Assembly (NCBI GenBank): GCA_031396245.1
Contig: JANNKK010000013.1
Span: 1 to 60,769 of the forward strand
Length of the DNA stretch: 60,769 nt
Direction of reading: 5' to 3'
From: Gemmatimonadaceae bacterium
GTDB taxonomy: Bacteria; Gemmatimonadota; Gemmatimonadetes; Gemmatimonadales; Gemmatimonadaceae
Shown here: one piece after another, positions 1 to 60,769 of the stretch
How positions within the stretch are numbered: the first letter of the stretch is position 1
Layout of the letters: every line of letters starts with the position of its first letter
Made by a program: the position numbers and the translations under genes
The notes under the pieces: model-generated
What the model saw: the letters and a program-made list of their open reading frames with translations, nothing else
Database searches by the model: none
Told to the model about the DNA's origin: nothing

Positions 1-2
1 AG

Positions 3-1340
3 GCGATCGGCGTCGATGCCTCAGTGCAGCGGCGGGTGGTGCACAGCGACTCGATCGGCCGCTACGTGGTCGCCGTTTCGCCCCTTCCCGGCGGACGACG
101 CGCGTTGGTCGTCGTTTGCACGCAGAACTGTGCGGAGTCTGACCTACGCGTCGTCGATCTTCGATCGGGAGTGCTCCGCGTCCTGTCGACCGAAGTGGTG
201 AGGGCCTGGTACCTGCCGAGTGGCGATGTGGTATTCGCTCGGAGAGATGGCGGTGTCTTCCTGGCGCCGTTCGACTTGGGCGAGCTGTCCTTCAGGACTG
301 CACCGGTCCCGGTGATGGACGGAGTGCGGACCTCGGCCAATTCCGCCGACATGACCCTTTCTCCGAGCGGCACGCTCCTCTACGTCGGTGGGGGAGCGGT
401 GAACGCAACCCAGCTCGTCGAAGCGGTCTGGGTGACACGAGAGGGCCTGGCATCGCCCGTCGACCCGACCTGGAGCTACGTGCCCTCCGGCAACTCGGGC
501 ATCGCGCTCTCGCCGGACGGACGGCGGCTCGCGGTGAGCGCCGTCACGTCGGGGAACTCCGACATCTGGGTCAAGCAACTGCCGGCGGGCCCGTTCACAC
601 GAATGACCTTCGAGGGCGTCAACACGGGCCCCGCCTGGACCGCGGACAATCGGACCGTGATGTACATGACGGCGAAGTCTGGAACGAACGACGACCTCGC
701 CGCGCGCAGTGCCGACGGCACGGGCGCGGAGGCGATCCTTCTGGACGCAACGCGCGTCGTGTCCGAGGTACAGCGCACTCGTGATACCTCACGCCTCATC
801 GTCCGCCTCTCAGTACCGCCGTCTCGCGACATCCATCTGGTCGAGCGAGCAGCCGACAGCGCAAGAACGAGTCCCCTGGTAGCGAATGACCGGTACGACG
901 AGGTCCATCCGGCGGTTTCGCCCGACGGACGGTGGCTGGCCTATGCTTCGAACGAGTCGGGACGATTCGAGGTCTACGTGCGGCCCTTCCCCGATGCGAA
1001 CAGCGGGCGGTGGCAGGTCTCCCGCAACGGTGGCAGCGAACCGATGTGGGCGCATAGCGGCCGCGAGCTCTTCTACCGCGATGGGAGCGGCGCGATGGTG
1101 GTCGCGGCGGTGAGGTCCGGCACGGCATTCGAACTCGGCGAAGAGCGGACTCTCTTTCCAGCGACTGGCCTGCTGCGGTTTACCACCCGGCGACTCTATG
1201 ACCTCACGCCCGACGACCGGCGCTTCGTCTTCATCCGCAACGTGGGTTCCCAGGCCGCGCCGAGTCCGGTGCCGGTCACGGTGATCCAAGTGGACAACTG
1301 GTTCACGGAACTCAAGGCCGCGGCAGGCCGGCGTCCTTGA
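3..1340 (+). CDS. C-terminal part (TolB/PD40-like beta-propeller) of a kinase-propeller receptor, 5' truncated by the window edge (copy 0)
   Basis: Frame is open from base 3. It has SPDG repeats, WLAYASNESGRFEVYVRPFP, WQVSRNGGSEPMW and the terminal VDNWFTEL motif shared with the full-length paralogs. The kinase domain is inferred to lie upstream of the window. Confidence 0.85.
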   Translation, partial: AIGVDASVQRRVVHSDSIGRYVVAVSPLPGGRRALVVVCTQNCAESDLRVVDLRSGVLRVLSTEVVRAWYLPSGDVVFARRDGGVFLAPFDLGELSFRTAPVPVMDGVRTSANSADMTLSPSGTLLYVGGGAVNATQLVEAVWVTREGLASPVDPTWSYVPSGNSGIALSPDGRRLAVSAVTSGNSDIWVKQLPAGPFTRMTFEGVNTGPAWTADNRTVMYMTAKSGTNDDLAARSADGTGAEAILLDATRVVSEVQRTRDTSRLIVRLSVPPSRDIHLVERAADSARTSPLVANDRYDEVHPAVSPDGRWLAYASNESGRFEVYVRPFPDANSGRWQVSRNGGSEPMWAHSGRELFYRDGSGAMVVAAVRSGTAFELGEERTLFPATGLLRFTTRRLYDLTPDDRRFVFIRNVGSQAAPSPVPVTVIQVDNWFTELKAAAGRRP

Positions 1341-1358
1341 GGGCCGCGGAGTGACGCA

Positions 1359-1889
1359 CTAGCCGCCCAGCAGTTCCTCCAACGCGAGCCGCGTCTTGAG
1401 CGGGATCCTGGCGTCGTCGAAGTACTGCGTCACGATCTCGATGGCCGCCGCCGTCGTCGTGATGTTGAGGTAGCGCAGCAGGAAGCGGACGTCGTCGAGA
1501 TCGTGGAACTCCGCGCCCAATCGCATCGCCGCGCACTTCATCGCCAGCAGATACGTGGGCTGTGCGACGAACACCTGGAGATGTGACCGCTCCAGGAATC
1601 GATCGTACGTCCCGCGCGGACTGAGCCAGGACTTCACGGCGTCGTTCAGCCAGTCATCTGGTACGCCGGCTCGCGCTGCGACGCGGGCCGCCGCCTCGCG
1701 CACGAGCGTTGCCGGCTTGAACGACGCGTCCACGTCACGCGTGGCTGCGCGGGCGCCGAGGGCAAGGCACATCACCGCGCCGCCGACGAGGTAGACCTCG
1801 GCGTGGGTGTCGGAGGCGGCGAGCTCCTCGTTGAGCAAATCGAAGAGACTCAGGATGTCAACCTTCGTCAGCCGGACCGGTTCGGGCAT
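1359..1889 (-). CDS. Pol-beta-superfamily nucleotidyltransferase (DUF6036/AbiEii-like), putative toxin, 176 aa
   Basis: YLVGGAVM...RAATRDVD NTase motif, LLAMK...DLDDV C-terminal motif; lies 2 bp downstream of an RHH gene. Confidence 0.75.
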   Translation of the reverse strand: MPEPVRLTKVDILSLFDLLNEELAASDTHAEVYLVGGAVMCLALGARAATRDVDASFKPATLVREAAARVAARAGVPDDWLNDAVKSWLSPRGTYDRFLERSHLQVFVAQPTYLLAMKCAAMRLGAEFHDLDDVRFLLRYLNITTTAAAIEIVTQYFDDARIPLKTRLALEELLGG

Positions 1890-1891
1890 GC

Positions 1892-2383
1892 TCAGACCCG
1901 CTCTCCGACACTGGCGTCAACGAAGATGTTGCGACGCTTGAAGGACACCGGCGCCGACCGCAGAAGGTGAAGCCGCAGGCTCTTCAGCGGCGTGACGAAG
2001 TGCGGCGCGTCGAGCGGGAGGACGGCGCTGACCCAGCGCGGCGGCTCGACCTGCTTCGCTTCCGCGGCCTGCTCGACCATCGCCGCGACGTAGTTCTGCA
2101 GGTAGGGCGACAGCGCGCCGAGGTCGGCGGCGCCGACCGTCTCAGCGAAGGCGATCGAGGGACAGGCGTGCAGCAAGTCGTTCAGTTCGGCCAGGGCGAA
2201 GCGCGGATCGGTGTCCGCCCGCAGGGTTCGGAGGAGATCGGCGAAGCGATCCGGTCCCGCAGGCACGAGCCGGGAGAGGACGTAGCGCGAGACGTCGCAT
2301 CCCGCCGCGCGCGCGAGGCGCTTGAGCGCCGCCTTCTGCTGCGGGGTCACGCGGATCTGGAGTTGCTGCGTCTTGGCGGGCAT
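1892..2383 (-). CDS. Ribbon-helix-helix DNA-binding protein with C-terminal extension, putative antitoxin, 163 aa
   Basis: Start revised to ATG 2383. MPAKTQQLQIRVTPQQKAALKRLARAAGCDVSRYVL fits the RHH strand-helix-helix pattern; C-terminal FKRRNIFV. Confidence 0.7.
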   Translation of the reverse strand: MPAKTQQLQIRVTPQQKAALKRLARAAGCDVSRYVLSRLVPAGPDRFADLLRTLRADTDPRFALAELNDLLHACPSIAFAETVGAADLGALSPYLQNYVAAMVEQAAEAKQVEPPRWVSAVLPLDAPHFVTPLKSLRLHLLRSAPVSFKRRNIFVDASVGERV

Positions 2384-2389
2384 GGTCGG

Positions 2390-2433
2390 AATCTGCGGGG
2401 AGCGTCTCACAATGTCAATACATACGTATTGAC
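2390..2433 (-). promoter_or_regulatory. Sigma70-type promoter with overlapping palindromic operator for the RHH-NTase operon
   Basis: On the minus strand: TTGACA (2418-2413), 17 nt, CAGATT (2395-2390), 6 nt, ATG (2383). Perfect inverted repeat GTCAATAC-N4-GTATTGAC at 2414-2433 covers the -35 box. Confidence 0.7.
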
Positions 2434-2520
2434 GCGCGGTGTCGGAGGGAGAGCGAGGCCGGGGGCCCCGGCGCGGCGTTCGACAGCGGGCCACGGGAGC
2501 CGTATCTTGGCCGCAGCCAA

Positions 2521-5159
2521 ATGACTGCGAATTCCGAACGTCTCTCGGCGGCCCTCGCCGACCGCTACCGCATCGAGCGTGAGCTCGGCCAGGGCGGGAT
2601 GGCGACCGTCTACCTCGCCCAGGACTTGAAGCACGACCGTCAGGTCGCGATCAAGGTCCTCAAGCCCGAACTCGCCGCCGTCCTCGGCGCCGAGCGATTC
2701 GTGGTCGAGATCAAGACCACCGCCGCGCTGCAGCATCCACACATCCTCCCGCGCTTCGACAGCGGGAGCGCCGATGGCTTCCTCTTCTATGTGATGCCGT
2801 ACGTGGAAGGGGAGACCCTTCGCGACAAGCTCAACCGCGAGACGCAATTCGGGGTGGACGAAGCGGTGCGGATCGCCTGCGAGGTGGCCGATGCGCTCGA
2901 CTACGCGCATCGGCGCGGCGTGATCCATCGCGACATCAAGCCGGAGAACATCCTCCTGCACGATGGCCGGCCGATGGTCGCCGACTTCGGTATCGCGCTC
3001 GCGCTCTCGGCTGCTGCCGGTGGTCGGATGACGGAGACCGGGCTGAGTCTCGGTACGCCGCACTACATGAGTCCTGAACAGGCGACGGCTGAGAAGGAGA
3101 TCACCGGCCGCTCTGACGTCTACAGTCTGGCGTCTGTCCTCTATGAGATGCTCGCCGGTCAGCCGCCTCACCTCGGCGGGAGCGCGCAGCAGATCATCAT
3201 GAAGATCATCGCCGAGCCGGTGGCGGCGGTGACGCAGTTCCGGAAGGCGGTGCCGCCGAACGTCGCGGCGGCCGTGGCGAAGGCGCTCGAGAAGCTCCCG
3301 GCCGACCGGTTCGCGACGGCGAGTGAGTTCGCCGGGGCGCTCAAGATGGCGTCGTTCACACTCGAGGCGCGGGCGGGCGCCGAGACGATCGCGATGAAGA
3401 CGTCCCGCCTCAAGGAGCGCGCCGCCATCCCGTTGGTGGCGGGGCTCATCCTCGCCGTGATCGCCGCGGCGTGGGGCTGGACGCGTCCGGCGCCCGACGC
3501 ACCCGTCGTGCGCTTCCCGATCACGATGCCCGACAGTGCGGAACTCATCCGCCAGCCGGGCATCCTTCTCGCCCTCTCGGCCGATGGGTCACGGCTCGTC
3601 TACATCGGCCCGGGCGATGGGGATGTCGACATCTGGGAGCGGCCACTGAACTCCCTCGTCGGGACGCGCGTGCCGGAGACGAATGGTGCCGACTCCCCCT
3701 TCCTCTCGACGGCCGGTGACGTCGTCGCGTTCTATCGGCAGAATCCGCCGCGGCTCTTCACCGCCTCGCTGCGCGGCGGACCACGGCAGACCTGGGTCCA
3801 GGACTCGACCGTCTCCGCGGGGGGAGATTTCGGCCCCGACGGGGCGATCTACTTCACGCGCGTCGGTGGGATCCGGCGCGTGCGCGAGCCGGGCGGACCG
3901 GTCGAGCAGGTGACGAGCGTCGACTCCGCCCAGGGTGAACAGGGGCACAGCTGGGTCGACGTGTTGCCGAACGGGAAGGGTGCGCTCTTCACGATCGTGC
4001 GCTCGACCGAGGACCAATACGACATCGCCGCGGTCGACCTCCGGACAAATGGGGTCAAGGTCCTGGTGCGCGGGACCTACGCGCGATATTCGCCGAGCGG
4101 TCACATCGTGTACTCGGACGCGAGCGGCGGCCTGTTCGCCCTCTCCTTCGATGCGAAGGCGCTCGCGACCCGTGGCGCACCGATCCCGCTCGTCTCCGGC
4201 GTGAGTCGGGGTGAAGGTGGCGTCGCACACTTCACCCTCTCTGAGACGGGGGTGATGATGTACGCGACGGGAGGAGGCGGAGGTTCCGAGGAGCTGGTCT
4301 GGGTCGATCGCCAGGGCGGCACAGCGCCGACCGACTCGACCTTGCGCGGTCCGTTCTACGAGATCGCGCTCTCGCCGAACGGTCGTCGGATCGCGATGTC
4401 CTCGCCCGACGCGGCGCTCGGGAACATCTGGATCAAGGACCTGCCGAATGGCCCCCTCCAGAAACTCACGCTCGAGGGCGACAACTTCACGCCCTCCTGG
4501 TCGCCCGATGGGCGCACCGTCTACTTCATCTCGGTGCGCTCCGGATCCTCTTGGGCGCTGTATGGTCGACGCGTGGATGAGGGCGCGAATCCCTTCCCAG
4601 TGACTCCTCATGTGCAGGGGATGCGCAGCGCGTCGGTCTCTCCGGATGGATCGTGGGTCGTGTATACCGTCACCCAGGACATCTTCGCCCGGCGGACCAA
4701 GGGAGACACGGCGACGGTCAGGCTCGTGGCGACTCCGGCCGCCGAAGTCGCGCCGACGCTCTCGCCGGACGGGCGCTGGCTTGCGTATGTCTCGCTCGAG
4801 TCGGGTGTCCCCGAGGTCTACGTGAGTCCGTTCCCCGACGTGGCGAGCGGCCGGACGGTCGTCTCGATCGACGGAGGGACCGAGCCGCACTGGGCGCCGA
4901 ACGGCCGTGAGCTCTTCTTCTCCGGACCGGGACTGCGCTTCATCGCGGCACAGGTCGAGCTGACGCCGACCTTCCGCGTGCGCGAGCGCAGGGTGCTCTT
5001 CGACCGGTCGGGCTTCCTTCGCGTGGTCCAGAGCGGTGCCGCGTACGATGTCGCACCGGGCGGACAGCGGTTCGTGATGTATCGGTCGCGGACCCTCCGC
5101 AGCGACAAGTTCGTGCTCGTGCAGAACTGGCCGGCCGAGCTCGCCGGGCGGCCGATCCG

Positions 5160-5163
<4 letters not shown>
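2521..5163 (+). CDS. Ser/Thr protein kinase - TM - beta-propeller receptor (copy 1), 880 aa
   Basis: GQGGMATV, VAIK, HRDIKPEN, DFG, GTPHYMSPEQ; hydrophobic segment IPLVAGLILAVIAAAWGW; SPDG/SPNG repeats. Confidence 0.93.
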
Positions 5164-7858
<2,695 letters not shown>

Positions 7859-7862
<4 letters not shown>

Positions 7863-10507
7863 GCGGCGTCCCCGAGCGGCTCTCCGCAGCGCTCGCTGAT
7901 CGCTACCGGATCGAGCGCGAACTCGGCGCCGGCGGGATGGCGACGGTGTACCTCGCGGCCGACCTCAAGCACGACCGCAGGGTCGCGCTGAAGGTGCTGA
8001 AGCCCGAGCTCGCCGCGGTGCTCGGCGCCGAACGCTTCGTGGTCGAGATCAAGACTACGGCGTCGCTCAGCCATCCGCACATCCTCCCGCTCTTCGATTC
8101 GGGGACTGCGGAAGGATTCCTCTACTACGTGATGCCCTTCATCGAAGGGGAGACCCTCCGCGACAAGCTGAATCGCGAGACGCAGTTCGGCGTCGAGGAA
8201 GCGGTGAAGATCGCGAGCGAGGTCGCCGACGCGCTCGACTACGCGCATCGACACGGTGTGATCCATCGCGACATCAAGCCGGAGAACATCCTGCTGCACG
8301 ATGGGCGACCGATGGTCGCCGACTTCGGGATCGCGCTCGCGGTCTCGGCCGCGGCTGGTGGTCGCATGACCGAAACGGGTCTGAGCCTGGGGACTCCGCA
8401 CTACATGTCGCCCGAGCAGGCGACGGCGGAGAAGGAGATCACGGCGCGCAGCGACGTGTACTCGCTCGCGAGCGTGCTCTTCGAGATGCTCGCCGGACAA
8501 CCGCCGCATCTCGGTGGTTCGGCGCAGCAGATCATCATGAAGATCATCGCCGAGCCGGTGCCGGAGGTGACGCAGTTCCGGCGGTCGGTGCCGCAAAACG
8601 TGGCGGCGGCAGTGGCGAAAGGATTGGAGAAGCTGCCGGCCGATCGGTTCGAGAGTGCGAGCGCTTTCGCGCGGGCGCTGAATGATCCGTCATTCCACAC
8701 GGCCGCAGATGGCGGAACGGGAGTCGGCGCCGCACGGCAGGCGCTGAGCCGGCGGTCACTCGGCCTCGCCGCCGTCGGCGGACTCGTCATCCTTGCCGCG
8801 GCGTACTTCACTGGTCGCGCCAGCGCGCCAGGCCCCGTGGTGCGGGATGTAGGCCTCCCCGACACCGCGCAACTCGCCTTCGCCGACGACGGCCCATTCA
8901 GCATCGAATGGCCGAGTCTCGCCGTCTCGCCGGACGGCGACTTCATGGTGTACGTCGCTCGCGTGAGTTCGGGGACTGAGCTCTGGTACCGGAGCCTGCG
9001 CGGAGCCGAGGCGCGGCCACTGCCTGGAACGCGCGGAGGGCTCATCCCGACGCTCTCGCCCGATGGACGGTCGGTCGCGTTCCAGGCAGGCCGTCTACTG
9101 AAGAAGGTGAACGTGGATGGGAGCGCCACCGCGGTCGACGTCGCGGAGATCGTCGAGCCCTACGGGATGGTGTGGACGGGTGCCGATGAGGTGCTCGTCG
9201 CGACGGAGTACGGCACGCGAACCGTCCGGATCCGACTGAGTGATGGGACCAAGCGCGATCCGGGCGGCTCGTGCGGATGGCCGACGATGGTCCCCGGGAC
9301 GAACGACCTGATCTGTCACTCCGAAGGGGACAACAGGTTCGCGCGGGTGGTGACGATGTCCGCTGACGGCATCGTTCCGGAGATGCGATCCGCTGGCGCG
9401 GTGCTCGGTGACAGTGCACGTCCGATGGCGGCGTCCACGTCCACCCTGTTGGATGACCGACTGCTCTCAGTCGACGAGGTGGGGAATCTCGTCGTCGCTC
9501 GCTACGACCGCGCCCGCCGCGTGATCGGCCCGCGGACGATCGTGCGCCGTGGCCTCAGGCGATCGCAATTCGCGATCGCCGGACACTTCGGAGTCACGCG
9601 CGCTGGCGACCTCGTCTACGTCACGGGTTCGAACGGCGCGATCGGACGGTTCGTCGCGATGCAGCCGGGTGGCGCTGCGCGCGTATTGCCGGTCCCGGCC
9701 AAGGAGTACGGAAACTTCGGCGTGTCACGCGACGGGAAGTGGCTCGCCGCGACCTCGCGTGGCGTGACTGGCGATGAACTCTGGATCTATGATGCCGAGA
9801 CCGGACAGGGCGACCGCGTCGCTGCCGCTTACTATCTCGGCTATCCGACCTGGGCGCCGGACGGAACGCTTGCGTACGTCGTAGGCGCCTCGGCGACCAG
9901 CGAGCTTGAGACGATGCTTCTCCCGCCGGGCGGTGGGGCACCGGTCCGGCTCGCTGGACAGCAACTGCAGCCGAGCATGTTCGTGGACCCGGGCCTCGTG
10001 ATCGGCGGTTCGGGTAACGATATCGTGGTGGCGACGCTGGACCACGATCGCGTGGTGCACGCCGACACGCTCAAGCTCCCGAGCAATCAGTACTATCCGG
10101 TGGTCTCGCCCGACCGACGCTGGCTCGCGTACGCCGGGTCGGAGAAGGGGATCTCGCAGATCTTCGTGACGCCTTTCCCCTCGATGGCGCGCCAGTACAA
10201 GGTCTCACTGGACGCGGCGTCGGAACCGCTCTGGTTGCCCGACGGGGGTCTCGTCTACCGGAACGGAAGATGCTGGTATCGCCAGCGTCCCCGCGCCGGC
10301 GCGATGCCGCCCTTCGCGGCGCCGGCGCTCCTCTTCTGCGACGAGAAGCTGCTCAACACCTCAGGACCGTCGAACACGGTGATGCCGGACGGGAGCATCC
10401 TCTACCTCCGCACCGTCGGGCCGACGACGGCCGGCTACGTGCGGATCGTGCGTGGGTGGCAGCGGACGCTCGGCCGCCCGGCGGGCGGCGAGGGCGGGAC
10501 GCCGTGA
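7859..10507 (+). CDS. Ser/Thr protein kinase - TM - beta-propeller receptor (copy 3), 882 aa
   Basis: All Hanks motifs present; GTGA overlap; TM LGLAAVGGLVILAAAYF; divergent Cys-containing propeller. Confidence 0.93.
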
Positions 10508-13101
10508 GTGCCGTGAACGAACGACTGAGCGTCGCGCTCGCCGACCGCTACCGCATCGAACGCGAGCTGGGGCAGGGCGGGATGGCGACAGTCTACCTCG
10601 CGGCCGATCTCAAGCACGATCGGAAGGTCGCGATCAAGGTCTTGAAGCCCGAGCTCGCCGCGGTCCTCGGCGCCGAGCGCTTCGTCGTCGAGATCAAGAC
10701 CACCGCCGCGCTGAGTCATCCGCACATCCTGCCATTGTTCGATTCGGGGACCGCCGACGGTTTCCTCTTCTATGTCATGCCGTACATCGAGGGCGAGACA
10801 CTCCGCGACAAGCTCAACCGCGAGACGCAGTTCGGCGTCGAAGATGCAGTGAAGATCGCCAGCGAAGTCGCCGATGCGCTCGACTATGCGCACCGCCACG
10901 GTGTGATCCACCGCGACATCAAGCCGGAGAACATCCTTCTGCACGATGGCCGGCCGATGGTCGCCGACTTCGGGATCGCCCTGGCGGTGTCAGCCGCAGC
11001 GGGTGGTCGCATGACGGAGACGGGGCTGAGTCTCGGCACGCCGCACTACATGTCGCCGGAGCAGGCGACGGCGGAGAAGGAGATCACGGCGAGATCCGAC
11101 ATCTACAGTCTCGCGTCGGTGCTCTACGAGATGCTCGCCGGGGAACCACCGCATGGCGGCGGCAGCGCGCAACAGATCATCATGAAGATCATCACCGAGA
11201 CGCCGCAGATGGTGAGCGCGCGTCGCCGGTCGGTGCCGCCGAACGTCGCGGCGGCGGTCGCCAAGGCGCTCGAGAAGCTCCCGGCAGATCGGTTCGACTC
11301 CGCGAAGGCGTTCGCCGAGGCGCTCGCGAATCCCGCATTCGCGCTGAGCGGCCGCGCGACCTATGCCGGACGCGGCGCGATCGCCGATGGACCGTGGTCG
11401 CGGTCGAGCGCAACGTTGCTCGTCGTCGCGCTCACGATGTCGGTGATCGCCGCCTGGGGCTGGCTGCGACCGGCACCGACCCGCGCCGCGCGCCAGCTTG
11501 CGGTGAATCTGCCGAAGCTCTCGCGCATCGCGTGGCCGGTGATCTCCCCGGCCGGCGATCGCGTGGTGTTCATCGGCGACGGACGACTCTGGATCCGCGA
11601 GCTCGCCGGGATCACGTCGCGTCCGCTCGTGGGCACGGAGGACGCGATGGCGCCGTTCTGGTCGCCCGACGGACGCGACCTCGGCTACTGGGTGGGGAAT
11701 CGCATCTTTCGCGTGTCGGCGGACGGCGGGACTCCGGCGCTCGTGACCGAGCTCGATCACGCCTGCCCGCTCGACAACGTCTGCGCCGGGTCGTGGACCG
11801 ACGATGGTCGGATGCTCCTGAGTTCTGGCTTCAGCGCGATCTTCCAGGTCGCCGAGGGGGGAGGGCCGGTTCGCCCGTTCCTGGTGCCCGACTCGGCGGA
11901 GCACTTCCATCGGGTCTCGGCGCTCCCCAGCGGCGGGGGCGCCATCTTCGAGGTCGATCCCGACCATGGCCCTGGGCGCATCGACGGGTGGGACGGTCGC
12001 GAGCGCCACGTTCTCGTCGAAGGCGGCACGCTGAGTCAATGGGTCGAGCCGGGCTATCTGCTCTTCCGCAAGAACGGAGGCGTCTGGGCGCTCGCCCTGC
12101 GGGGTGCGAAGGCGCAAGGCGATCCGATCCTCGTGACCGATGCCGCGCTGAACGCGAGCGCGTCCACCGACGGTGCGCTGCTCTACCGCGTCGCCAGCCA
12201 GAACGCGATGGAACTCGTCTGGGTCGACCGCGAGGGCACGATCCGTGGCACGGTCGGTTCGGATGAGGGCTTCGCAAGGAGTCCCGCGCTCTCGCCCGAC
12301 GAACGGCGCATCGCGTTCGAGGGGAGGGGGGGGATCCGCATCCACGCCCCCGATCGCGGCGCGCGGATGCCGCTGGGGAGCTCGGACTCGATCCAATACG
12401 GCCCGGCGTGGTCCGGCGCGGGAGACCGGATCTACTACATCACGCAGACCGGCATGGATGACGAGGGCCTCGCGATCCGCGCGGTGAACGCTGCGGGTGG
12501 GGAGCCGGCGACGGTGGTCGATCCGGCCTTCGATCCCTGGGTGTCGCGGGACGGCCGGTTCCTCACGTATGTGACCGGGGACAACGAGTCCTCCGACGTC
12601 TGGTTCCGAGATCTTCGCTCCGCGAGCGCGACCTCGCAGCGGTTCCCGGTGGGCGAGGGCTCCTCGCTGGAACTCCGACTCTCGCCCGACGGCCGATTCG
12701 CGACCTTTATCGCCGGTGACTCGAGGAGAGGGAAGTTCGAGGTGTACATCAGCCGCTTCCCTCGTGGCGAGGACCGGATACAGGTCTCGGCAGGTGGCGT
12801 GCGCCATCGAAGCCGGGTCTACTGGAGCGCCGCCGGTGACCAGATCCACTATGTGCGCGAGTCGGATGGATCCTTCATGACCGTGGACGTCGCGCTCGGC
12901 GAGCAGGTACGCCTCTCGGCGCCGCGCGTGCTCTTCAATGAGTCGCGCTCCGGCCTGATCCTCTCCTCGGGTGTCGCGGTGAGCCGGGACCCCCAACGGT
13001 TCCTCGCGGTGCGGCGCGTGGCCGCCCAGGAGAGCGACGTGGGAATGCTCGTGCTCACGGATGGCTGGGTCGCGCGTGCGAAGCGGCGGAGCAGTCCATG
13101 A
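10504..13101 (+). CDS. Ser/Thr protein kinase - TM - beta-propeller receptor (copy 4), 865 aa
   Basis: Start revised from 10270 to GTG 10504, which gives a GTGA overlap and an N-terminus SAVNERLSVALADRY matching the paralogs. Hanks motifs intact. Confidence 0.92.
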   Translation: MSAVNERLSVALADRYRIERELGQGGMATVYLAADLKHDRKVAIKVLKPELAAVLGAERFVVEIKTTAALSHPHILPLFDSGTADGFLFYVMPYIEGETLRDKLNRETQFGVEDAVKIASEVADALDYAHRHGVIHRDIKPENILLHDGRPMVADFGIALAVSAAAGGRMTETGLSLGTPHYMSPEQATAEKEITARSDIYSLASVLYEMLAGEPPHGGGSAQQIIMKIITETPQMVSARRRSVPPNVAAAVAKALEKLPADRFDSAKAFAEALANPAFALSGRATYAGRGAIADGPWSRSSATLLVVALTMSVIAAWGWLRPAPTRAARQLAVNLPKLSRIAWPVISPAGDRVVFIGDGRLWIRELAGITSRPLVGTEDAMAPFWSPDGRDLGYWVGNRIFRVSADGGTPALVTELDHACPLDNVCAGSWTDDGRMLLSSGFSAIFQVAEGGGPVRPFLVPDSAEHFHRVSALPSGGGAIFEVDPDHGPGRIDGWDGRERHVLVEGGTLSQWVEPGYLLFRKNGGVWALALRGAKAQGDPILVTDAALNASASTDGALLYRVASQNAMELVWVDREGTIRGTVGSDEGFARSPALSPDERRIAFEGRGGIRIHAPDRGARMPLGSSDSIQYGPAWSGAGDRIYYITQTGMDDEGLAIRAVNAAGGEPATVVDPAFDPWVSRDGRFLTYVTGDNESSDVWFRDLRSASATSQRFPVGEGSSLELRLSPDGRFATFIAGDSRRGKFEVYISRFPRGEDRIQVSAGGVRHRSRVYWSAAGDQIHYVRESDGSFMTVDVALGEQVRLSAPRVLFNESRSGLILSSGVAVSRDPQRFLAVRRVAAQESDVGMLVLTDGWVARAKRRSSP

Positions 13102-15764
13102 GCGCGATCACCGAACGCCTCTCGGCGGCGCTCAGCGACCGCTACCGCATCGAGCGCGAGCTCGGCGCGGGCGGGATGGCGACGGTATACCTCGCGCACG
13201 ACCTCAAGCACGACCGCCGCGTCGCGCTCAAGGTGCTCAAGCCCGAACTCGCGGCGGTGCTCGGCGCCGAACGATTCGTCGTCGAGATCAAGACCACGGC
13301 TGCGTTGCAGCACCCCAACATCCTACCCCTTTTCGACTCGGGGACGGCCGACGGGTTCCTCTACTACGTGATGCCGTTCATCGACGGCGAGACGCTGCGC
13401 GACAAGCTGAACCGCGAGACGCAGCTCGATGTCGAAGACGCGGTCCGCATCACGACCGATGTCGCGGATGCGCTGCAATACGCGCACGAGCACGGCGTGA
13501 TCCATCGCGACATCAAGCCCGAGAACATCCTCATCGCCAACGGCCGGCCGATGGTCGCTGACTTCGGCATCGCGCTCGCGGTGAGCGCTGCGGCGGGTGG
13601 TCGGATGACAGAGACGGTGTTGAGTCTGGGAACGCCGCACTACATGTCGCCGGAACAGGCGACGGCCGAGAAGGAGATCACGGCGCGGTCGGATGTCTAT
13701 TCGCTCGCGAGCGTACTCTTCGAGATGCTGGCCGGCGAGCCCCCGCACAGCGGCGGATCAGCGCAGGCGATCATCATGAAGATCATCGCCGAGCCGGCGC
13801 CGGTGGTGACGAAGTTCCGTCGGTCGGTCCCGCCGAATGTCGCCGCGGCGGTGATGAAGGCGCTGGAGAAGGTGCCGGCCGATCGATTCTCATCGGCGAA
13901 GGCGTTCGCCGAGGCGCTCAAGAACCCGGCGTACGCGTTCGGTACTGCGGCGATCGGCGCGGCGGCACTGCCTGGGACCGGATGGCGCCACCGTGCAGCC
14001 GTCCCCACGCTCGCTCTCGCCGGCGTGCTCGCGCTGACGACGCTCTGGGCGCTCACGCGCCCAGCTGCGCCGGGGCCGGTCTCGCGCTACCAGGTCGTAC
14101 TTCCCGAGGGCAAACGAATCGGGTCGACCCAGTGGCAGCCGATGGCCGTCTCACCCGACGGTTCGAAGCTCGCCTACGTCGGGGAGAACGGCCGACTGTT
14201 CGTCCGGTCGCGCGACCAGCTCGAACCGGTGGAGCTTCCGGGCACTGACGGCGCGTTCAATCCTTTCTTCTCTCCCGAAGGACTGCGGGTCGGCTTCATG
14301 AGCGGCGCGGCGGGCAATGCGGAACTCCGGGTGGCGACGCTGACGGGTGCGCCGCCCGTGATGGTGACCTCCACCGGCGTCGGTGGACCGGGAGCGGCGT
14401 GGGGAAGCGATGGCTACATCTACTTCGACGCGAGCGGCGTCGGTCCGTTGCGCCGCGTCCGCGAGTCGGGCGGACCGTCGGAGACGGTCTCGGTGCTCGA
14501 TTCGACCACGGCAGAACTGCAACACAACTGGCCCGATGCGCTGCCGAATGGGCGCGGTGTGCTGATCACCATCAACCGCGGTGGGCCTGGTGTCAACATC
14601 AGCCAGTCGGACGACATCGGGGTGATCGACCTCCGCACCGGCAAGCACCGTACGCTCTTGCACGGCGTCTACGCGCGGTATGCCACGTCGGGGCATATCA
14701 TCTATGTCACGGCGGAACGAGTGCTGATGGCGGTCCCGTTCGACCAGGATCGGCTGGAAGTCACGGGGGATCCCGTGGCGCTGGCGGAGGGGGTGAACAT
14801 CCGGATGGGCGGTGGCGGCCTGGATCTTGCCCTCTCCCGGAACGGAACGCTCTGGTACGCGACCGGAACGGCGCAGGGGGATCGTGAGGTGCTCTGGGTC
14901 ACTCGCGCTGGAGTCTTCTCGGAGGTGGACTCGGGGTGGCGGGGGGACTTCGAGTCACTCGCCCTCTCGCCTGACGGGACGAGGCTTGCGATCTCGCGTG
15001 CGGACGCGGAGGGTGAGCAGATCTGGGTGAAGCGAGTGGACCGCCGCGGCGGAGCGTTCTCGAAGCTCACGCACCAGCGGACGAATCAGTCGCCTCGCTG
15101 GCATCCGGACGGGAAGCAGGTGGTCTTCCAGTCGGTCTTCGTTGCGAACGGCGACCTGCGTTCGGTTCGCGCCGACGGGAGCGGAGAGCCGACGGTCCTC
15201 TACACGGGGCCCTTCATCTCTCAAGGGCGCTGGTCGCGTGACAGCCAGTGGCTGGTCTACACTGCGCGGGACACGACCAAGATCGTCTACAGGGACGACG
15301 TCTACGGCATCCGCCTAGGCGTCGATTCCGTGCCCGTACCGCTCGTCGCCACGGACTTCAGCGAGCGCGCCGCGAGTGTCTCGCCCAACGGTCGATGGCT
15401 GCTCTACTCTTCGAACACCTCAGGAAGGTACGAGGCGTACGTCCGACCCTTCCCCGGCACCTCGACGTCGCAGGTGCAGGTGTCGACCGGCGGGGGTGTC
15501 GCGCCGGAGTGGTCGAGCGACGGCAACGAGATCTTCTTCGCGAATGCGGCAAGCGACCTCATTCGGGTCGCGGTCATCCCGGGCGCGGACTTCTCCGTCG
15601 GCGAGCCGAGCCGCCTCTTCTCCCTTGCGAACGTGATCGACTGGGACGTCGCGCCCGATGGACGACGGTTCGTCGTGATCCGGTCGCGCCGTGCGCCTCA
15701 GGAGGGCCCACTCATCGTCGTCGAGAACTTCTTCGAGGAGCTGAGGCAGAGGGTGCCGCGCTGA
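13098..15764 (+). CDS. Ser/Thr protein kinase - TM - beta-propeller receptor (copy 5), 888 aa
   Basis: ATGA overlap; Hanks motifs; TM VPTLALAGVLALTTLWAL; ends VVENFFEELRQRVPR. Confidence 0.93.
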   Translation: MSAITERLSAALSDRYRIERELGAGGMATVYLAHDLKHDRRVALKVLKPELAAVLGAERFVVEIKTTAALQHPNILPLFDSGTADGFLYYVMPFIDGETLRDKLNRETQLDVEDAVRITTDVADALQYAHEHGVIHRDIKPENILIANGRPMVADFGIALAVSAAAGGRMTETVLSLGTPHYMSPEQATAEKEITARSDVYSLASVLFEMLAGEPPHSGGSAQAIIMKIIAEPAPVVTKFRRSVPPNVAAAVMKALEKVPADRFSSAKAFAEALKNPAYAFGTAAIGAAALPGTGWRHRAAVPTLALAGVLALTTLWALTRPAAPGPVSRYQVVLPEGKRIGSTQWQPMAVSPDGSKLAYVGENGRLFVRSRDQLEPVELPGTDGAFNPFFSPEGLRVGFMSGAAGNAELRVATLTGAPPVMVTSTGVGGPGAAWGSDGYIYFDASGVGPLRRVRESGGPSETVSVLDSTTAELQHNWPDALPNGRGVLITINRGGPGVNISQSDDIGVIDLRTGKHRTLLHGVYARYATSGHIIYVTAERVLMAVPFDQDRLEVTGDPVALAEGVNIRMGGGGLDLALSRNGTLWYATGTAQGDREVLWVTRAGVFSEVDSGWRGDFESLALSPDGTRLAISRADAEGEQIWVKRVDRRGGAFSKLTHQRTNQSPRWHPDGKQVVFQSVFVANGDLRSVRADGSGEPTVLYTGPFISQGRWSRDSQWLVYTARDTTKIVYRDDVYGIRLGVDSVPVPLVATDFSERAASVSPNGRWLLYSSNTSGRYEAYVRPFPGTSTSQVQVSTGGGVAPEWSSDGNEIFFANAASDLIRVAVIPGADFSVGEPSRLFSLANVIDWDVAPDGRRFVVIRSRRAPQEGPLIVVENFFEELRQRVPR

Positions 15765-15796
15765 GTACCGTGGGCGAGCGCCTCTCGTTCGCGCTA
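15761..15796 (+). pseudogene. 12-codon relic of the 5' end of a further kinase gene
   Basis: CTGA overlap with the copy 5 stop, then reads (L)STVGERLSFAL, compared with SAVNERLSVAL and SAITERLSAAL in intact copies. Similarity ends at the stop codon of the convergent oxidase. Confidence 0.6.
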
Positions 15797-17698
15797 CCGC
15801 ACCCGGATCGGCACCCGCGCCAGCAGCGCTCCGGCGCCCCCCGCTCGCACCTCGAGCCGCAGGTCGCCGACCGCTGACGGCGTGAAGAGGAAGTCGTAGG
15901 TCTCACCCATGCTGACGACCTGGCGTGCGGGGCGCGCGCGCCGCTGGGGCTCCGGCAGGTCGGCGCCGTCCTTTGCCAGTGGCTGCCAGCGCACCTCGAG
16001 AGAATCCACGGGCAGCTCGCCGACGCTGTCGCGGCGCGCGGTGAGGACGAACCGCGCGTTCGGATTGAACATCGTGAGGTTCATCAAGCGGAATCGCGTC
16101 GGACGCCCGACTGGGATGGCGATGGTGTCGGGATCCACCTGCCCATTGATCTCCAGGGGACCGTTCCCGAGCGGGTCGGCGCGATTCGCCTTGACCAAGA
16201 AGGCGTGGTCGTCGACGCTCGACGCGCCCGGATCGCGCACGATCAACGCGCCGAGGAGCCCGGCGGCGTGCTGCCGCGGCTCGTTGACGTGCGAGTGGTA
16301 GATGAAGGTGCCTGATCGCGGTGGCGTGAAGCGCGCCTCGAATGAGTCGCGTGGCGCGATGATCGGCGATATCCGGCTCCCCTGTCCGCCGAATCCGGCG
16401 GCCCCGTCGTAGTAGCTCTCCAGCTCGATGCCGTGCCAGTGCACGGCGGTCGCTTCTCGCGTCGTATTCACGACCGTGATGGCGACCGGTTCGCCGCGCC
16501 TGAGTTCGATCGTCGGGCTGAACCCGGGTCGCGCCTCGCGGCGACTCGCACCGGCGCCCAAAAGACTCTCCTCGAGGCGGAAGCGCATCGACGGCAGTGA
16601 GTCCGGGTAGCCCGGATCGGCGAAGGCGACGAGCCTGAGCCGTCGCTGCGGCGGGTCAGCATCGGTGAGTGCCGCACCGGGTCGCGGGGCGACCTCGACC
16701 CCCAGCACGATCCCCGACATCCCCGTCGTCGCGTGATTCGCGTGGGCCCCGCCACCCACCTTCGGCGCCGCGATCACCGCCGCAGGGCCTCTCTCGAGCA
16801 GGGCGGGCGGGACCAGGTGGAACGCGAAGTGGCACTGGAGGAGCCAGTTGCCCGCGCGCTCCGGCACCCAGGTCATAGACATCGTCGTCAATCCGCCCAT
16901 CCGCTCGGTGACGGCCATGCGTCCGGCGACGCCGATCGAGCCCGCAGTCCCAGTGAACTCGTCGACCCGGAAGTACACGCCGTGCAAGTGCATCGGGTGC
17001 ACATCGACATTCAGGTTGATGATCCGCCAGCGGATGGAGTCGCCGACGGTGGCCCGGAGGCGCTCCGTATGCGGCCAACTCCGGCCGTTGATCGAGAACA
17101 CCATGCGATCGAAGTTCGGCGCGGTCCCGTCGGGGGTCAGTGAATCGACGAGCCAGTTCACGACGAGCACGCGATCGGCGCGGGGCGTGCCGACGGCGCT
17201 GTCGACGACGATCGCGCCGGCGAGCAGTCCCTTGATGAAGAAGGCCTCGCTCTGCACGTCCTTCGTGAAGGCGCGATAGAAGTAGTTCCCCGGCTTGGCG
17301 AGCGTGACTCGCATCTCGCCCGTCCGTCCCGGCGGGACCATGAGCGTGTCCACGCCGCTCATCAGCGACTCGGTCAACAGGAACCGGAGCGTGTCGGGCA
17401 CGTCGGCGTTGTCGACGCGGAACCGGACTTGTGTCCCGGCGCGTACGCGGACCAGTGGGCCCGGGACCATCGGCGTCTTGCCGCGCTCGCCGAAGGCCTC
17501 CGTGAACCGCCCGCGGAGCGAGTCTCCGTCCGGATGCCACATCACGCGACGCGCGATGAGGTCGATCGTGAGGGCGCTGTCGCTCATCGTCCCTGATGCG
17601 GCGCGATTGTCGTTCGGGTGCGCGATGGGCGGCACCGCGGGAGCCGCGCCGCCGCTGATTAGGAGGAGAAGGAGAACGCCCGACTGCGGGCGCATCAT
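15794..17698 (-). CDS. Exported multicopper oxidase-family protein with atypical motif order, 634 aa
   Basis: Start revised to ATG 17698 (ATGA overlap; signal peptide MMRPQSGVLLLLLISGGAAPA). Motifs in order: VPGPLVRV, INGR, HPMHLHG, WLLQCHFAFH, HWHG, YHSH. Confidence 0.8.
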   Translation of the reverse strand: MMRPQSGVLLLLLISGGAAPAVPPIAHPNDNRAASGTMSDSALTIDLIARRVMWHPDGDSLRGRFTEAFGERGKTPMVPGPLVRVRAGTQVRFRVDNADVPDTLRFLLTESLMSGVDTLMVPPGRTGEMRVTLAKPGNYFYRAFTKDVQSEAFFIKGLLAGAIVVDSAVGTPRADRVLVVNWLVDSLTPDGTAPNFDRMVFSINGRSWPHTERLRATVGDSIRWRIINLNVDVHPMHLHGVYFRVDEFTGTAGSIGVAGRMAVTERMGGLTTMSMTWVPERAGNWLLQCHFAFHLVPPALLERGPAAVIAAPKVGGGAHANHATTGMSGIVLGVEVAPRPGAALTDADPPQRRLRLVAFADPGYPDSLPSMRFRLEESLLGAGASRREARPGFSPTIELRRGEPVAITVVNTTREATAVHWHGIELESYYDGAAGFGGQGSRISPIIAPRDSFEARFTPPRSGTFIYHSHVNEPRQHAAGLLGALIVRDPGASSVDDHAFLVKANRADPLGNGPLEINGQVDPDTIAIPVGRPTRFRLMNLTMFNPNARFVLTARRDSVGELPVDSLEVRWQPLAKDGADLPEPQRRARPARQVVSMGETYDFLFTPSAVGDLRLEVRAGGAGALLARVPIRVR

Positions 17699-19032
17699 CG
17701 TGCCGCCATCACCTTGAGCGCCGACACCAGCTTCGCCGCGTCCGCCGGCGTGTTGTACAGCGCCGGCGTCACGCGCACACAGTCCCCCTTCGCCAGTCCC
17801 GACCGCGCGACGGTGAAGACCCTGAACTCGTCGAGCAGTGTGCGCGCGATCGCCGCGTTGCTGGCGCGGTCGCCATTCCTGTGGAGACGGAAGCTCGTGA
17901 TCGCGCCGGCGAGCCCGGCCTCGTCCGGCGTGAGGATGTCCACTCCCGCGATCACGCGCGCCGGCCGCACCCACGCGTCGCGCAGGTAGCGGAGTCGCGC
18001 GGCCTTTCGCGGGATGCCGATCCGCTCCTGGAAGTCGAGTGCGTCGGGCACCGTCATCACCGCGGCGAAGTCGGTCGTGCCGGTGTGGATGCGGCTGTCG
18101 ATCCGGTCGAGCGGGCCGTCGTCGCCGTGGGCGCGGTCGATCCGGTCGAGCGCGTCCTTCCGGATGTAGAGCGCTGCCACGCCGATGGGCGCGCCGATCC
18201 ACTTGTGCAGGTTGACGCCGGCGAACGGGACGCCCAGCTCCGGCAGCGAGAGGGGGAACTGGCCGAAGGCGTGCGCTGCGTCGACGACGGTGTCGATGCC
18301 GCGTGCTCGCGCCATCTCCGCGAGTTCGCGGACCGGAAGCATCAGCCCAGTCTTGTTGTTCGGATGCGTGAGGATGAGGAGCTTGGTGCGCGGGTTCGCC
18401 TCGAAGGCGCGCGCATAAGCGTCGAGGATCCCCTGGCGCGACGCCGGCTCCGGGATCGCGAAGGTCGCCACCGTGGCGCCACGCCGTGCGGCGAGCGCAT
18501 TCATCGCCATCTGCATCGCGGGGTAGTCGAGGTCGGCGTACATGACGGCGTCGCCGGCCTGCAGGCGGTTGTACTGGCCGATGATCGATTGCAGGGCTTC
18601 GGTCGCGTTGCGCGCGAAGGCGATCTCGCCCGCCTCGACCCCGAGAGCGCCTGCGACGCGCTGGCGCGCTGCCTGGGAGATCGCCGGGAACTCGCGGCGC
18701 GCGAAGTACGAGCTCTCGCGGTTCACGCGATCTACGTTGCGGTGGTATGCCGCGAGGACCGGCGCGGCCATCATCCCCCAGAAGCCGGCCTCGAGATTGG
18801 TCGCCTTATCGGTGATCGCGTACTGCGCGGCGACCTCGCGCCAATAGCCCTCGTCCTGCGCGACCGCCTGTGGCGAGCCCGCTGGCGGCGATGGCAACGG
18901 GCGCCCGGTACGCGCGAGATCGAGGACCTCGCGCGATGGCGCGGCGGCGAGGCCGGTTGGGATCGCGAGGGCGGCGGCCGAGGCAGCGGAGGCCAGGGCG
19001 GCGCGGCGGAGGAAATCGCGGCGTGAGGACAT
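17695..19032 (-). CDS. Tat-exported class V PLP aminotransferase (isopenicillin N epimerase/cysteine desulfurase-like), 445 aa
   Basis: Start revised to ATG 19032; Tat motif SRRDFL; RNATEAL, DAAH, LHKW (PLP lysine), HTGT. Confidence 0.85.
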   Translation of the reverse strand: MSSRRDFLRRAALASAASAAALAIPTGLAAAPSREVLDLARTGRPLPSPPAGSPQAVAQDEGYWREVAAQYAITDKATNLEAGFWGMMAAPVLAAYHRNVDRVNRESSYFARREFPAISQAARQRVAGALGVEAGEIAFARNATEALQSIIGQYNRLQAGDAVMYADLDYPAMQMAMNALAARRGATVATFAIPEPASRQGILDAYARAFEANPRTKLLILTHPNNKTGLMLPVRELAEMARARGIDTVVDAAHAFGQFPLSLPELGVPFAGVNLHKWIGAPIGVAALYIRKDALDRIDRAHGDDGPLDRIDSRIHTGTTDFAAVMTVPDALDFQERIGIPRKAARLRYLRDAWVRPARVIAGVDILTPDEAGLAGAITSFRLHRNGDRASNAAIARTLLDEFRVFTVARSGLAKGDCVRVTPALYNTPADAAKLVSALKVMAAR

Positions 19033-19092
19033 GCTCGATTCTACGTCTGCGACACTCCGCGTGCGAGATGCTGGCCGGCGCCTGCGGGCCGC

Positions 19093-19109
19093 CGTAGGTT
19101 CTCCCGGTG
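19093..19109 (+). promoter_or_regulatory. Putative -10 element of a leaderless transcript (kinase copy 6)
   Basis: TAGGTT (19095-19100), 6 nt, GTG start, no Shine-Dalgarno. The same 18-mer occurs at 40151-40168. Confidence 0.55.
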
Positions 19110-21725
19110 AAAGAACCGCACGCACGACTCGCGACCGCGCTCGCCGACCGCTATCGCATCGAGCGCGAGCTAGGGCAGGGCGGGATGGCGACGGTCTACC
19201 TCGCCGAGGACCTGAAGCACAAGCGCCGCGTCGCTGTGAAGGTGCTCAAGCCTGAACTCGCGGCGGTACTTGGCGCCGAGCGCTTCGTGCAGGAGATCAC
19301 GACCACCGCGTCGCTGAGCCATCCCCACATCCTCCCGCTCTTCGACTCCGGCACCGCCGACGGATTCCTGTTCTACGTCATGCCCTACATCGAGGGAGAG
19401 ACGCTCCGCGACAAGCTGAACCGCGAGACCCAGCTCGGCGTGGACGAGGCCGTGCGCATCGCCTGTGAGGTGGCTGACGCGCTGGACTACGCCCACCGGC
19501 GGGGCGTGATCCACCGCGACATCAAGCCGGAGAACATCCTGTTGCACGATGGCCGTCCGATGGTCGCGGACTTCGGCATCGCGCTGGCCGTGAGCGCAGC
19601 GGCTGGTGGTCGGATGACGGAAACGGGACTGAGTCTCGGGACACCGCACTACATGTCGCCGGAGCAGGCGACGGCGGAGAAGGAGATCACCGGCCGCTCC
19701 GACATCTACAGTCTGGCGTCCGTCCTCTACGAGATGCTCTCCGGGAACCCGCCGCACACGGGCTCCTCGGCGCAACAGATCATCATGAAGATCATCGCCG
19801 AACCGGTCGAGGCGGTGACGAAGTACCGGAAGGCGGTACCGCCGCACGTCGCTGGCGCAGTGGCGCGGGCGCTGGAGAAACTGCCCGCGGACCGCTTCGA
19901 GACGGCGAAGGCCTTCGCCGATGCGCTGAAGGACTCGCGATTCACGTATGGCGCGACGTCGGCTGCCCGCGCGAGCGCTGGAGCCGAGTCCGTCTCGCCC
20001 GCGTCGCGTCGTGCGCTCGCAGGCGCCGCGGCGCTCGCTGTGGTCGGTGTCGGCCTCGGGGTGTGGGGACTCTTGGGGAGCCGTGCCGACGACGGCCCAA
20101 AGCCACCGATCCATCTCACCCTCGACCTAGTCGGCGCCAACCCCGACCGATCCCGCTTCGCGATCTCCTCGGACGGCGGCACCTTCGCCTTCGCCACGGA
20201 CGAGGGGATCCAGGTACGCGATGCAGGCCAGCGCGAATACCGGATCCTGCCCGGCACACGCGCGGCCGAGTCGCCGGCATTCTCGCCCGACGACAAGTGG
20301 ATCGCCTTCGCGCAGGGCGGCCGCCTGCGAAAGGTCGCGGTGAGTGGGGGCTCCACGCTCGCGCTCATCGGCGGCGACTCGGTGCTTGCGTCGCGGCTCG
20401 ACTGGGGCGCCGACGGACGCATCGTCTTCGAGAGCTCCAATCGTCTCTGGGAGATCGCGACCGAAGGCGGGGCGCCGCGGCGGCTCTCGGCGACCGAAGG
20501 CGGAGCTTCACCGCGCGTGCTTCCCGACGGCTCCGGCGTGCTCTACGTGGACGCGCGACGCGGGACGAAGCTGATGCTGCACGACTTCGCGTCCGACACC
20601 TCGTATACGATCCTCGAGGAATCCACCGAGGCGCAGTACGTCAGCACCGGGCACATCGTCTACGCGCATCCGACCGGCGGACTCTTCGCGGTACGGTTCG
20701 ACCCGCGCCGACGCAGGGTGAGTGGCGCGCCGATCCCGCTGGTCACCGACCTGCAGGTGAATGGCACCGTCGCTGCCTTCCGCGTCACGCCGACCGGCAC
20801 GCTCGTCTATCGCGCCGGGCTCGATCCGGAATCACGACTTCTGATGCGCCAGGTGAACGGTCGGATCGACACGCTGCCGCTCGCTCCGCGCATCTTCGGC
20901 TACGCCCGCTTCTCGCCCGACGGCCGCTCCCTCGCGCTCACCATCGGCTCGGCGCGCGGGACGAATCGGCACACGGCGATCTACAACCTCGACCTCGGCA
21001 CCCTCGACCAGCTCACCCTCGAGGGAGGCGGACACGCGCCGGTCTTCTCGCCGAAGGGGGATCGACTGGTCTTCTCCGCGGAGTTGGACGACAGCGACGC
21101 CGAGGACCTCTTCGTGCAGCCGCTGGACCGCAGCTCGCCGCCGATGCGGATCCTGCGGGCGCCCGACGACCAGCACGCGAGCGCGTGGCCGATCGAGAGC
21201 CTCCTCGTGGTGTCCGACAACAACCTTCCTCGCGTCGACGGCGGCAGTGGTGGCGACATCGGCCTCGTCGATCCGCGGGGCAGGGACGGCGCGGCGCGCC
21301 CCTATCTCGCCGCGCAGTGGGCGGAGGCGGACGCTGCGATCTCCCCCGACGGACGCTACGCGGCCTACACCTCGTTCGAGTCGGGCGCACTCGAGGTCTA
21401 TGTGCGCCCCTTCCCCGACGCGCGCTCCGGTGGACAGTGGAAGATCTCCCTTGCCGGAGGACTTCGGCCCCGATGGGGCCCGGACGGCCGTACGGTCCTC
21501 TACCGGAGCGTGGACGAGACCACGGTCCACGTCGTCCGACTCTCGGCGAACCCGCCCTTCGCCGTGCTGTCGCGAACGGTCCTGTTCAGCGCGCCGCGGC
21601 TTGGCGGTGCGTGGGACGTGGACCCGCGCACGGGGCGGATCGTGGCCGCACAGGCAGTGACGACGACCGAGACCACCCGGATGGTCGTCGTCGTGAACTG
21701 GCTCGACCTGCTGCGCGGCCGTTAG
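19107..21725 (+). CDS. Ser/Thr protein kinase - TM - beta-propeller receptor (copy 6), 872 aa
   Basis: Hanks motifs; TM ALAGAAALAVVGVGLGVWGLL; ends VVVVNWLDLL. Confidence 0.93.
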   Translation: MKEPHARLATALADRYRIERELGQGGMATVYLAEDLKHKRRVAVKVLKPELAAVLGAERFVQEITTTASLSHPHILPLFDSGTADGFLFYVMPYIEGETLRDKLNRETQLGVDEAVRIACEVADALDYAHRRGVIHRDIKPENILLHDGRPMVADFGIALAVSAAAGGRMTETGLSLGTPHYMSPEQATAEKEITGRSDIYSLASVLYEMLSGNPPHTGSSAQQIIMKIIAEPVEAVTKYRKAVPPHVAGAVARALEKLPADRFETAKAFADALKDSRFTYGATSAARASAGAESVSPASRRALAGAAALAVVGVGLGVWGLLGSRADDGPKPPIHLTLDLVGANPDRSRFAISSDGGTFAFATDEGIQVRDAGQREYRILPGTRAAESPAFSPDDKWIAFAQGGRLRKVAVSGGSTLALIGGDSVLASRLDWGADGRIVFESSNRLWEIATEGGAPRRLSATEGGASPRVLPDGSGVLYVDARRGTKLMLHDFASDTSYTILEESTEAQYVSTGHIVYAHPTGGLFAVRFDPRRRRVSGAPIPLVTDLQVNGTVAAFRVTPTGTLVYRAGLDPESRLLMRQVNGRIDTLPLAPRIFGYARFSPDGRSLALTIGSARGTNRHTAIYNLDLGTLDQLTLEGGGHAPVFSPKGDRLVFSAELDDSDAEDLFVQPLDRSSPPMRILRAPDDQHASAWPIESLLVVSDNNLPRVDGGSGGDIGLVDPRGRDGAARPYLAAQWAEADAAISPDGRYAAYTSFESGALEVYVRPFPDARSGGQWKISLAGGLRPRWGPDGRTVLYRSVDETTVHVVRLSANPPFAVLSRTVLFSAPRLGGAWDVDPRTGRIVAAQAVTTTETTRMVVVVNWLDLLRGR

Positions 21726-24055
21726 TACCGGAACAACCGGTTGACCTTCACGACGAACGCGCGATTCTTGAGCCCGCGCACCGCGGGCGGCGGGGCGAAC
21801 CCGTCCGGCGTCGTGTCACGCTCGTCGGTGTAGACGAGGAAGAGCTCGCTTCCCGGCGCGTACTCCCACCGATAGCGCAGGTTCGTGCTGAAGGCGCGGT
21901 CGGAAGAGCTGTACTGCAGGAGCGCGCTGGCGAACATCAGTGGCGAGAAGCCATAGTCCACGCGAAGCCGCGCGAGGCGCGTGGTGAATGATCCCGCTGA
22001 GCGCTCGATGCGACTGATCTGGAAGGTCGGCTCCACCGCGAGCTGCTGCAGGATCGCGATCCGCGCCGACGAGAACGAACTGCCCGGCCCGAACGTCAGC
22101 GTGCGGATGGTGCCGTCGTAGAACTCCCCGGCCTGCAGGCGGATCGTCCCCGAGGCGCGCCGCTGCGCACCGAAGTCGTACGCGACAGAGGCACTGGAGT
22201 AGGTGTAGCCCCCGGCCGCGATCGGAGCCGGCGACCCCGCCGGAGTGAAGGGCACGCCCAGGAAGTCGTAGTCGTGATAGAGATCGACCGAGAACCGGTC
22301 GCTGCTCGCGAACTCGGCGTCGAAGTGTCCGATCACGCCTCGCGCCTCGACGGCGCTGGTCCCGTTCTCGACGTACTCCCCTGACGCGGTCCAGGTGTAC
22401 TTGCGAACGCGCGAGACCGGCTTGGAAGGCCGCGGGCTGAATCGTAGCTGGCCGAAGGAGCGCTTGACGTCGGCGCGGCGACGGAAGCCGACCTGCGGAT
22501 CGAAGTTCGCCTCCACCGCGAGGTACTCAGCCTGCGCGCCGTACCGGTCCGCGCTGTAGTCCACGCGGGCCTGATAGCTCTGGTCGTCGCCGCTCACGCC
22601 GGTGGTGGAGGTGCGGGCCCAGTACGTGCCCGCAGTGACGCTCTGCGAGAGGAGGAAGGCCCCATCGACGCCGTAGGCGACGTTCGATCCGATGCCCGAC
22701 GCCGCCACCGATCGGTTCGTCGCCATCAGACCGACCGAGCTGCGCCGCAAGACGTCGCGCTTGACCCGCAGCACCGTGAAGTTCGTGGCATCGGTATTCG
22801 ACGCGGCGTCATCCGCGGTCCCGATGTTCATCAGGCCGATCGCGTAGGGACCGAGCTTGCCAGTGAGGCGGCCTCCCACGTCGATCGGGATGACAGCGCC
22901 GTTGTTGAGGCCGATGCGCCGCGTGTAGAAGAGGTAGGGCGTGTCGGAACCGCCGCCGCCCAGGACCCCGCTGCCGCCCCGTGCGAAGTCGAAGATCCCG
23001 CGACCCTCGAGGAAGAAGTCGCGCTTCTCGGGGAAGAAGAGACTGAACCGCGTGAGATTCACCTGCTGCTCGTCGATCTCGACCTGCGCGAAGTCGGTGT
23101 TGATCGTGAGGTCAGTGGTGAGATTCGGCGTGACGGCGTACTTGATGTCGCCGCCGATCTCGCCGCCGAACACGTTGTCCTTCGCCGGCACACTGACGCG
23201 GTCGGTCGTCACGCGCGCGACGCCATACGGCTTGAGTTCGATGTTCTTGCCCGCTTCCGGCAGGTCGAGTCCCACGAGCGTCCCTCCCGACGAGACGCGG
23301 TTCAGGGCCTGCGGACCGGCGAGGATCCGCGGCACCGGCGTGAGATACGTCCACTCGTTCTTGTGGCGGATCGAGCGGCGGATCTGGATGCCCCACACCT
23401 GATCAGGACCAGCACGGTAACGCAGCGACTTGAAGGGGATCGCCATCTCGACAGTCCACCCGCCATCGAAGCGGCCTGTCTTCGAGGTCCAGACAGGATT
23501 CCAGTCGGTGTTCGAGCCGCCTTCGTCGACCACCGAGTAGTCGGCGCGCGCGCCGAGCGGGTTGGTGTAGAAGGCGAATCCGCTGCGCCGATCGTAGAAG
23601 GTGTCGAAGAGCACGCCGATGTGTTCGTTGTTGCGCAGGCCGCCGGTATCGCGCCTGAGTTCATTGACGACCCACTCCTCTGGCGGTGAGGCATCCCAGC
23701 AGCGGCAGGAGAGGTACATGTTCTGGTCGTCGTAGGTGATCCAGATCTCGCTGCGCTCGGTGGCCGGCTTGCCGTAGTCGGGCGCGACCTGGATCATGCC
23801 GTCGAACGGTGCCTCGCGCGTGTAGAGCGCCTCGTCGAGCACTCCGTCGAGTGTGAGCGGGGCAGCGAGCTTGATCGCGCGGACGGTGGCCTTGCCGGCG
23901 GTGTCGCGCATGATGACGGCGGGGGCTACTGGCCGCGGTGGGCCGTCGATGACGACCGCCGATTGGGCGAGTGCGGCGGTCCCGCGAAGCACAGTGAGTG
24001 CGCTCAAAAGGATCGTCGAGGTCAGTCGCATCGCACGGGTTGGGGTCAATGGCAT
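21722..24055 (-). CDS. CBM9-like/DOMON domain + DUF5916 exported (probable outer-membrane) protein, 777 aa
   Basis: Signal peptide; LDGVLDE, DTFYD, GWTVEMAIPFKSLRY, NTDFAQVEID, FFPEKRDFFLEG; aromatic C-terminus (LFRY). Confidence 0.8.
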   Translation of the reverse strand: MPLTPTRAMRLTSTILLSALTVLRGTAALAQSAVVIDGPPRPVAPAVIMRDTAGKATVRAIKLAAPLTLDGVLDEALYTREAPFDGMIQVAPDYGKPATERSEIWITYDDQNMYLSCRCWDASPPEEWVVNELRRDTGGLRNNEHIGVLFDTFYDRRSGFAFYTNPLGARADYSVVDEGGSNTDWNPVWTSKTGRFDGGWTVEMAIPFKSLRYRAGPDQVWGIQIRRSIRHKNEWTYLTPVPRILAGPQALNRVSSGGTLVGLDLPEAGKNIELKPYGVARVTTDRVSVPAKDNVFGGEIGGDIKYAVTPNLTTDLTINTDFAQVEIDEQQVNLTRFSLFFPEKRDFFLEGRGIFDFARGGSGVLGGGGSDTPYLFYTRRIGLNNGAVIPIDVGGRLTGKLGPYAIGLMNIGTADDAASNTDATNFTVLRVKRDVLRRSSVGLMATNRSVAASGIGSNVAYGVDGAFLLSQSVTAGTYWARTSTTGVSGDDQSYQARVDYSADRYGAQAEYLAVEANFDPQVGFRRRADVKRSFGQLRFSPRPSKPVSRVRKYTWTASGEYVENGTSAVEARGVIGHFDAEFASSDRFSVDLYHDYDFLGVPFTPAGSPAPIAAGGYTYSSASVAYDFGAQRRASGTIRLQAGEFYDGTIRTLTFGPGSSFSSARIAILQQLAVEPTFQISRIERSAGSFTTRLARLRVDYGFSPLMFASALLQYSSSDRAFSTNLRYRWEYAPGSELFLVYTDERDTTPDGFAPPPAVRGLKNRAFVVKVNRLFRY

Positions 24056-24135
24056 CGGCTGGGCAGGCGGTTAGGTGACACTCAATATCACCGCGGTCGC
24101 TAGCTGGACGCAGGGGGCACCCGTAGCTTCTCCGC

Positions 24136-26766
24136 GTGACGGAACCCCTCGCACGACTGGCCTCAGCGCTCGCCGACCGCTACCGCATCGAGCGCGAGCT
24201 CGGTCATGGAGGGATGGCGACGGTTTATCTCGCGCAGGACCTGAAGCACGACCGCAAGGTCGCGGTGAAGGTCCTGAAGCCCGAACTCGCCGCCGTGCTC
24301 GGCGCCGAGCGGTTCGTGGTGGAGATCAAGACCACGGCGGCGCTCCAGCATCCGCACATCCTCCCGCTCTTCGATTCGGGGACGGCAGAAGGCTTCCTCT
24401 TCTATGTGATGCCCTTCATCGAGGGCGAGACGCTCCGCGACAAGCTCAACCGCGAGACGCAGCTCGGGATCGACGAAGCGGTGAGGATCGCGACCGAGGT
24501 CGCCGATGCGCTCGACTACGCCCATCGCCACGGCGTGAACCACCGGGACATCAAGACGGAGAACATCATCCTGCACGATGGCCGACCGATGGTCGCGGAT
24601 TTCGGGATCGCGCTCGCGGTCTCGGCCGCCGCCGGCGGTCGGATGACGGAGACGGGTTTGAGTCTCGGGACGCCGCACTACATGTCGCCGGAGCAGGCGA
24701 CCGCCGAGAAGGAGATCACCGGCCGCTCCGACGTGTACTCGCTCGCGAGCGTGCTCTACGAGATGCTCACCGGCGAACCTCCCCACATGGGGAAGTCGGC
24801 GCAGCAGATCATCATGAAGATCATCGCCGACACGCCGCGCCCGGTGACGGAGCTGCGCAAGTCGGTGCCGCAGTACCTCGCCGACGCGATCGCGCAGGCG
24901 CTGGAGAAGCTGCCAGCCGATCGCTTCTCGACCGCGGCCGACTTCGCCGCGGCGATCAATGGACGCCTCGCACCGCGCTCCACCACCGCCGCTCGCAACG
25001 CGGATCGCGCGGGTACCGCGTGGCGCCGCCGCGAGACAATCATCGCCGGCGTGGCGGTCGTCGCGCTCGCCGTCGCCGGCTGGACCGTCACGAGTGGACG
25101 ATCAGGCACGAGCAGTCGCGAGCGTGTCGAGTTCGCGTTCCGGATGGGGATCGGCGTGCCCGATCGCCCGTATATCGCGATCTCGCCCGACGGCCGTCGG
25201 ATACTGGAAGTGGTCCTGGACTCCAATCCCGCAGGCATGCTGGCGGAGCGGGAGATCGGTTCGACCGCGGTGAGGATCATCCCCGGCACCGTCGGGGCAC
25301 AGGACCCCTTCTACTCGTTCGACGGCGAGTGGATCGCGTTCATCCTCGAGGGCGAGTTGCGAAAGATGCGCTCGACCGGTGGCGCGTCCACCAAACTCGC
25401 CGATACCATCTCGACCGGGGGTGGGAGTTGGTCGTCGGATGGTTCGCTGGTCTTCTCCGGACAGTACGACGGTCTCTTCCGGGGTTCGTCGAATGGAGGG
25501 CGCGCCGAGCGGCTCACGACGCTCGATACCGCGCGCCTCGAATTCGGTCACTGGTATCCGCAGCAGCTCCCCGGCGGGAAGTCCGCGATCTTCAACAGCT
25601 TCTCGACCCCGCTCTCGAAATCGCGAATCGAAGCGGTCGAGTACGCGACCGGTCGCCGCACGGTCCTCGCCGAACGTGCCGTCTACGCGCGGTACGCTCC
25701 GAGCGGGCATCTGCTCTTCATGCGCGACGGCGTGATCTTCGCGGTGGCATTCGACGCGCGGTCACTCAAGGTGACGGGGCCCGAGGTGCCGGTCGTGGAG
25801 GACGTCGCCTGGACGCCGACCGATGGGGTGGCGGGGTTCGCGGTCTCACCGACCGGGACGCTGGTGTACCTCAAGGCGAGCGATTGGAGCGTGAACCGGC
25901 GGCTGGTCTGGGTCGATCGCGCGGGGAAGGAGCGGCCGGTCTTCCCCGACTCTGGCGTCTGGGCGGAGCCGCGGCTCTCGCCCGACGGTCGGTGGATCGC
26001 GGTCACGCGGATGGAGCCGTCGCGCCAACTCTGGCTCTACGACCGCACGCGCGGTCTCCTCACGCAGCTGACGCGCGGCGAGGCCGTGACCTTCAACGGA
26101 GTGTGGACGCCCAACAGCCGAGCGCTCGTCGCGACCACCGAGACGCCGGTCTACGACCTCGTGCGCATCCCGATCGACGGCAGCGGCGTCGACACCCTAC
26201 GGAAGGGGCCGAACGACAAGTTCGCGACCGCGGTCTCCCCTGACGGACGCACGCTCATCTTCATGGAATCACTGCGCCGCGAGCGGTTGATGCTCGCGCC
26301 GATGTCCGGCGGCGACGCCAGGCCGATCGAAGTGCGCGAAACTGCGCAGCGAAACGCGACCTTCTCTCCCGATGGGCGCTGGATCGCCTACGAGGAACTC
26401 GGCGCGGACGCCGAGCCGGAGATCTATGTGCGCGCTGTCGATGGCCGTGGTGGTCGTCGCCAGATCTCCGCCGGTGGCGGAAGCGAGCCGAGATGGACGA
26501 AGGGCGGCCGCGAGATCGTCTATCGGAACCATGACGCGGTGCTCGCAGCGCCCTTCCAGCCGGGGACCGGCGAGGCGGGCACACCGGTGATGCTCTTCCG
26601 CAAGATGGACTCGGGACGACTCGGCGCGAGGCGCACGTCGGGTTACGACGTCACGCCCGATGGCTCGGAGTTCCTGATGGTGATCGCGAATGAGCGCCGT
26701 GACGCGCTGCCGACCGTCGTGGTGATCAACTGGATCGAGGAGCTCAAGGCGAAGGTGCCGCGCTGA
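24136..26766 (+). CDS. Ser/Thr protein kinase - TM - beta-propeller receptor (copy 7), 876 aa
   Basis: Hanks motifs with a variant catalytic loop (NHRDIKTENII); TM IIAGVAVVALAVAGW; preceded by TAGCTT-N6-GTG. Confidence 0.92.
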   Translation: MTEPLARLASALADRYRIERELGHGGMATVYLAQDLKHDRKVAVKVLKPELAAVLGAERFVVEIKTTAALQHPHILPLFDSGTAEGFLFYVMPFIEGETLRDKLNRETQLGIDEAVRIATEVADALDYAHRHGVNHRDIKTENIILHDGRPMVADFGIALAVSAAAGGRMTETGLSLGTPHYMSPEQATAEKEITGRSDVYSLASVLYEMLTGEPPHMGKSAQQIIMKIIADTPRPVTELRKSVPQYLADAIAQALEKLPADRFSTAADFAAAINGRLAPRSTTAARNADRAGTAWRRRETIIAGVAVVALAVAGWTVTSGRSGTSSRERVEFAFRMGIGVPDRPYIAISPDGRRILEVVLDSNPAGMLAEREIGSTAVRIIPGTVGAQDPFYSFDGEWIAFILEGELRKMRSTGGASTKLADTISTGGGSWSSDGSLVFSGQYDGLFRGSSNGGRAERLTTLDTARLEFGHWYPQQLPGGKSAIFNSFSTPLSKSRIEAVEYATGRRTVLAERAVYARYAPSGHLLFMRDGVIFAVAFDARSLKVTGPEVPVVEDVAWTPTDGVAGFAVSPTGTLVYLKASDWSVNRRLVWVDRAGKERPVFPDSGVWAEPRLSPDGRWIAVTRMEPSRQLWLYDRTRGLLTQLTRGEAVTFNGVWTPNSRALVATTETPVYDLVRIPIDGSGVDTLRKGPNDKFATAVSPDGRTLIFMESLRRERLMLAPMSGGDARPIEVRETAQRNATFSPDGRWIAYEELGADAEPEIYVRAVDGRGGRRQISAGGGSEPRWTKGGREIVYRNHDAVLAAPFQPGTGEAGTPVMLFRKMDSGRLGARRTSGYDVTPDGSEFLMVIANERRDALPTVVVINWIEELKAKVPR

Positions 26767-26771
26767 GAGGG

Positions 26772-27830
26772 CTACGGCGCTCGGCTGAGCGCCGGCTGCA
26801 GCAGCTCAGCCACCTCGTGCGCGATGCGACCCTGATCGGTCTCGGCGAGGTTCGCGAGGACGATCACCGTCAGCTTGTCGTCCGTGTAGCGGGAGACTTG
26901 CGCCTTGAATCCCTGCCACGAGCCGCCGTGCTCGATCAGGCGGTGGCCGTTCACCAGTGCGACGCGCCAGCCGAAGCCGTATTCCGTCGTACTTCCATTG
27001 TTGAGCCGTACCGGCGTCCACATCCGGTCGAGACTCGCCTTCGTGAGCAAGCGCTCGCCGTAGAGCGCCGCGTCCCACTTCGCCAAGTCGAGTACCGTGA
27101 GATAGAGCGCGCCATCGGCGGTGGTGTTGAGCGTCGGTGAGACCCAGTCCTGGTGCTTGACCTCGCCCTTCACGAGCAGGTAGCCGTCGGCGCGATTGGG
27201 GATGATGTCCGACTCGCTGATGATCCGCGCGGTCGTCATCTCGAGCGGTCCGAAGATCCGCTCGCGCAGCAGGTCACCGTAGAACTTTCCGGTCACCCGG
27301 CGGATGATCATCCCGAGCAGGACATAACCCGGGTTGCTGTAGTTCCACTTGTCGCCGGGCGGGAAGTCCGGCGGGAGGGCGGCGATGCGGGTGTAGAGCT
27401 CCTCTTCCGTGTAGTCCCGCCGCAGGTCGATCTGGGCGTAGAGCCTGTTCGAGATGCCGGCGGTATGGGTCAGCAGGTGGCGGACCGTGATGCCGTTCCA
27501 CGCGGAGGGCGGATCCTGGAAGAAGGCGCCGATGGGGTCGTCCAGGTTGAGCCGCTTCTCCTCGACGAGCATCATCACGAGCGTCGCCGTGAACTGCTTG
27601 CCGACCGACCCTGACTGGAAGATGGTGGCGGGAGTGACCGCGACCTGATGTTCGACGTTTGCGAGCCCGTAGCCCTGCGCCTTGACGATCACGCCGTTCC
27701 TCGCGATCGCGAGCGCGAGGCCCGGGATCTGTTGCTTCGCCATCTCGGAGCGGATGTACTCGTCGACCTTGTCCGCTTGTGCCAGGGCGGACGAGCTGCA
27801 GAGCAGGAGCGCGAGGGCGACGCGTCTCAT
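26772..27830 (-). CDS. Exported serine hydrolase, class C beta-lactamase/D-Ala-D-Ala peptidase family, 352 aa
   Basis: Signal peptide; SVGK (SxxK), LLTHTAG, YSN, HGG. Confidence 0.88.
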
Positions 27831-29344
27831 CGGTCCTGCCGCTTGAGCACGCGTCCAGCGCGACTGGCGACCGGCGCGCCGTTCTGCCAGACAGTCCGGC
27901 CATTCACCCAGACGCGGGCGATGCCGGTGGAGACGAGGTGCGGTTCGGCCGGTGTCGCGCGGTCGATGACGGTCGCGGGGTCGAAGAGCACGAGGTCGGC
28001 GAACTGGCCGGGCGCGACCCTGCCGCGGCGCGCGAGTCCCACGTGCTTCGCTGAGAGCGCCGTCATCTTATGAATGGCGAGTTCGAGTGGCATGACCTTC
28101 TCGTCGCGCACGTACTTGCCGAGCACGCGTGGGAAGGCGCCGAATCCCCGCGGATGTGCGCCGTTGAGTGAGCCGTCGGAACAGATGTTCGTGTGCTCCC
28201 ACGCCATCAGCTTCGCGATGTCGGCCTCGTCCATGCTCGTCGCGACCACGGTCTCACCGCTCTCGCCCGGGTGCGCCTTCTCCCACGCGAGCGACTCGCG
28301 GATCAGTCCCATCAGCGCGCTCGCCGGATCCTCGCGGCGCAGCTTCGAGATCTCGAGGACCGTCTTCCCCTTGTAGGCGGGGTTCGCTTCGAACTCGCCG
28401 ATCAATAGACCTTCCGGCCGCGCGATCTCGCGAAGGACGAGATTCGCCTCGGCCCGATTCGCGAAGTCGCGCTTCGGGAAGAGCACAGTGAGCGTGGACT
28501 GCCAGTACGTGTACGGGTAGATGTCGGCGGTGATGTCCACGCCGCTCGCACGCGCCGCGTCCATCAGGGCGATGAGCGAGTCGCCGCGACCCCAGAGCGA
28601 GACCATCGCGAGCTTGATGTGGCTCACCTGCACGGGGAGCTTCGCCTCGCGTCCGATCGAGATGATCTCATCGATCGCGTCCCAGAACCAGCGGTCCTCA
28701 CTCCGGATGTGGCTGATGTAGCGCCCCCCCGCGCTCGCCGCGACCTTCGCCAGTGCCAACACCTCGGCGCGGTCGGAGTAGATGCCGGGGTCGTACTCGA
28801 GACCGGTGGATAGGCCGAGAGCGCCCGCGTCGAGCTCGCGCTTGAGGATCGCCGCCATCGAATCCACTTCGGCGCGCGTCGCCTTGCGCTTGAAGTCATC
28901 GCCCATCACGGCCTCGCGGATGCTGCCGTGACCGGCGTAGTAGGCAACGTTGATCGCGTGGCCGGCCTTCGTGAGCGTGTCGATCGCTCTCGCGAGGGGG
29001 AGGGGATGACTGCCATCGTTGCCGGCGACGATCGTGGTGATCCCCTGGCTCACCGCGCCGAGTGCGTTGGGAGTGCGGAGCAGTCCGCCGGCGTGATGAC
29101 TGTGGGTGTCGATGAATCCCGGGGCGAGCACGAGGCCGCCGCCGTCGATCACGGAGTCCCCGCGCGCGGGGCGCACGGCGCCAACGGCGACGATGGAGTC
29201 ACCGACGAATCGCACGGCTCCCGCCACGGCTGGCGCGCCGGTGCCGTCGATGATGCGGACGTTCGTGATCGTGGTGCCGGCCGGACCCGCGCGACACGCG
29301 ACAAAGAAGGCGAGCGCGGCGAGCAGCGTTGGCGAAGTACGCAT
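27827..29344 (-). CDS. N-acyl-D-amino-acid deacylase (D-aminoacylase) family amidohydrolase, probable lipoprotein, 505 aa
   Basis: Start revised to ATG 29344 (lipobox FVAC); [36 protein letters not shown]; ATGA overlap with the serine hydrolase. Confidence 0.88.
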
Positions 29345-29396
29345 AAGGAAGGCGAATCTACTGCAGGGTCGCGACTGAGTGCCGCCCTCGAGGCCG

Positions 29397-29437
29397 TTGC
29401 GTGAATCGAAGCAGTATGATATAGTATTACTCGATAT
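29397..29437 (+). promoter_or_regulatory. Extended -10 promoter and AT-rich candidate operator of the second RHH-NTase operon
   Basis: TTGCGT (29397-29402), 17 nt, TATAGT (29420-29425) preceded by TG-n; short repeats AGTAT x2 and GATAT x2; ATG lies 10 nt after the -10 box. Confidence 0.6.
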
Positions 29438-29789
29438 GGCTAAGGACAGCCCCCTCGAGCGGATCAGCATGACGATCCCTGCCGACCTGCTGCGGCGTGC
29501 CGACCGGCTCGCCAAGGCGTGGGCGCGGTCCCGCAGCTGGGTCCTCGCTGAAGGCGTTCGGCGATTGTCCGAACCGCCGAGGCACACGAAGGCGAACACC
29601 CAACTCGACGGATCTCGGCGCCAGCAGCTCGAGGCCGATCTCAAGCTCAGCGCCGAGCAGCGCGTCATCGCCGCCGAGCGCACCGCCCGTGAAGTACCGA
29701 CCCGATCATTCGGCCGACTCTTCGTCACCTTTGATCGTCCCGAGGACTATCTCGAATGGAAACGGCTCGAGGCGACGGGGCAGCTCTAG
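29436..29789 (+). CDS. CopG/RHH-family DNA-binding protein, putative antitoxin, 117 aa
   Basis: Start revised to ATG 29436; RISMTIPADLLRRADRLAKAWARSRSWVLAEGV is a CopG-like RHH. Confidence 0.75.
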   Translation: MAKDSPLERISMTIPADLLRRADRLAKAWARSRSWVLAEGVRRLSEPPRHTKANTQLDGSRRQQLEADLKLSAEQRVIAAERTAREVPTRSFGRLFVTFDRPEDYLEWKRLEATGQL

Positions 29790-30253
29790 GGCCGCCCTTC
29801 CGGACTGAACTCGCGGAAGTCTGCCACCGCCTGAACGAAGCCGGGGCGCGGTATCTCGTCGTCGGCGCTCGGGCACTTCAGCTGTGGGGGAGCGCTCGCG
29901 CCACCCGCGATATCGACATCCTCATCGAACCGACCGAGGAGAACGCGGCGCGTGTGCTCGCGGCGCTCGCGCGGATCGGTTTCGGGCTGGCGGGGGAGTG
30001 GGCCGCGCGCGAGATCGCCTCGAAGTTCGTGACCATCATCGGGGATTCGCCACGAGTCGATGTGCTCACACTCGCCTGGAGTGTCCGTTATCGCGATGCG
30101 ATCCGCGACGCGCACCAGTTCGAGCTCGAAGGCGTGGGGATCCCGACGGCCTCGATCGACACCCTCATCGCATCGAAGCGCACCGGGCGACCGCAGGACG
30201 ATGCTGATATCCTTGTGCTCGAGGAGATCCAACGTATCCGGAGCCAGCCTTGA
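29756..30253 (+). CDS. Nucleotidyltransferase (DUF6036-like), putative toxin, 165 aa
   Basis: YLVVGARAL...RATRDID, LIASKRTGRPQDDAD; overlaps the RHH gene by 34 bp, so the exact start is uncertain. Confidence 0.75.
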   Translation: METARGDGAALGPPFRTELAEVCHRLNEAGARYLVVGARALQLWGSARATRDIDILIEPTEENAARVLAALARIGFGLAGEWAAREIASKFVTIIGDSPRVDVLTLAWSVRYRDAIRDAHQFELEGVGIPTASIDTLIASKRTGRPQDDADILVLEEIQRIRSQP

Positions 30254-30260
30254 CTCTCAA

Positions 30261-31721
30261 GTGATCCAGCGCGGGATCGTCCTACTCGCGGCCATGCTCG
30301 TCTCCTCGCCGGCCGCGCAGCCGACGCTCACGCTACGGCACGTCCAGCCGGCGCTCTTCGCGGCGACCGGCGCGCTCGTGAACGCGCTCGCCGACGTCGA
30401 CGGCGATGGCGACGTGGACCTCTTCGTGGGATTCAACGGCACGCCGAACCGGCTCTACCGCAACGACGGTGGGACCTTCGTCGAAGTCGCGACGGCAGCC
30501 GGCATCGCCGACGCGCGTGCGACGCGCGCTGCCGCCTTCGGTGACTATGACGCCGACGGGGACGCCGACCTGTTGATCGGCTTCGCGCCCGGACCGCAGC
30601 CGGTACTCCGACTCTACCTGAACGATCGCGGCAAGTTCACTGACGCGAGTGCCGCGGCAGGACTCCGCGTGGACAGCGGCGCGGTGCGTCAACCGGTGTG
30701 GGTCGACTTCGACGCAGATGGCGACTTGGACCTCTTCGTCGCCTTCCGTGACCGGGCGAACGCGCTCTACCGCAATGACCGTGGCCGCCTCACCGACATC
30801 GCAGCATCAGTCGGTCTCGCCGACCCGCGGCGGAGCGTCGGCGCGGTGTGGGCCGATCTGGATGCGGACGGTGACCTCGACGTCATCGTCGGCAATATGG
30901 ACGGTGACGCCAACGGGGTCTTCCGTAACGACAACGGCCGCTTCACAGACGTCGCGAAGGTGTGGGGACTCGAATGGGGTGGCCGCGCGCCGGCGGAGCG
31001 AACGAATGGCACCGTTCGTCCCTGCGTCGCCGATGTGAATGGCGACGGGCGCCTCGATATCACGACCGCGAACTATGGGCCGGCAGGCCTCTTCCTCTCG
31101 CGCGCTGATGGCGGATGGACCGACGCCGGCGCGGCGTGGGGTGTCGCCGTCGACGGGCGATACGATACCTGCGCCCTCGCCGACGTGGATCACGACGGCC
31201 GGCTCGATCTCTACTTGAACGGCACCGTCACCGGCGGTCGTAACTGGCCGGACTACCTGTATCGCGGAGGGGAGGGGCGCTTCGAGGACGTGACGCCGGA
31301 GATCCTTGCCGCGATCCCCGCCGACCACGGCGCGCAGTGGGTCGACCTCGACCGGAACGGCACCGCCGACCTCGCACTCGCGGGGCAGGGTCCGCACGCG
31401 GTCCTCGCCAACGTGCTGCCCGACTCGATCGCGCGCCGTTCGATCAGTGTCCGCGTGCTCGACCAACTCGGTCGCGCGACGCGTGCCGGGGCCGAGGTGC
31501 GCGTGTTCGAGCGCAGGACTCACCGACTGCTGGCCACGCGCCTCGTGGATGCCGGCTCGGGATACGACGCGCAGTCAGACAATCCGATCCATATCGGACT
31601 GCCGATCAGCGGTCGCGTTGACGTCGAGGTGACGTGGCCGGCAGCGGGTGAGCGCCGCGTCTCCGTTCAGCGCAACGTCCGCGTGGACGGGCGGCGCTTG
31701 GTTACCGTCAGGGCGCGCTAG
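30261..31721 (+). CDS. FG-GAP/VCBS repeat protein with C-terminal ASPIC/UnbV domain (CRTAC1-like), 486 aa
   Basis: Start revised to GTG 30261; seven DxDxDG-type repeats (DVDGDGDVDLF, DYDADGDADLL and others); GSGYDAQS..IHIGL..VTWP. Confidence 0.85.
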   Translation: MIQRGIVLLAAMLVSSPAAQPTLTLRHVQPALFAATGALVNALADVDGDGDVDLFVGFNGTPNRLYRNDGGTFVEVATAAGIADARATRAAAFGDYDADGDADLLIGFAPGPQPVLRLYLNDRGKFTDASAAAGLRVDSGAVRQPVWVDFDADGDLDLFVAFRDRANALYRNDRGRLTDIAASVGLADPRRSVGAVWADLDADGDLDVIVGNMDGDANGVFRNDNGRFTDVAKVWGLEWGGRAPAERTNGTVRPCVADVNGDGRLDITTANYGPAGLFLSRADGGWTDAGAAWGVAVDGRYDTCALADVDHDGRLDLYLNGTVTGGRNWPDYLYRGGEGRFEDVTPEILAAIPADHGAQWVDLDRNGTADLALAGQGPHAVLANVLPDSIARRSISVRVLDQLGRATRAGAEVRVFERRTHRLLATRLVDAGSGYDAQSDNPIHIGLPISGRVDVEVTWPAAGERRVSVQRNVRVDGRRLVTVRAR

Positions 31722-33135
31722 CGGGCGAGATCGCCTCGCGTTTCAGCTTGTCGAGCGCAACTCGCACCTCAGGCAAGATCGCTGCGCCGCGCCCCGTTCC
31801 CATCAGGTTGTCCATCTCGAACGGATCTGTCTGGAGGTCGTAAAGCTCCTCCATCCCCGGCAGCTCGCGATAGACGATGTACTTGTACCGCTCGGTGCGC
31901 ACTGCGTCGTAGCCCATCCTGAGCGTGCGAGGGAAGACCTGATCGGTGTAGTACTCGAGGAGGACCGAGTGCCGCCAATCGGCTGCGGTCCCGTCGAGCA
32001 CCGGCACGAGGGACACCCCTTGCCGTCGCACGGTGTCGGTCACTCCTGCGAGTGCGAGGATCGTCGAGGCGAAGTCGATCGTCTGCGCCATCTGCGCCGG
32101 CGTCGAGCCGGCGCGCGCGACCTTCGGATAGCGGATGATCAGCGGGATGCGCGCCGTCTCCTCATAGGCGAGCCGGCGCTCCTGGTCGAGTCCGTGCTCT
32201 CCATAGAAATAGCCGTGGTCGCTCGTGAGGACGATCACCGTGTTGTCGAGTTGACCGAGTTCGGTGAGCGTCGCGACGAGACGACCCAAGCTCTCGTCCA
32301 CGCCGAGCAGCATCTCGAGTCGCGCGCGCACGTCGCGCTCGCTCGTTCCGGTCGCTGGACCCAGTGGCGGCAGCCCCGCGATCGCGCGGTTGAGCGCGGG
32401 CTTCCGCACCGGCGCCTTGAGTGCGTTCTCCCTTCGCGGAACGACCGCACTGGCGTACCGCCCGGCGTGCCGCGGCGCCGGCACGAATCCCTCCGGCTGC
32501 CCGCCGAGCGCGCCGACACTCCCATCGTCCCGCTGCACGACGTTCGGATGCAGTGCCTTGTGCGCGAAGAAGAGGAGGAAGGGCGCGTCGCTCGGCTCGC
32601 GCACGAACTGATCGGCGAAGTCGGTGAGCACGTCGGTGACGTATCCCTTCACGACCCGCCGCTCGCCATCGATGTTGAGCTGCGGATCCACCGCCTCGCC
32701 CTGGCCGCGCATCGCGACCCAGCGCGTCCATCCGGGACGACGCGTGTCGTCGTTCCCCATATGCCACTTGCCGAGGAACGCCGTGCGGTAGCCGGCGGCG
32801 GCGAGGGGGATCGCGAAGGTCTGCAGGCGATGGCTCGCCGAGTCGCGGGCGGTGTTGTCGATGATCCCATTGGTGCGTACGTACTGCCCGGTGAGGATGC
32901 TCGCGCGGCTTGGGGAGCAGAGCGGGGTGCTCGCGAAGGCATTCAGGAACCGCGCCCCTTCGCGCGCGAGGCGGTCGATGTTCGGCGTCTGGGCGAAGGG
33001 ATGGCCGGCCACCGCGATGTCGTCCCACCGCAGATCATCGACGAGGACGAAGACGATGTTGGGTGGCTTGGGCGCGCGCTCGCTGGGCGAACAGGAGACT
33101 GTTGCCAGCAGGGAAAGGAGAAGGAGCCACCGCAT
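31708..33135 (-). CDS. Cys-type (formylglycine-dependent) sulfatase, probable lipoprotein, 475 aa
   Basis: PNIVFVLVDD, CSPSRASILTG (CxPxR), GKWH, SDHG, ELYDL; lipobox TVSC. Confidence 0.92.
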   Translation of the reverse strand: MRWLLLLSLLATVSCSPSERAPKPPNIVFVLVDDLRWDDIAVAGHPFAQTPNIDRLAREGARFLNAFASTPLCSPSRASILTGQYVRTNGIIDNTARDSASHRLQTFAIPLAAAGYRTAFLGKWHMGNDDTRRPGWTRWVAMRGQGEAVDPQLNIDGERRVVKGYVTDVLTDFADQFVREPSDAPFLLFFAHKALHPNVVQRDDGSVGALGGQPEGFVPAPRHAGRYASAVVPRRENALKAPVRKPALNRAIAGLPPLGPATGTSERDVRARLEMLLGVDESLGRLVATLTELGQLDNTVIVLTSDHGYFYGEHGLDQERRLAYEETARIPLIIRYPKVARAGSTPAQMAQTIDFASTILALAGVTDTVRRQGVSLVPVLDGTAADWRHSVLLEYYTDQVFPRTLRMGYDAVRTERYKYIVYRELPGMEELYDLQTDPFEMDNLMGTGRGAAILPEVRVALDKLKREAISPASAP

Positions 33136-33182
33136 CGACGGCAACGTTACCGACAGCTGGCGCGGGGCGCTACATTCGCGCG

Positions 33183-34193
33183 GTGAATCCCCGGTCGTTG
33201 CCCCTGCTGCTCATTGTGGCTTTCGGCTGTGCACCTCGTGAGGCGCCGCCCGGAATGGCGTGGATCCCGGGCGGAACCTTCGCGATGGGTGGCGAGGGTC
33301 CCTTCGCGGCGTCGATCGAGCAGCCGGTGCACGAGGTGCGCTTGGATGGCTTCTATATGGATGTGAGCGCGGTGACGAACGAACGCTTCGCGGCGTTCGT
33401 TCAGGCCACCGGCTACGTGACCGTCGCCGAGCGTGCGCCCGACGCGGCAGCGATCCTCGCGCAGCTCCCGCCGGGCGCCGCGTCGCCGCCCGCGGATCTT
33501 GTTGTGCCGGGGTCGGTGGTCTTCACGCCCGCGCTGGGCGAAGTGGATCTGAGCGACGTCTCGCGCTGGTGGAAGTGGGTCCCCGGCGCGGACTGGCGCC
33601 ACCCGAATGGCCCCGGAAGTTCGATCGAGGGAAAGGAGCGCTTTCCGGTGGTGCACGTCGCGTGGGACGATGCGGTGGCCTTCGCGACGTGGGCCGCGGG
33701 CCGTCTCCCGACCGAGGCTGAATGGGAAGACGCTGCGCGTGGCGGCTTGGAGCGCGCCGCGCACGCGTGGGGTGAGGCGCCGCACGACGAGGCGAAGCCA
33801 CAGGCGCACATCTACGCCGGCACATTCCCTTCGCACCCGGCGGAGCCGGCGCAAGTCGGGAGCTATCCGGCGAACGGCTACGGGCTGTACGACATGTCGG
33901 GCAACGTGTGGCAATGGACGCAGGATTGGTTCTCGCCGGGGACGTATGCGCACGACGAGTCTCGCGGGACGGTCCGGAATCCACGAGGCCCTTCGACTGG
34001 TCAGGATCCGCGGAACGGCGCGGAGGCGACGCGCGTCATCCGCGGGGGATCGTTCCTCTGCAGCGATGTGTATTGTCGGGGGTATCGAGTGAGTGCGCGG
34101 GGCACCGGAACTCCCGACACTGGCGCGTCGCATATCGGGTTCCGGATCGTGATGACGGAGGACCAGTGGCGAGTCCGACGCGCAGCGCGCTGA
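33183..34193 (+). CDS. Formylglycine-generating enzyme (SUMF1/FGE family), probable lipoprotein, 336 aa
   Basis: Start revised to GTG 33183 (TACATT-N6-GTG; AFGC lipobox); PVVHVAWDDA, RLPTEAEWE, NGYGLYDMSGNVW, RGGSFLCSDVYC (catalytic Cys pair), GFR. Confidence 0.88.
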   Translation: MNPRSLPLLLIVAFGCAPREAPPGMAWIPGGTFAMGGEGPFAASIEQPVHEVRLDGFYMDVSAVTNERFAAFVQATGYVTVAERAPDAAAILAQLPPGAASPPADLVVPGSVVFTPALGEVDLSDVSRWWKWVPGADWRHPNGPGSSIEGKERFPVVHVAWDDAVAFATWAAGRLPTEAEWEDAARGGLERAAHAWGEAPHDEAKPQAHIYAGTFPSHPAEPAQVGSYPANGYGLYDMSGNVWQWTQDWFSPGTYAHDESRGTVRNPRGPSTGQDPRNGAEATRVIRGGSFLCSDVYCRGYRVSARGTGTPDTGASHIGFRIVMTEDQWRVRRAAR

Positions 34194-35512
34194 TGCTCCT
34201 GCGGATACTCCTGGTCTCGGCGGCGATCTCCGCTCAGGCGCAAGGCACTGTCACCCTCCGCGGCGTCGCCTGGGACAGCGTCGCCGTCCGGCCTCTCGCC
34301 GGCGCCTTCATCACGCTCGGTGCATCGCGCAGCACGACGGCCGACGCGTCGGGCCGATTCTCCTTTGACAGCGTCACGCCCGGCGTCCACCGGCTCGACA
34401 TGGTGCACGCGGTGCTCGACTCGATGGGACTTCCCGGGGTCGCACGACAGGTGCGCGTCACCGATGGCGCCGAGCGCGTCGCGATCAGCATCCCGTCCTT
34501 CGCGATCCTCTGGCGCGCGGTCTGCGGCGACCGACCCGCGCCGGCCGAGAGCGCTTTCGTCTACGGCACGGTACGTTCGTCGAGCGGAGGGGCCGAGCTC
34601 GCCGGCGCTCGCGTCGAACTCCAGTGGTCCGACTTCGGGCTGGACGGCACGCGCAAGATCACCGGCAAGCGATTCCTCGTCGAGATCGACGCCGATGCGC
34701 GCGGAGAGTACGCGGTGTGCGGCGTGCCGCGTGACGCGGGCCTTCGGGTGCAGGCCAAGTTCGACGTGGTGGCGAGCGGGTTGATCGACCTCGGGCCCAC
34801 GATGCTCCGGGTCATCCGACGCGACCTCCTCGTCGGTCCGGTGGATACTATCGCTGGTGGACCTCGCGGTACGATCGCCGGGATCGTGACCGACAGCGCG
34901 GGCCGGCCTTTCCCGGGTGCCACGATCGTCCTCGACGATGTCCAACTGATGCGCACGGAGGCCGACGGCCGATTTCGCCTGCCCAACGTGCTGCCTGGGA
35001 CGCGCCAGATCGAGATCATCGCGATCGGCGTGCGCCCGCAACTTCACATCGTTGATGTCCTGGCGGGCGGCGAGGTGAACGTCTCCGCTACGATGCAACG
35101 GGTCACGACGCTCGATGTCGTGCGGATCACGGGGTCGCGCTGGCAGCAACGGGTGGTCCGCGACATCGAGGACCGCCGCCGGCAGGGTCTGGGGAAGTTC
35201 GTCGACTCGCTCCGGCTTGCCCGCTTGGCGACGTTGACCTCGGCGTTCGGATCGTTCCCGAGCCTCGACGTCCGCAGTGCCAAGGGCGGCGGGGTCACCC
35301 TGATGTTCCCCGACGGCCGTGGAGGGAAGTGCAACGCAATCATCTACATCGATGGGTTCAAGTCGAACCAACTGATGCTCAGCACCCTGTTGCCGCAGGA
35401 CATCGCGGTGATCGAGTCGTACAATCGCGGGAGCTTGATTCCCATGGAGTTCACATCTCTGTCACACCGTTGCGGCGTCATCGCCATCTGGACCAAACGG
35501 GTCATGCCATGA
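34193..35512 (+). CDS. Exported carboxypeptidase-regulatory-like repeat protein with C-terminal TonB-plug-like domain (paralog A), 439 aa
   Basis: Start revised to ATG 34193 (TGATG overlap); LRGVAWDS..PLAGA, GTIAGIVTDSAGRP; IYIDG..PQDIAVIESY..CGVIAIWTK. Confidence 0.7.
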   Translation: MLLRILLVSAAISAQAQGTVTLRGVAWDSVAVRPLAGAFITLGASRSTTADASGRFSFDSVTPGVHRLDMVHAVLDSMGLPGVARQVRVTDGAERVAISIPSFAILWRAVCGDRPAPAESAFVYGTVRSSSGGAELAGARVELQWSDFGLDGTRKITGKRFLVEIDADARGEYAVCGVPRDAGLRVQAKFDVVASGLIDLGPTMLRVIRRDLLVGPVDTIAGGPRGTIAGIVTDSAGRPFPGATIVLDDVQLMRTEADGRFRLPNVLPGTRQIEIIAIGVRPQLHIVDVLAGGEVNVSATMQRVTTLDVVRITGSRWQQRVVRDIEDRRRQGLGKFVDSLRLARLATLTSAFGSFPSLDVRSAKGGGVTLMFPDGRGGKCNAIIYIDGFKSNQLMLSTLLPQDIAVIESYNRGSLIPMEFTSLSHRCGVIAIWTKRVMP

Positions 35513-36846
35513 TGGCAATCGTCCGATTCGCGAGCGCTTTCGGCCTGCTCATTCTCTGCGCGGGGACGATGACCGGCCAGGCGGTGACCCTCCGCGGCGT
35601 CGCCTGGGACAGCGTCGCCGTCCGGCCCCTCGCCGGTGCCTTCATCACGCTCGGTGCATCGCGCAGCACGATTGCCGATTCGTACGGCGCCTTCCGTTTC
35701 GACAGCGTCGCGCCCGGCGCGCACCGACTCGAGATGGTCCACGCGGTGCTCGACTCGATGGGCCTGCCGGGTGTCGCGACGCAGGTGCGCGTCACCGATG
35801 GCGCCGAGTTCGTCAGGATCAGTGTGCCGTCCTTCGCCACGCTCTGGCGCGCGGTCTGTGGCGAGCGGCCGGCGCCCGACGACAGCGCCTTCGTCTACGG
35901 CACCGTCCGTTCGGCGATCGACCGCGAGACCCTGCCGGGGGCGAGGGTCGAACTCGCGTGGTCGGACTTCACCCTCCTCAACATCAGGACGATCACCGGC
36001 AAGCGATACCTCGCCGAGATCGATGCCGATGAGCGGGGGGAGTACGCGGTGTGCGGCGTGCCGCGCGACCAGGGCCTCCGCGTGCAGGCGAGGGTCGCCG
36101 ACGGGCAGAGTGGACTCCTCGACATCGGCTTGACGCGGCTGCGCGTGATGCGCCAGGACCTTCTCGTCGGTCCGCTCGATACTGCCGCGGTCGGACTGCG
36201 CGGGACGATCGTCGGCATCGTGACCGACACCGCCGGCCGTCCCTTCACCGGCGCGACGATCGTCCTCGACGACGTGCAGCAGATGCGCACCGAGGTCGAC
36301 GGCCGCTTCTACCTGCCGAACGTGATGCCTGGCACTCGTCAGATCGAGATCCTCGCGATCGGCGTCCGGCCGCAGCTCCACATCGTCGATGTCGTCGCGG
36401 GGGCCCAGGTGACCGTTCCAGTGACGATGCAGAGGATCACGACGCTCGACGTGGTGCGGATCACCGGGTCACGGTGGCAGACGCGGCTGCTCGAGGGGAT
36501 GGAGGACCGCCGCCGGCAGGGGTTCGGGAAGTTCCTCGACTCGCTCGACATCGGCCGCCGACCGACGATGCTCTCGGCGTTCGCTGGACTCCCGAGCATC
36601 GAGGTGCGGCCGACGCGAGGGGGGCAGCTCGCCTTGCTCTTCCCGGGTCGGATGGGGGGCAGATGCTCGGCGAGCATCTACATCGACGGCATCAGGTCGG
36701 GCGCGGACGAGCTGGCCTCGATGCTGCCGCAGGACATCGCCGTCCTGGAGTCGTATCCGCGGAGCACGATGGTGCCGATGCAGTTCCAGAACATGAACAA
36801 TGACTGCGGGGTCATCGTGATCTGGACGAAGCGGATGATGCCGTGA
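35509..36846 (+). CDS. Carboxypeptidase-regulatory-like/plug-like protein (paralog B), 445 aa
   Basis: Start revised to ATG 35509 (ATGA overlap); colinear with and highly similar to paralog A. Confidence 0.72.
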   Translation: MMAIVRFASAFGLLILCAGTMTGQAVTLRGVAWDSVAVRPLAGAFITLGASRSTIADSYGAFRFDSVAPGAHRLEMVHAVLDSMGLPGVATQVRVTDGAEFVRISVPSFATLWRAVCGERPAPDDSAFVYGTVRSAIDRETLPGARVELAWSDFTLLNIRTITGKRYLAEIDADERGEYAVCGVPRDQGLRVQARVADGQSGLLDIGLTRLRVMRQDLLVGPLDTAAVGLRGTIVGIVTDTAGRPFTGATIVLDDVQQMRTEVDGRFYLPNVMPGTRQIEILAIGVRPQLHIVDVVAGAQVTVPVTMQRITTLDVVRITGSRWQTRLLEGMEDRRRQGFGKFLDSLDIGRRPTMLSAFAGLPSIEVRPTRGGQLALLFPGRMGGRCSASIYIDGIRSGADELASMLPQDIAVLESYPRSTMVPMQFQNMNNDCGVIVIWTKRMMP

Positions 36847-38198
36847 CGCTCGGTGCGCGCGCCGCGGCTGGCGCGCTGCTCTTCGGATTGGCGGTCGTCG
36901 GCGGCGTCGAGGGTCAGGACCCGGCGGGGACGCGATCGATCCGCGGTGTCGCGTACGACAGTCTGCGGATGCGACCGCTCGCGGGCGCACTGCTGAGTCT
37001 GGAGAGGAGCGGTCTCTCGACGATCTCCGACGATTCCGGCCGCTTCGGCTTTGGCAGCCTCTCGGCGACCGTTCATGTGGTGCTGATGCAGCACGACGCG
37101 CTCGACGCCGTCGGCGTCGGGTTCGTGCGTGGCGAGGCCGACCTTCGCGGATCCGACGCGACTCTTCGACTGGCAGTCCCGTCGTTCCGCGCGCTCTGGG
37201 CGCGCTACTGTCCGGGCTCCTCGGCCCCGCGCGATTCGGGCGTGGTATTCGGAGTCCTTCGCGCGACGGGGACCGGCGCTGGCACCGCCGGCCTCGTCCA
37301 GGCGACTTGGCTCGACGTCGCGTTCGATAGGAAAGCGGGGATCTCGCAGGCGCGCGTCGGCGGCTCGGTCGAGGCGGCGGCGAACGGACACTACGCAATG
37401 TGTGGCGTGCCGAACGGCGCGCTCCTCCAGATGCGGGCGCGCACGCCGCACTCGAGCACCGACTGGATCGACGTCGCGCACGTGGCGCCCGGCATCACGC
37501 GCCGGGACCTGCTCGTGGCCTCCCGCGCGGACACGGGCCGTCGCGTTCCCGCGGCCGGCGTGGTGCGGGCGCCGAACGGACAGGCCGTGCCGCGCGCGCG
37601 GGTGCAGCCACTGGGCGGCGCCGAGGTGATCGCCGGGGATGACGGCACCTTCGTGCTGCGCGACCTGCGGCCGGGGACGCGTGCGATCTCGGTTCGGGCG
37701 ATCGGGTCGGAGCCGTCGACGGGAAGCGTGGACGCCGACATCGCCGACACCTCGCGCGCGGAGATCACGATCGGCCGGGTGGCGATGTTGGATTCGGTGC
37801 TCGTCGAGGTAAGCATCGTGCAGCGGCGGTTCTTGGCGGAGCTCCAGTACCGACAGTCACTCGGGATCGCGAAGTTCGTCGATTCGACGAGCGTCGAGCG
37901 GCTCGGCAGCGTTGTCAGTGCACTCCGCAGTCGCGCCAACGTGCGGCAGATGAAGGACGGCACACTCGAGATCGGCGCCCGCTGCATCCCGCGTGAAATG
38001 GCCGTCTGGATCGACCGACAGTACATCAAGCGCGAGGATGTCCCAGCCGAGCTGCGCCTCGTGAACGTCTCGGCCGTCGCCTCGATCGAGATCTACGAGC
38101 ACCGTGGCGCGATCCCGCCAGAGTTCTTCGCGCCGAACTTCAACGAGCGCATGACCAACTGCGCCATCATCATCTGGACCAAGCGCATGCTTCCGTAG
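36843..38198 (+). CDS. Carboxypeptidase-regulatory-like/plug-like protein (paralog C, divergent), 451 aa
   Basis: GTGA overlap; IRGVAYDS..PLAGA, YAMCGVP, ends CAIIIWTKRMLP. Confidence 0.7.
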   Translation: MTLGARAAAGALLFGLAVVGGVEGQDPAGTRSIRGVAYDSLRMRPLAGALLSLERSGLSTISDDSGRFGFGSLSATVHVVLMQHDALDAVGVGFVRGEADLRGSDATLRLAVPSFRALWARYCPGSSAPRDSGVVFGVLRATGTGAGTAGLVQATWLDVAFDRKAGISQARVGGSVEAAANGHYAMCGVPNGALLQMRARTPHSSTDWIDVAHVAPGITRRDLLVASRADTGRRVPAAGVVRAPNGQAVPRARVQPLGGAEVIAGDDGTFVLRDLRPGTRAISVRAIGSEPSTGSVDADIADTSRAEITIGRVAMLDSVLVEVSIVQRRFLAELQYRQSLGIAKFVDSTSVERLGSVVSALRSRANVRQMKDGTLEIGARCIPREMAVWIDRQYIKREDVPAELRLVNVSAVASIEIYEHRGAIPPEFFAPNFNERMTNCAIIIWTKRMLP

Positions 38199-38210
38199 CA
38201 TCTTCCCCAA

Positions 38211-40136
38211 ATGTCACGCCCAACTCTCGCCCTCGCCGCGCTCGCGCTGACGACCGCCGCCCTCGCCGCCCAGCCCCCGCGCGCTGTCCGGCGCGACATC
38301 CCGATCACGAATGCCATCCGCCGCGCGTACGCCGCTGGCACTCGCGACTCGACTGGTCGTCCGGGCCGCAACTATTGGCAGCTCCGCACCGACTACACGA
38401 TCCGCGTGCGCCTCGATCCCGCCACGCAGCGCATCACCGGAACCGAGACGATCACGCTCCGCAACGAGAGCCCCGATACGCTCCGCACGATCTCGATGCG
38501 GCTGCCGCTCAACCATTTCCTCTTCGAGTCGCCTCGTGCCGCGCCCTGGGTGCCCGCCGAGAACACTGATGGGATGCCGGTCACGCGCCTCGTCGTCGAC
38601 GGCAAGGAAGCGACGCTCACCAATCCCCGTTCGACGCTCGCGCGGATCACCCTCGCGACGCCGATCCTCCCGCGCGCCACCGCGACGATCGAACTCGACT
38701 GGAACGCGAAGTTGCCCGGCGGCCCCGGCACCGGTCACCGGATGACCCAGCGGTGGGGCGACACCCTCTTCCAGCCGACGCAGTGGTTCCCCCGCGTCGC
38801 GATGTACGACGACCTTCGCGGGTGGGACACCGAGCTCTACCTCGGCCCCTCCGAGTTCTACAACGAGTTCGGGCGCTACGACGTGCGGATCACCGCACCC
38901 GGCGGCTGGATCGTGAGTGGCACCGGCGTCCTCCAGAATCCCGAGGAGGTGCTCACCCCGCGAGCGCGCGAGCAGCTCTCGCACGTGCTCGAGTCCGATG
39001 CGAACACGACGATCGTCGGGCTGGACGAAGTGGGGCCCGGCAACGCGACTGCCGCCGGGAGAGAACTCACCTGGCACTTCGCCGCCGACAACGTGAACGA
39101 CTTCGCCTGGGCCACCGCGAAGAAGTTCGTCTGGCTCGCGACCCGCGCGACGATCCCCACCAAGGGGCCGGTGCCGGTCCACATGGTGCATCTCCCCGGT
39201 CGCGCTGCGCAGTTCGCGAACGCCGGACAGTACGCGCGTCACGCGCTCGAGTTCTACTCCAAGCTCTGGTTCCCCTATCCCTTCCCGCAGCTCACGCTGC
39301 AGGATGGGCCGAGCTCGGGAATGGAGTACCCGATGGTGATCAACTCCAATCAGGGTGCGGCCGACCACGAGACGGGACACCAGTGGTGGCCGATGACGGT
39401 CTCGAACAACGAAACGTGGTACGGCTGGATGGACGAGGGGTTCGACCAGTACATGAACATCCTCTCCGATGCCGACGCGGCGGGCCAGGCGCCGCGGCTC
39501 GACGGACTCGGTCAGTCGTACGGGCGCAATGCCGGCAACGAGAGTGAGCCGCCGATGATGTGGAACGCGAACTACGCGGGCCCGAGCTCCTACGGATTCA
39601 CGACGTATGCCAAGACACCCCTGATGCTCTCGATGCTCGGCGGGATCGTCGGCGACAGCGCGGTGCAGCGCGCGCATCGGGAGTTCGGCGTGGCCTGGAT
39701 GTGGAAGCATCCCTCGCCCTGGGATTGGATGTTCTTCATGAACCGCGCACTCGGGCACGACCTCGGCTGGTTCTGGAACGCGTGGCTCTTCGGGACGGAG
39801 TCGGTGGAGGCCTCGATCACCGGGATGCGCGCCGTCGGGCCTCGCACCTTCGTGAACGTGCGGCAGAGCGGGCAGATGCCCTCGCCGGTCGTGCTGCAGG
39901 TGAAGCTCGCGGCGAGCGGAAACACGATCCGCCCGATGCGGAACGCCGTGATGACCGACAGCCTCACCGCGATCGTGACCTGGCCGGTGGACGTCTGGTT
40001 CGGCGGGAACCGCACCTTCGAGGCGGTGCTCGACTTCGGCGGCCGCGCGGTGGAGTCGGTGCTGTTCGATCCGGGTCAGCGATTCCCCGACCGCAACCCG
40101 GCCGACAACGCCTGGCCGCGGCCGCAGAGTCGCTAA
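38211..40136 (+). CDS. Exported M1-family zinc metallopeptidase, 641 aa
   Basis: Signal peptide; GMEYP, HETGHQW (HExxH), WMDEG, YAK. Confidence 0.88.
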   Translation: MSRPTLALAALALTTAALAAQPPRAVRRDIPITNAIRRAYAAGTRDSTGRPGRNYWQLRTDYTIRVRLDPATQRITGTETITLRNESPDTLRTISMRLPLNHFLFESPRAAPWVPAENTDGMPVTRLVVDGKEATLTNPRSTLARITLATPILPRATATIELDWNAKLPGGPGTGHRMTQRWGDTLFQPTQWFPRVAMYDDLRGWDTELYLGPSEFYNEFGRYDVRITAPGGWIVSGTGVLQNPEEVLTPRAREQLSHVLESDANTTIVGLDEVGPGNATAAGRELTWHFAADNVNDFAWATAKKFVWLATRATIPTKGPVPVHMVHLPGRAAQFANAGQYARHALEFYSKLWFPYPFPQLTLQDGPSSGMEYPMVINSNQGAADHETGHQWWPMTVSNNETWYGWMDEGFDQYMNILSDADAAGQAPRLDGLGQSYGRNAGNESEPPMMWNANYAGPSSYGFTTYAKTPLMLSMLGGIVGDSAVQRAHREFGVAWMWKHPSPWDWMFFMNRALGHDLGWFWNAWLFGTESVEASITGMRAVGPRTFVNVRQSGQMPSPVVLQVKLAASGNTIRPMRNAVMTDSLTAIVTWPVDVWFGGNRTFEAVLDFGGRAVESVLFDPGQRFPDRNPADNAWPRPQSR

Positions 40137-40164
40137 GGACGTCGCTCAATCGTAGGTTCTCCCG

Positions 40165-42840
40165 GTGACTCACCCCCGGGAACGCCTCGTAGCAGCCCTC
40201 GCCGACCGCTACCGCATCGAGCGCGAACTCGGTGCCGGCGGGATGGCGACCGTGTATCTCGCGCACGACGTGAAGCACGACCGCAAGGTCGCGCTCAAGG
40301 TCCTGCGACCCGAACTCTCCGCGATCCTCGGCGCGGAGCGCTTCCTCGCCGAGATCAAGACCACCGCCAATCTCCAGCACCCGCACATCCTCGGCCTCTT
40401 CGACTCGGGCGAAGCAGACGGCAACGTCTTCTACGTGATGCCGTACGTCGAGGGAGAATCACTCCGCGATCGGCTCAAGCGGGACCATCAGTTGCCGGTG
40501 GAGGAGGCGCTGCGGATCGCGCGCGAGGTGGCGGACGCGCTCGAGTACGCGCACCAGCACGGTATCGTCCACCGCGACATCAAGCCCGAGAACATCCTGC
40601 TGCACGGCGGCCACGCCGTCGTCGCCGACTTCGGAATCGCGCTAGCGGCCAGCCGCAGCGAGGGTGGCTCGCGGATGACCGAGACGGGGATGTCGCTCGG
40701 CACGCCGCACTACATGAGTCCCGAGCAGGCGATGGGGGAGCGCGAGATCACCCCCAAGACCGACATCTACGCGCTCGGGTGCGTGCTGTACGAGATGCTG
40801 ACCGCTGAGCCGCCGTTCACCGGAGCGAATGCACAGGCGATCATCGGGCGAGTGCTGACGGAGGAGCCGCGATCGCTCACCGCGCAGCGGCGAACGATTC
40901 CGCCGAATGTCGAAGCGGCGGTGCTGACGGCGATGGCGAAGCTGCCGGCGGACCGGTTCGCGAGTGCGAAGGAGTTCGCCGAGGCACTCGGGAAGAGTGA
41001 CTTCGCGCTGCCGACATCGGCGACGCGCGTGGGCTCGGCCCGAGGGGAGTCGAGCCCGCGGGAAGCGAGAACGTGGCGCCAGCAGGTCGCGCGTGCAGCC
41101 CCGTGGGTGATTGCCCTGGCCGCGATCGCGCTCTTCGCACTGGATCGGTCGCGACCTCCCGCGAAGGTGCCGCCGATCGGGCGCTTCTCGTTGAGTCTGC
41201 AGCCGGAGGTGATCACGGGGCAAGCCTGGCAGGCGATGGCGCTCTCCCCGGACGGGTCACGGCTCGTCTTCGTCGGCGCGACTGCGGGTGGCCCGAGACT
41301 CTTCACGCGACTGCTCGACGCGGTCGAAGCCGTCCCGATCCCCGGGACCGAGAATGGCATCAGCCCGTTCTTCTCGGCGGATGGGCAGAACATCGCCTTC
41401 GTCGCAGCGAACAAGCTGATGAAGGTCGCGGTGGCGGGCGGGCCTGCGCTGGCGATCTGCGATGTGCCGACGCCCTTCTACGGCGGGACGTGGAGTGAGC
41501 AGGGCGCGATCCTCTTCGCCGACGATCGCGGACTCCACGTCGTTCCGGCGGCGGGCGGTCAACCATCCCTCGTCGCGGCACCCGACTCAGGATCACGAAT
41601 TACGTATCGCTGGCCGGAGTTCCTCCCTGGCGGCCGAGCGGCGATCTTCGCAACACTCGACAGCGGCGTGGACCGACTCGCATCGATCACGATGGCGACG
41701 CAAAAGGTCCGAAGGTACGACGTACTGGGCGGGAACCCTCACTATGTCGAGCGGGGTCACATCACGCTCTCGCTCATCGGGTTGGTGGGCTCCGCCGGTG
41801 TCGTGACCGCCGGTACACTGATGTCGGTGCCCTTCGACGCGCGGCGACTCGAGTTGCTCGGGGATGCGGCGCCGATCGCGGGAAACGTGCAGATGGGCCC
41901 CGCGAGCCGAGCCGGCAAGCTCGCAGTCTCGCGGAGCGGGACGATCGCCTATGCGAGCGGGGCGGCCAACTTCTTCTCGCTCGTCGAGATCACGAGGGAC
42001 GGGACCAGACGCGATGCTGGCGCGCCCGAGCGCTACTACGGGACGCTGCGTCTCTCCCCCGACGGGCGGCGGATCGCGCTGTCGGTGACCGAGGCGGGGG
42101 CCACCGACAGCTGGGTCTTCGACCGGACGGCGAAGACGCTCACCCGCGTGACGTTCGATGGCAACGGCAGCCGTCCGATCTGGACACACGACGGCCGTCG
42201 CATCGCCTACTCCCGTGCGGGCGACTCGCAGGACCTCGCGTGGATCCCGTCGGACGGGAGCGCCGCAGCTGAGGCGCTGGTGGGCGGTCCCGACGACCAG
42301 TTCGCCGGCGACTTCACGCCCGACGGTCGTTCCCTCGTGATCCGCGACGGGGGCCAGTCGTCCCGACGCACCATCGCCCTGGTCTCGCTCGACTCGGCGC
42401 GGACCAAGCGCACCTTGGTCGAGAGTGGCTTCCAGAACCACTCGCCGACGCTCTCTCCCGATGGTCGCTGGTTGGCGTACGTCAGCGACGAGACCGGCCG
42501 CACGGAGGTGTACGTGCGTCCGATGCCGGGACCGGGGGGCAAGTGGCAGATCTCGAAGAATGGTGGCTTCGAGCCGCGCTGGTCGGCGAGCGGCGGCGAG
42601 ATCTTCTTCCGGAACGGTGAGTCGATGATGACCGCGAGCGTGAAGGCGGGGTCGACCTTCGCACCCGGTGCGGTTCGTGAACTCTTCAAGGTGAACGCCG
42701 TCTTCGGCCCGAACTTCCCCTCGTACGACGTCACGCGCGACGGCCGGACCTTCCTGATGCTCCTGCCGCCCGCGCGAAGTGGACAGGAGGTGATCATGCT
42801 GCTCAACTGGTTCGACAACCAGCCGACGAGACCGCGGTGA
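40165..42840 (+). CDS. Ser/Thr protein kinase - TM - beta-propeller receptor (copy 8, second kinase subtype), 891 aa
   Basis: Hanks motifs; subtype marks LRPEL and FLAEIKTTANLQ; TM PWVIALAAIALFAL; TAGGTT-N6-GTG upstream. Confidence 0.93.
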   Translation: MTHPRERLVAALADRYRIERELGAGGMATVYLAHDVKHDRKVALKVLRPELSAILGAERFLAEIKTTANLQHPHILGLFDSGEADGNVFYVMPYVEGESLRDRLKRDHQLPVEEALRIAREVADALEYAHQHGIVHRDIKPENILLHGGHAVVADFGIALAASRSEGGSRMTETGMSLGTPHYMSPEQAMGEREITPKTDIYALGCVLYEMLTAEPPFTGANAQAIIGRVLTEEPRSLTAQRRTIPPNVEAAVLTAMAKLPADRFASAKEFAEALGKSDFALPTSATRVGSARGESSPREARTWRQQVARAAPWVIALAAIALFALDRSRPPAKVPPIGRFSLSLQPEVITGQAWQAMALSPDGSRLVFVGATAGGPRLFTRLLDAVEAVPIPGTENGISPFFSADGQNIAFVAANKLMKVAVAGGPALAICDVPTPFYGGTWSEQGAILFADDRGLHVVPAAGGQPSLVAAPDSGSRITYRWPEFLPGGRAAIFATLDSGVDRLASITMATQKVRRYDVLGGNPHYVERGHITLSLIGLVGSAGVVTAGTLMSVPFDARRLELLGDAAPIAGNVQMGPASRAGKLAVSRSGTIAYASGAANFFSLVEITRDGTRRDAGAPERYYGTLRLSPDGRRIALSVTEAGATDSWVFDRTAKTLTRVTFDGNGSRPIWTHDGRRIAYSRAGDSQDLAWIPSDGSAAAEALVGGPDDQFAGDFTPDGRSLVIRDGGQSSRRTIALVSLDSARTKRTLVESGFQNHSPTLSPDGRWLAYVSDETGRTEVYVRPMPGPGGKWQISKNGGFEPRWSASGGEIFFRNGESMMTASVKAGSTFAPGAVRELFKVNAVFGPNFPSYDVTRDGRTFLMLLPPARSGQEVIMLLNWFDNQPTRPR

Positions 42841-45515
42841 GCGAGATCGCGGAACGCCTCGTCGCTGCCCTCGCCGACCGCTATCGCATCGAACGCGAGC
42901 TCGGTGCGGGCGGGATGGCGACTGTCTATCTCGCTCATGACTTGAAACACGATCGCAAGGTCGCGCTCAAGGTGCTGCGCCCCGAGCTCGCCGCGGTGAT
43001 CGGCGCCGAGCGGTTCTTGAGCGAGATCAAGACCACGGCGAACCTGCAGCATCCGCACATCCTCCCGCTCTTCGATTCGGGGAGCGCGGACTCGTTCCTC
43101 TACTACGTGATGCCGTACGTCGAGGGCGAGACGCTGCGCGGCAAGCTCCAGCGCGAACGGCAGCTCGGCGTCGACGAGTCGGTCCGCCTGATCCGCGACG
43201 TGGCCGACGCGCTCGACTACGCGCATCGACACGGCGTGATCCACCGCGACATCAAGCCCGAGAACATCCTCGTGCACGATGGGCGGCCGGTGGTGGCGGA
43301 CTTCGGCATCGCGCTCGCGGTGAGCGCGGCGGGGAAGGGGCGGATGACCGAGACGGGCCTCTCGCTCGGCACTCCGCACTACATGAGCCCCGAGCAGGCG
43401 ACGGCCGATCGCGATCTCTCGGCACGGAGCGACATCTACAGTCTCGCCTGCGTGCTCTACGAGATGCTCGCCGGCGACCCGCCGCACACCGGGCCGTCGC
43501 CGCAGGCGATCCTGATGCGGATCCTCACCGACACGCCGCGGCTGGTGAGTGAGACGCGCTCCACCGTGCCACCGCACGTGGTGGCGGCGCTCGCGAAGGC
43601 GCTCGAGAAGCTCCCTGCCGACCGCTTCGAGAGCGCGAAGGCCTTCGGCGAGGCGCTCGTCACGGAAGGCTTCACCTACAGCACGCGCGCGACGATGCGT
43701 GGCGTGCAGCCGGTCGCGCTCCCGCCAGCCGCGAGCGGTTCGAGGGGCGGGCGACGCGCGGCGATCGCCGGCTGGTCGGTGGCAGTGTTCGCCATCGTGG
43801 CGGCCGCGTACGGATGGACGCGTCCAACGCCGACGCTGCCGCTGACGCGGCTGGACCTCTCGACCGGCGCGGTCACCCCGGCCGACGGGTCCGACGTCGC
43901 CGTGTCCCCCAACGGGAAGATGATCGCCTTTGGAGGGACACTCGGCACCGAGCAGGCGATCTTCCTGCGCCACCTCGACGGCGAGGCCGATTTCCGAAAG
44001 GTCCCCGGCACCGAGACTGGGATGTACCCGGCCTTCTCGCCCGACAACCAGTGGATCGTCTTTCGGCGCGTGAGCGACCGGTCGCTCGTGAAGGTCTCCG
44101 TCTCAGGCGGAGGTGTGACGACGATCGTTCCCGCCGGAGCGATCGATCCCTACATGCCCCACTGGGGCACGGCGAACGAAATCGTCTTCAGCGGACCGAC
44201 GGGCCTGCATCGCGTCGCCGCTTCCGGTGGCGCCCCTGTTCCATTGCCGAAGGTCGGAGGGACGACGCCCTTCCTGCTGCCCGATGGCTCCGGCGTGCTC
44301 AGCGGCCAGGGCAACAACCTGTCGCTCTACGACTTCGCCTCCGACTCGGCGTACCTCCTCGTCCCGAATGCGCGCCACGCGGTCTACGTCGAGACAGGAC
44401 ATCTGCTCTACATCGCCGAGGACGCCGGTCTCTTCGCTGTGACGGCCGACATCGGCAAGCGTCGCGTCAGCGGCGCGCCCGTCCGGGTGCTCGACCGGGT
44501 CGCGGCCGCGCCACTCGCCCGTGGGTATTCGCTGTCGCGGAACGGCGTGCTCGTCCACCACGAAGGGGTGGGGACCGGAGGGATCATCGGCGGGACCAAT
44601 CGACTCCTGATCATCGATCCTGCGGGCGGCACCGACACGCTGCGGCTTCCGGCGGCGCGTCGACAGCAGCCACGCTTCTCGCCCGATGGGCGCTCGGTCG
44701 CCTTCGAGACCTTCTCGACGGTCCGCAATGGAGAGACCGACCTCTTCACGTTCGATCTGGTCAGCGGCACACACACGCAGATCACGTTCGATGGCGACAA
44801 CGACCGCCCGATCTGGTCCCCGGACGGGAAGCAGATCCTCTTCAACAAGAGCGTGACGGGGTCCGGCGAGGACCTCTTCGTCAAGCCGGCCGACAACAGC
44901 GGTCCGGAAAGGGCGCTGCTGACGCAGCCCGCGAACCAACAGCCCTCAGCCTGGCTCCAGGACGGGACGATCACTTTCTTCTCCGGGACCGGCGGCAGCA
45001 GCGACCTTTTCACGATGTCGGTCGCGGACAGTGGGAAGGCGAAGGCCTACCTCACGGCGCCGTGGAATGAGATCGACCTTCAGGTGTCATCGGACGGGAA
45101 GCTCGCTGCGTTCGCCGCGTCCGAGTCTGGCGGCGAGGAGATCTGGATCCGCGACTTCCCGGTGCCGCAGGGGAAGTGGAAGGTTTCGCCGCACGGAGGA
45201 ACCGCGCCGCGCTGGGCCCCGGACGGACGCGCCGTCTACTTCTGGCGAGCGGGCGTTCCGCTGGACTCGCTCTTCCGGGCGCGGATCGACAGGTCCCCGA
45301 ACGTCATCGTGCACGCACCCGAAGTGGTGGCGACGCTCGACGCGAGCGGGATCCAGAACTGGGACCTGCATCCGGACGGGAAGCGGTTCATCGTCGCTGT
45401 GACGGAGGGGGCCGCCCCAGCGTCCGCCACCGGTGCGGCCGCGCCCGTCACCGACCGGTACCTCGTCATCCAGAACTGGTTCAGCGAGCTCAAGCGGCTG
45501 GCGCCGAAGCCTTGA
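42837..45515 (+). CDS. Ser/Thr protein kinase - TM - beta-propeller receptor (copy 9, second kinase subtype), 892 aa
   Basis: GTGA overlap; LRPEL and FLSEIKTTANLQ; TM AIAGWSVAVFAIVAAAYGW. Confidence 0.93.
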   Translation: MSEIAERLVAALADRYRIERELGAGGMATVYLAHDLKHDRKVALKVLRPELAAVIGAERFLSEIKTTANLQHPHILPLFDSGSADSFLYYVMPYVEGETLRGKLQRERQLGVDESVRLIRDVADALDYAHRHGVIHRDIKPENILVHDGRPVVADFGIALAVSAAGKGRMTETGLSLGTPHYMSPEQATADRDLSARSDIYSLACVLYEMLAGDPPHTGPSPQAILMRILTDTPRLVSETRSTVPPHVVAALAKALEKLPADRFESAKAFGEALVTEGFTYSTRATMRGVQPVALPPAASGSRGGRRAAIAGWSVAVFAIVAAAYGWTRPTPTLPLTRLDLSTGAVTPADGSDVAVSPNGKMIAFGGTLGTEQAIFLRHLDGEADFRKVPGTETGMYPAFSPDNQWIVFRRVSDRSLVKVSVSGGGVTTIVPAGAIDPYMPHWGTANEIVFSGPTGLHRVAASGGAPVPLPKVGGTTPFLLPDGSGVLSGQGNNLSLYDFASDSAYLLVPNARHAVYVETGHLLYIAEDAGLFAVTADIGKRRVSGAPVRVLDRVAAAPLARGYSLSRNGVLVHHEGVGTGGIIGGTNRLLIIDPAGGTDTLRLPAARRQQPRFSPDGRSVAFETFSTVRNGETDLFTFDLVSGTHTQITFDGDNDRPIWSPDGKQILFNKSVTGSGEDLFVKPADNSGPERALLTQPANQQPSAWLQDGTITFFSGTGGSSDLFTMSVADSGKAKAYLTAPWNEIDLQVSSDGKLAAFAASESGGEEIWIRDFPVPQGKWKVSPHGGTAPRWAPDGRAVYFWRAGVPLDSLFRARIDRSPNVIVHAPEVVATLDASGIQNWDLHPDGKRFIVAVTEGAAPASATGAAAPVTDRYLVIQNWFSELKRLAPKP

Positions 45516-48223
45516 GCGCGATCACCGAACGGCTCTCGACCGCGCTCGCCGACCGCTACCGCATCGAGCGACATCTCGGTGCCGGCGGCATGGCGACCGT
45601 CTACCTCGCCGAGGACCTGAAGCACAAGCGCAAGGTCGCGGTCAAGGTCCTGAAGCCGGAACTCGCGGCGGTGCTCGGCGCCGAGCGGTTCGTGCAGGAG
45701 ATCACGACGACAGCGTCGCTCTCGCATCCGCACATCTTACCCCTGTTCGATTCGGGCACCGCGGACGGGTTCCTCGTCTACGTCATGCCCTTCATCGAGG
45801 GTGAGTCGCTCCGCGACAAGCTGAACCGCGAGACGCAGCTCGGCGTGGACGAGGCGGTGAAGATCGCGACCGAAGTGGCGGACGCCCTGGACTACGCGCA
45901 CCGCCACGGCGTGATCCACCGGGACATCAAACCGGAGAACATCCTCCTGCACGATGGCCGCCCGATGGTCGCCGACTTCGGTATCGCCCTGGCCGTCTCG
46001 GCCGCGGCGGGTGGTCGGATGACAGAAACGGGCCTAAGTCTCGGGACGCCGCACTATATGTCGCCCGAGCAGGCGACCGCCGAGAAGGAGATCACGGCGC
46101 GGTCCGACGTGTACTCGCTCGCGTCAGTGCTCTACGAGATGCTGGCTGGCGAGCCACCGCACAGTGGGGGCTCGGCGCAGGCGATCATCATGAAGATCAT
46201 CGCCGAGCCGGCGCAGATGGTGACGAAACTCCGGAAGTCGGTGCCGCCGAACGTCGCGAGCGCTCTGGCAAAGGCGCTTGAGAAAGTGCCGGCGGATCGC
46301 TTCGCGAGTGCGAAGGACTTCGCGGACGCGCTCGCGAACCGGGCCTTCCGGATCGAGGTGACTCCAGCGCACGCGGGCGCGATCCTTGGCGGAACGGGGG
46401 TGGTCTCTCGCGGCGCGTTCGCGGGAGTGGCCATCGTCGCACTGTTCGCCATCGCGGCGGCGGCCTGGGGATGGATGCGTCCGCCCCCTGTGACTGCCCC
46501 GGCTCGGTATCAGCTGTCATTGTTCGATCGGGGATCCGGCGCGGGTCCGGACTTTCGAAGCGTCGCGCTGTCACCGGACGGCCGTTCCATCGCGTTCGCG
46601 CAAGTCAGCGGAGGTGAGCCAATGGTGTGGCTCAAGACGACCGAGCGGGCGACCGCGGAGCCGCTGGCCGGAACGGGGGGTGGCCGGTCGCCGACATTCT
46701 CGACCGATGGCGAGTGGATCGCCTTCGTCGCCGGTGGCCGCGTACGGAAAGTTCGCCGCAGTGGTGGTGACGTCCTGACGATCGCCGATGGCGCACCCTC
46801 GGGGAATGCCCAGCTCGCCTGGCTCGACGACGGGACCGTGCTGTTCAGCGGACCGCAGTCCGGGCTGATGGCCGTGAATGAAGATGGCGGTCCGGTGCGG
46901 ACGGTGATCCCGCGAGACTCGCTTCCCAACAACGTCTTTGACATCGCTGCCGTGCCCGGAAGTCGCACCGCACTGCTCGTCACCTGCGCCTCCAACTGCG
47001 TAGAAGCCCAACTCTGGGCGGTCGACCTCGCCACGGGGAGGCGCGAAGACCTTGGATCACGCGCTCACAGAGTCTGGCACCTGGATGGCGGCGTCGTCGT
47101 CCTCGCCGACCAGCGGGCCGGGAGCGTCCTCGCCGCACTGTTCGACGAACGACGCCTGGCCTTCCGCGCGCCGCCGACCCCCGTCCTCGAAGGCGTCCAG
47201 CGAGCCGGGGGTGAGAATATCGCGGTCGCTGTGTCGGATAACGGGACCTTGCTCTTCGCACCAGCTCGCGAGTCGGGTCGTGCCCACGCCGTCTGGATCA
47301 GCAGGGACGGAACGGTCGCGTCGGTGGACTCCGCGTGGTCCTTCGCGAATGCTCGCGGAGCGGCGCTCTCTCCCGACGGCAATCGTCTGGCCATCGCCAT
47401 CTCCTCCGGGGATGCGAGCGACCTCTGGCTCCGGGACCTCGTCCCAAATGGCGGCGTGACCCGGCTGACGTTCGACGGGAGGGCGCGGATCCCTCAATGG
47501 TCAGCCGACGGCGCGTCGGTATTCTACGTCGAAGTGCCGGCCAAGTTCGGCGGTGGGTTCGAGGTCAAGCGACGTCGGATCGACGGGTCGGATTCGGCGC
47601 AGACGGTGCTGCGGAGCGTGCGCGACATCTCCGAGTTCGTGCTGCTGCGCGACACCACGCGACTCCTGGTGCGGTACGGGGCGCCGCCGACGCGGGACAT
47701 CTATCTCGCGCGCCGCGCCGGCGATGCCGCCGCCGATTCCTTCGTGCCGCTCCTCGCCAGCGACCGGAGCGAGGAAGTCGCGATCAGCCTTTCTCCTGAC
47801 GGGAAGTGGCTGGCGTACGCGTCCACTGAGTCAGAGCGCTGGGAGGTGTACGTCGTGCCTTTCCCGGCCGTGACCACCGGTCGATGGCAAGTCTCACTCG
47901 AGGGCGGCCGATCCCCGCGCTGGGCCCGGAGCGGCCGGGAGCTCTTCTTCCGTGACCTGAACGATGGACTCCTCGCCGTGCCGGTGACGTTCACGACGAG
48001 CCCGGTGTTCGGGCCTCGCCGACGGCTCTTCCGACTTGAGGGCCTCGCCCTCGCGCCGCACTCGACCAGTCCGATGCTGGTGCAGTTCGACGTGAGTCCC
48101 GACGATCGCCGATTCCTGTTCATGTCCGCGTTGGACCGGGAGCAGGAGTCGGCCAGTGCCGGCGCGGTGCTCGTGCAGAACTGGCTCGCCGAGGTCAAAC
48201 AGCGGATGAAGGGGACGCGATGA
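45512..48223 (+). CDS. Ser/Thr protein kinase - TM - beta-propeller receptor (copy 10), 903 aa
   Basis: Start revised from 45176 to TTG 45512 (TTGA overlap; SAITERLSTALADRY). Hanks motifs intact. Confidence 0.92.
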   Translation: MSAITERLSTALADRYRIERHLGAGGMATVYLAEDLKHKRKVAVKVLKPELAAVLGAERFVQEITTTASLSHPHILPLFDSGTADGFLVYVMPFIEGESLRDKLNRETQLGVDEAVKIATEVADALDYAHRHGVIHRDIKPENILLHDGRPMVADFGIALAVSAAAGGRMTETGLSLGTPHYMSPEQATAEKEITARSDVYSLASVLYEMLAGEPPHSGGSAQAIIMKIIAEPAQMVTKLRKSVPPNVASALAKALEKVPADRFASAKDFADALANRAFRIEVTPAHAGAILGGTGVVSRGAFAGVAIVALFAIAAAAWGWMRPPPVTAPARYQLSLFDRGSGAGPDFRSVALSPDGRSIAFAQVSGGEPMVWLKTTERATAEPLAGTGGGRSPTFSTDGEWIAFVAGGRVRKVRRSGGDVLTIADGAPSGNAQLAWLDDGTVLFSGPQSGLMAVNEDGGPVRTVIPRDSLPNNVFDIAAVPGSRTALLVTCASNCVEAQLWAVDLATGRREDLGSRAHRVWHLDGGVVVLADQRAGSVLAALFDERRLAFRAPPTPVLEGVQRAGGENIAVAVSDNGTLLFAPARESGRAHAVWISRDGTVASVDSAWSFANARGAALSPDGNRLAIAISSGDASDLWLRDLVPNGGVTRLTFDGRARIPQWSADGASVFYVEVPAKFGGGFEVKRRRIDGSDSAQTVLRSVRDISEFVLLRDTTRLLVRYGAPPTRDIYLARRAGDAAADSFVPLLASDRSEEVAISLSPDGKWLAYASTESERWEVYVVPFPAVTTGRWQVSLEGGRSPRWARSGRELFFRDLNDGLLAVPVTFTTSPVFGPRRRLFRLEGLALAPHSTSPMLVQFDVSPDDRRFLFMSALDREQESASAGAVLVQNWLAEVKQRMKGTR

Positions 48224-48857
48224 GCTCGGCGAGCAACACCTTCGCGAACCCGATCTCGTCGTCGTTCACGAGGTGCCCCATCCCCTCGTAGATGCGGCAA
48301 GTGACCTCCGCTCCCATCTGCTCGAAGTGCGCGGCACTCTCCCGCACCCGCGGCTCGGGGATGTGCGGGTCGCGGTCGCTGCAGCCGAGGAAGACCGGCG
48401 TGCCCTCGAAACTCCCGTCGGCGCTCCACACGGTGCCCGGCGGGCCGATGAGTCCGCCCGAGAAGACGAGCACGCCGCCATAGCGCGCCGGCCGTCGCTG
48501 GGCCGCCGTGCTCGCGAGACACGCCCCTTGCGAGAACCCCAGCAGGACGATCCGCTCGGTCGGGACCCCGGCGGCGACGACCTCGTCGATCAGCGCGTGG
48601 ATGACGCTGATGCCCGATGTGATCCCGGGCTCGTTCTGCGCGATCGGTGAGAGGAAGCTGAGCGGATACCAGGTGCCGCCGCTCGCTCCGGGCGCGAGGA
48701 ACGCGACGCCGGGCGTCGCAAGCATCGGCGCGAGGCTCAAGATGTCACGCGGCCCTGCACCGCGACCGTGCACCGCGATCACTACCGCGCGCGCCTGCGC
48801 GAGAGGCGCCCCCGCAGCAACCACGGGCTCCCCGGCGTGCGGAGGGAGCGCGCCCAT
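48195..48857 (-). CDS. Phospholipase/carboxylesterase (alpha/beta hydrolase), 220 aa
   Basis: VHGRG, GFSQG nucleophile elbow, DPHIP, GMGH; commonly paired with ring-cleaving dioxygenases. Confidence 0.88.
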   Translation of the reverse strand: MGALPPHAGEPVVAAGAPLAQARAVVIAVHGRGAGPRDILSLAPMLATPGVAFLAPGASGGTWYPLSFLSPIAQNEPGITSGISVIHALIDEVVAAGVPTERIVLLGFSQGACLASTAAQRRPARYGGVLVFSGGLIGPPGTVWSADGSFEGTPVFLGCSDRDPHIPEPRVRESAAHFEQMGAEVTCRIYEGMGHLVNDDEIGFAKVLLAELIASPSSAV

Positions 48858-49798
48858 CAGTACGTCACCGCCGGCAGGACCGACGCGATCTTCGCGCGAC
48901 GATGCTCCTCCCAGGGCGGGAGCTTCAGGTCGCGGCCGAGCGACGCGAGCGGTTCGTCCACCGCGAATCCCGGCGGCAGCGTCGCGATCTCGAAGAGCAC
49001 GCCATTCGGCTCGCGGAAGTAGATCGACGTGAAGTACTGACGGTCCATCACGTCAGTGACGTTGAGGCCGCGCGCACGGAGCTCCTTCTGCATCCGGAGT
49101 TGGTCATCCGCCGTGGCGACGGCGAAGGCGACGTGGTGTACGGTCCCGAGCCCGTTGACCGCGGGGTCGGCGTCGCCGGCGTTCACGACCTCGACGATCC
49201 GGCCGGGCGCAGCGTCGCCCATCGCGTACCGCGTGATCCCCTCAGCCTCGCCCGCCAGTGAGGCGTCCATCATCCGCGTGAGCAACGCGCCGCTCACCGC
49301 CGGCTGCCGCACGTGCATCGCCACGCTATGGATGCCGCGGATCGCGTGCGCGGTGCTGATGTCGGGGCGCGTCCAGGGCTCGCGTACGTCCGCGTCGACA
49401 CCGACGATCCGGATGTGCAGCCCCGAGGGATCGTCGAAGTGGAGCGCGTCCTCGCCGAACGGCGTCGGATCGCCGCTGTAGCGCACGCCTGCGGCACCCA
49501 GTCGCGCGCGCCAGAAGTCCATCGCCGCCGCCGGTGCGCTGAACGAGGTCACGTCGATCTGCCCTGCGCCATTGCTCCCGATCCGCACGCCCATCCCCGC
49601 GTAGGGGAAGGTTGTCATGATCGTCCCCGGTTCCCCTGCTTCGTTCCCGTAGTAGAAGTGGTAGACGCCGGGGTTGTCGAAGTTGACAGTCTTCTTGACG
49701 AGGCGCTGGCCGAGGAGCCCGACGTAGAAGTCGAGGTCCGCCTGCGCGTCGCTGACGGTCGCCGTGACGTGGTGCAGTCCCTGCACGAGACTATTCAT
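48857..49798 (-). CDS. VOC/glyoxalase-family ring-cleaving dioxygenase (MhqO/PcpA/LinE-like), 313 aa
   Basis: Start revised to ATG 49798; GLHHVTA, LVKKTVNFD..YHFYYG, GTVHHVAF, DRQYFTSIYFREPNGVLFEIAT. Confidence 0.9.
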   Translation of the reverse strand: MNSLVQGLHHVTATVSDAQADLDFYVGLLGQRLVKKTVNFDNPGVYHFYYGNEAGEPGTIMTTFPYAGMGVRIGSNGAGQIDVTSFSAPAAAMDFWRARLGAAGVRYSGDPTPFGEDALHFDDPSGLHIRIVGVDADVREPWTRPDISTAHAIRGIHSVAMHVRQPAVSGALLTRMMDASLAGEAEGITRYAMGDAAPGRIVEVVNAGDADPAVNGLGTVHHVAFAVATADDQLRMQKELRARGLNVTDVMDRQYFTSIYFREPNGVLFEIATLPPGFAVDEPLASLGRDLKLPPWEEHRRAKIASVLPAVTY

Positions 49799-50796
49799 CG
49801 GGGGCGCGGCTCCCCCAGCCTCGCCTCGTGCCGCACATACTCCGCTGCCTCGCCGTGCGTGGCCCACCAGACGGTGCGAGGGTCCTTCGACTTGATGTGC
49901 GCGATGACGAGCTCCAGCGCGACGAGCCGCGACCGGTGGCCGATCACGTGCGGGTGCATCGTGAGTACGAACATCGACCCTTCATCGTACGCCTTGTCGA
50001 ACTCATCGATCCAGACCTTGGCGACGTCGCGAGGGTTCATATACCGCTCGCCGCGAGGGTCGAAGAGCGGCGCATCGTCGAGGATCCACTCCACCGGGAG
50101 TTCGACGAGTCCGGTGGGGCGACCCTCCTGCAGCAACTCGTAGGGAGCGTCGTCGGCCATCAGCGAACTCTCATAGCGGAAGCCCAAGTCGCGGAGGATC
50201 GTGAGGGTGTTCGGACTGAAGTTCCAGCTCGGCGCGCGATATCCGGTGGGGCGGGTGCCGGTCAGCTGCGTGAGCTCACCTACGGCGCGCACGAGGAGCA
50301 TTCGCTCGATCGAGTCGGGAAGCGTCACGTTGAGCTCGTGGATCCACCCGTGCACGCCGAACTCGTGGCGTCCGCTTGCCTTGATCCAGGTCGCCATCTC
50401 GGGGGTGATCGCGAGACTCACCGAGGGGATGAAGAAGGTCGCCGGGATCCGCTGCGTGTCGAGCAGGCGCAGAATCCGCGGCAGTCCGACCCGGGCGCCG
50501 TACTGCATCTGCGAGAGCGAACCGACGGTCGGCTCCCCGTAGCGGATCGCGATCGTTTCGTTATCCACATCGAAGGAGAGGAGTACCGCGACGCGGGCCG
50601 CGTCAGGCCAGGCCTTGGGCTGGAGCGATCGGCCGGCGCGGACGGCGTGCACCACCGTCCTCACGCTGTCCATGGTCCATTGCCAACCGGGCTTGGCGTT
50701 GGTGACGGGTACCGGCTGCGCTTGCGCTCCGATGCGGGTGGTGCCCGCGACGCAGAGGGTCGCCGCAAGGACAGCGAATGAGGTGCGACGGGGCAT
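49795..50796 (-). CDS. Exported CE4 polysaccharide deacetylase (PuuE/HpPgdA-like), 333 aa
   Basis: Start revised to ATG 50796; signal peptide; SFDVD, HGWIHE, GYRAP, LTMHP. Confidence 0.85.
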   Translation of the reverse strand: MPRRTSFAVLAATLCVAGTTRIGAQAQPVPVTNAKPGWQWTMDSVRTVVHAVRAGRSLQPKAWPDAARVAVLLSFDVDNETIAIRYGEPTVGSLSQMQYGARVGLPRILRLLDTQRIPATFFIPSVSLAITPEMATWIKASGRHEFGVHGWIHELNVTLPDSIERMLLVRAVGELTQLTGTRPTGYRAPSWNFSPNTLTILRDLGFRYESSLMADDAPYELLQEGRPTGLVELPVEWILDDAPLFDPRGERYMNPRDVAKVWIDEFDKAYDEGSMFVLTMHPHVIGHRSRLVALELVIAHIKSKDPRTVWWATHGEAAEYVRHEARLGEPRPR

Positions 50797-50938
50797 CGAA
50801 TGTCTCGGCGAAGGGTCCCGGGAGAACGTATCGCGCGCGGCGCGTTGGCGCACCGCGCTCCTGCTTCCGTCTGCGGCCGGCGGGAGCTACGCTTTGCCCG
50901 CTCCAACGTTCTCCATCCGACCCCTTTGGAGGTCCTTC

Positions 50939-51358
50939 ATGCAGACCGGACGAATCCTGAAGACCGGGCTCGCCGTTGGTGTCGTCGCGAACATCTACGA
51001 CTTCCTGACGAACACTTACCTCTTTCCGGCGCTGGGACCGCAGCCCGCGTTCATGGAGGAGATGGCCGCGATGCCGATACACTGGCTCGTGATCAACGAC
51101 TTCGTGGCGACGCTCGTCCTCGTCTGGTTCTTCGACAAAGTCCGGGCGGCGTTCGGTCCGGGGGCCAAGGGCGGTGCCGAGTACGGTCTCAGCGCGGGCA
51201 TCCTGATCAACTTCCCACTCTGGCTCACGATGGGCCTCGTCATCAAGGACTTCTCGTACGCCAACAGCTGGATGTGGGTGGCGTTCGGCGTGGTCTGGAC
51301 GGTGATCATGGGCACGGTGGCCGGCGTGGTGTACGACAAGACGGGAGCCAAGGCGTAG
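50939..51358 (+). CDS. Small 4-TM membrane protein of unknown function, 139 aa
   Basis: GGAGG RBS upstream of ATG 50939; four hydrophobic segments; codon usage like neighbouring genes. Confidence 0.75.
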   Translation: MQTGRILKTGLAVGVVANIYDFLTNTYLFPALGPQPAFMEEMAAMPIHWLVINDFVATLVLVWFFDKVRAAFGPGAKGGAEYGLSAGILINFPLWLTMGLVIKDFSYANSWMWVAFGVVWTVIMGTVAGVVYDKTGAKA

Positions 51359-51430
51359 CGACGGTCGCTCGGTCGACCGTTCACAACCCAGAGTGACCTT
51401 TGGACACGGGGGTCGTGGAGACTCCCGGAG

Positions 51431-51468
51431 GGTGGTGGCAGGGTGTGGTACACGCCCCTGCCACCACC
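51431..51468. repeat. Perfect 13-bp inverted repeat (stem-loop) just upstream of an RBS
   Basis: GGTGGTGGCAGGG (51431-51443) and CCCTGCCACCACC (51456-51468), 12-nt loop, no U-tract. Confidence 0.8.
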
Positions 51469-51487
51469 GTTGCCAAGGAGTCACTCG

Positions 51488-52474
51488 ATGTTGCCTCTGG
51501 TCTCCACGCTCACCCTCGTCGCGAGTCTCGCGACCGCGACGGTCGACTCCGCGGAGCTCCGCCGCGAGGACCTGATGTCGGCCCTTCGCGGCGGCGGCTA
51601 TACGATCATCCTCCGGCACGCCAGGACCGATCGGACGGTGATGGAGGATCCGAGCTACATCCCGACCGAGCGGTTCAAACAGCGCAATCTCAACGACGTC
51701 GGTGTCGCCGACGCGCGACTGATGGGCGTCGTGTTCAAGAAGTACGGGATCACTTTCAGCGAGATCGTGTCGAGCCCGCTCTTCCGCACGAAGGAGACGG
51801 CCGAGTACGCTGCCGGCACGCCGACCACCACCATTGCTTTGCGCTCCTTCCCCTCGACGGCGGAGCAGGCTGCGCTCGTCACCGCGGCGCCGCGGGCCGG
51901 CACGAACCGCTTGCTCGTGACGCACCACTTCGTGATCGAGACGCACGTGCCGGGGATCCGTCCGGGCGAGATCGGTGAGAGCGAGGCAGTGGTCGTCCGA
52001 CTGAACAGCGCGGGGAAGGTCGAGATCGCGGGGCGGATCACCTTGGCCGACTGGACCACGCTCGGCGCGGCGGCGACGGCCGACGCGCCCGCACCCGTGC
52101 CCGCGGCGGCGCCAGCAGCACACGGCAGCAGCGGCGTCGCCCTCCCCGCGACCCCGCTCGGGCGCCTCGCCGAGGCGTACTTGCGCGCCTTCAACACCGG
52201 CGACGCTGTGCAGATGGCGGCATTCATCGACAAGTCGCTGGCGATCGACGCAAACCGTCCGACCGCCGACCGTGTCCAATCCTTCGGGAAGCTGTTCGAG
52301 GACCTCGGTCCATTGATGTTCGCCGGCACCGAGCCCTCGGAGGGCGGGTCGCTGATCGTTCAGGCGCACGCGAAGACCGGGATGGTCCGCGTCACCTTCA
52401 AGCCGTCGAGCGATCAGGCCGGTCGTCTCGCCTCGGTCAGTTTCATGTTCGGACAGGCCGGGGGCCATCCCTGA
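51488..52474 (+). CDS. Exported histidine phosphatase-superfamily protein with an extra C-terminal domain, 328 aa
   Basis: AAGGAG RBS, ATG 51488; LRHART, SSPLFRTKETA, LVTH; Ala/Pro linker followed by LPATPLGRLAEAYLRAFNTGD. Confidence 0.78.
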   Translation: MLPLVSTLTLVASLATATVDSAELRREDLMSALRGGGYTIILRHARTDRTVMEDPSYIPTERFKQRNLNDVGVADARLMGVVFKKYGITFSEIVSSPLFRTKETAEYAAGTPTTTIALRSFPSTAEQAALVTAAPRAGTNRLLVTHHFVIETHVPGIRPGEIGESEAVVVRLNSAGKVEIAGRITLADWTTLGAAATADAPAPVPAAAPAAHGSSGVALPATPLGRLAEAYLRAFNTGDAVQMAAFIDKSLAIDANRPTADRVQSFGKLFEDLGPLMFAGTEPSEGGSLIVQAHAKTGMVRVTFKPSSDQAGRLASVSFMFGQAGGHP

Positions 52475-52490
52475 CCGACGGAGGTCGCAG

Positions 52491-53651
52491 GTGACGTCGC
52501 TGGAGGGTGTGGAACGAGGGTCGCCGTCGGCGATGGCGACCCTCGCGATCGTCTGCGTCTGTCTCGCGTTGGGCGCGATCGGGGCGCTCGAGGCGGGCAC
52601 CGTCTCGGCCGCGCACGGCATCCCGCTCGACTGGACCGTCGTGGTCGCGGCGACGACGCCGCGATGGATCCACCTCGCGATCGTCCTCCCTTTCGTGTTC
52701 CATCTCGCGCTACGGATGCCGCTGGTTCCGTTCCGCGCTCGCGTGGTCGGCGTGCACCTCGCCCTCTTCGTTGGCCTCTCGCTGAGCCAGGCGATCGTCA
52801 GCGTGTGGGCGATGGGGTTCACGAGTCACGAGATCGCGATGGTCTTCACCTGGTGGGCCCGCCTGCAGCGCAACTGGTACGGGACGCTGCCCACGATGAT
52901 CCTCGCGTACGGCGCGGTGCTCGTCGCCGCCTGGGGGCTGAACGAGGCGCGCGAACGGCAGCGACGCACCCTGCGCGCATCGCAACTCGAGGCACAGCTG
53001 CAGGCCGCGCGTGTGGCGTCACTCCGCGCGCAGCTGCAGCCGCACTTCCTCTACAACACGCTCAACGGCATCTCGGCGCTCGTCTCGGCGCTGCAGCCGA
53101 CCCGCGCCGTCGCGGCGATCGAACAGCTCGGCGAACTGCTGCACGCCTCGCTCCGCGACGATGGGCGCGAGGAGATCACGATCGAGGAGGAGGTGGCGCT
53201 CGCGGATCGGTATCTCGCGCTGCAGGCGATGCGATTCGGGGAGCGGCTGCACTACGAACTCAGGGTCGCTCCGGCGGTCGCTGATTATCTCGTGCCGGTG
53301 CTGCTGCTGCAGCCGATCGTCGAGAACGCGGTGATCCACGGGCTGGATACGGGGCAGGAGGTGCTGCGCGTCTCACTCAGCGCGACGGAGACCGCGACCG
53401 GCGTGGAGCTCCGCGTCGAGAACGACGGCGCGGACCTCGAGACCATCGCGGAGCCGGCCGCGCGGCAGGGCGTTGGTCTGGCGCTCACCCGAGCGAGACT
53501 CGAGACCTGCTATGGCGAGAAGGCGACCCTGAGCCTCCTGCCGCGAGACGGCGGAGGCGCGATCGTCCGGATCCTCCTCCCTCGCTTCCCGCGCCGCGCG
53601 GAGCCGTCGTCGGAACGTGCGCGTTCCGACTTCGCCGAGGCTACCTCATGA
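52491..53651 (+). CDS. LytS/YehU-type membrane sensor histidine kinase, 386 aa
   Basis: N-terminal TM helices; QLQPHFLYNTLN, LQPIVENAVIHG, ENDG, GVGL. Start uncertain. Confidence 0.9.
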   Translation: MTSLEGVERGSPSAMATLAIVCVCLALGAIGALEAGTVSAAHGIPLDWTVVVAATTPRWIHLAIVLPFVFHLALRMPLVPFRARVVGVHLALFVGLSLSQAIVSVWAMGFTSHEIAMVFTWWARLQRNWYGTLPTMILAYGAVLVAAWGLNEARERQRRTLRASQLEAQLQAARVASLRAQLQPHFLYNTLNGISALVSALQPTRAVAAIEQLGELLHASLRDDGREEITIEEEVALADRYLALQAMRFGERLHYELRVAPAVADYLVPVLLLQPIVENAVIHGLDTGQEVLRVSLSATETATGVELRVENDGADLETIAEPAARQGVGLALTRARLETCYGEKATLSLLPRDGGGAIVRILLPRFPRRAEPSSERARSDFAEATS

Positions 53652-54403
53652 TCCACCGACACGGTGTGCTCCTCGTCGATGACGAGGCGCTCGCGCGGCA
53701 GCGGATGCGCCAACTCCTGAGTGTGGCGCCGGACTTCGACGTGATCGGGGAGTGCGCCGACGCCCGGCAGGTCGCCGACGTCGTGCGCGAGCTGCGTCCC
53801 GACGTCGTCTTTCTCGACGTGCGGATGCCGCATCGCGACGGGTTCGAGGCGCAGGCCGAGATCAGCGCCCACGTGCGGCACGTGGTCTTCGTGACCGCAC
53901 ACGCCGACTACGCGGCGCGGGCGTTCGACGTGGCGGCGAGCGACTATCTCGTGAAGCCGGTGACGCAGGCGCGCTTCAACGCGGCACTCGACCGGCTGCG
54001 GCGTTCGCTCGACGGGAAGTCGACGCCGCGAATCCTCCTCGGCAGTCGGCACGGCGGCGCGGCGGTGGATCTGAGCGACGTGCGGTGGGTCGAAGCCGAT
54101 GGCGCCTATGTCGTCGTCCACGCCGGTGGCCGTCGCCACGTGTTGCGCGAGTCGCTGGTCCAGATACTGTCGCGGCTCGGGGCCGGTCAGTTCGTGCGCA
54201 TCCATCGCTCTGCCGGGATCAACCTCGCCCACGTGCGTGCGCTCAAGCGGGGCAAAGGTCCTGGGCTCGAGGTCGAACTCTCGGATGGGACGCGGCTCCC
54301 GATCAGTCGCCGCAAGGCGCGTGAGGTGGTGGAACTGCTCCGTCACGAGCCACGTGGCGCCCGCGCGGAACACGAGGTGACCGCTGGTGGCCCCGCTGAT
54401 TGA
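53648..54403 (+). CDS. LytTR-family response regulator, 251 aa
   Basis: VDDE, LDVRMP, FVTA, DYLVKP receiver motifs; FVRIHRS and LPISRR LytTR motifs; ATGA overlap. Confidence 0.92.
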   Translation: MIHRHGVLLVDDEALARQRMRQLLSVAPDFDVIGECADARQVADVVRELRPDVVFLDVRMPHRDGFEAQAEISAHVRHVVFVTAHADYAARAFDVAASDYLVKPVTQARFNAALDRLRRSLDGKSTPRILLGSRHGGAAVDLSDVRWVEADGAYVVVHAGGRRHVLRESLVQILSRLGAGQFVRIHRSAGINLAHVRALKRGKGPGLEVELSDGTRLPISRRKAREVVELLRHEPRGARAEHEVTAGGPAD

Positions 54404-54453
54404 GTGAGGGCGCGCTGAGGCGCACTCTCCCCGCATCCACACTTGAGGATGCG

Positions 54454-55266
54454 ATGTCCCACGCTTCTACCACCGCTGCTGTTCCCCGCGTCGTCGTCAC
54501 CAGCCCCGAGACCGCGTACTGGATCCTGCGCGTCGGCGCGGCGGCGTGTTTCATCGGTCACGGGGCGTTCGGATTCATCACCAAGGCCGCGTGGTTGCCG
54601 TATTTCGGCGTCATCGGGATCCCGGAGGCCTGGGCCTGGCGCCTGATGCCGCTCGTCGGCGCGGTGGATGTGCTTGCCGGGATGGCGGTGCTCTTCGCGC
54701 CGCGTGGACTGCCGCTCGTCTATATGGCCATCTGGGCCACGTGGACGGCGTTGCTCCGACCGCTGAGCGGGGAGAGCGTGTTCGAGACGCTCGAGCGCGC
54801 CGGCAACTACGGCGTGCCGCTGGCCCTGCTGCTGCTGACGGCAATGCCACGGTCACTCGGCGGGTTGTGGCAGTCACTCGACGGTCCAGCGACCGACGCG
54901 GCGGCGATGGCTCGCGTACGCACTGCGCTCAAGTGGACGACCGTCCTTCTGCTCGTCGGGCACGGTGCCCTCGGCGCACTCATCGGCAAGCCGATGCTCA
55001 CCGCGCACTACGCCTCGATCGGCCTCCCGGCGGCCACGACCGCGATCGTCGGCTGGTTCGAGCTCGCGCTCGCCGCGACGATCGCTCTCAGGCCGATCGC
55101 GGGTGTGCTGCTCTTCGTCGGGATCTGGAAGCTCGCGACGGAGTGGCTCTTCGTCGTGAGCGGCGCGCCGATCTGGGAGTTCGTTGAGCGCGCGGGAAGC
55201 TACGCGGCGCCGCTGGCGCTCGCGGTGCTGCTCCTGCGGACGGACGGGCGGGCGCGCGACTCCTAG
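54454..55266 (+). CDS. Internally duplicated integral membrane protein (possibly DoxX-like), 270 aa
   Basis: GAGG upstream of ATG 54454; two halves, each with GHG and ERAGxY..PLAL. Confidence 0.7.
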   Translation: MSHASTTAAVPRVVVTSPETAYWILRVGAAACFIGHGAFGFITKAAWLPYFGVIGIPEAWAWRLMPLVGAVDVLAGMAVLFAPRGLPLVYMAIWATWTALLRPLSGESVFETLERAGNYGVPLALLLLTAMPRSLGGLWQSLDGPATDAAAMARVRTALKWTTVLLLVGHGALGALIGKPMLTAHYASIGLPAATTAIVGWFELALAATIALRPIAGVLLFVGIWKLATEWLFVVSGAPIWEFVERAGSYAAPLALAVLLLRTDGRARDS

Positions 55267-56942
55267 GGCCGGTACCCGGGCCCCCTGACCACGACCCCCG
55301 GCTTCGCCCCCGTGTGCTGCCCGTCCCGCACCACCGCGACCCCATTCACGAACACATCGCGCACCCCGGTCGAGAGCTGGTGCGGCTTCTCGAACGTCGC
55401 GTTGTCCGTGATCGTGGCGGGGTCGAAGACGATCACGTCGGCCTTGAGCCCGACCTTGAGCACCCCGCGGTCGGTGAGCGAGAGGCGCGTGGCCACCGAG
55501 GAGGAGGCCTTCCTCACCGCGTCCTCGAGGGTGAGCACCTTCTGTTCGCGCACGTAGCGGGCGAAGAGGCGCGGGAAGTTCCCGTACGCGCGCGGGTGCG
55601 CACCACCACGCGCCGTCGCCGGATCCTGCGACCCCGCGTCGGTGCCAAACTTGATCCAGGGCTGCTGCAGTTGGAGCCGGATGTTCTCCTCGCTCATCAG
55701 GAAGAGGAGTTCACCGAGCCCGAGTCGCTCCTCGACGTTGAGGTCGATGATCGTCTCCGCCCAGTCCTTCTTGAGCGCGGCGGCGATCTCGGAGAGGCGC
55801 TTGCCCTCGAACTGGAGGTACTCCGGCTTCTTGAAGCCGATCACCATCACGTTCTCGGGTCCGGCGATCTCGCAGAGGTTCTCGTACCCAGCGTCGCGCG
55901 CGTGCATCTCCGTCACCATCGTCCGCCGGAGCGCCGGGTTCCGGAGATTCTCCATCAGTCGTCCACCCGCGGCGTACTTGGGGGGGATGCACGACGCGAA
56001 GGAGTTCCCGCCGGCCGGATAGAGGTACATGTTCGCCTGCACATCCTGCCCTGCCGCGCGCGCCGAGTCGATCTTCGCGATCGCGAGCGGCATCTTGGGC
56101 CAGTTGCGCGGACCGCTCGCCTTCAGATGGAAGATCTCGACCGGCACGCCTCCCTCGCGGCCGATCCGGATCGCCTCATCCATCGCCTCGAGGAACTTGT
56201 CCCCCTCGCTGCGCATATGCGTGATGTACACGCCGCCGTACGGGGCCATCGCCTTCGCGGCTTCGATCAGTTCGGTGGTGCTGGCGTAGGTGTTCGGTGG
56301 GTAGATCAAGGCGCTCGCGATGCCGAAGGCGCCGTCCTCCATCCCGCGCCGCACCATCGCCCGCATCGTGTCGAGCTCGGCGGCGGTGAGCGCTCCCTCC
56401 TCGCTCCCTTTCGCATAGACCCGGACCGTCCCGTCGCCGAGGAATGAGCCGACGTTCTGCGACGTGCCGCGTCCGACCATGAACTCGAGCCAATCGCTGA
56501 AGCCCCGCGGGCCGGTGAACCGCGTGAGCATCTGGCGAGTGGTGGGATCGGAGGCGGTCGCGAGGATGTTCGCGTTCACCGGTCCGGTGGACTCGCCCTC
56601 GCCGTGGATCGCCGTCGTGATTCCCTGCGTGACCATCGAGAGGGCGCGCCCATTCCCGACCATGTAGTGGTAGATCGAATGCGCCTGGATGTCGATGAAG
56701 CCGGGCGACACGACCAATCCGTTGGCGTTGACGCGCGTGGTGGCGGTCATTCCGCGGAAGGCGCCCCGCGGGCCGATCGCCGAGATCCGGTCCCCCTTGA
56801 TCGCGAGGTCGCCGTAGTACCAGGCCGCGCCGGTGCCGTCGACGATCCGGCCGTTCTCGATGATGACGTCGTACGCCTGGGCGCGGAGGTCAGGGGCGGA
56901 GACGAGGGCCGCGAGCGCGGCCAGCCGGAGGATCGTACGCAT
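55263..56942 (-). CDS. Exported N-acyl-D-amino-acid deacylase family amidohydrolase, 559 aa
   Basis: Signal peptide; PGFIDIQAH, THMRSE, FHLK, TD...HPRAYG, ADVIVFDP. Confidence 0.88.
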   Translation of the reverse strand: MRTILRLAALAALVSAPDLRAQAYDVIIENGRIVDGTGAAWYYGDLAIKGDRISAIGPRGAFRGMTATTRVNANGLVVSPGFIDIQAHSIYHYMVGNGRALSMVTQGITTAIHGEGESTGPVNANILATASDPTTRQMLTRFTGPRGFSDWLEFMVGRGTSQNVGSFLGDGTVRVYAKGSEEGALTAAELDTMRAMVRRGMEDGAFGIASALIYPPNTYASTTELIEAAKAMAPYGGVYITHMRSEGDKFLEAMDEAIRIGREGGVPVEIFHLKASGPRNWPKMPLAIAKIDSARAAGQDVQANMYLYPAGGNSFASCIPPKYAAGGRLMENLRNPALRRTMVTEMHARDAGYENLCEIAGPENVMVIGFKKPEYLQFEGKRLSEIAAALKKDWAETIIDLNVEERLGLGELLFLMSEENIRLQLQQPWIKFGTDAGSQDPATARGGAHPRAYGNFPRLFARYVREQKVLTLEDAVRKASSSVATRLSLTDRGVLKVGLKADVIVFDPATITDNATFEKPHQLSTGVRDVFVNGVAVVRDGQHTGAKPGVVVRGPGYRP

Positions 56943-57022
56943 CGGGTGGTCCCGTTTGAGTTGGCAGAATGTATCCTCGGACGCGACCGGAGGCTAAACT
57001 CGGGCGAGCCTCGATCCCCTCG

Positions 57023-60000
57023 ATGCGACGACCGACCCTACTCCTCATCGCGTTTTCGACCATCGCGTTTTCGACCACCGTTGCCGCGCAGACTCCGCTG
57101 CGCGGCACCATTGCCGGCACGGTGGTCTCGAGTGCGGGGCAGCCGGTGGCGGGAGCCCTCGTCTCGCTGCGCGCGGCGCGTGACACGGCGGTGACCGCCG
57201 AGGCGACGACCGACTCGCGCGGTGCCTTCCATCTCTCGCTGCGTCCCGACGTCTTCTCCCTCGTCGTCCGCCAGCTCGGCTTCCGACCCGCGACCCTGGG
57301 CGGACTCCGCGTGGTCGGCGCCGACACCGTGCGCGTGCGGGTCGTGCTGGCGCCGACGGCGACCGCGCTCTCCACCGTCGTCGTGCTCCGCTCACCGGTC
57401 TCGGTCGAGACGCTCGACCCCCAGTCGACCCGGCGCATCACCACCGAGACGGCGCTCCTGCTCCCGACCGCGCGCGACGCGAGCGCCGTGGTCGCGCTGG
57501 TGCCGGGCGCGAAGGATGGACGCCTCTGGGGCGGCGCCGGCGCGGCGACGAACGATTTCCGGATCGACGGCATCTCGATGAACCATCCGGGGCGGGGTGG
57601 GGACTTCCTCCGCCTCCCGCGCGAGTGGGTCGAGGGCGTCGAGATCCGCGGACTCGGCGCCGGTGCGGAGTACGGCAACTTCCAGGGTGGCGTGATCGAT
57701 GCGATGACGCGTCGTGGCGGCCAAGCGCGTACGCGTACCGTTCGAAGCTACTACGAGTCGGAGCGTCTCACGGCGTCGAGTTTCGGCGCGAACGAGATCG
57801 GCTCCGAGCCGGCGGGCCGCACGGAGTTCAGTGGCGAGGCATCGGGAGCGCTCGCCCCCGGAAAGGTGTTCTACTTCGCTGGCGCGCAGTTCGTCGAGAG
57901 TGCGCGTCGCTCCCCTGCGCTCGGGACGCCGGCGCCATCGGACTTCCTCGGGCTGCGGGAGCGCGAGCGCACGCTGCGCGCGATCGGCAAGCTCTCCTGG
58001 GACCTCGCCGCCGGCGCGCGGGCCGATCTCACACTCGGCGGAAGTACCAGAGGGACGAGTGACGCCGGGATCAACGGGCTCGACGACCGCACGGCCCTTC
58101 CCGATGGATCAGCGAGCGCGCTCTGGTATCACGCGCGCTGGTACCGCCCGCTGGGTGACGCGACGACCCTGGAGTTGCGAGCGGCGGGGTTCGACGCGGT
58201 CGAGTCCTCGAGCGGTGCGAGCGGCTCCGCGGTCCCGTCGATCCAGGTGCTGACGGTCGGCGACCTCCCCCGATACCAGAACCCGGAGTTCGAGGAGCGT
58301 GCCGCTCCGGCGAGCCACTCGCTCACGGCGATGCTGAGGCGAACGATCAGCCAAGGCAGCGCCATCCATCGCTTCTCCGCCGGGATCGAGTTGTCCGCGG
58401 CCCGCTGGAGTGAATCGCGGCTTCGGAGTGGCGGCCTCACCTGGCGTCCATACCTCAACGACACGACCCCGTGGTCGGCGACCGACGCCTCGACCTGGAC
58501 CACGGTGGGGAGCGAGTGGGGCGGTGAGCTGCGACTCCGCGCGCGCGAACGTCAGGCCGCTGCCTTCATCCAGGACGAGCTCACGCTCGCCGCGCGCGTG
58601 ACCATCTCGCCCGGCCTCCGCCTCACGCAGTGGAGCGGCCGCCTCACGCCCTGCTCGAACTACGTATTCGCCCCGACCTGCGTCGGAGAGATCGGGGTCG
58701 TCTCGACGCGCGCCGTCGATCCACGCCTCGGCATCGCGTGGGATCTGACGGGTCGCGGCACCTTCGCCCTCAAGGCGCACGCCGGCCGCTACCATCAGGG
58801 GATCTACGCCCAGCTCTTCGACCGTGCGGCCGGGGCGAATGCGTACACCAACGAGCGCTTCTACTACTACGCGCCGCCGATCAGCGATCCCCGTCAGGCG
58901 TTCACCGCCTTCCAGCGCGACGCGCTGCTCGGTCCATCGGGATTCTCCACGTTCTTCGACGAGCGGATCCTCAACGAGTCGGGCGCCGTGCGCGGGTATC
59001 GCCAACCCTACGTCGATCAGCTCTCGCTCTCCCTCGAACGACAGTTCGGCACCCGATGGAAGCTCGAACTCCTTGCGCTCCACCGGCGCAATGGCGACAT
59101 CGTCGGGCTCGTCGACCGGAACCTCGCGACGAACTACACGCGACTCACCGGGATCGCGGTCGACCACCGGCTGACGGCGTTAGGGGTCCTGGACGCCTAC
59201 GGCCGCCCACTCGTGCTCGATACGCTGGTCGTTGCGAACAAAGACCTCATCGACGCCGTCCTCCGACTGAACGAGAATCGCCGACCGCCACTGGCACCGC
59301 TCGCCTTCGCCGGCTGGTTGCCTGCCGACCTCGGCACACTTACCTGGGATCCAAGGGTCGAGTTGAGCACGTTGCCCGCGGCTCGAGGGCGCTACGGTCA
59401 GCTGACAGCGACCGTCACCGCATTCGGCGGATCGTGGCGTGGAGAAGGATCGCTCACCCTCGCCCACCTCGAGGGCAACGTCGCCGGCGTGACCGGACAC
59501 GGCACCGTCGGTACCGCATTCTCCGCCGGCCCCTACGTGCGACCGAACGAGTCGCTCAACGCCTCTGGGATCCTCCCCGATGCGACGGAGTTCGAGGCGA
59601 AGGTGTGGGTCACGGGACGTCTGCCGCGCGGACTCCAGGGTGGGCTCCTCTTCACCCACATCCTCGGCGAACGCACGACGCCGAGCTTCACGATAGAGGG
59701 GCGGTACCGCTACACCGACGTCGCGGGGATGACTGCGCCGGACGAGCTGATCCGCCGGGTGCTCGGCCAGACGATCTTCGTCGAGCCCCGAGGCGCGCGA
59801 CACTACGCCAGCCGGAGCCTCCTCGACCTCCATCTCGAGCGTGGGTTCGGCGCCCAGGCGCGGAGATTCGACGTCACGCTCGACCTGCTCAATGCCCTCG
59901 GTTCACGGGCCGTCACGCGCGTGAAGACGGAGATCGACGATCAGGCGATCGCCGATCCCTCCTCGGTGCTCGGCGCAGCTCGCGCGAGGGTGTCGCCCCG

Positions 60001-60037
60001 CGCGCTGCGCATCGGGCTGCGGATCGGCGCGCACTGA
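57023..60037 (+). CDS. TonB-dependent receptor (Oar-like) with N-terminal carboxypeptidase-regulatory-like domain, 1004 aa
   Basis: Start revised to ATG 57023; GTIAGTVV, plug motifs IDG..GAGAEYGNFQGGVI, FIQD..PGLR, PRLGIAWD, terminal PRALRIGLR strand. Confidence 0.82.
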   Translation: MRRPTLLLIAFSTIAFSTTVAAQTPLRGTIAGTVVSSAGQPVAGALVSLRAARDTAVTAEATTDSRGAFHLSLRPDVFSLVVRQLGFRPATLGGLRVVGADTVRVRVVLAPTATALSTVVVLRSPVSVETLDPQSTRRITTETALLLPTARDASAVVALVPGAKDGRLWGGAGAATNDFRIDGISMNHPGRGGDFLRLPREWVEGVEIRGLGAGAEYGNFQGGVIDAMTRRGGQARTRTVRSYYESERLTASSFGANEIGSEPAGRTEFSGEASGALAPGKVFYFAGAQFVESARRSPALGTPAPSDFLGLRERERTLRAIGKLSWDLAAGARADLTLGGSTRGTSDAGINGLDDRTALPDGSASALWYHARWYRPLGDATTLELRAAGFDAVESSSGASGSAVPSIQVLTVGDLPRYQNPEFEERAAPASHSLTAMLRRTISQGSAIHRFSAGIELSAARWSESRLRSGGLTWRPYLNDTTPWSATDASTWTTVGSEWGGELRLRARERQAAAFIQDELTLAARVTISPGLRLTQWSGRLTPCSNYVFAPTCVGEIGVVSTRAVDPRLGIAWDLTGRGTFALKAHAGRYHQGIYAQLFDRAAGANAYTNERFYYYAPPISDPRQAFTAFQRDALLGPSGFSTFFDERILNESGAVRGYRQPYVDQLSLSLERQFGTRWKLELLALHRRNGDIVGLVDRNLATNYTRLTGIAVDHRLTALGVLDAYGRPLVLDTLVVANKDLIDAVLRLNENRRPPLAPLAFAGWLPADLGTLTWDPRVELSTLPAARGRYGQLTATVTAFGGSWRGEGSLTLAHLEGNVAGVTGHGTVGTAFSAGPYVRPNESLNASGILPDATEFEAKVWVTGRLPRGLQGGLLFTHILGERTTPSFTIEGRYRYTDVAGMTAPDELIRRVLGQTIFVEPRGARHYASRSLLDLHLERGFGAQARRFDVTLDLLNALGSRAVTRVKTEIDDQAIADPSSVLGAARARVSPRALRIGLRIGAH
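57046..57077 (+). repeat. 15-bp tandem duplication within the signal-peptide coding region
   Basis: CATCGCGTTTTCGAC occurs twice in tandem, encoding IAFST-IAFST. Confidence 0.85.
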
Positions 60038-60099
60038 CGGCGCTCTTCCCTCGTTGGGAGAGGTGCCGTACGTTCGGTCGCCCCCCCCAAGGAGATGCG

Positions 60100-60769
60100 G
60101 TGAGCAGGCACTCGGACGATCGGCGCGCCCTCCTTCGATACCTCGCGGCGAGTCCGCTCTTGGCTGCGGTAGGCACGCTCGCCTGCACCGACGACGATGA
60201 CGACGAGACGGAAGCTGTGGCGCTCGACCGACGCGGCACACTGGGAGAGCCCGACCAGGAACTCGGCCAACTGGTCACGCAGGCTGAGCAGGCCCTCGAC
60301 GTCTTCGACCTGCGCGTGACCGCCGAGCGCACCCTGCCGCCGGCGCACTACGGCTACATCGCAACCGGCGTCGATGGCGACGCGACCCTCCGCGCGAATC
60401 GCGCGGCCTTCGACCACATCCAGATCCGCAGTAAGCGACTCGTCGGCGTCGAGCGAATCGACATGAGCACGACGCTCCTCGGCACCGCGATGCCGACGCC
60501 GATCGTCGTGATGCCGACCGGGAGCCAACGCGCCTTCCATCCCGATGGGGAGCTCGCCACCGCCCGCGCCGCGAAGGCGCGAGACCACTTGATGATGCTC
60601 TCCACCGTGAGCACGACGTCGGTCGAGGACGCGACCGCGGCGCGCGGCGCGCCGATCTGGTACCAGCTCTACGCGACGTCGCAGTGGGACATCACGCAGA
60701 AGCTCCTCCGCCGGGCCGAGGGCGCCGGGTGTCCGGTGGTCGTGCTGACCGTCGACCTCCCCGTCTCCA
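60100..60769 (+). CDS. FMN-dependent alpha-hydroxy-acid oxidase/dehydrogenase with Tat lipoprotein signal, 3' truncated; absent from the ORF track
   Basis: AAGGAG RBS then GTG 60100. Manual translation: MSRHSDDRRALLRYLAASPLLAAVGTLAC...HYGYIATG..TLRANRAAF..PTG..HPDGELATARAA..LST..WYQLY..LTVDLP. Confidence 0.88.
   Translation, partial: MSRHSDDRRALLRYLAASPLLAAVGTLACTDDDDDETEAVALDRRGTLGEPDQELGQLVTQAEQALDVFDLRVTAERTLPPAHYGYIATGVDGDATLRANRAAFDHIQIRSKRLVGVERIDMSTTLLGTAMPTPIVVMPTGSQRAFHPDGELATARAAKARDHLMMLSTVSTTSVEDATAARGAPIWYQLYATSQWDITQKLLRRAEGAGCPVVVLTVDLPVS

What the first reader, a model, noticed from the sequence alone, without database searches (positions are those of the whole stretch)
3..48223. 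Array of 11 receptor-like kinases with a constant signalling domain and a variable beta-propeller sensor
Seen: ten complete genes and one partial gene (about 28 kb) share one architecture. Roughly the first 275 aa are almost invariant among copies 1-7 and 10, for example the activation segment DFGIALAVSAAAGGRMTETGLSLGTPHYMSPEQATAEKEIT. The following ~600 aa keep mainly scaffold motifs (SPDG, YVRPFP, VxN[WF]). Known: Hanks kinases such as PknB are activated by ligand-driven dimerisation and activation-loop Thr phosphorylation, and kinase-PD40 proteins occur as paralog families in some high-GC phyla. Inference: this is a diversified receptor repertoire feeding one shared output, comparable to plant receptor-like kinase clusters, used for environmental sensing or non-self recognition. 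Ligands and substrates cannot be read from the sequence.
Basis: partly seen in the sequence, partly recalled or inferred. Interest (0 to 1): 0.85.

Follow-up and report, generated by a model that had tools for sequence, protein, structure and literature searches.

The report
Receptor kinase library with swappable sensors
A Gemmatimonadota-type bacterium carries a real row of eleven predicted membrane receptor kinases whose outer halves (likely sensors) are old, distinct types gained, lost and re-paired between related species, while their similar inner kinase halves likely serve both as one shared signalling output and as recombination handles; what they sense is unknown.

Summary
Confirmed: ten whole genes and one partial (27,915 nt, one strand), each a Hanks kinase, a predicted membrane helix and a double six-bladed TolB-like propeller. 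Kinases of the eight core copies are 81-90% identical (not invariant); ectodomains 16-39%. The ectodomains are not hypervariable: they are old types with orthologues in other genomes (dN/dS 0.11-0.45). The kinase is the exchanged part: its tree clusters by genome, the ectodomain tree does not, and 4 of 9 ectodomain types sit on different kinase clades (AU p<0.001). A close relative keeps 7 of 11 ectodomains in order, has 2 elsewhere, 2 not found, and 4 others in their place. Exchange runs on a species-divergence timescale; no integrase lies in the window. Added here: toxin-antitoxin pairs sit just upstream of these kinases (10 of 100 PIN genes, 0.24 expected). Misassembly is unlikely. Ligand, substrate and shared output are untested. 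The scan noted such arrays before on other DNA (8 notes shown); my literature searches found no description. It works like PknD, Campylobacter Tlp2/3/4 and plant receptor-kinase clusters.

The parts
3..1340 (+). K1, 5'-cut copy (propeller only, contig edge)
   Evidence: PD40 hit; 81% nt orthologue at the same array end in G031
1359..1889 (-). 176-aa ORF, toxin-like partner of a TA-like pair; no family hit; nucleotidyltransferase-like motif judged by eye (recalled)
   Evidence: no Pfam, NCBIfam, PADLOC or PDB hit; 77-78% homologues beside family kinases in G006 and G017, 83% in G031
1892..2380 (-). Antitoxin-like ORF (NikA-like over cut-off; ParD and TacA1-like under cut-off), divergent from K2
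2480..2508 (+). Sigma-70-like promoter match 12 nt before the K2 start
   Evidence: 2 found in 20 kb against 1.1 in shuffles, so weak on its own
2521..5163 (+). K2 kinase-TM-double propeller; ectodomain modelled
5160..7862 (+). K3; start overlaps the K2 stop
7859..10507 (+). K4; ectodomain type found on different kinase clades
10504..13101 (+). K5; orthologue in G031 has 85% ectodomain but only 88% kinase identity
13098..15764 (+). K6; ectodomain dS to G031 only 0.22 against kinase 0.70
15794..18202 (-). Cargo: multicopper oxidase (ORF limits; true start later)
17695..19125 (-). Cargo: class-V aminotransferase-like (ORF limits), also in the G010, G029 and G031 arrays at other places
19095..19100 (+). 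-10-like hexamer 6 nt before the K7 start (leaderless-type, inferred); the same arrangement at 24124-24129 (K8) and 40153-40158 (K9)
   Evidence: 11 of 103 starts, background 0.46%
19107..21725 (+). K7
21722..24055 (-). Cargo: DUF5916 protein, also in the G008, G010 and G031 arrays
24136..26766 (+). K8; its orthologue in G031 lies at a second locus
26772..40136 (.). Cargo block: serine hydrolase, amidohydrolase, FG-GAP, FGE-sulfatase, three carboxypeptidase-regulatory-like genes, M1 peptidase
   Evidence: largely syntenic in G031
40165..42840 (+). K9, kinase of a different clade (95% to the C111 copy, whose ectodomain differs)
42837..45515 (+). K10; type found on at least two kinase clades
45512..48223 (+). 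K11 (TTG start); replaced by another ectodomain at this position in G031

Best explanation
This is an accessory library of predicted inner-membrane receptor kinases in which old, distinct double-propeller domains (likely periplasmic sensors) are joined to closely similar kinase domains, and homologous recombination within the kinase DNA likely re-pairs, adds and removes sensors. Shown: architecture, distinct conserved ectodomain types, kinase-ectodomain tree conflict, gain, loss and relocation between close relatives, and toxin-antitoxin pairs placed at kinase starts. Inferred from PknB/PknD: a ligand bound on the variable top face would bring kinases together, activation-loop threonines (T171, T173) would be phosphorylated, and because catalytic, P+1 and N-lobe residues are invariant across all copies, the receptors would phosphorylate a common set of substrates and could cross-activate. 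Inferred: the 0.8-kb kinase repeats act as RecA-type exchange sites on a species-divergence timescale, and the toxin-antitoxin pairs ride between kinase repeats and would penalise loss of array segments. The likeliest ligands are periplasmic peptides or polymer fragments, given the secreted-hydrolase cargo (a guess).
For: Architecture: pLDDT 93.6; C-terminal propeller TolB-like, Z 27.2, rmsd 2.6, 252 aligned. Catalytic K45, E63, HRD, DFG, T171, T173 and P+1 residues invariant in 103 of 103; nearest solved kinase is PknB. Nearest neighbour in the same genome: kinase 34 of 98, ectodomain 5 of 98, random 10.6. Genome-label changes: kinase tree 63 against 73.3 shuffled (0 of 200 as low), ectodomain tree 74 against 73.2 (135 of 200). 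AU rejects kinase monophyly for the K10, X103, K7 and K4 types (p 2e-6, 3e-52, 2e-4, 3e-73). Kinase-ectodomain linkage falls from 0.87 at the TM to 0.60 at the N-terminus. G031 array comparison and patchwork kinases. Paralogous kinase dS 0.50-0.67 matches orthologue dS of cargo to G031 (0.44-0.97). PIN toxins within 600 nt upstream of a family kinase: 10 of 100, 0.24 expected. The same ectodomain is fused to wHTH or BTAD outputs elsewhere.
Against: 5 of 9 types show no significant conflict (K9 already a clade; K2 p=0.057, K3, K6 and K8 not rejected), and 5 of 9 G031 orthologue pairs keep their own kinase at 97-98%, so exchange is occasional. No long identical tracts (under 48 nt), so no recent conversion is caught. 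Kinases are also 85-88% identical across families, so selection alone explains much of the constancy. PHI at third positions is not significant for the G029 array (663 of 1000). No PIN gene lies in this window's array (0 of 6 in G000), and TA genes gather in any variable island. No substrate gene is linked; the TIGR02999 ECF sigma does not co-occur. No RNA or protein data.
Confidence: 0.66

Rival explanations
1. Ordinary old paralogues: kinases are alike only through purifying selection and each gene evolves as a unit, with no domain exchange.
For: Kinase dN/dS 0.03-0.14 in orthologue pairs; 85-88% identity across families; 5 of 9 types congruent or not rejected.
Against: 4 of 9 types rejected by AU; K9 and the C111 copy share a 95% kinase with about 30% ectodomain while that ectodomain is 50% to K11; the K11 kinase is 93% identical to a G031 kinase that carries a 32% ectodomain; kinase dS exceeds ectodomain dS in the two closest pairs (0.59 against 0.34; 0.70 against 0.22).
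Confidence: 0.1
2. An immune-like or kin-recognition repertoire whose sensor surfaces are under diversifying selection against phage, predator or competitor proteins.
For: Very large type pool (96 types in 185 ectodomains, Chao1 about 214); patchy presence; top-face variability; TA and nuclease-like neighbours; ectodomain dS spread 0.22-1.16 suggests horizontal traffic.
Against: Whole-domain dN/dS 0.11-0.45, near cargo values of 0.08-0.22; loop lengths fixed within types; PADLOC hits cover only the generic kinase domain; most cargo is secreted hydrolases; no reverse transcriptase in 4 of 4 genomes searched.
Confidence: 0.12
3. Mainly a gene-capture island: the kinase repeats are landing sites for incoming DNA, TA pairs hold it in place, and many receptors are passengers with little individual use.
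For: Cargo reshuffled among G000, G010 and G031; TA pairs at kinase starts; kinase remnants in the G010 and G031 arrays; the subfamily is not found at E<=1e-70 in the near-complete G016.
Against: All 10 whole copies have open frames, and ectodomains are under purifying selection like the cargo enzymes.
Confidence: 0.09
4. Assembly artefact: chimeric joining of kinase repeats from several organisms.
For: Metagenome bin at about 10-fold depth with scattered consensus differences; independent contigs break inside every kinase laid.
Against: No exact repeat of 48 nt or more; even depth 7-11 on unique parts; same order of 7 ectodomains in G031; 14 kinase genes in 49 kb on a single 5.45-Mb contig in G033 and 19 kinase-propeller genes in G029.
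Confidence: 0.03

Closest known systems
Mycobacterium tuberculosis PknD and PknB (receptor Hanks kinases)
   Same: N-terminal RD kinase, one TM helix, C-terminal extracytoplasmic sensor; PknD's sensor is a beta-propeller and dimerisation activates it (PMC1847690, passages seen); PknB is the top PDB sequence hit.
   Different: Two TolB/PD40-type propellers rather than one six-bladed NHL propeller (PknD blade type recalled) or PASTA repeats; 11 to about 20 copies in arrays with exchanged kinases; the position aligned to PknB residue 33 (recalled as the dimer-interface Leu) is an invariant His38.
Campylobacter jejuni chemoreceptors Tlp2, Tlp3, Tlp4
   Same: Paralogues with identical signalling domains and about 30% identical sensory domains, discordant domain trees and strain-variable presence (PMC9769880, passages seen).
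   Different: Output is a chemoreceptor signalling domain, three genes; here a Ser/Thr kinase, 81-90% rather than identical, in tandem arrays drawing on about 100 or more types.
Arabidopsis OAK receptor-like kinase tandem cluster
   Same: Tandem receptor kinases, conserved kinase and divergent ectodomain, gene conversion, broadly equivalent cytoplasmic domains (PMC3136440, passages seen).
   Different: Eukaryotic, ectodomain N-terminal, young hypervariable alleles; here ectodomains are old types under purifying selection.
Sedentary chromosomal integrons with toxin-antitoxin cassettes
   Same: Variable ordered array with interspersed TA pairs, which in integrons kill cells with excess excision (PMC13108822, abstract and outline seen).
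   Different: No integrase in the window; the genome's integron integrase is on another contig, and none lies in the G029, G031 or G033 arrays; the repeats are 0.8-kb coding kinases at about 75-86% nt identity, not attC sites.
TolB beta-propeller
   Same: C-terminal propeller matches TolB-type structures at Z 25-27.
   Different: A second, N-terminal propeller; membrane-anchored behind a kinase; far below the TolB family cut-off.

Membership tests
Receptor-type Hanks Ser/Thr kinase | Catalytic Lys, helix-C Glu, HRD, DFG and activation-loop Thr | tested here: met
   invariant in 103 of 103; Pkinase over cut-off in 10 of 10
Receptor-type Hanks Ser/Thr kinase | Single TM helix between kinase and C-terminal ectodomain | tested here: met
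   hydropathy peak 1.66-2.24 at residues 301-326 in 10 of 10; prediction only; charge bias weak
Receptor-type Hanks Ser/Thr kinase | Ligand- or dimer-driven autophosphorylation | not testable with these tools
PknB/Stk1 (NF033483) | PASTA ectodomain and family score | tested here: not met
   293-303 bits against cut-off 450, kinase part only, in 4 of 4 scanned
PknD | Single six-bladed propeller sensor (NHL type, recalled) | tested here: not met
   560-aa ectodomain models as two propellers with PD40 repeats
TolB (TIGR02800) | Family score over the whole protein | tested here: not met
   38-102 bits against 343, although the C-terminal propeller has the fold
Integron cassette array | Adjacent integron integrase | tested here: not met
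   the one over-cut-off IntI of G000 is on C18; none in the arrays of 4 genomes; the window begins at a contig edge, so the far 5' side is unseen
Integron cassette array | attC sites between cassettes | not tested
   only direct repeats of 40 nt or more were listed (20 of 44 families shown, all kinase); genes abut or overlap
Diversity-generating retroelement | Reverse transcriptase and template repeat | tested here: not met
   PF00078 in 0 of 4 genomes (G000 76% complete, G029 99%); variation spans 560 aa
ECF-associated kinases (TIGR02999 sigma) | Adjacent or co-occurring sigma factor | tested here: not met
   none in the window; over cut-off in 10 of 31 genomes, several of which lack the K3-like ectodomain, and not in G000, G005, G006 or G017, which have many
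Type II/IV toxin-antitoxin pair (window 1359-2380) | Toxin family match and neutralisation | tested here: inconclusive
   antitoxin-like Pfam hits only; putative toxin unmatched; pair conserved together in 4 genomes

The most novel reading that the evidence does not exclude
An integrase-free counterpart of a superintegron devoted to sensing: the kinase gene itself is the recombination site, ectodomain-plus-cargo segments from a phylum-wide pool of hundreds of types are traded horizontally, toxin-antitoxin pairs at kinase starts police loss, and the receptors act as a bacterial pattern-recognition system that detects foreign proteins or polymers and fires one common phosphorylation response.
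Probability: 0.17. Interest if true: 0.85.

Novelty: new variant of a known kind. Interest (0 to 1): 0.56.

Why it matters
Gemmatimonadota are little studied, and this family appears to be one of their large signalling investments (14 family genes among 38 kinase ORFs in this incomplete genome; arrays of 11-19 in several relatives). It gives a bacterial case of a many-sensor, one-kinase-type receptor repertoire assembled by domain exchange, with a defined, confidently foldable sensor library that can be screened for ligands, and a testable link between repeat-mediated array turnover and toxin-antitoxin pairs.

Tried and rejected
A single-sequence fold of the K3 ectodomain failed (pLDDT 35.6); the alignment-based fold of K2 was used instead. 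Kinase heterodimer prediction: tool not available, no result. No RNA holder listed: no evidence on expression either way. Recent gene conversion: rejected as the main picture, since no tract of 48 nt or more exists and 4-fold identity (56%) equals that of true orthologues between species (47-56%). Rapid local diversification of propellers: rejected. A strict cassette of 'ectodomain + cargo + next kinase start': only partly fits; the TA-like pair plus kinase block is shared with G006 and G017 but the upstream gene is not, and cargo order differs in ways that kinase crossovers alone do not explain. ECF sigma as output: no co-occurrence. FHA proteins exist in G000 (6 matches in 4 ORFs) but are unlinked. 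Five AU tests did not finish on 103 rows and were rerun on a 32-row subset with two more types. PADLOC kinase hits were read as generic. Joints listed mostly have 20-36-nt sides and were treated as repeats or other organisms. Literature searches that found no description of these arrays: (listings only); one search returned nothing. Dropped rows: the partial C111 copy from the 103-protein set; 28 kinase ORFs with other or cut C-termini; two carboxypeptidase-regulatory-like genes from the cargo dN/dS range, because they hit the same single G031 gene as the third.
Full report
Observation. The window is the whole of contig C16 of G000 (2.68 Mb, 76% complete, 68% GC). Ten complete genes and one 5'-cut gene of one architecture lie on the + strand between 3 and 48,223, 27,915 nt in all. 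I call them K1 (partial) to K11. Each whole gene has a Pkinase domain at residues 16-270, one hydrophobic helix starting at 301-308 and PD40 repeats. K3-K6, K10 and K11 start on the previous stop codon; K7, K8 and K9 have a -10-like hexamer 6 nt before the start, and K2 has a sigma-70-like match. Kinase identity is 81-90% among K2-K8 and K11 and 66-90% among all ten; each propeller half is 16-39%. Four more copies lie on C103, C111 (two) and C293; the genome has 38 kinase ORFs by my profile. All 76 of 76 loci returned for K2 from named genomes are Gemmatimonadota or orders within it, so the host most likely belongs there.

Assembly. No exact repeat of 48 nt or more exists in the window. The window has a few consensus differences; the one at 13618 explains K6's odd activation-loop residue. 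Similar arrays exist in better assemblies: 19 kinase-propeller genes in G029:C3 (99% complete) and 14 kinase genes in 49 kb of a 5.45-Mb contig in G033. Of 47 named loci of 7.5 kb or more, 30 hold two or more family ORFs (a few may be split genes).

Structure. With a 100-sequence alignment the K2 ectodomain folds at pLDDT 93.6, pTM 0.85. Residues 264-539 match TolB-type six-bladed propellers (2ojh, Z 27.2, rmsd 2.6, 252 aligned), and full-length matches are tandem-propeller receptors such as LRP6 at poor rmsd. I assigned blades from the secondary-structure string by the usual convention, without coordinates. Between types, top-face loops are least conserved (identity 0.17 and 0.20; a-b turns 0.51; strands 0.23-0.28) and vary in length (SD 1.6-1.9 against 0.1-0.6); within types the mean length difference is only 0.2-0.3 residues against 1.5-1.8 between types (48 within-type pairs, 800 of 4876 between-type pairs sampled). 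This fits fixed, type-specific binding faces, but top-face variability is common to propellers (own knowledge). Among the 150 best cluster representatives, 97 carry kinase sequence; of 8 non-kinase ones that I scanned, 5 have Trans_reg_C and 1 has BTAD N-terminal. The ectodomain is therefore a portable input module.

The ectodomains are old types. From stretches chosen around top kinase hits in 18 genomes I collected 103 whole proteins (a biased sample, not full inventories). The ectodomain tree has well-supported cross-genome groups and no clustering by genome (74 label changes, shuffled 73.2). With named loci added, 185 distinct ectodomains form 96 types at 46% identity, 60 of them singletons (Chao1 about 214); no two of the 14 G000 ectodomains tested share a type. 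Four-fold sites between window ectodomains are 39-41% identical, the saturation value being 41%. Orthologous pairs give dN/dS 0.24-0.45 (8 pairs) and 0.11-0.29 (9 pairs with G031), against 0.08-0.22 for 13 cargo genes. These are whole-domain values and cannot exclude a few selected sites. Presence is patchy: the K3 ectodomain finds a match at E<=1e-40 in 15 of 30 relatives, and one above 50% identity in 1 of 30.

The kinase is the exchanged part. The nearest kinase is in the same genome for 34 of 98 proteins, the nearest ectodomain for 5 of 98 (random 10.6); in 38 of 52 cross-genome ectodomain-orthologue pairs a non-orthologous same-genome paralogue has a closer kinase. The kinase tree clusters by genome (63 changes, shuffled 73.3, 0 of 200 as low). 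AU tests reject a single kinase clade for 4 of 9 ectodomain types (K10, X103, K7, K4), do not reject it for K2 (p=0.057), K3, K6 and K8, and K9 is already a clade; I named the groups after seeing both trees, so the p-values are optimistic. Linkage to the ectodomain falls from percentile 0.87 at the TM and 0.80 at the kinase end to 0.60 at the N-terminus, not monotonically, over non-independent pairs. A PHI-type test is positive for the G000 core (0 of 1000; third positions 14 of 1000) but not at third positions in G029 (663 of 1000). The timescale is slow: paralogous kinases have dS 0.50-0.67 (4 pairs) and 56% four-fold identity, like true orthologues between species of the genus (47-56%). Selection also holds the kinase: 85-88% identity extends to another family.

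A close relative. G031 (cargo dS 0.44-0.97) has the orthologous array: K1, K4, K5, K6, K7, K9 and K10 ectodomains in the same order (70-96% aa; K1 81% nt), K3 and K8 at a second locus homologous to G000's C111, K2 and K11 types not found (best 40% and 42%; its completeness is not given), and four other ectodomains in the array; the TA-like pair, DUF5916, aminotransferase and hydrolase genes have moved. Five of 9 pairs keep their kinase at 97-98%; K5, K7 and K8 orthologues carry kinase parts closer to other paralogues, K6's is partly so, and a kinase 93% identical to K11's carries a foreign ectodomain. Ectodomain dS ranges from 0.22 to 1.16, kinase dS from 0.37 to 0.71, which suggests that ectodomains arrived at different times (inference).

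Toxin-antitoxin pairs. The window's TA-like pair (1359-2380) continues into the next kinase at 75% nt identity in G006 and G017, where different ectodomains follow. In 10 genomes with 100 PIN genes, 10 lie within 600 nt upstream of a family kinase on the same strand, against 0.24 expected under a uniform null. I checked 6 of the 10 in sequence, each with a small upstream ORF that looks by eye like an antitoxin of varied type; the other 4 rest on coordinates. 3 of 8 PIN genes of G029 and 3 of 21 of G033 lie in their arrays, but 0 of 6 in G000's, and none in the G006 or G020 stretches examined. The null ignores that both gene kinds favour variable regions. In chromosomal integrons, TA cassettes kill cells with excess excision (PMC13108822, abstract seen); a like role here is inferred.

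Mechanism. Catalytic residues, T171, T173, the P+1 loop and an N-lobe patch (Y16, H38, R40, D80, G82) are invariant in 103 of 103. By analogy with PknD, activated by dimerisation (PMC1847690, passages seen), ligand on the propeller face would cluster kinases and fire a shared phosphorylation output. No substrate is linked: the TIGR02999 sigma does not co-occur and FHA proteins are elsewhere. Cargo is mostly predicted secreted hydrolases and oxidases here and in G010 and G029, which tilts my guess towards sensing of polymers or peptides rather than immunity.

Comparison and novelty. It is a member of the receptor Hanks kinases, not of PknB, PknD, TolB, integrons or DGRs. Its logic matches C. 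jejuni Tlp2/3/4 (PMC9769880, passages seen) and the Arabidopsis OAK cluster (PMC3136440, passages seen). A survey of prokaryotic kinase architectures (PMC1262709, term search only) has no PD40 or TolB mention. Searches found no paper on these arrays; the library lacks most subscription journals, and no supplements were read. The proteins themselves are numerous and generically annotated. The scan's earlier notes reach the same reading on other genomes; I had recorded it before seeing them, and they are not independent support. The words toxin and antitoxin met no earlier finding in my look-up. Verdict: real, a new variant of a known kind, interest 0.56.

Noticed in passing
window:33908-38198: Three tandem carboxypeptidase-regulatory-like genes; all three hit one stretch (16176-17765) in G031:C89, so a local expansion. 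One X2 contig joins 34252 to 35587 (side 83 nt), possibly a strain with one copy fewer.
   Followed up: partly
window:2752-2754 and 24538-24570: K2 has Arg at a conserved Leu (residue 78) and K8 has three odd residues around the HRD motif (135, 141, 145). Contig cover could not settle whether these are consensus errors or impaired kinases.
   Followed up: partly
window kinase regions: Summed contig depth over kinase parts is tens of times that of ectodomains in all four sediment runs, from other organisms' similar kinases: related kinase DNA is common in the community. Not a copy number.
   Followed up: no
G029:C3:305001-425000 (L012-L017): The array also holds family kinases with non-propeller, TPR-like tails (by eye), a stand-alone PD40 protein, a wHTH-TPR gene, and a sigma factor-kinase pair at its left edge.
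   Followed up: partly
L020:3408-4772, L020:17506-18678, G031:C89:34220-35471: Two Uma2 nuclease-like genes and an AAA_14-DUF4143 gene in the G010 array; a similar-looking ATPase ORF between K6 and K7 orthologues in G031 (by eye); AbiEii at L018:13007-13819.
   Followed up: no
G000:C18:664-1605: An integron integrase over the family cut-off, unlinked to the array; G031 has three, one near PIN genes on C122.
   Followed up: no
window:52491-55266: LytS/LytTR-type two-component pair with a His-phosphatase-like gene upstream and an unassigned membrane protein downstream.
   Followed up: no
window:56969-60037: TonB-dependent-receptor-like outer-membrane protein with a carboxypeptidase-regulatory N-terminus.
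   Followed up: no
window:31648-33186: 512-aa ORF without a Pfam hit, 63% identical in G031; part of the region resembles a sulfatase-bearing stretch in G029.
   Followed up: no
G020:C1:332716-335456; G010:C77:18730-19305; G031:C89:51029-51400: Split or truncated family genes inside arrays: decay remnants or assembly errors.
   Followed up: no
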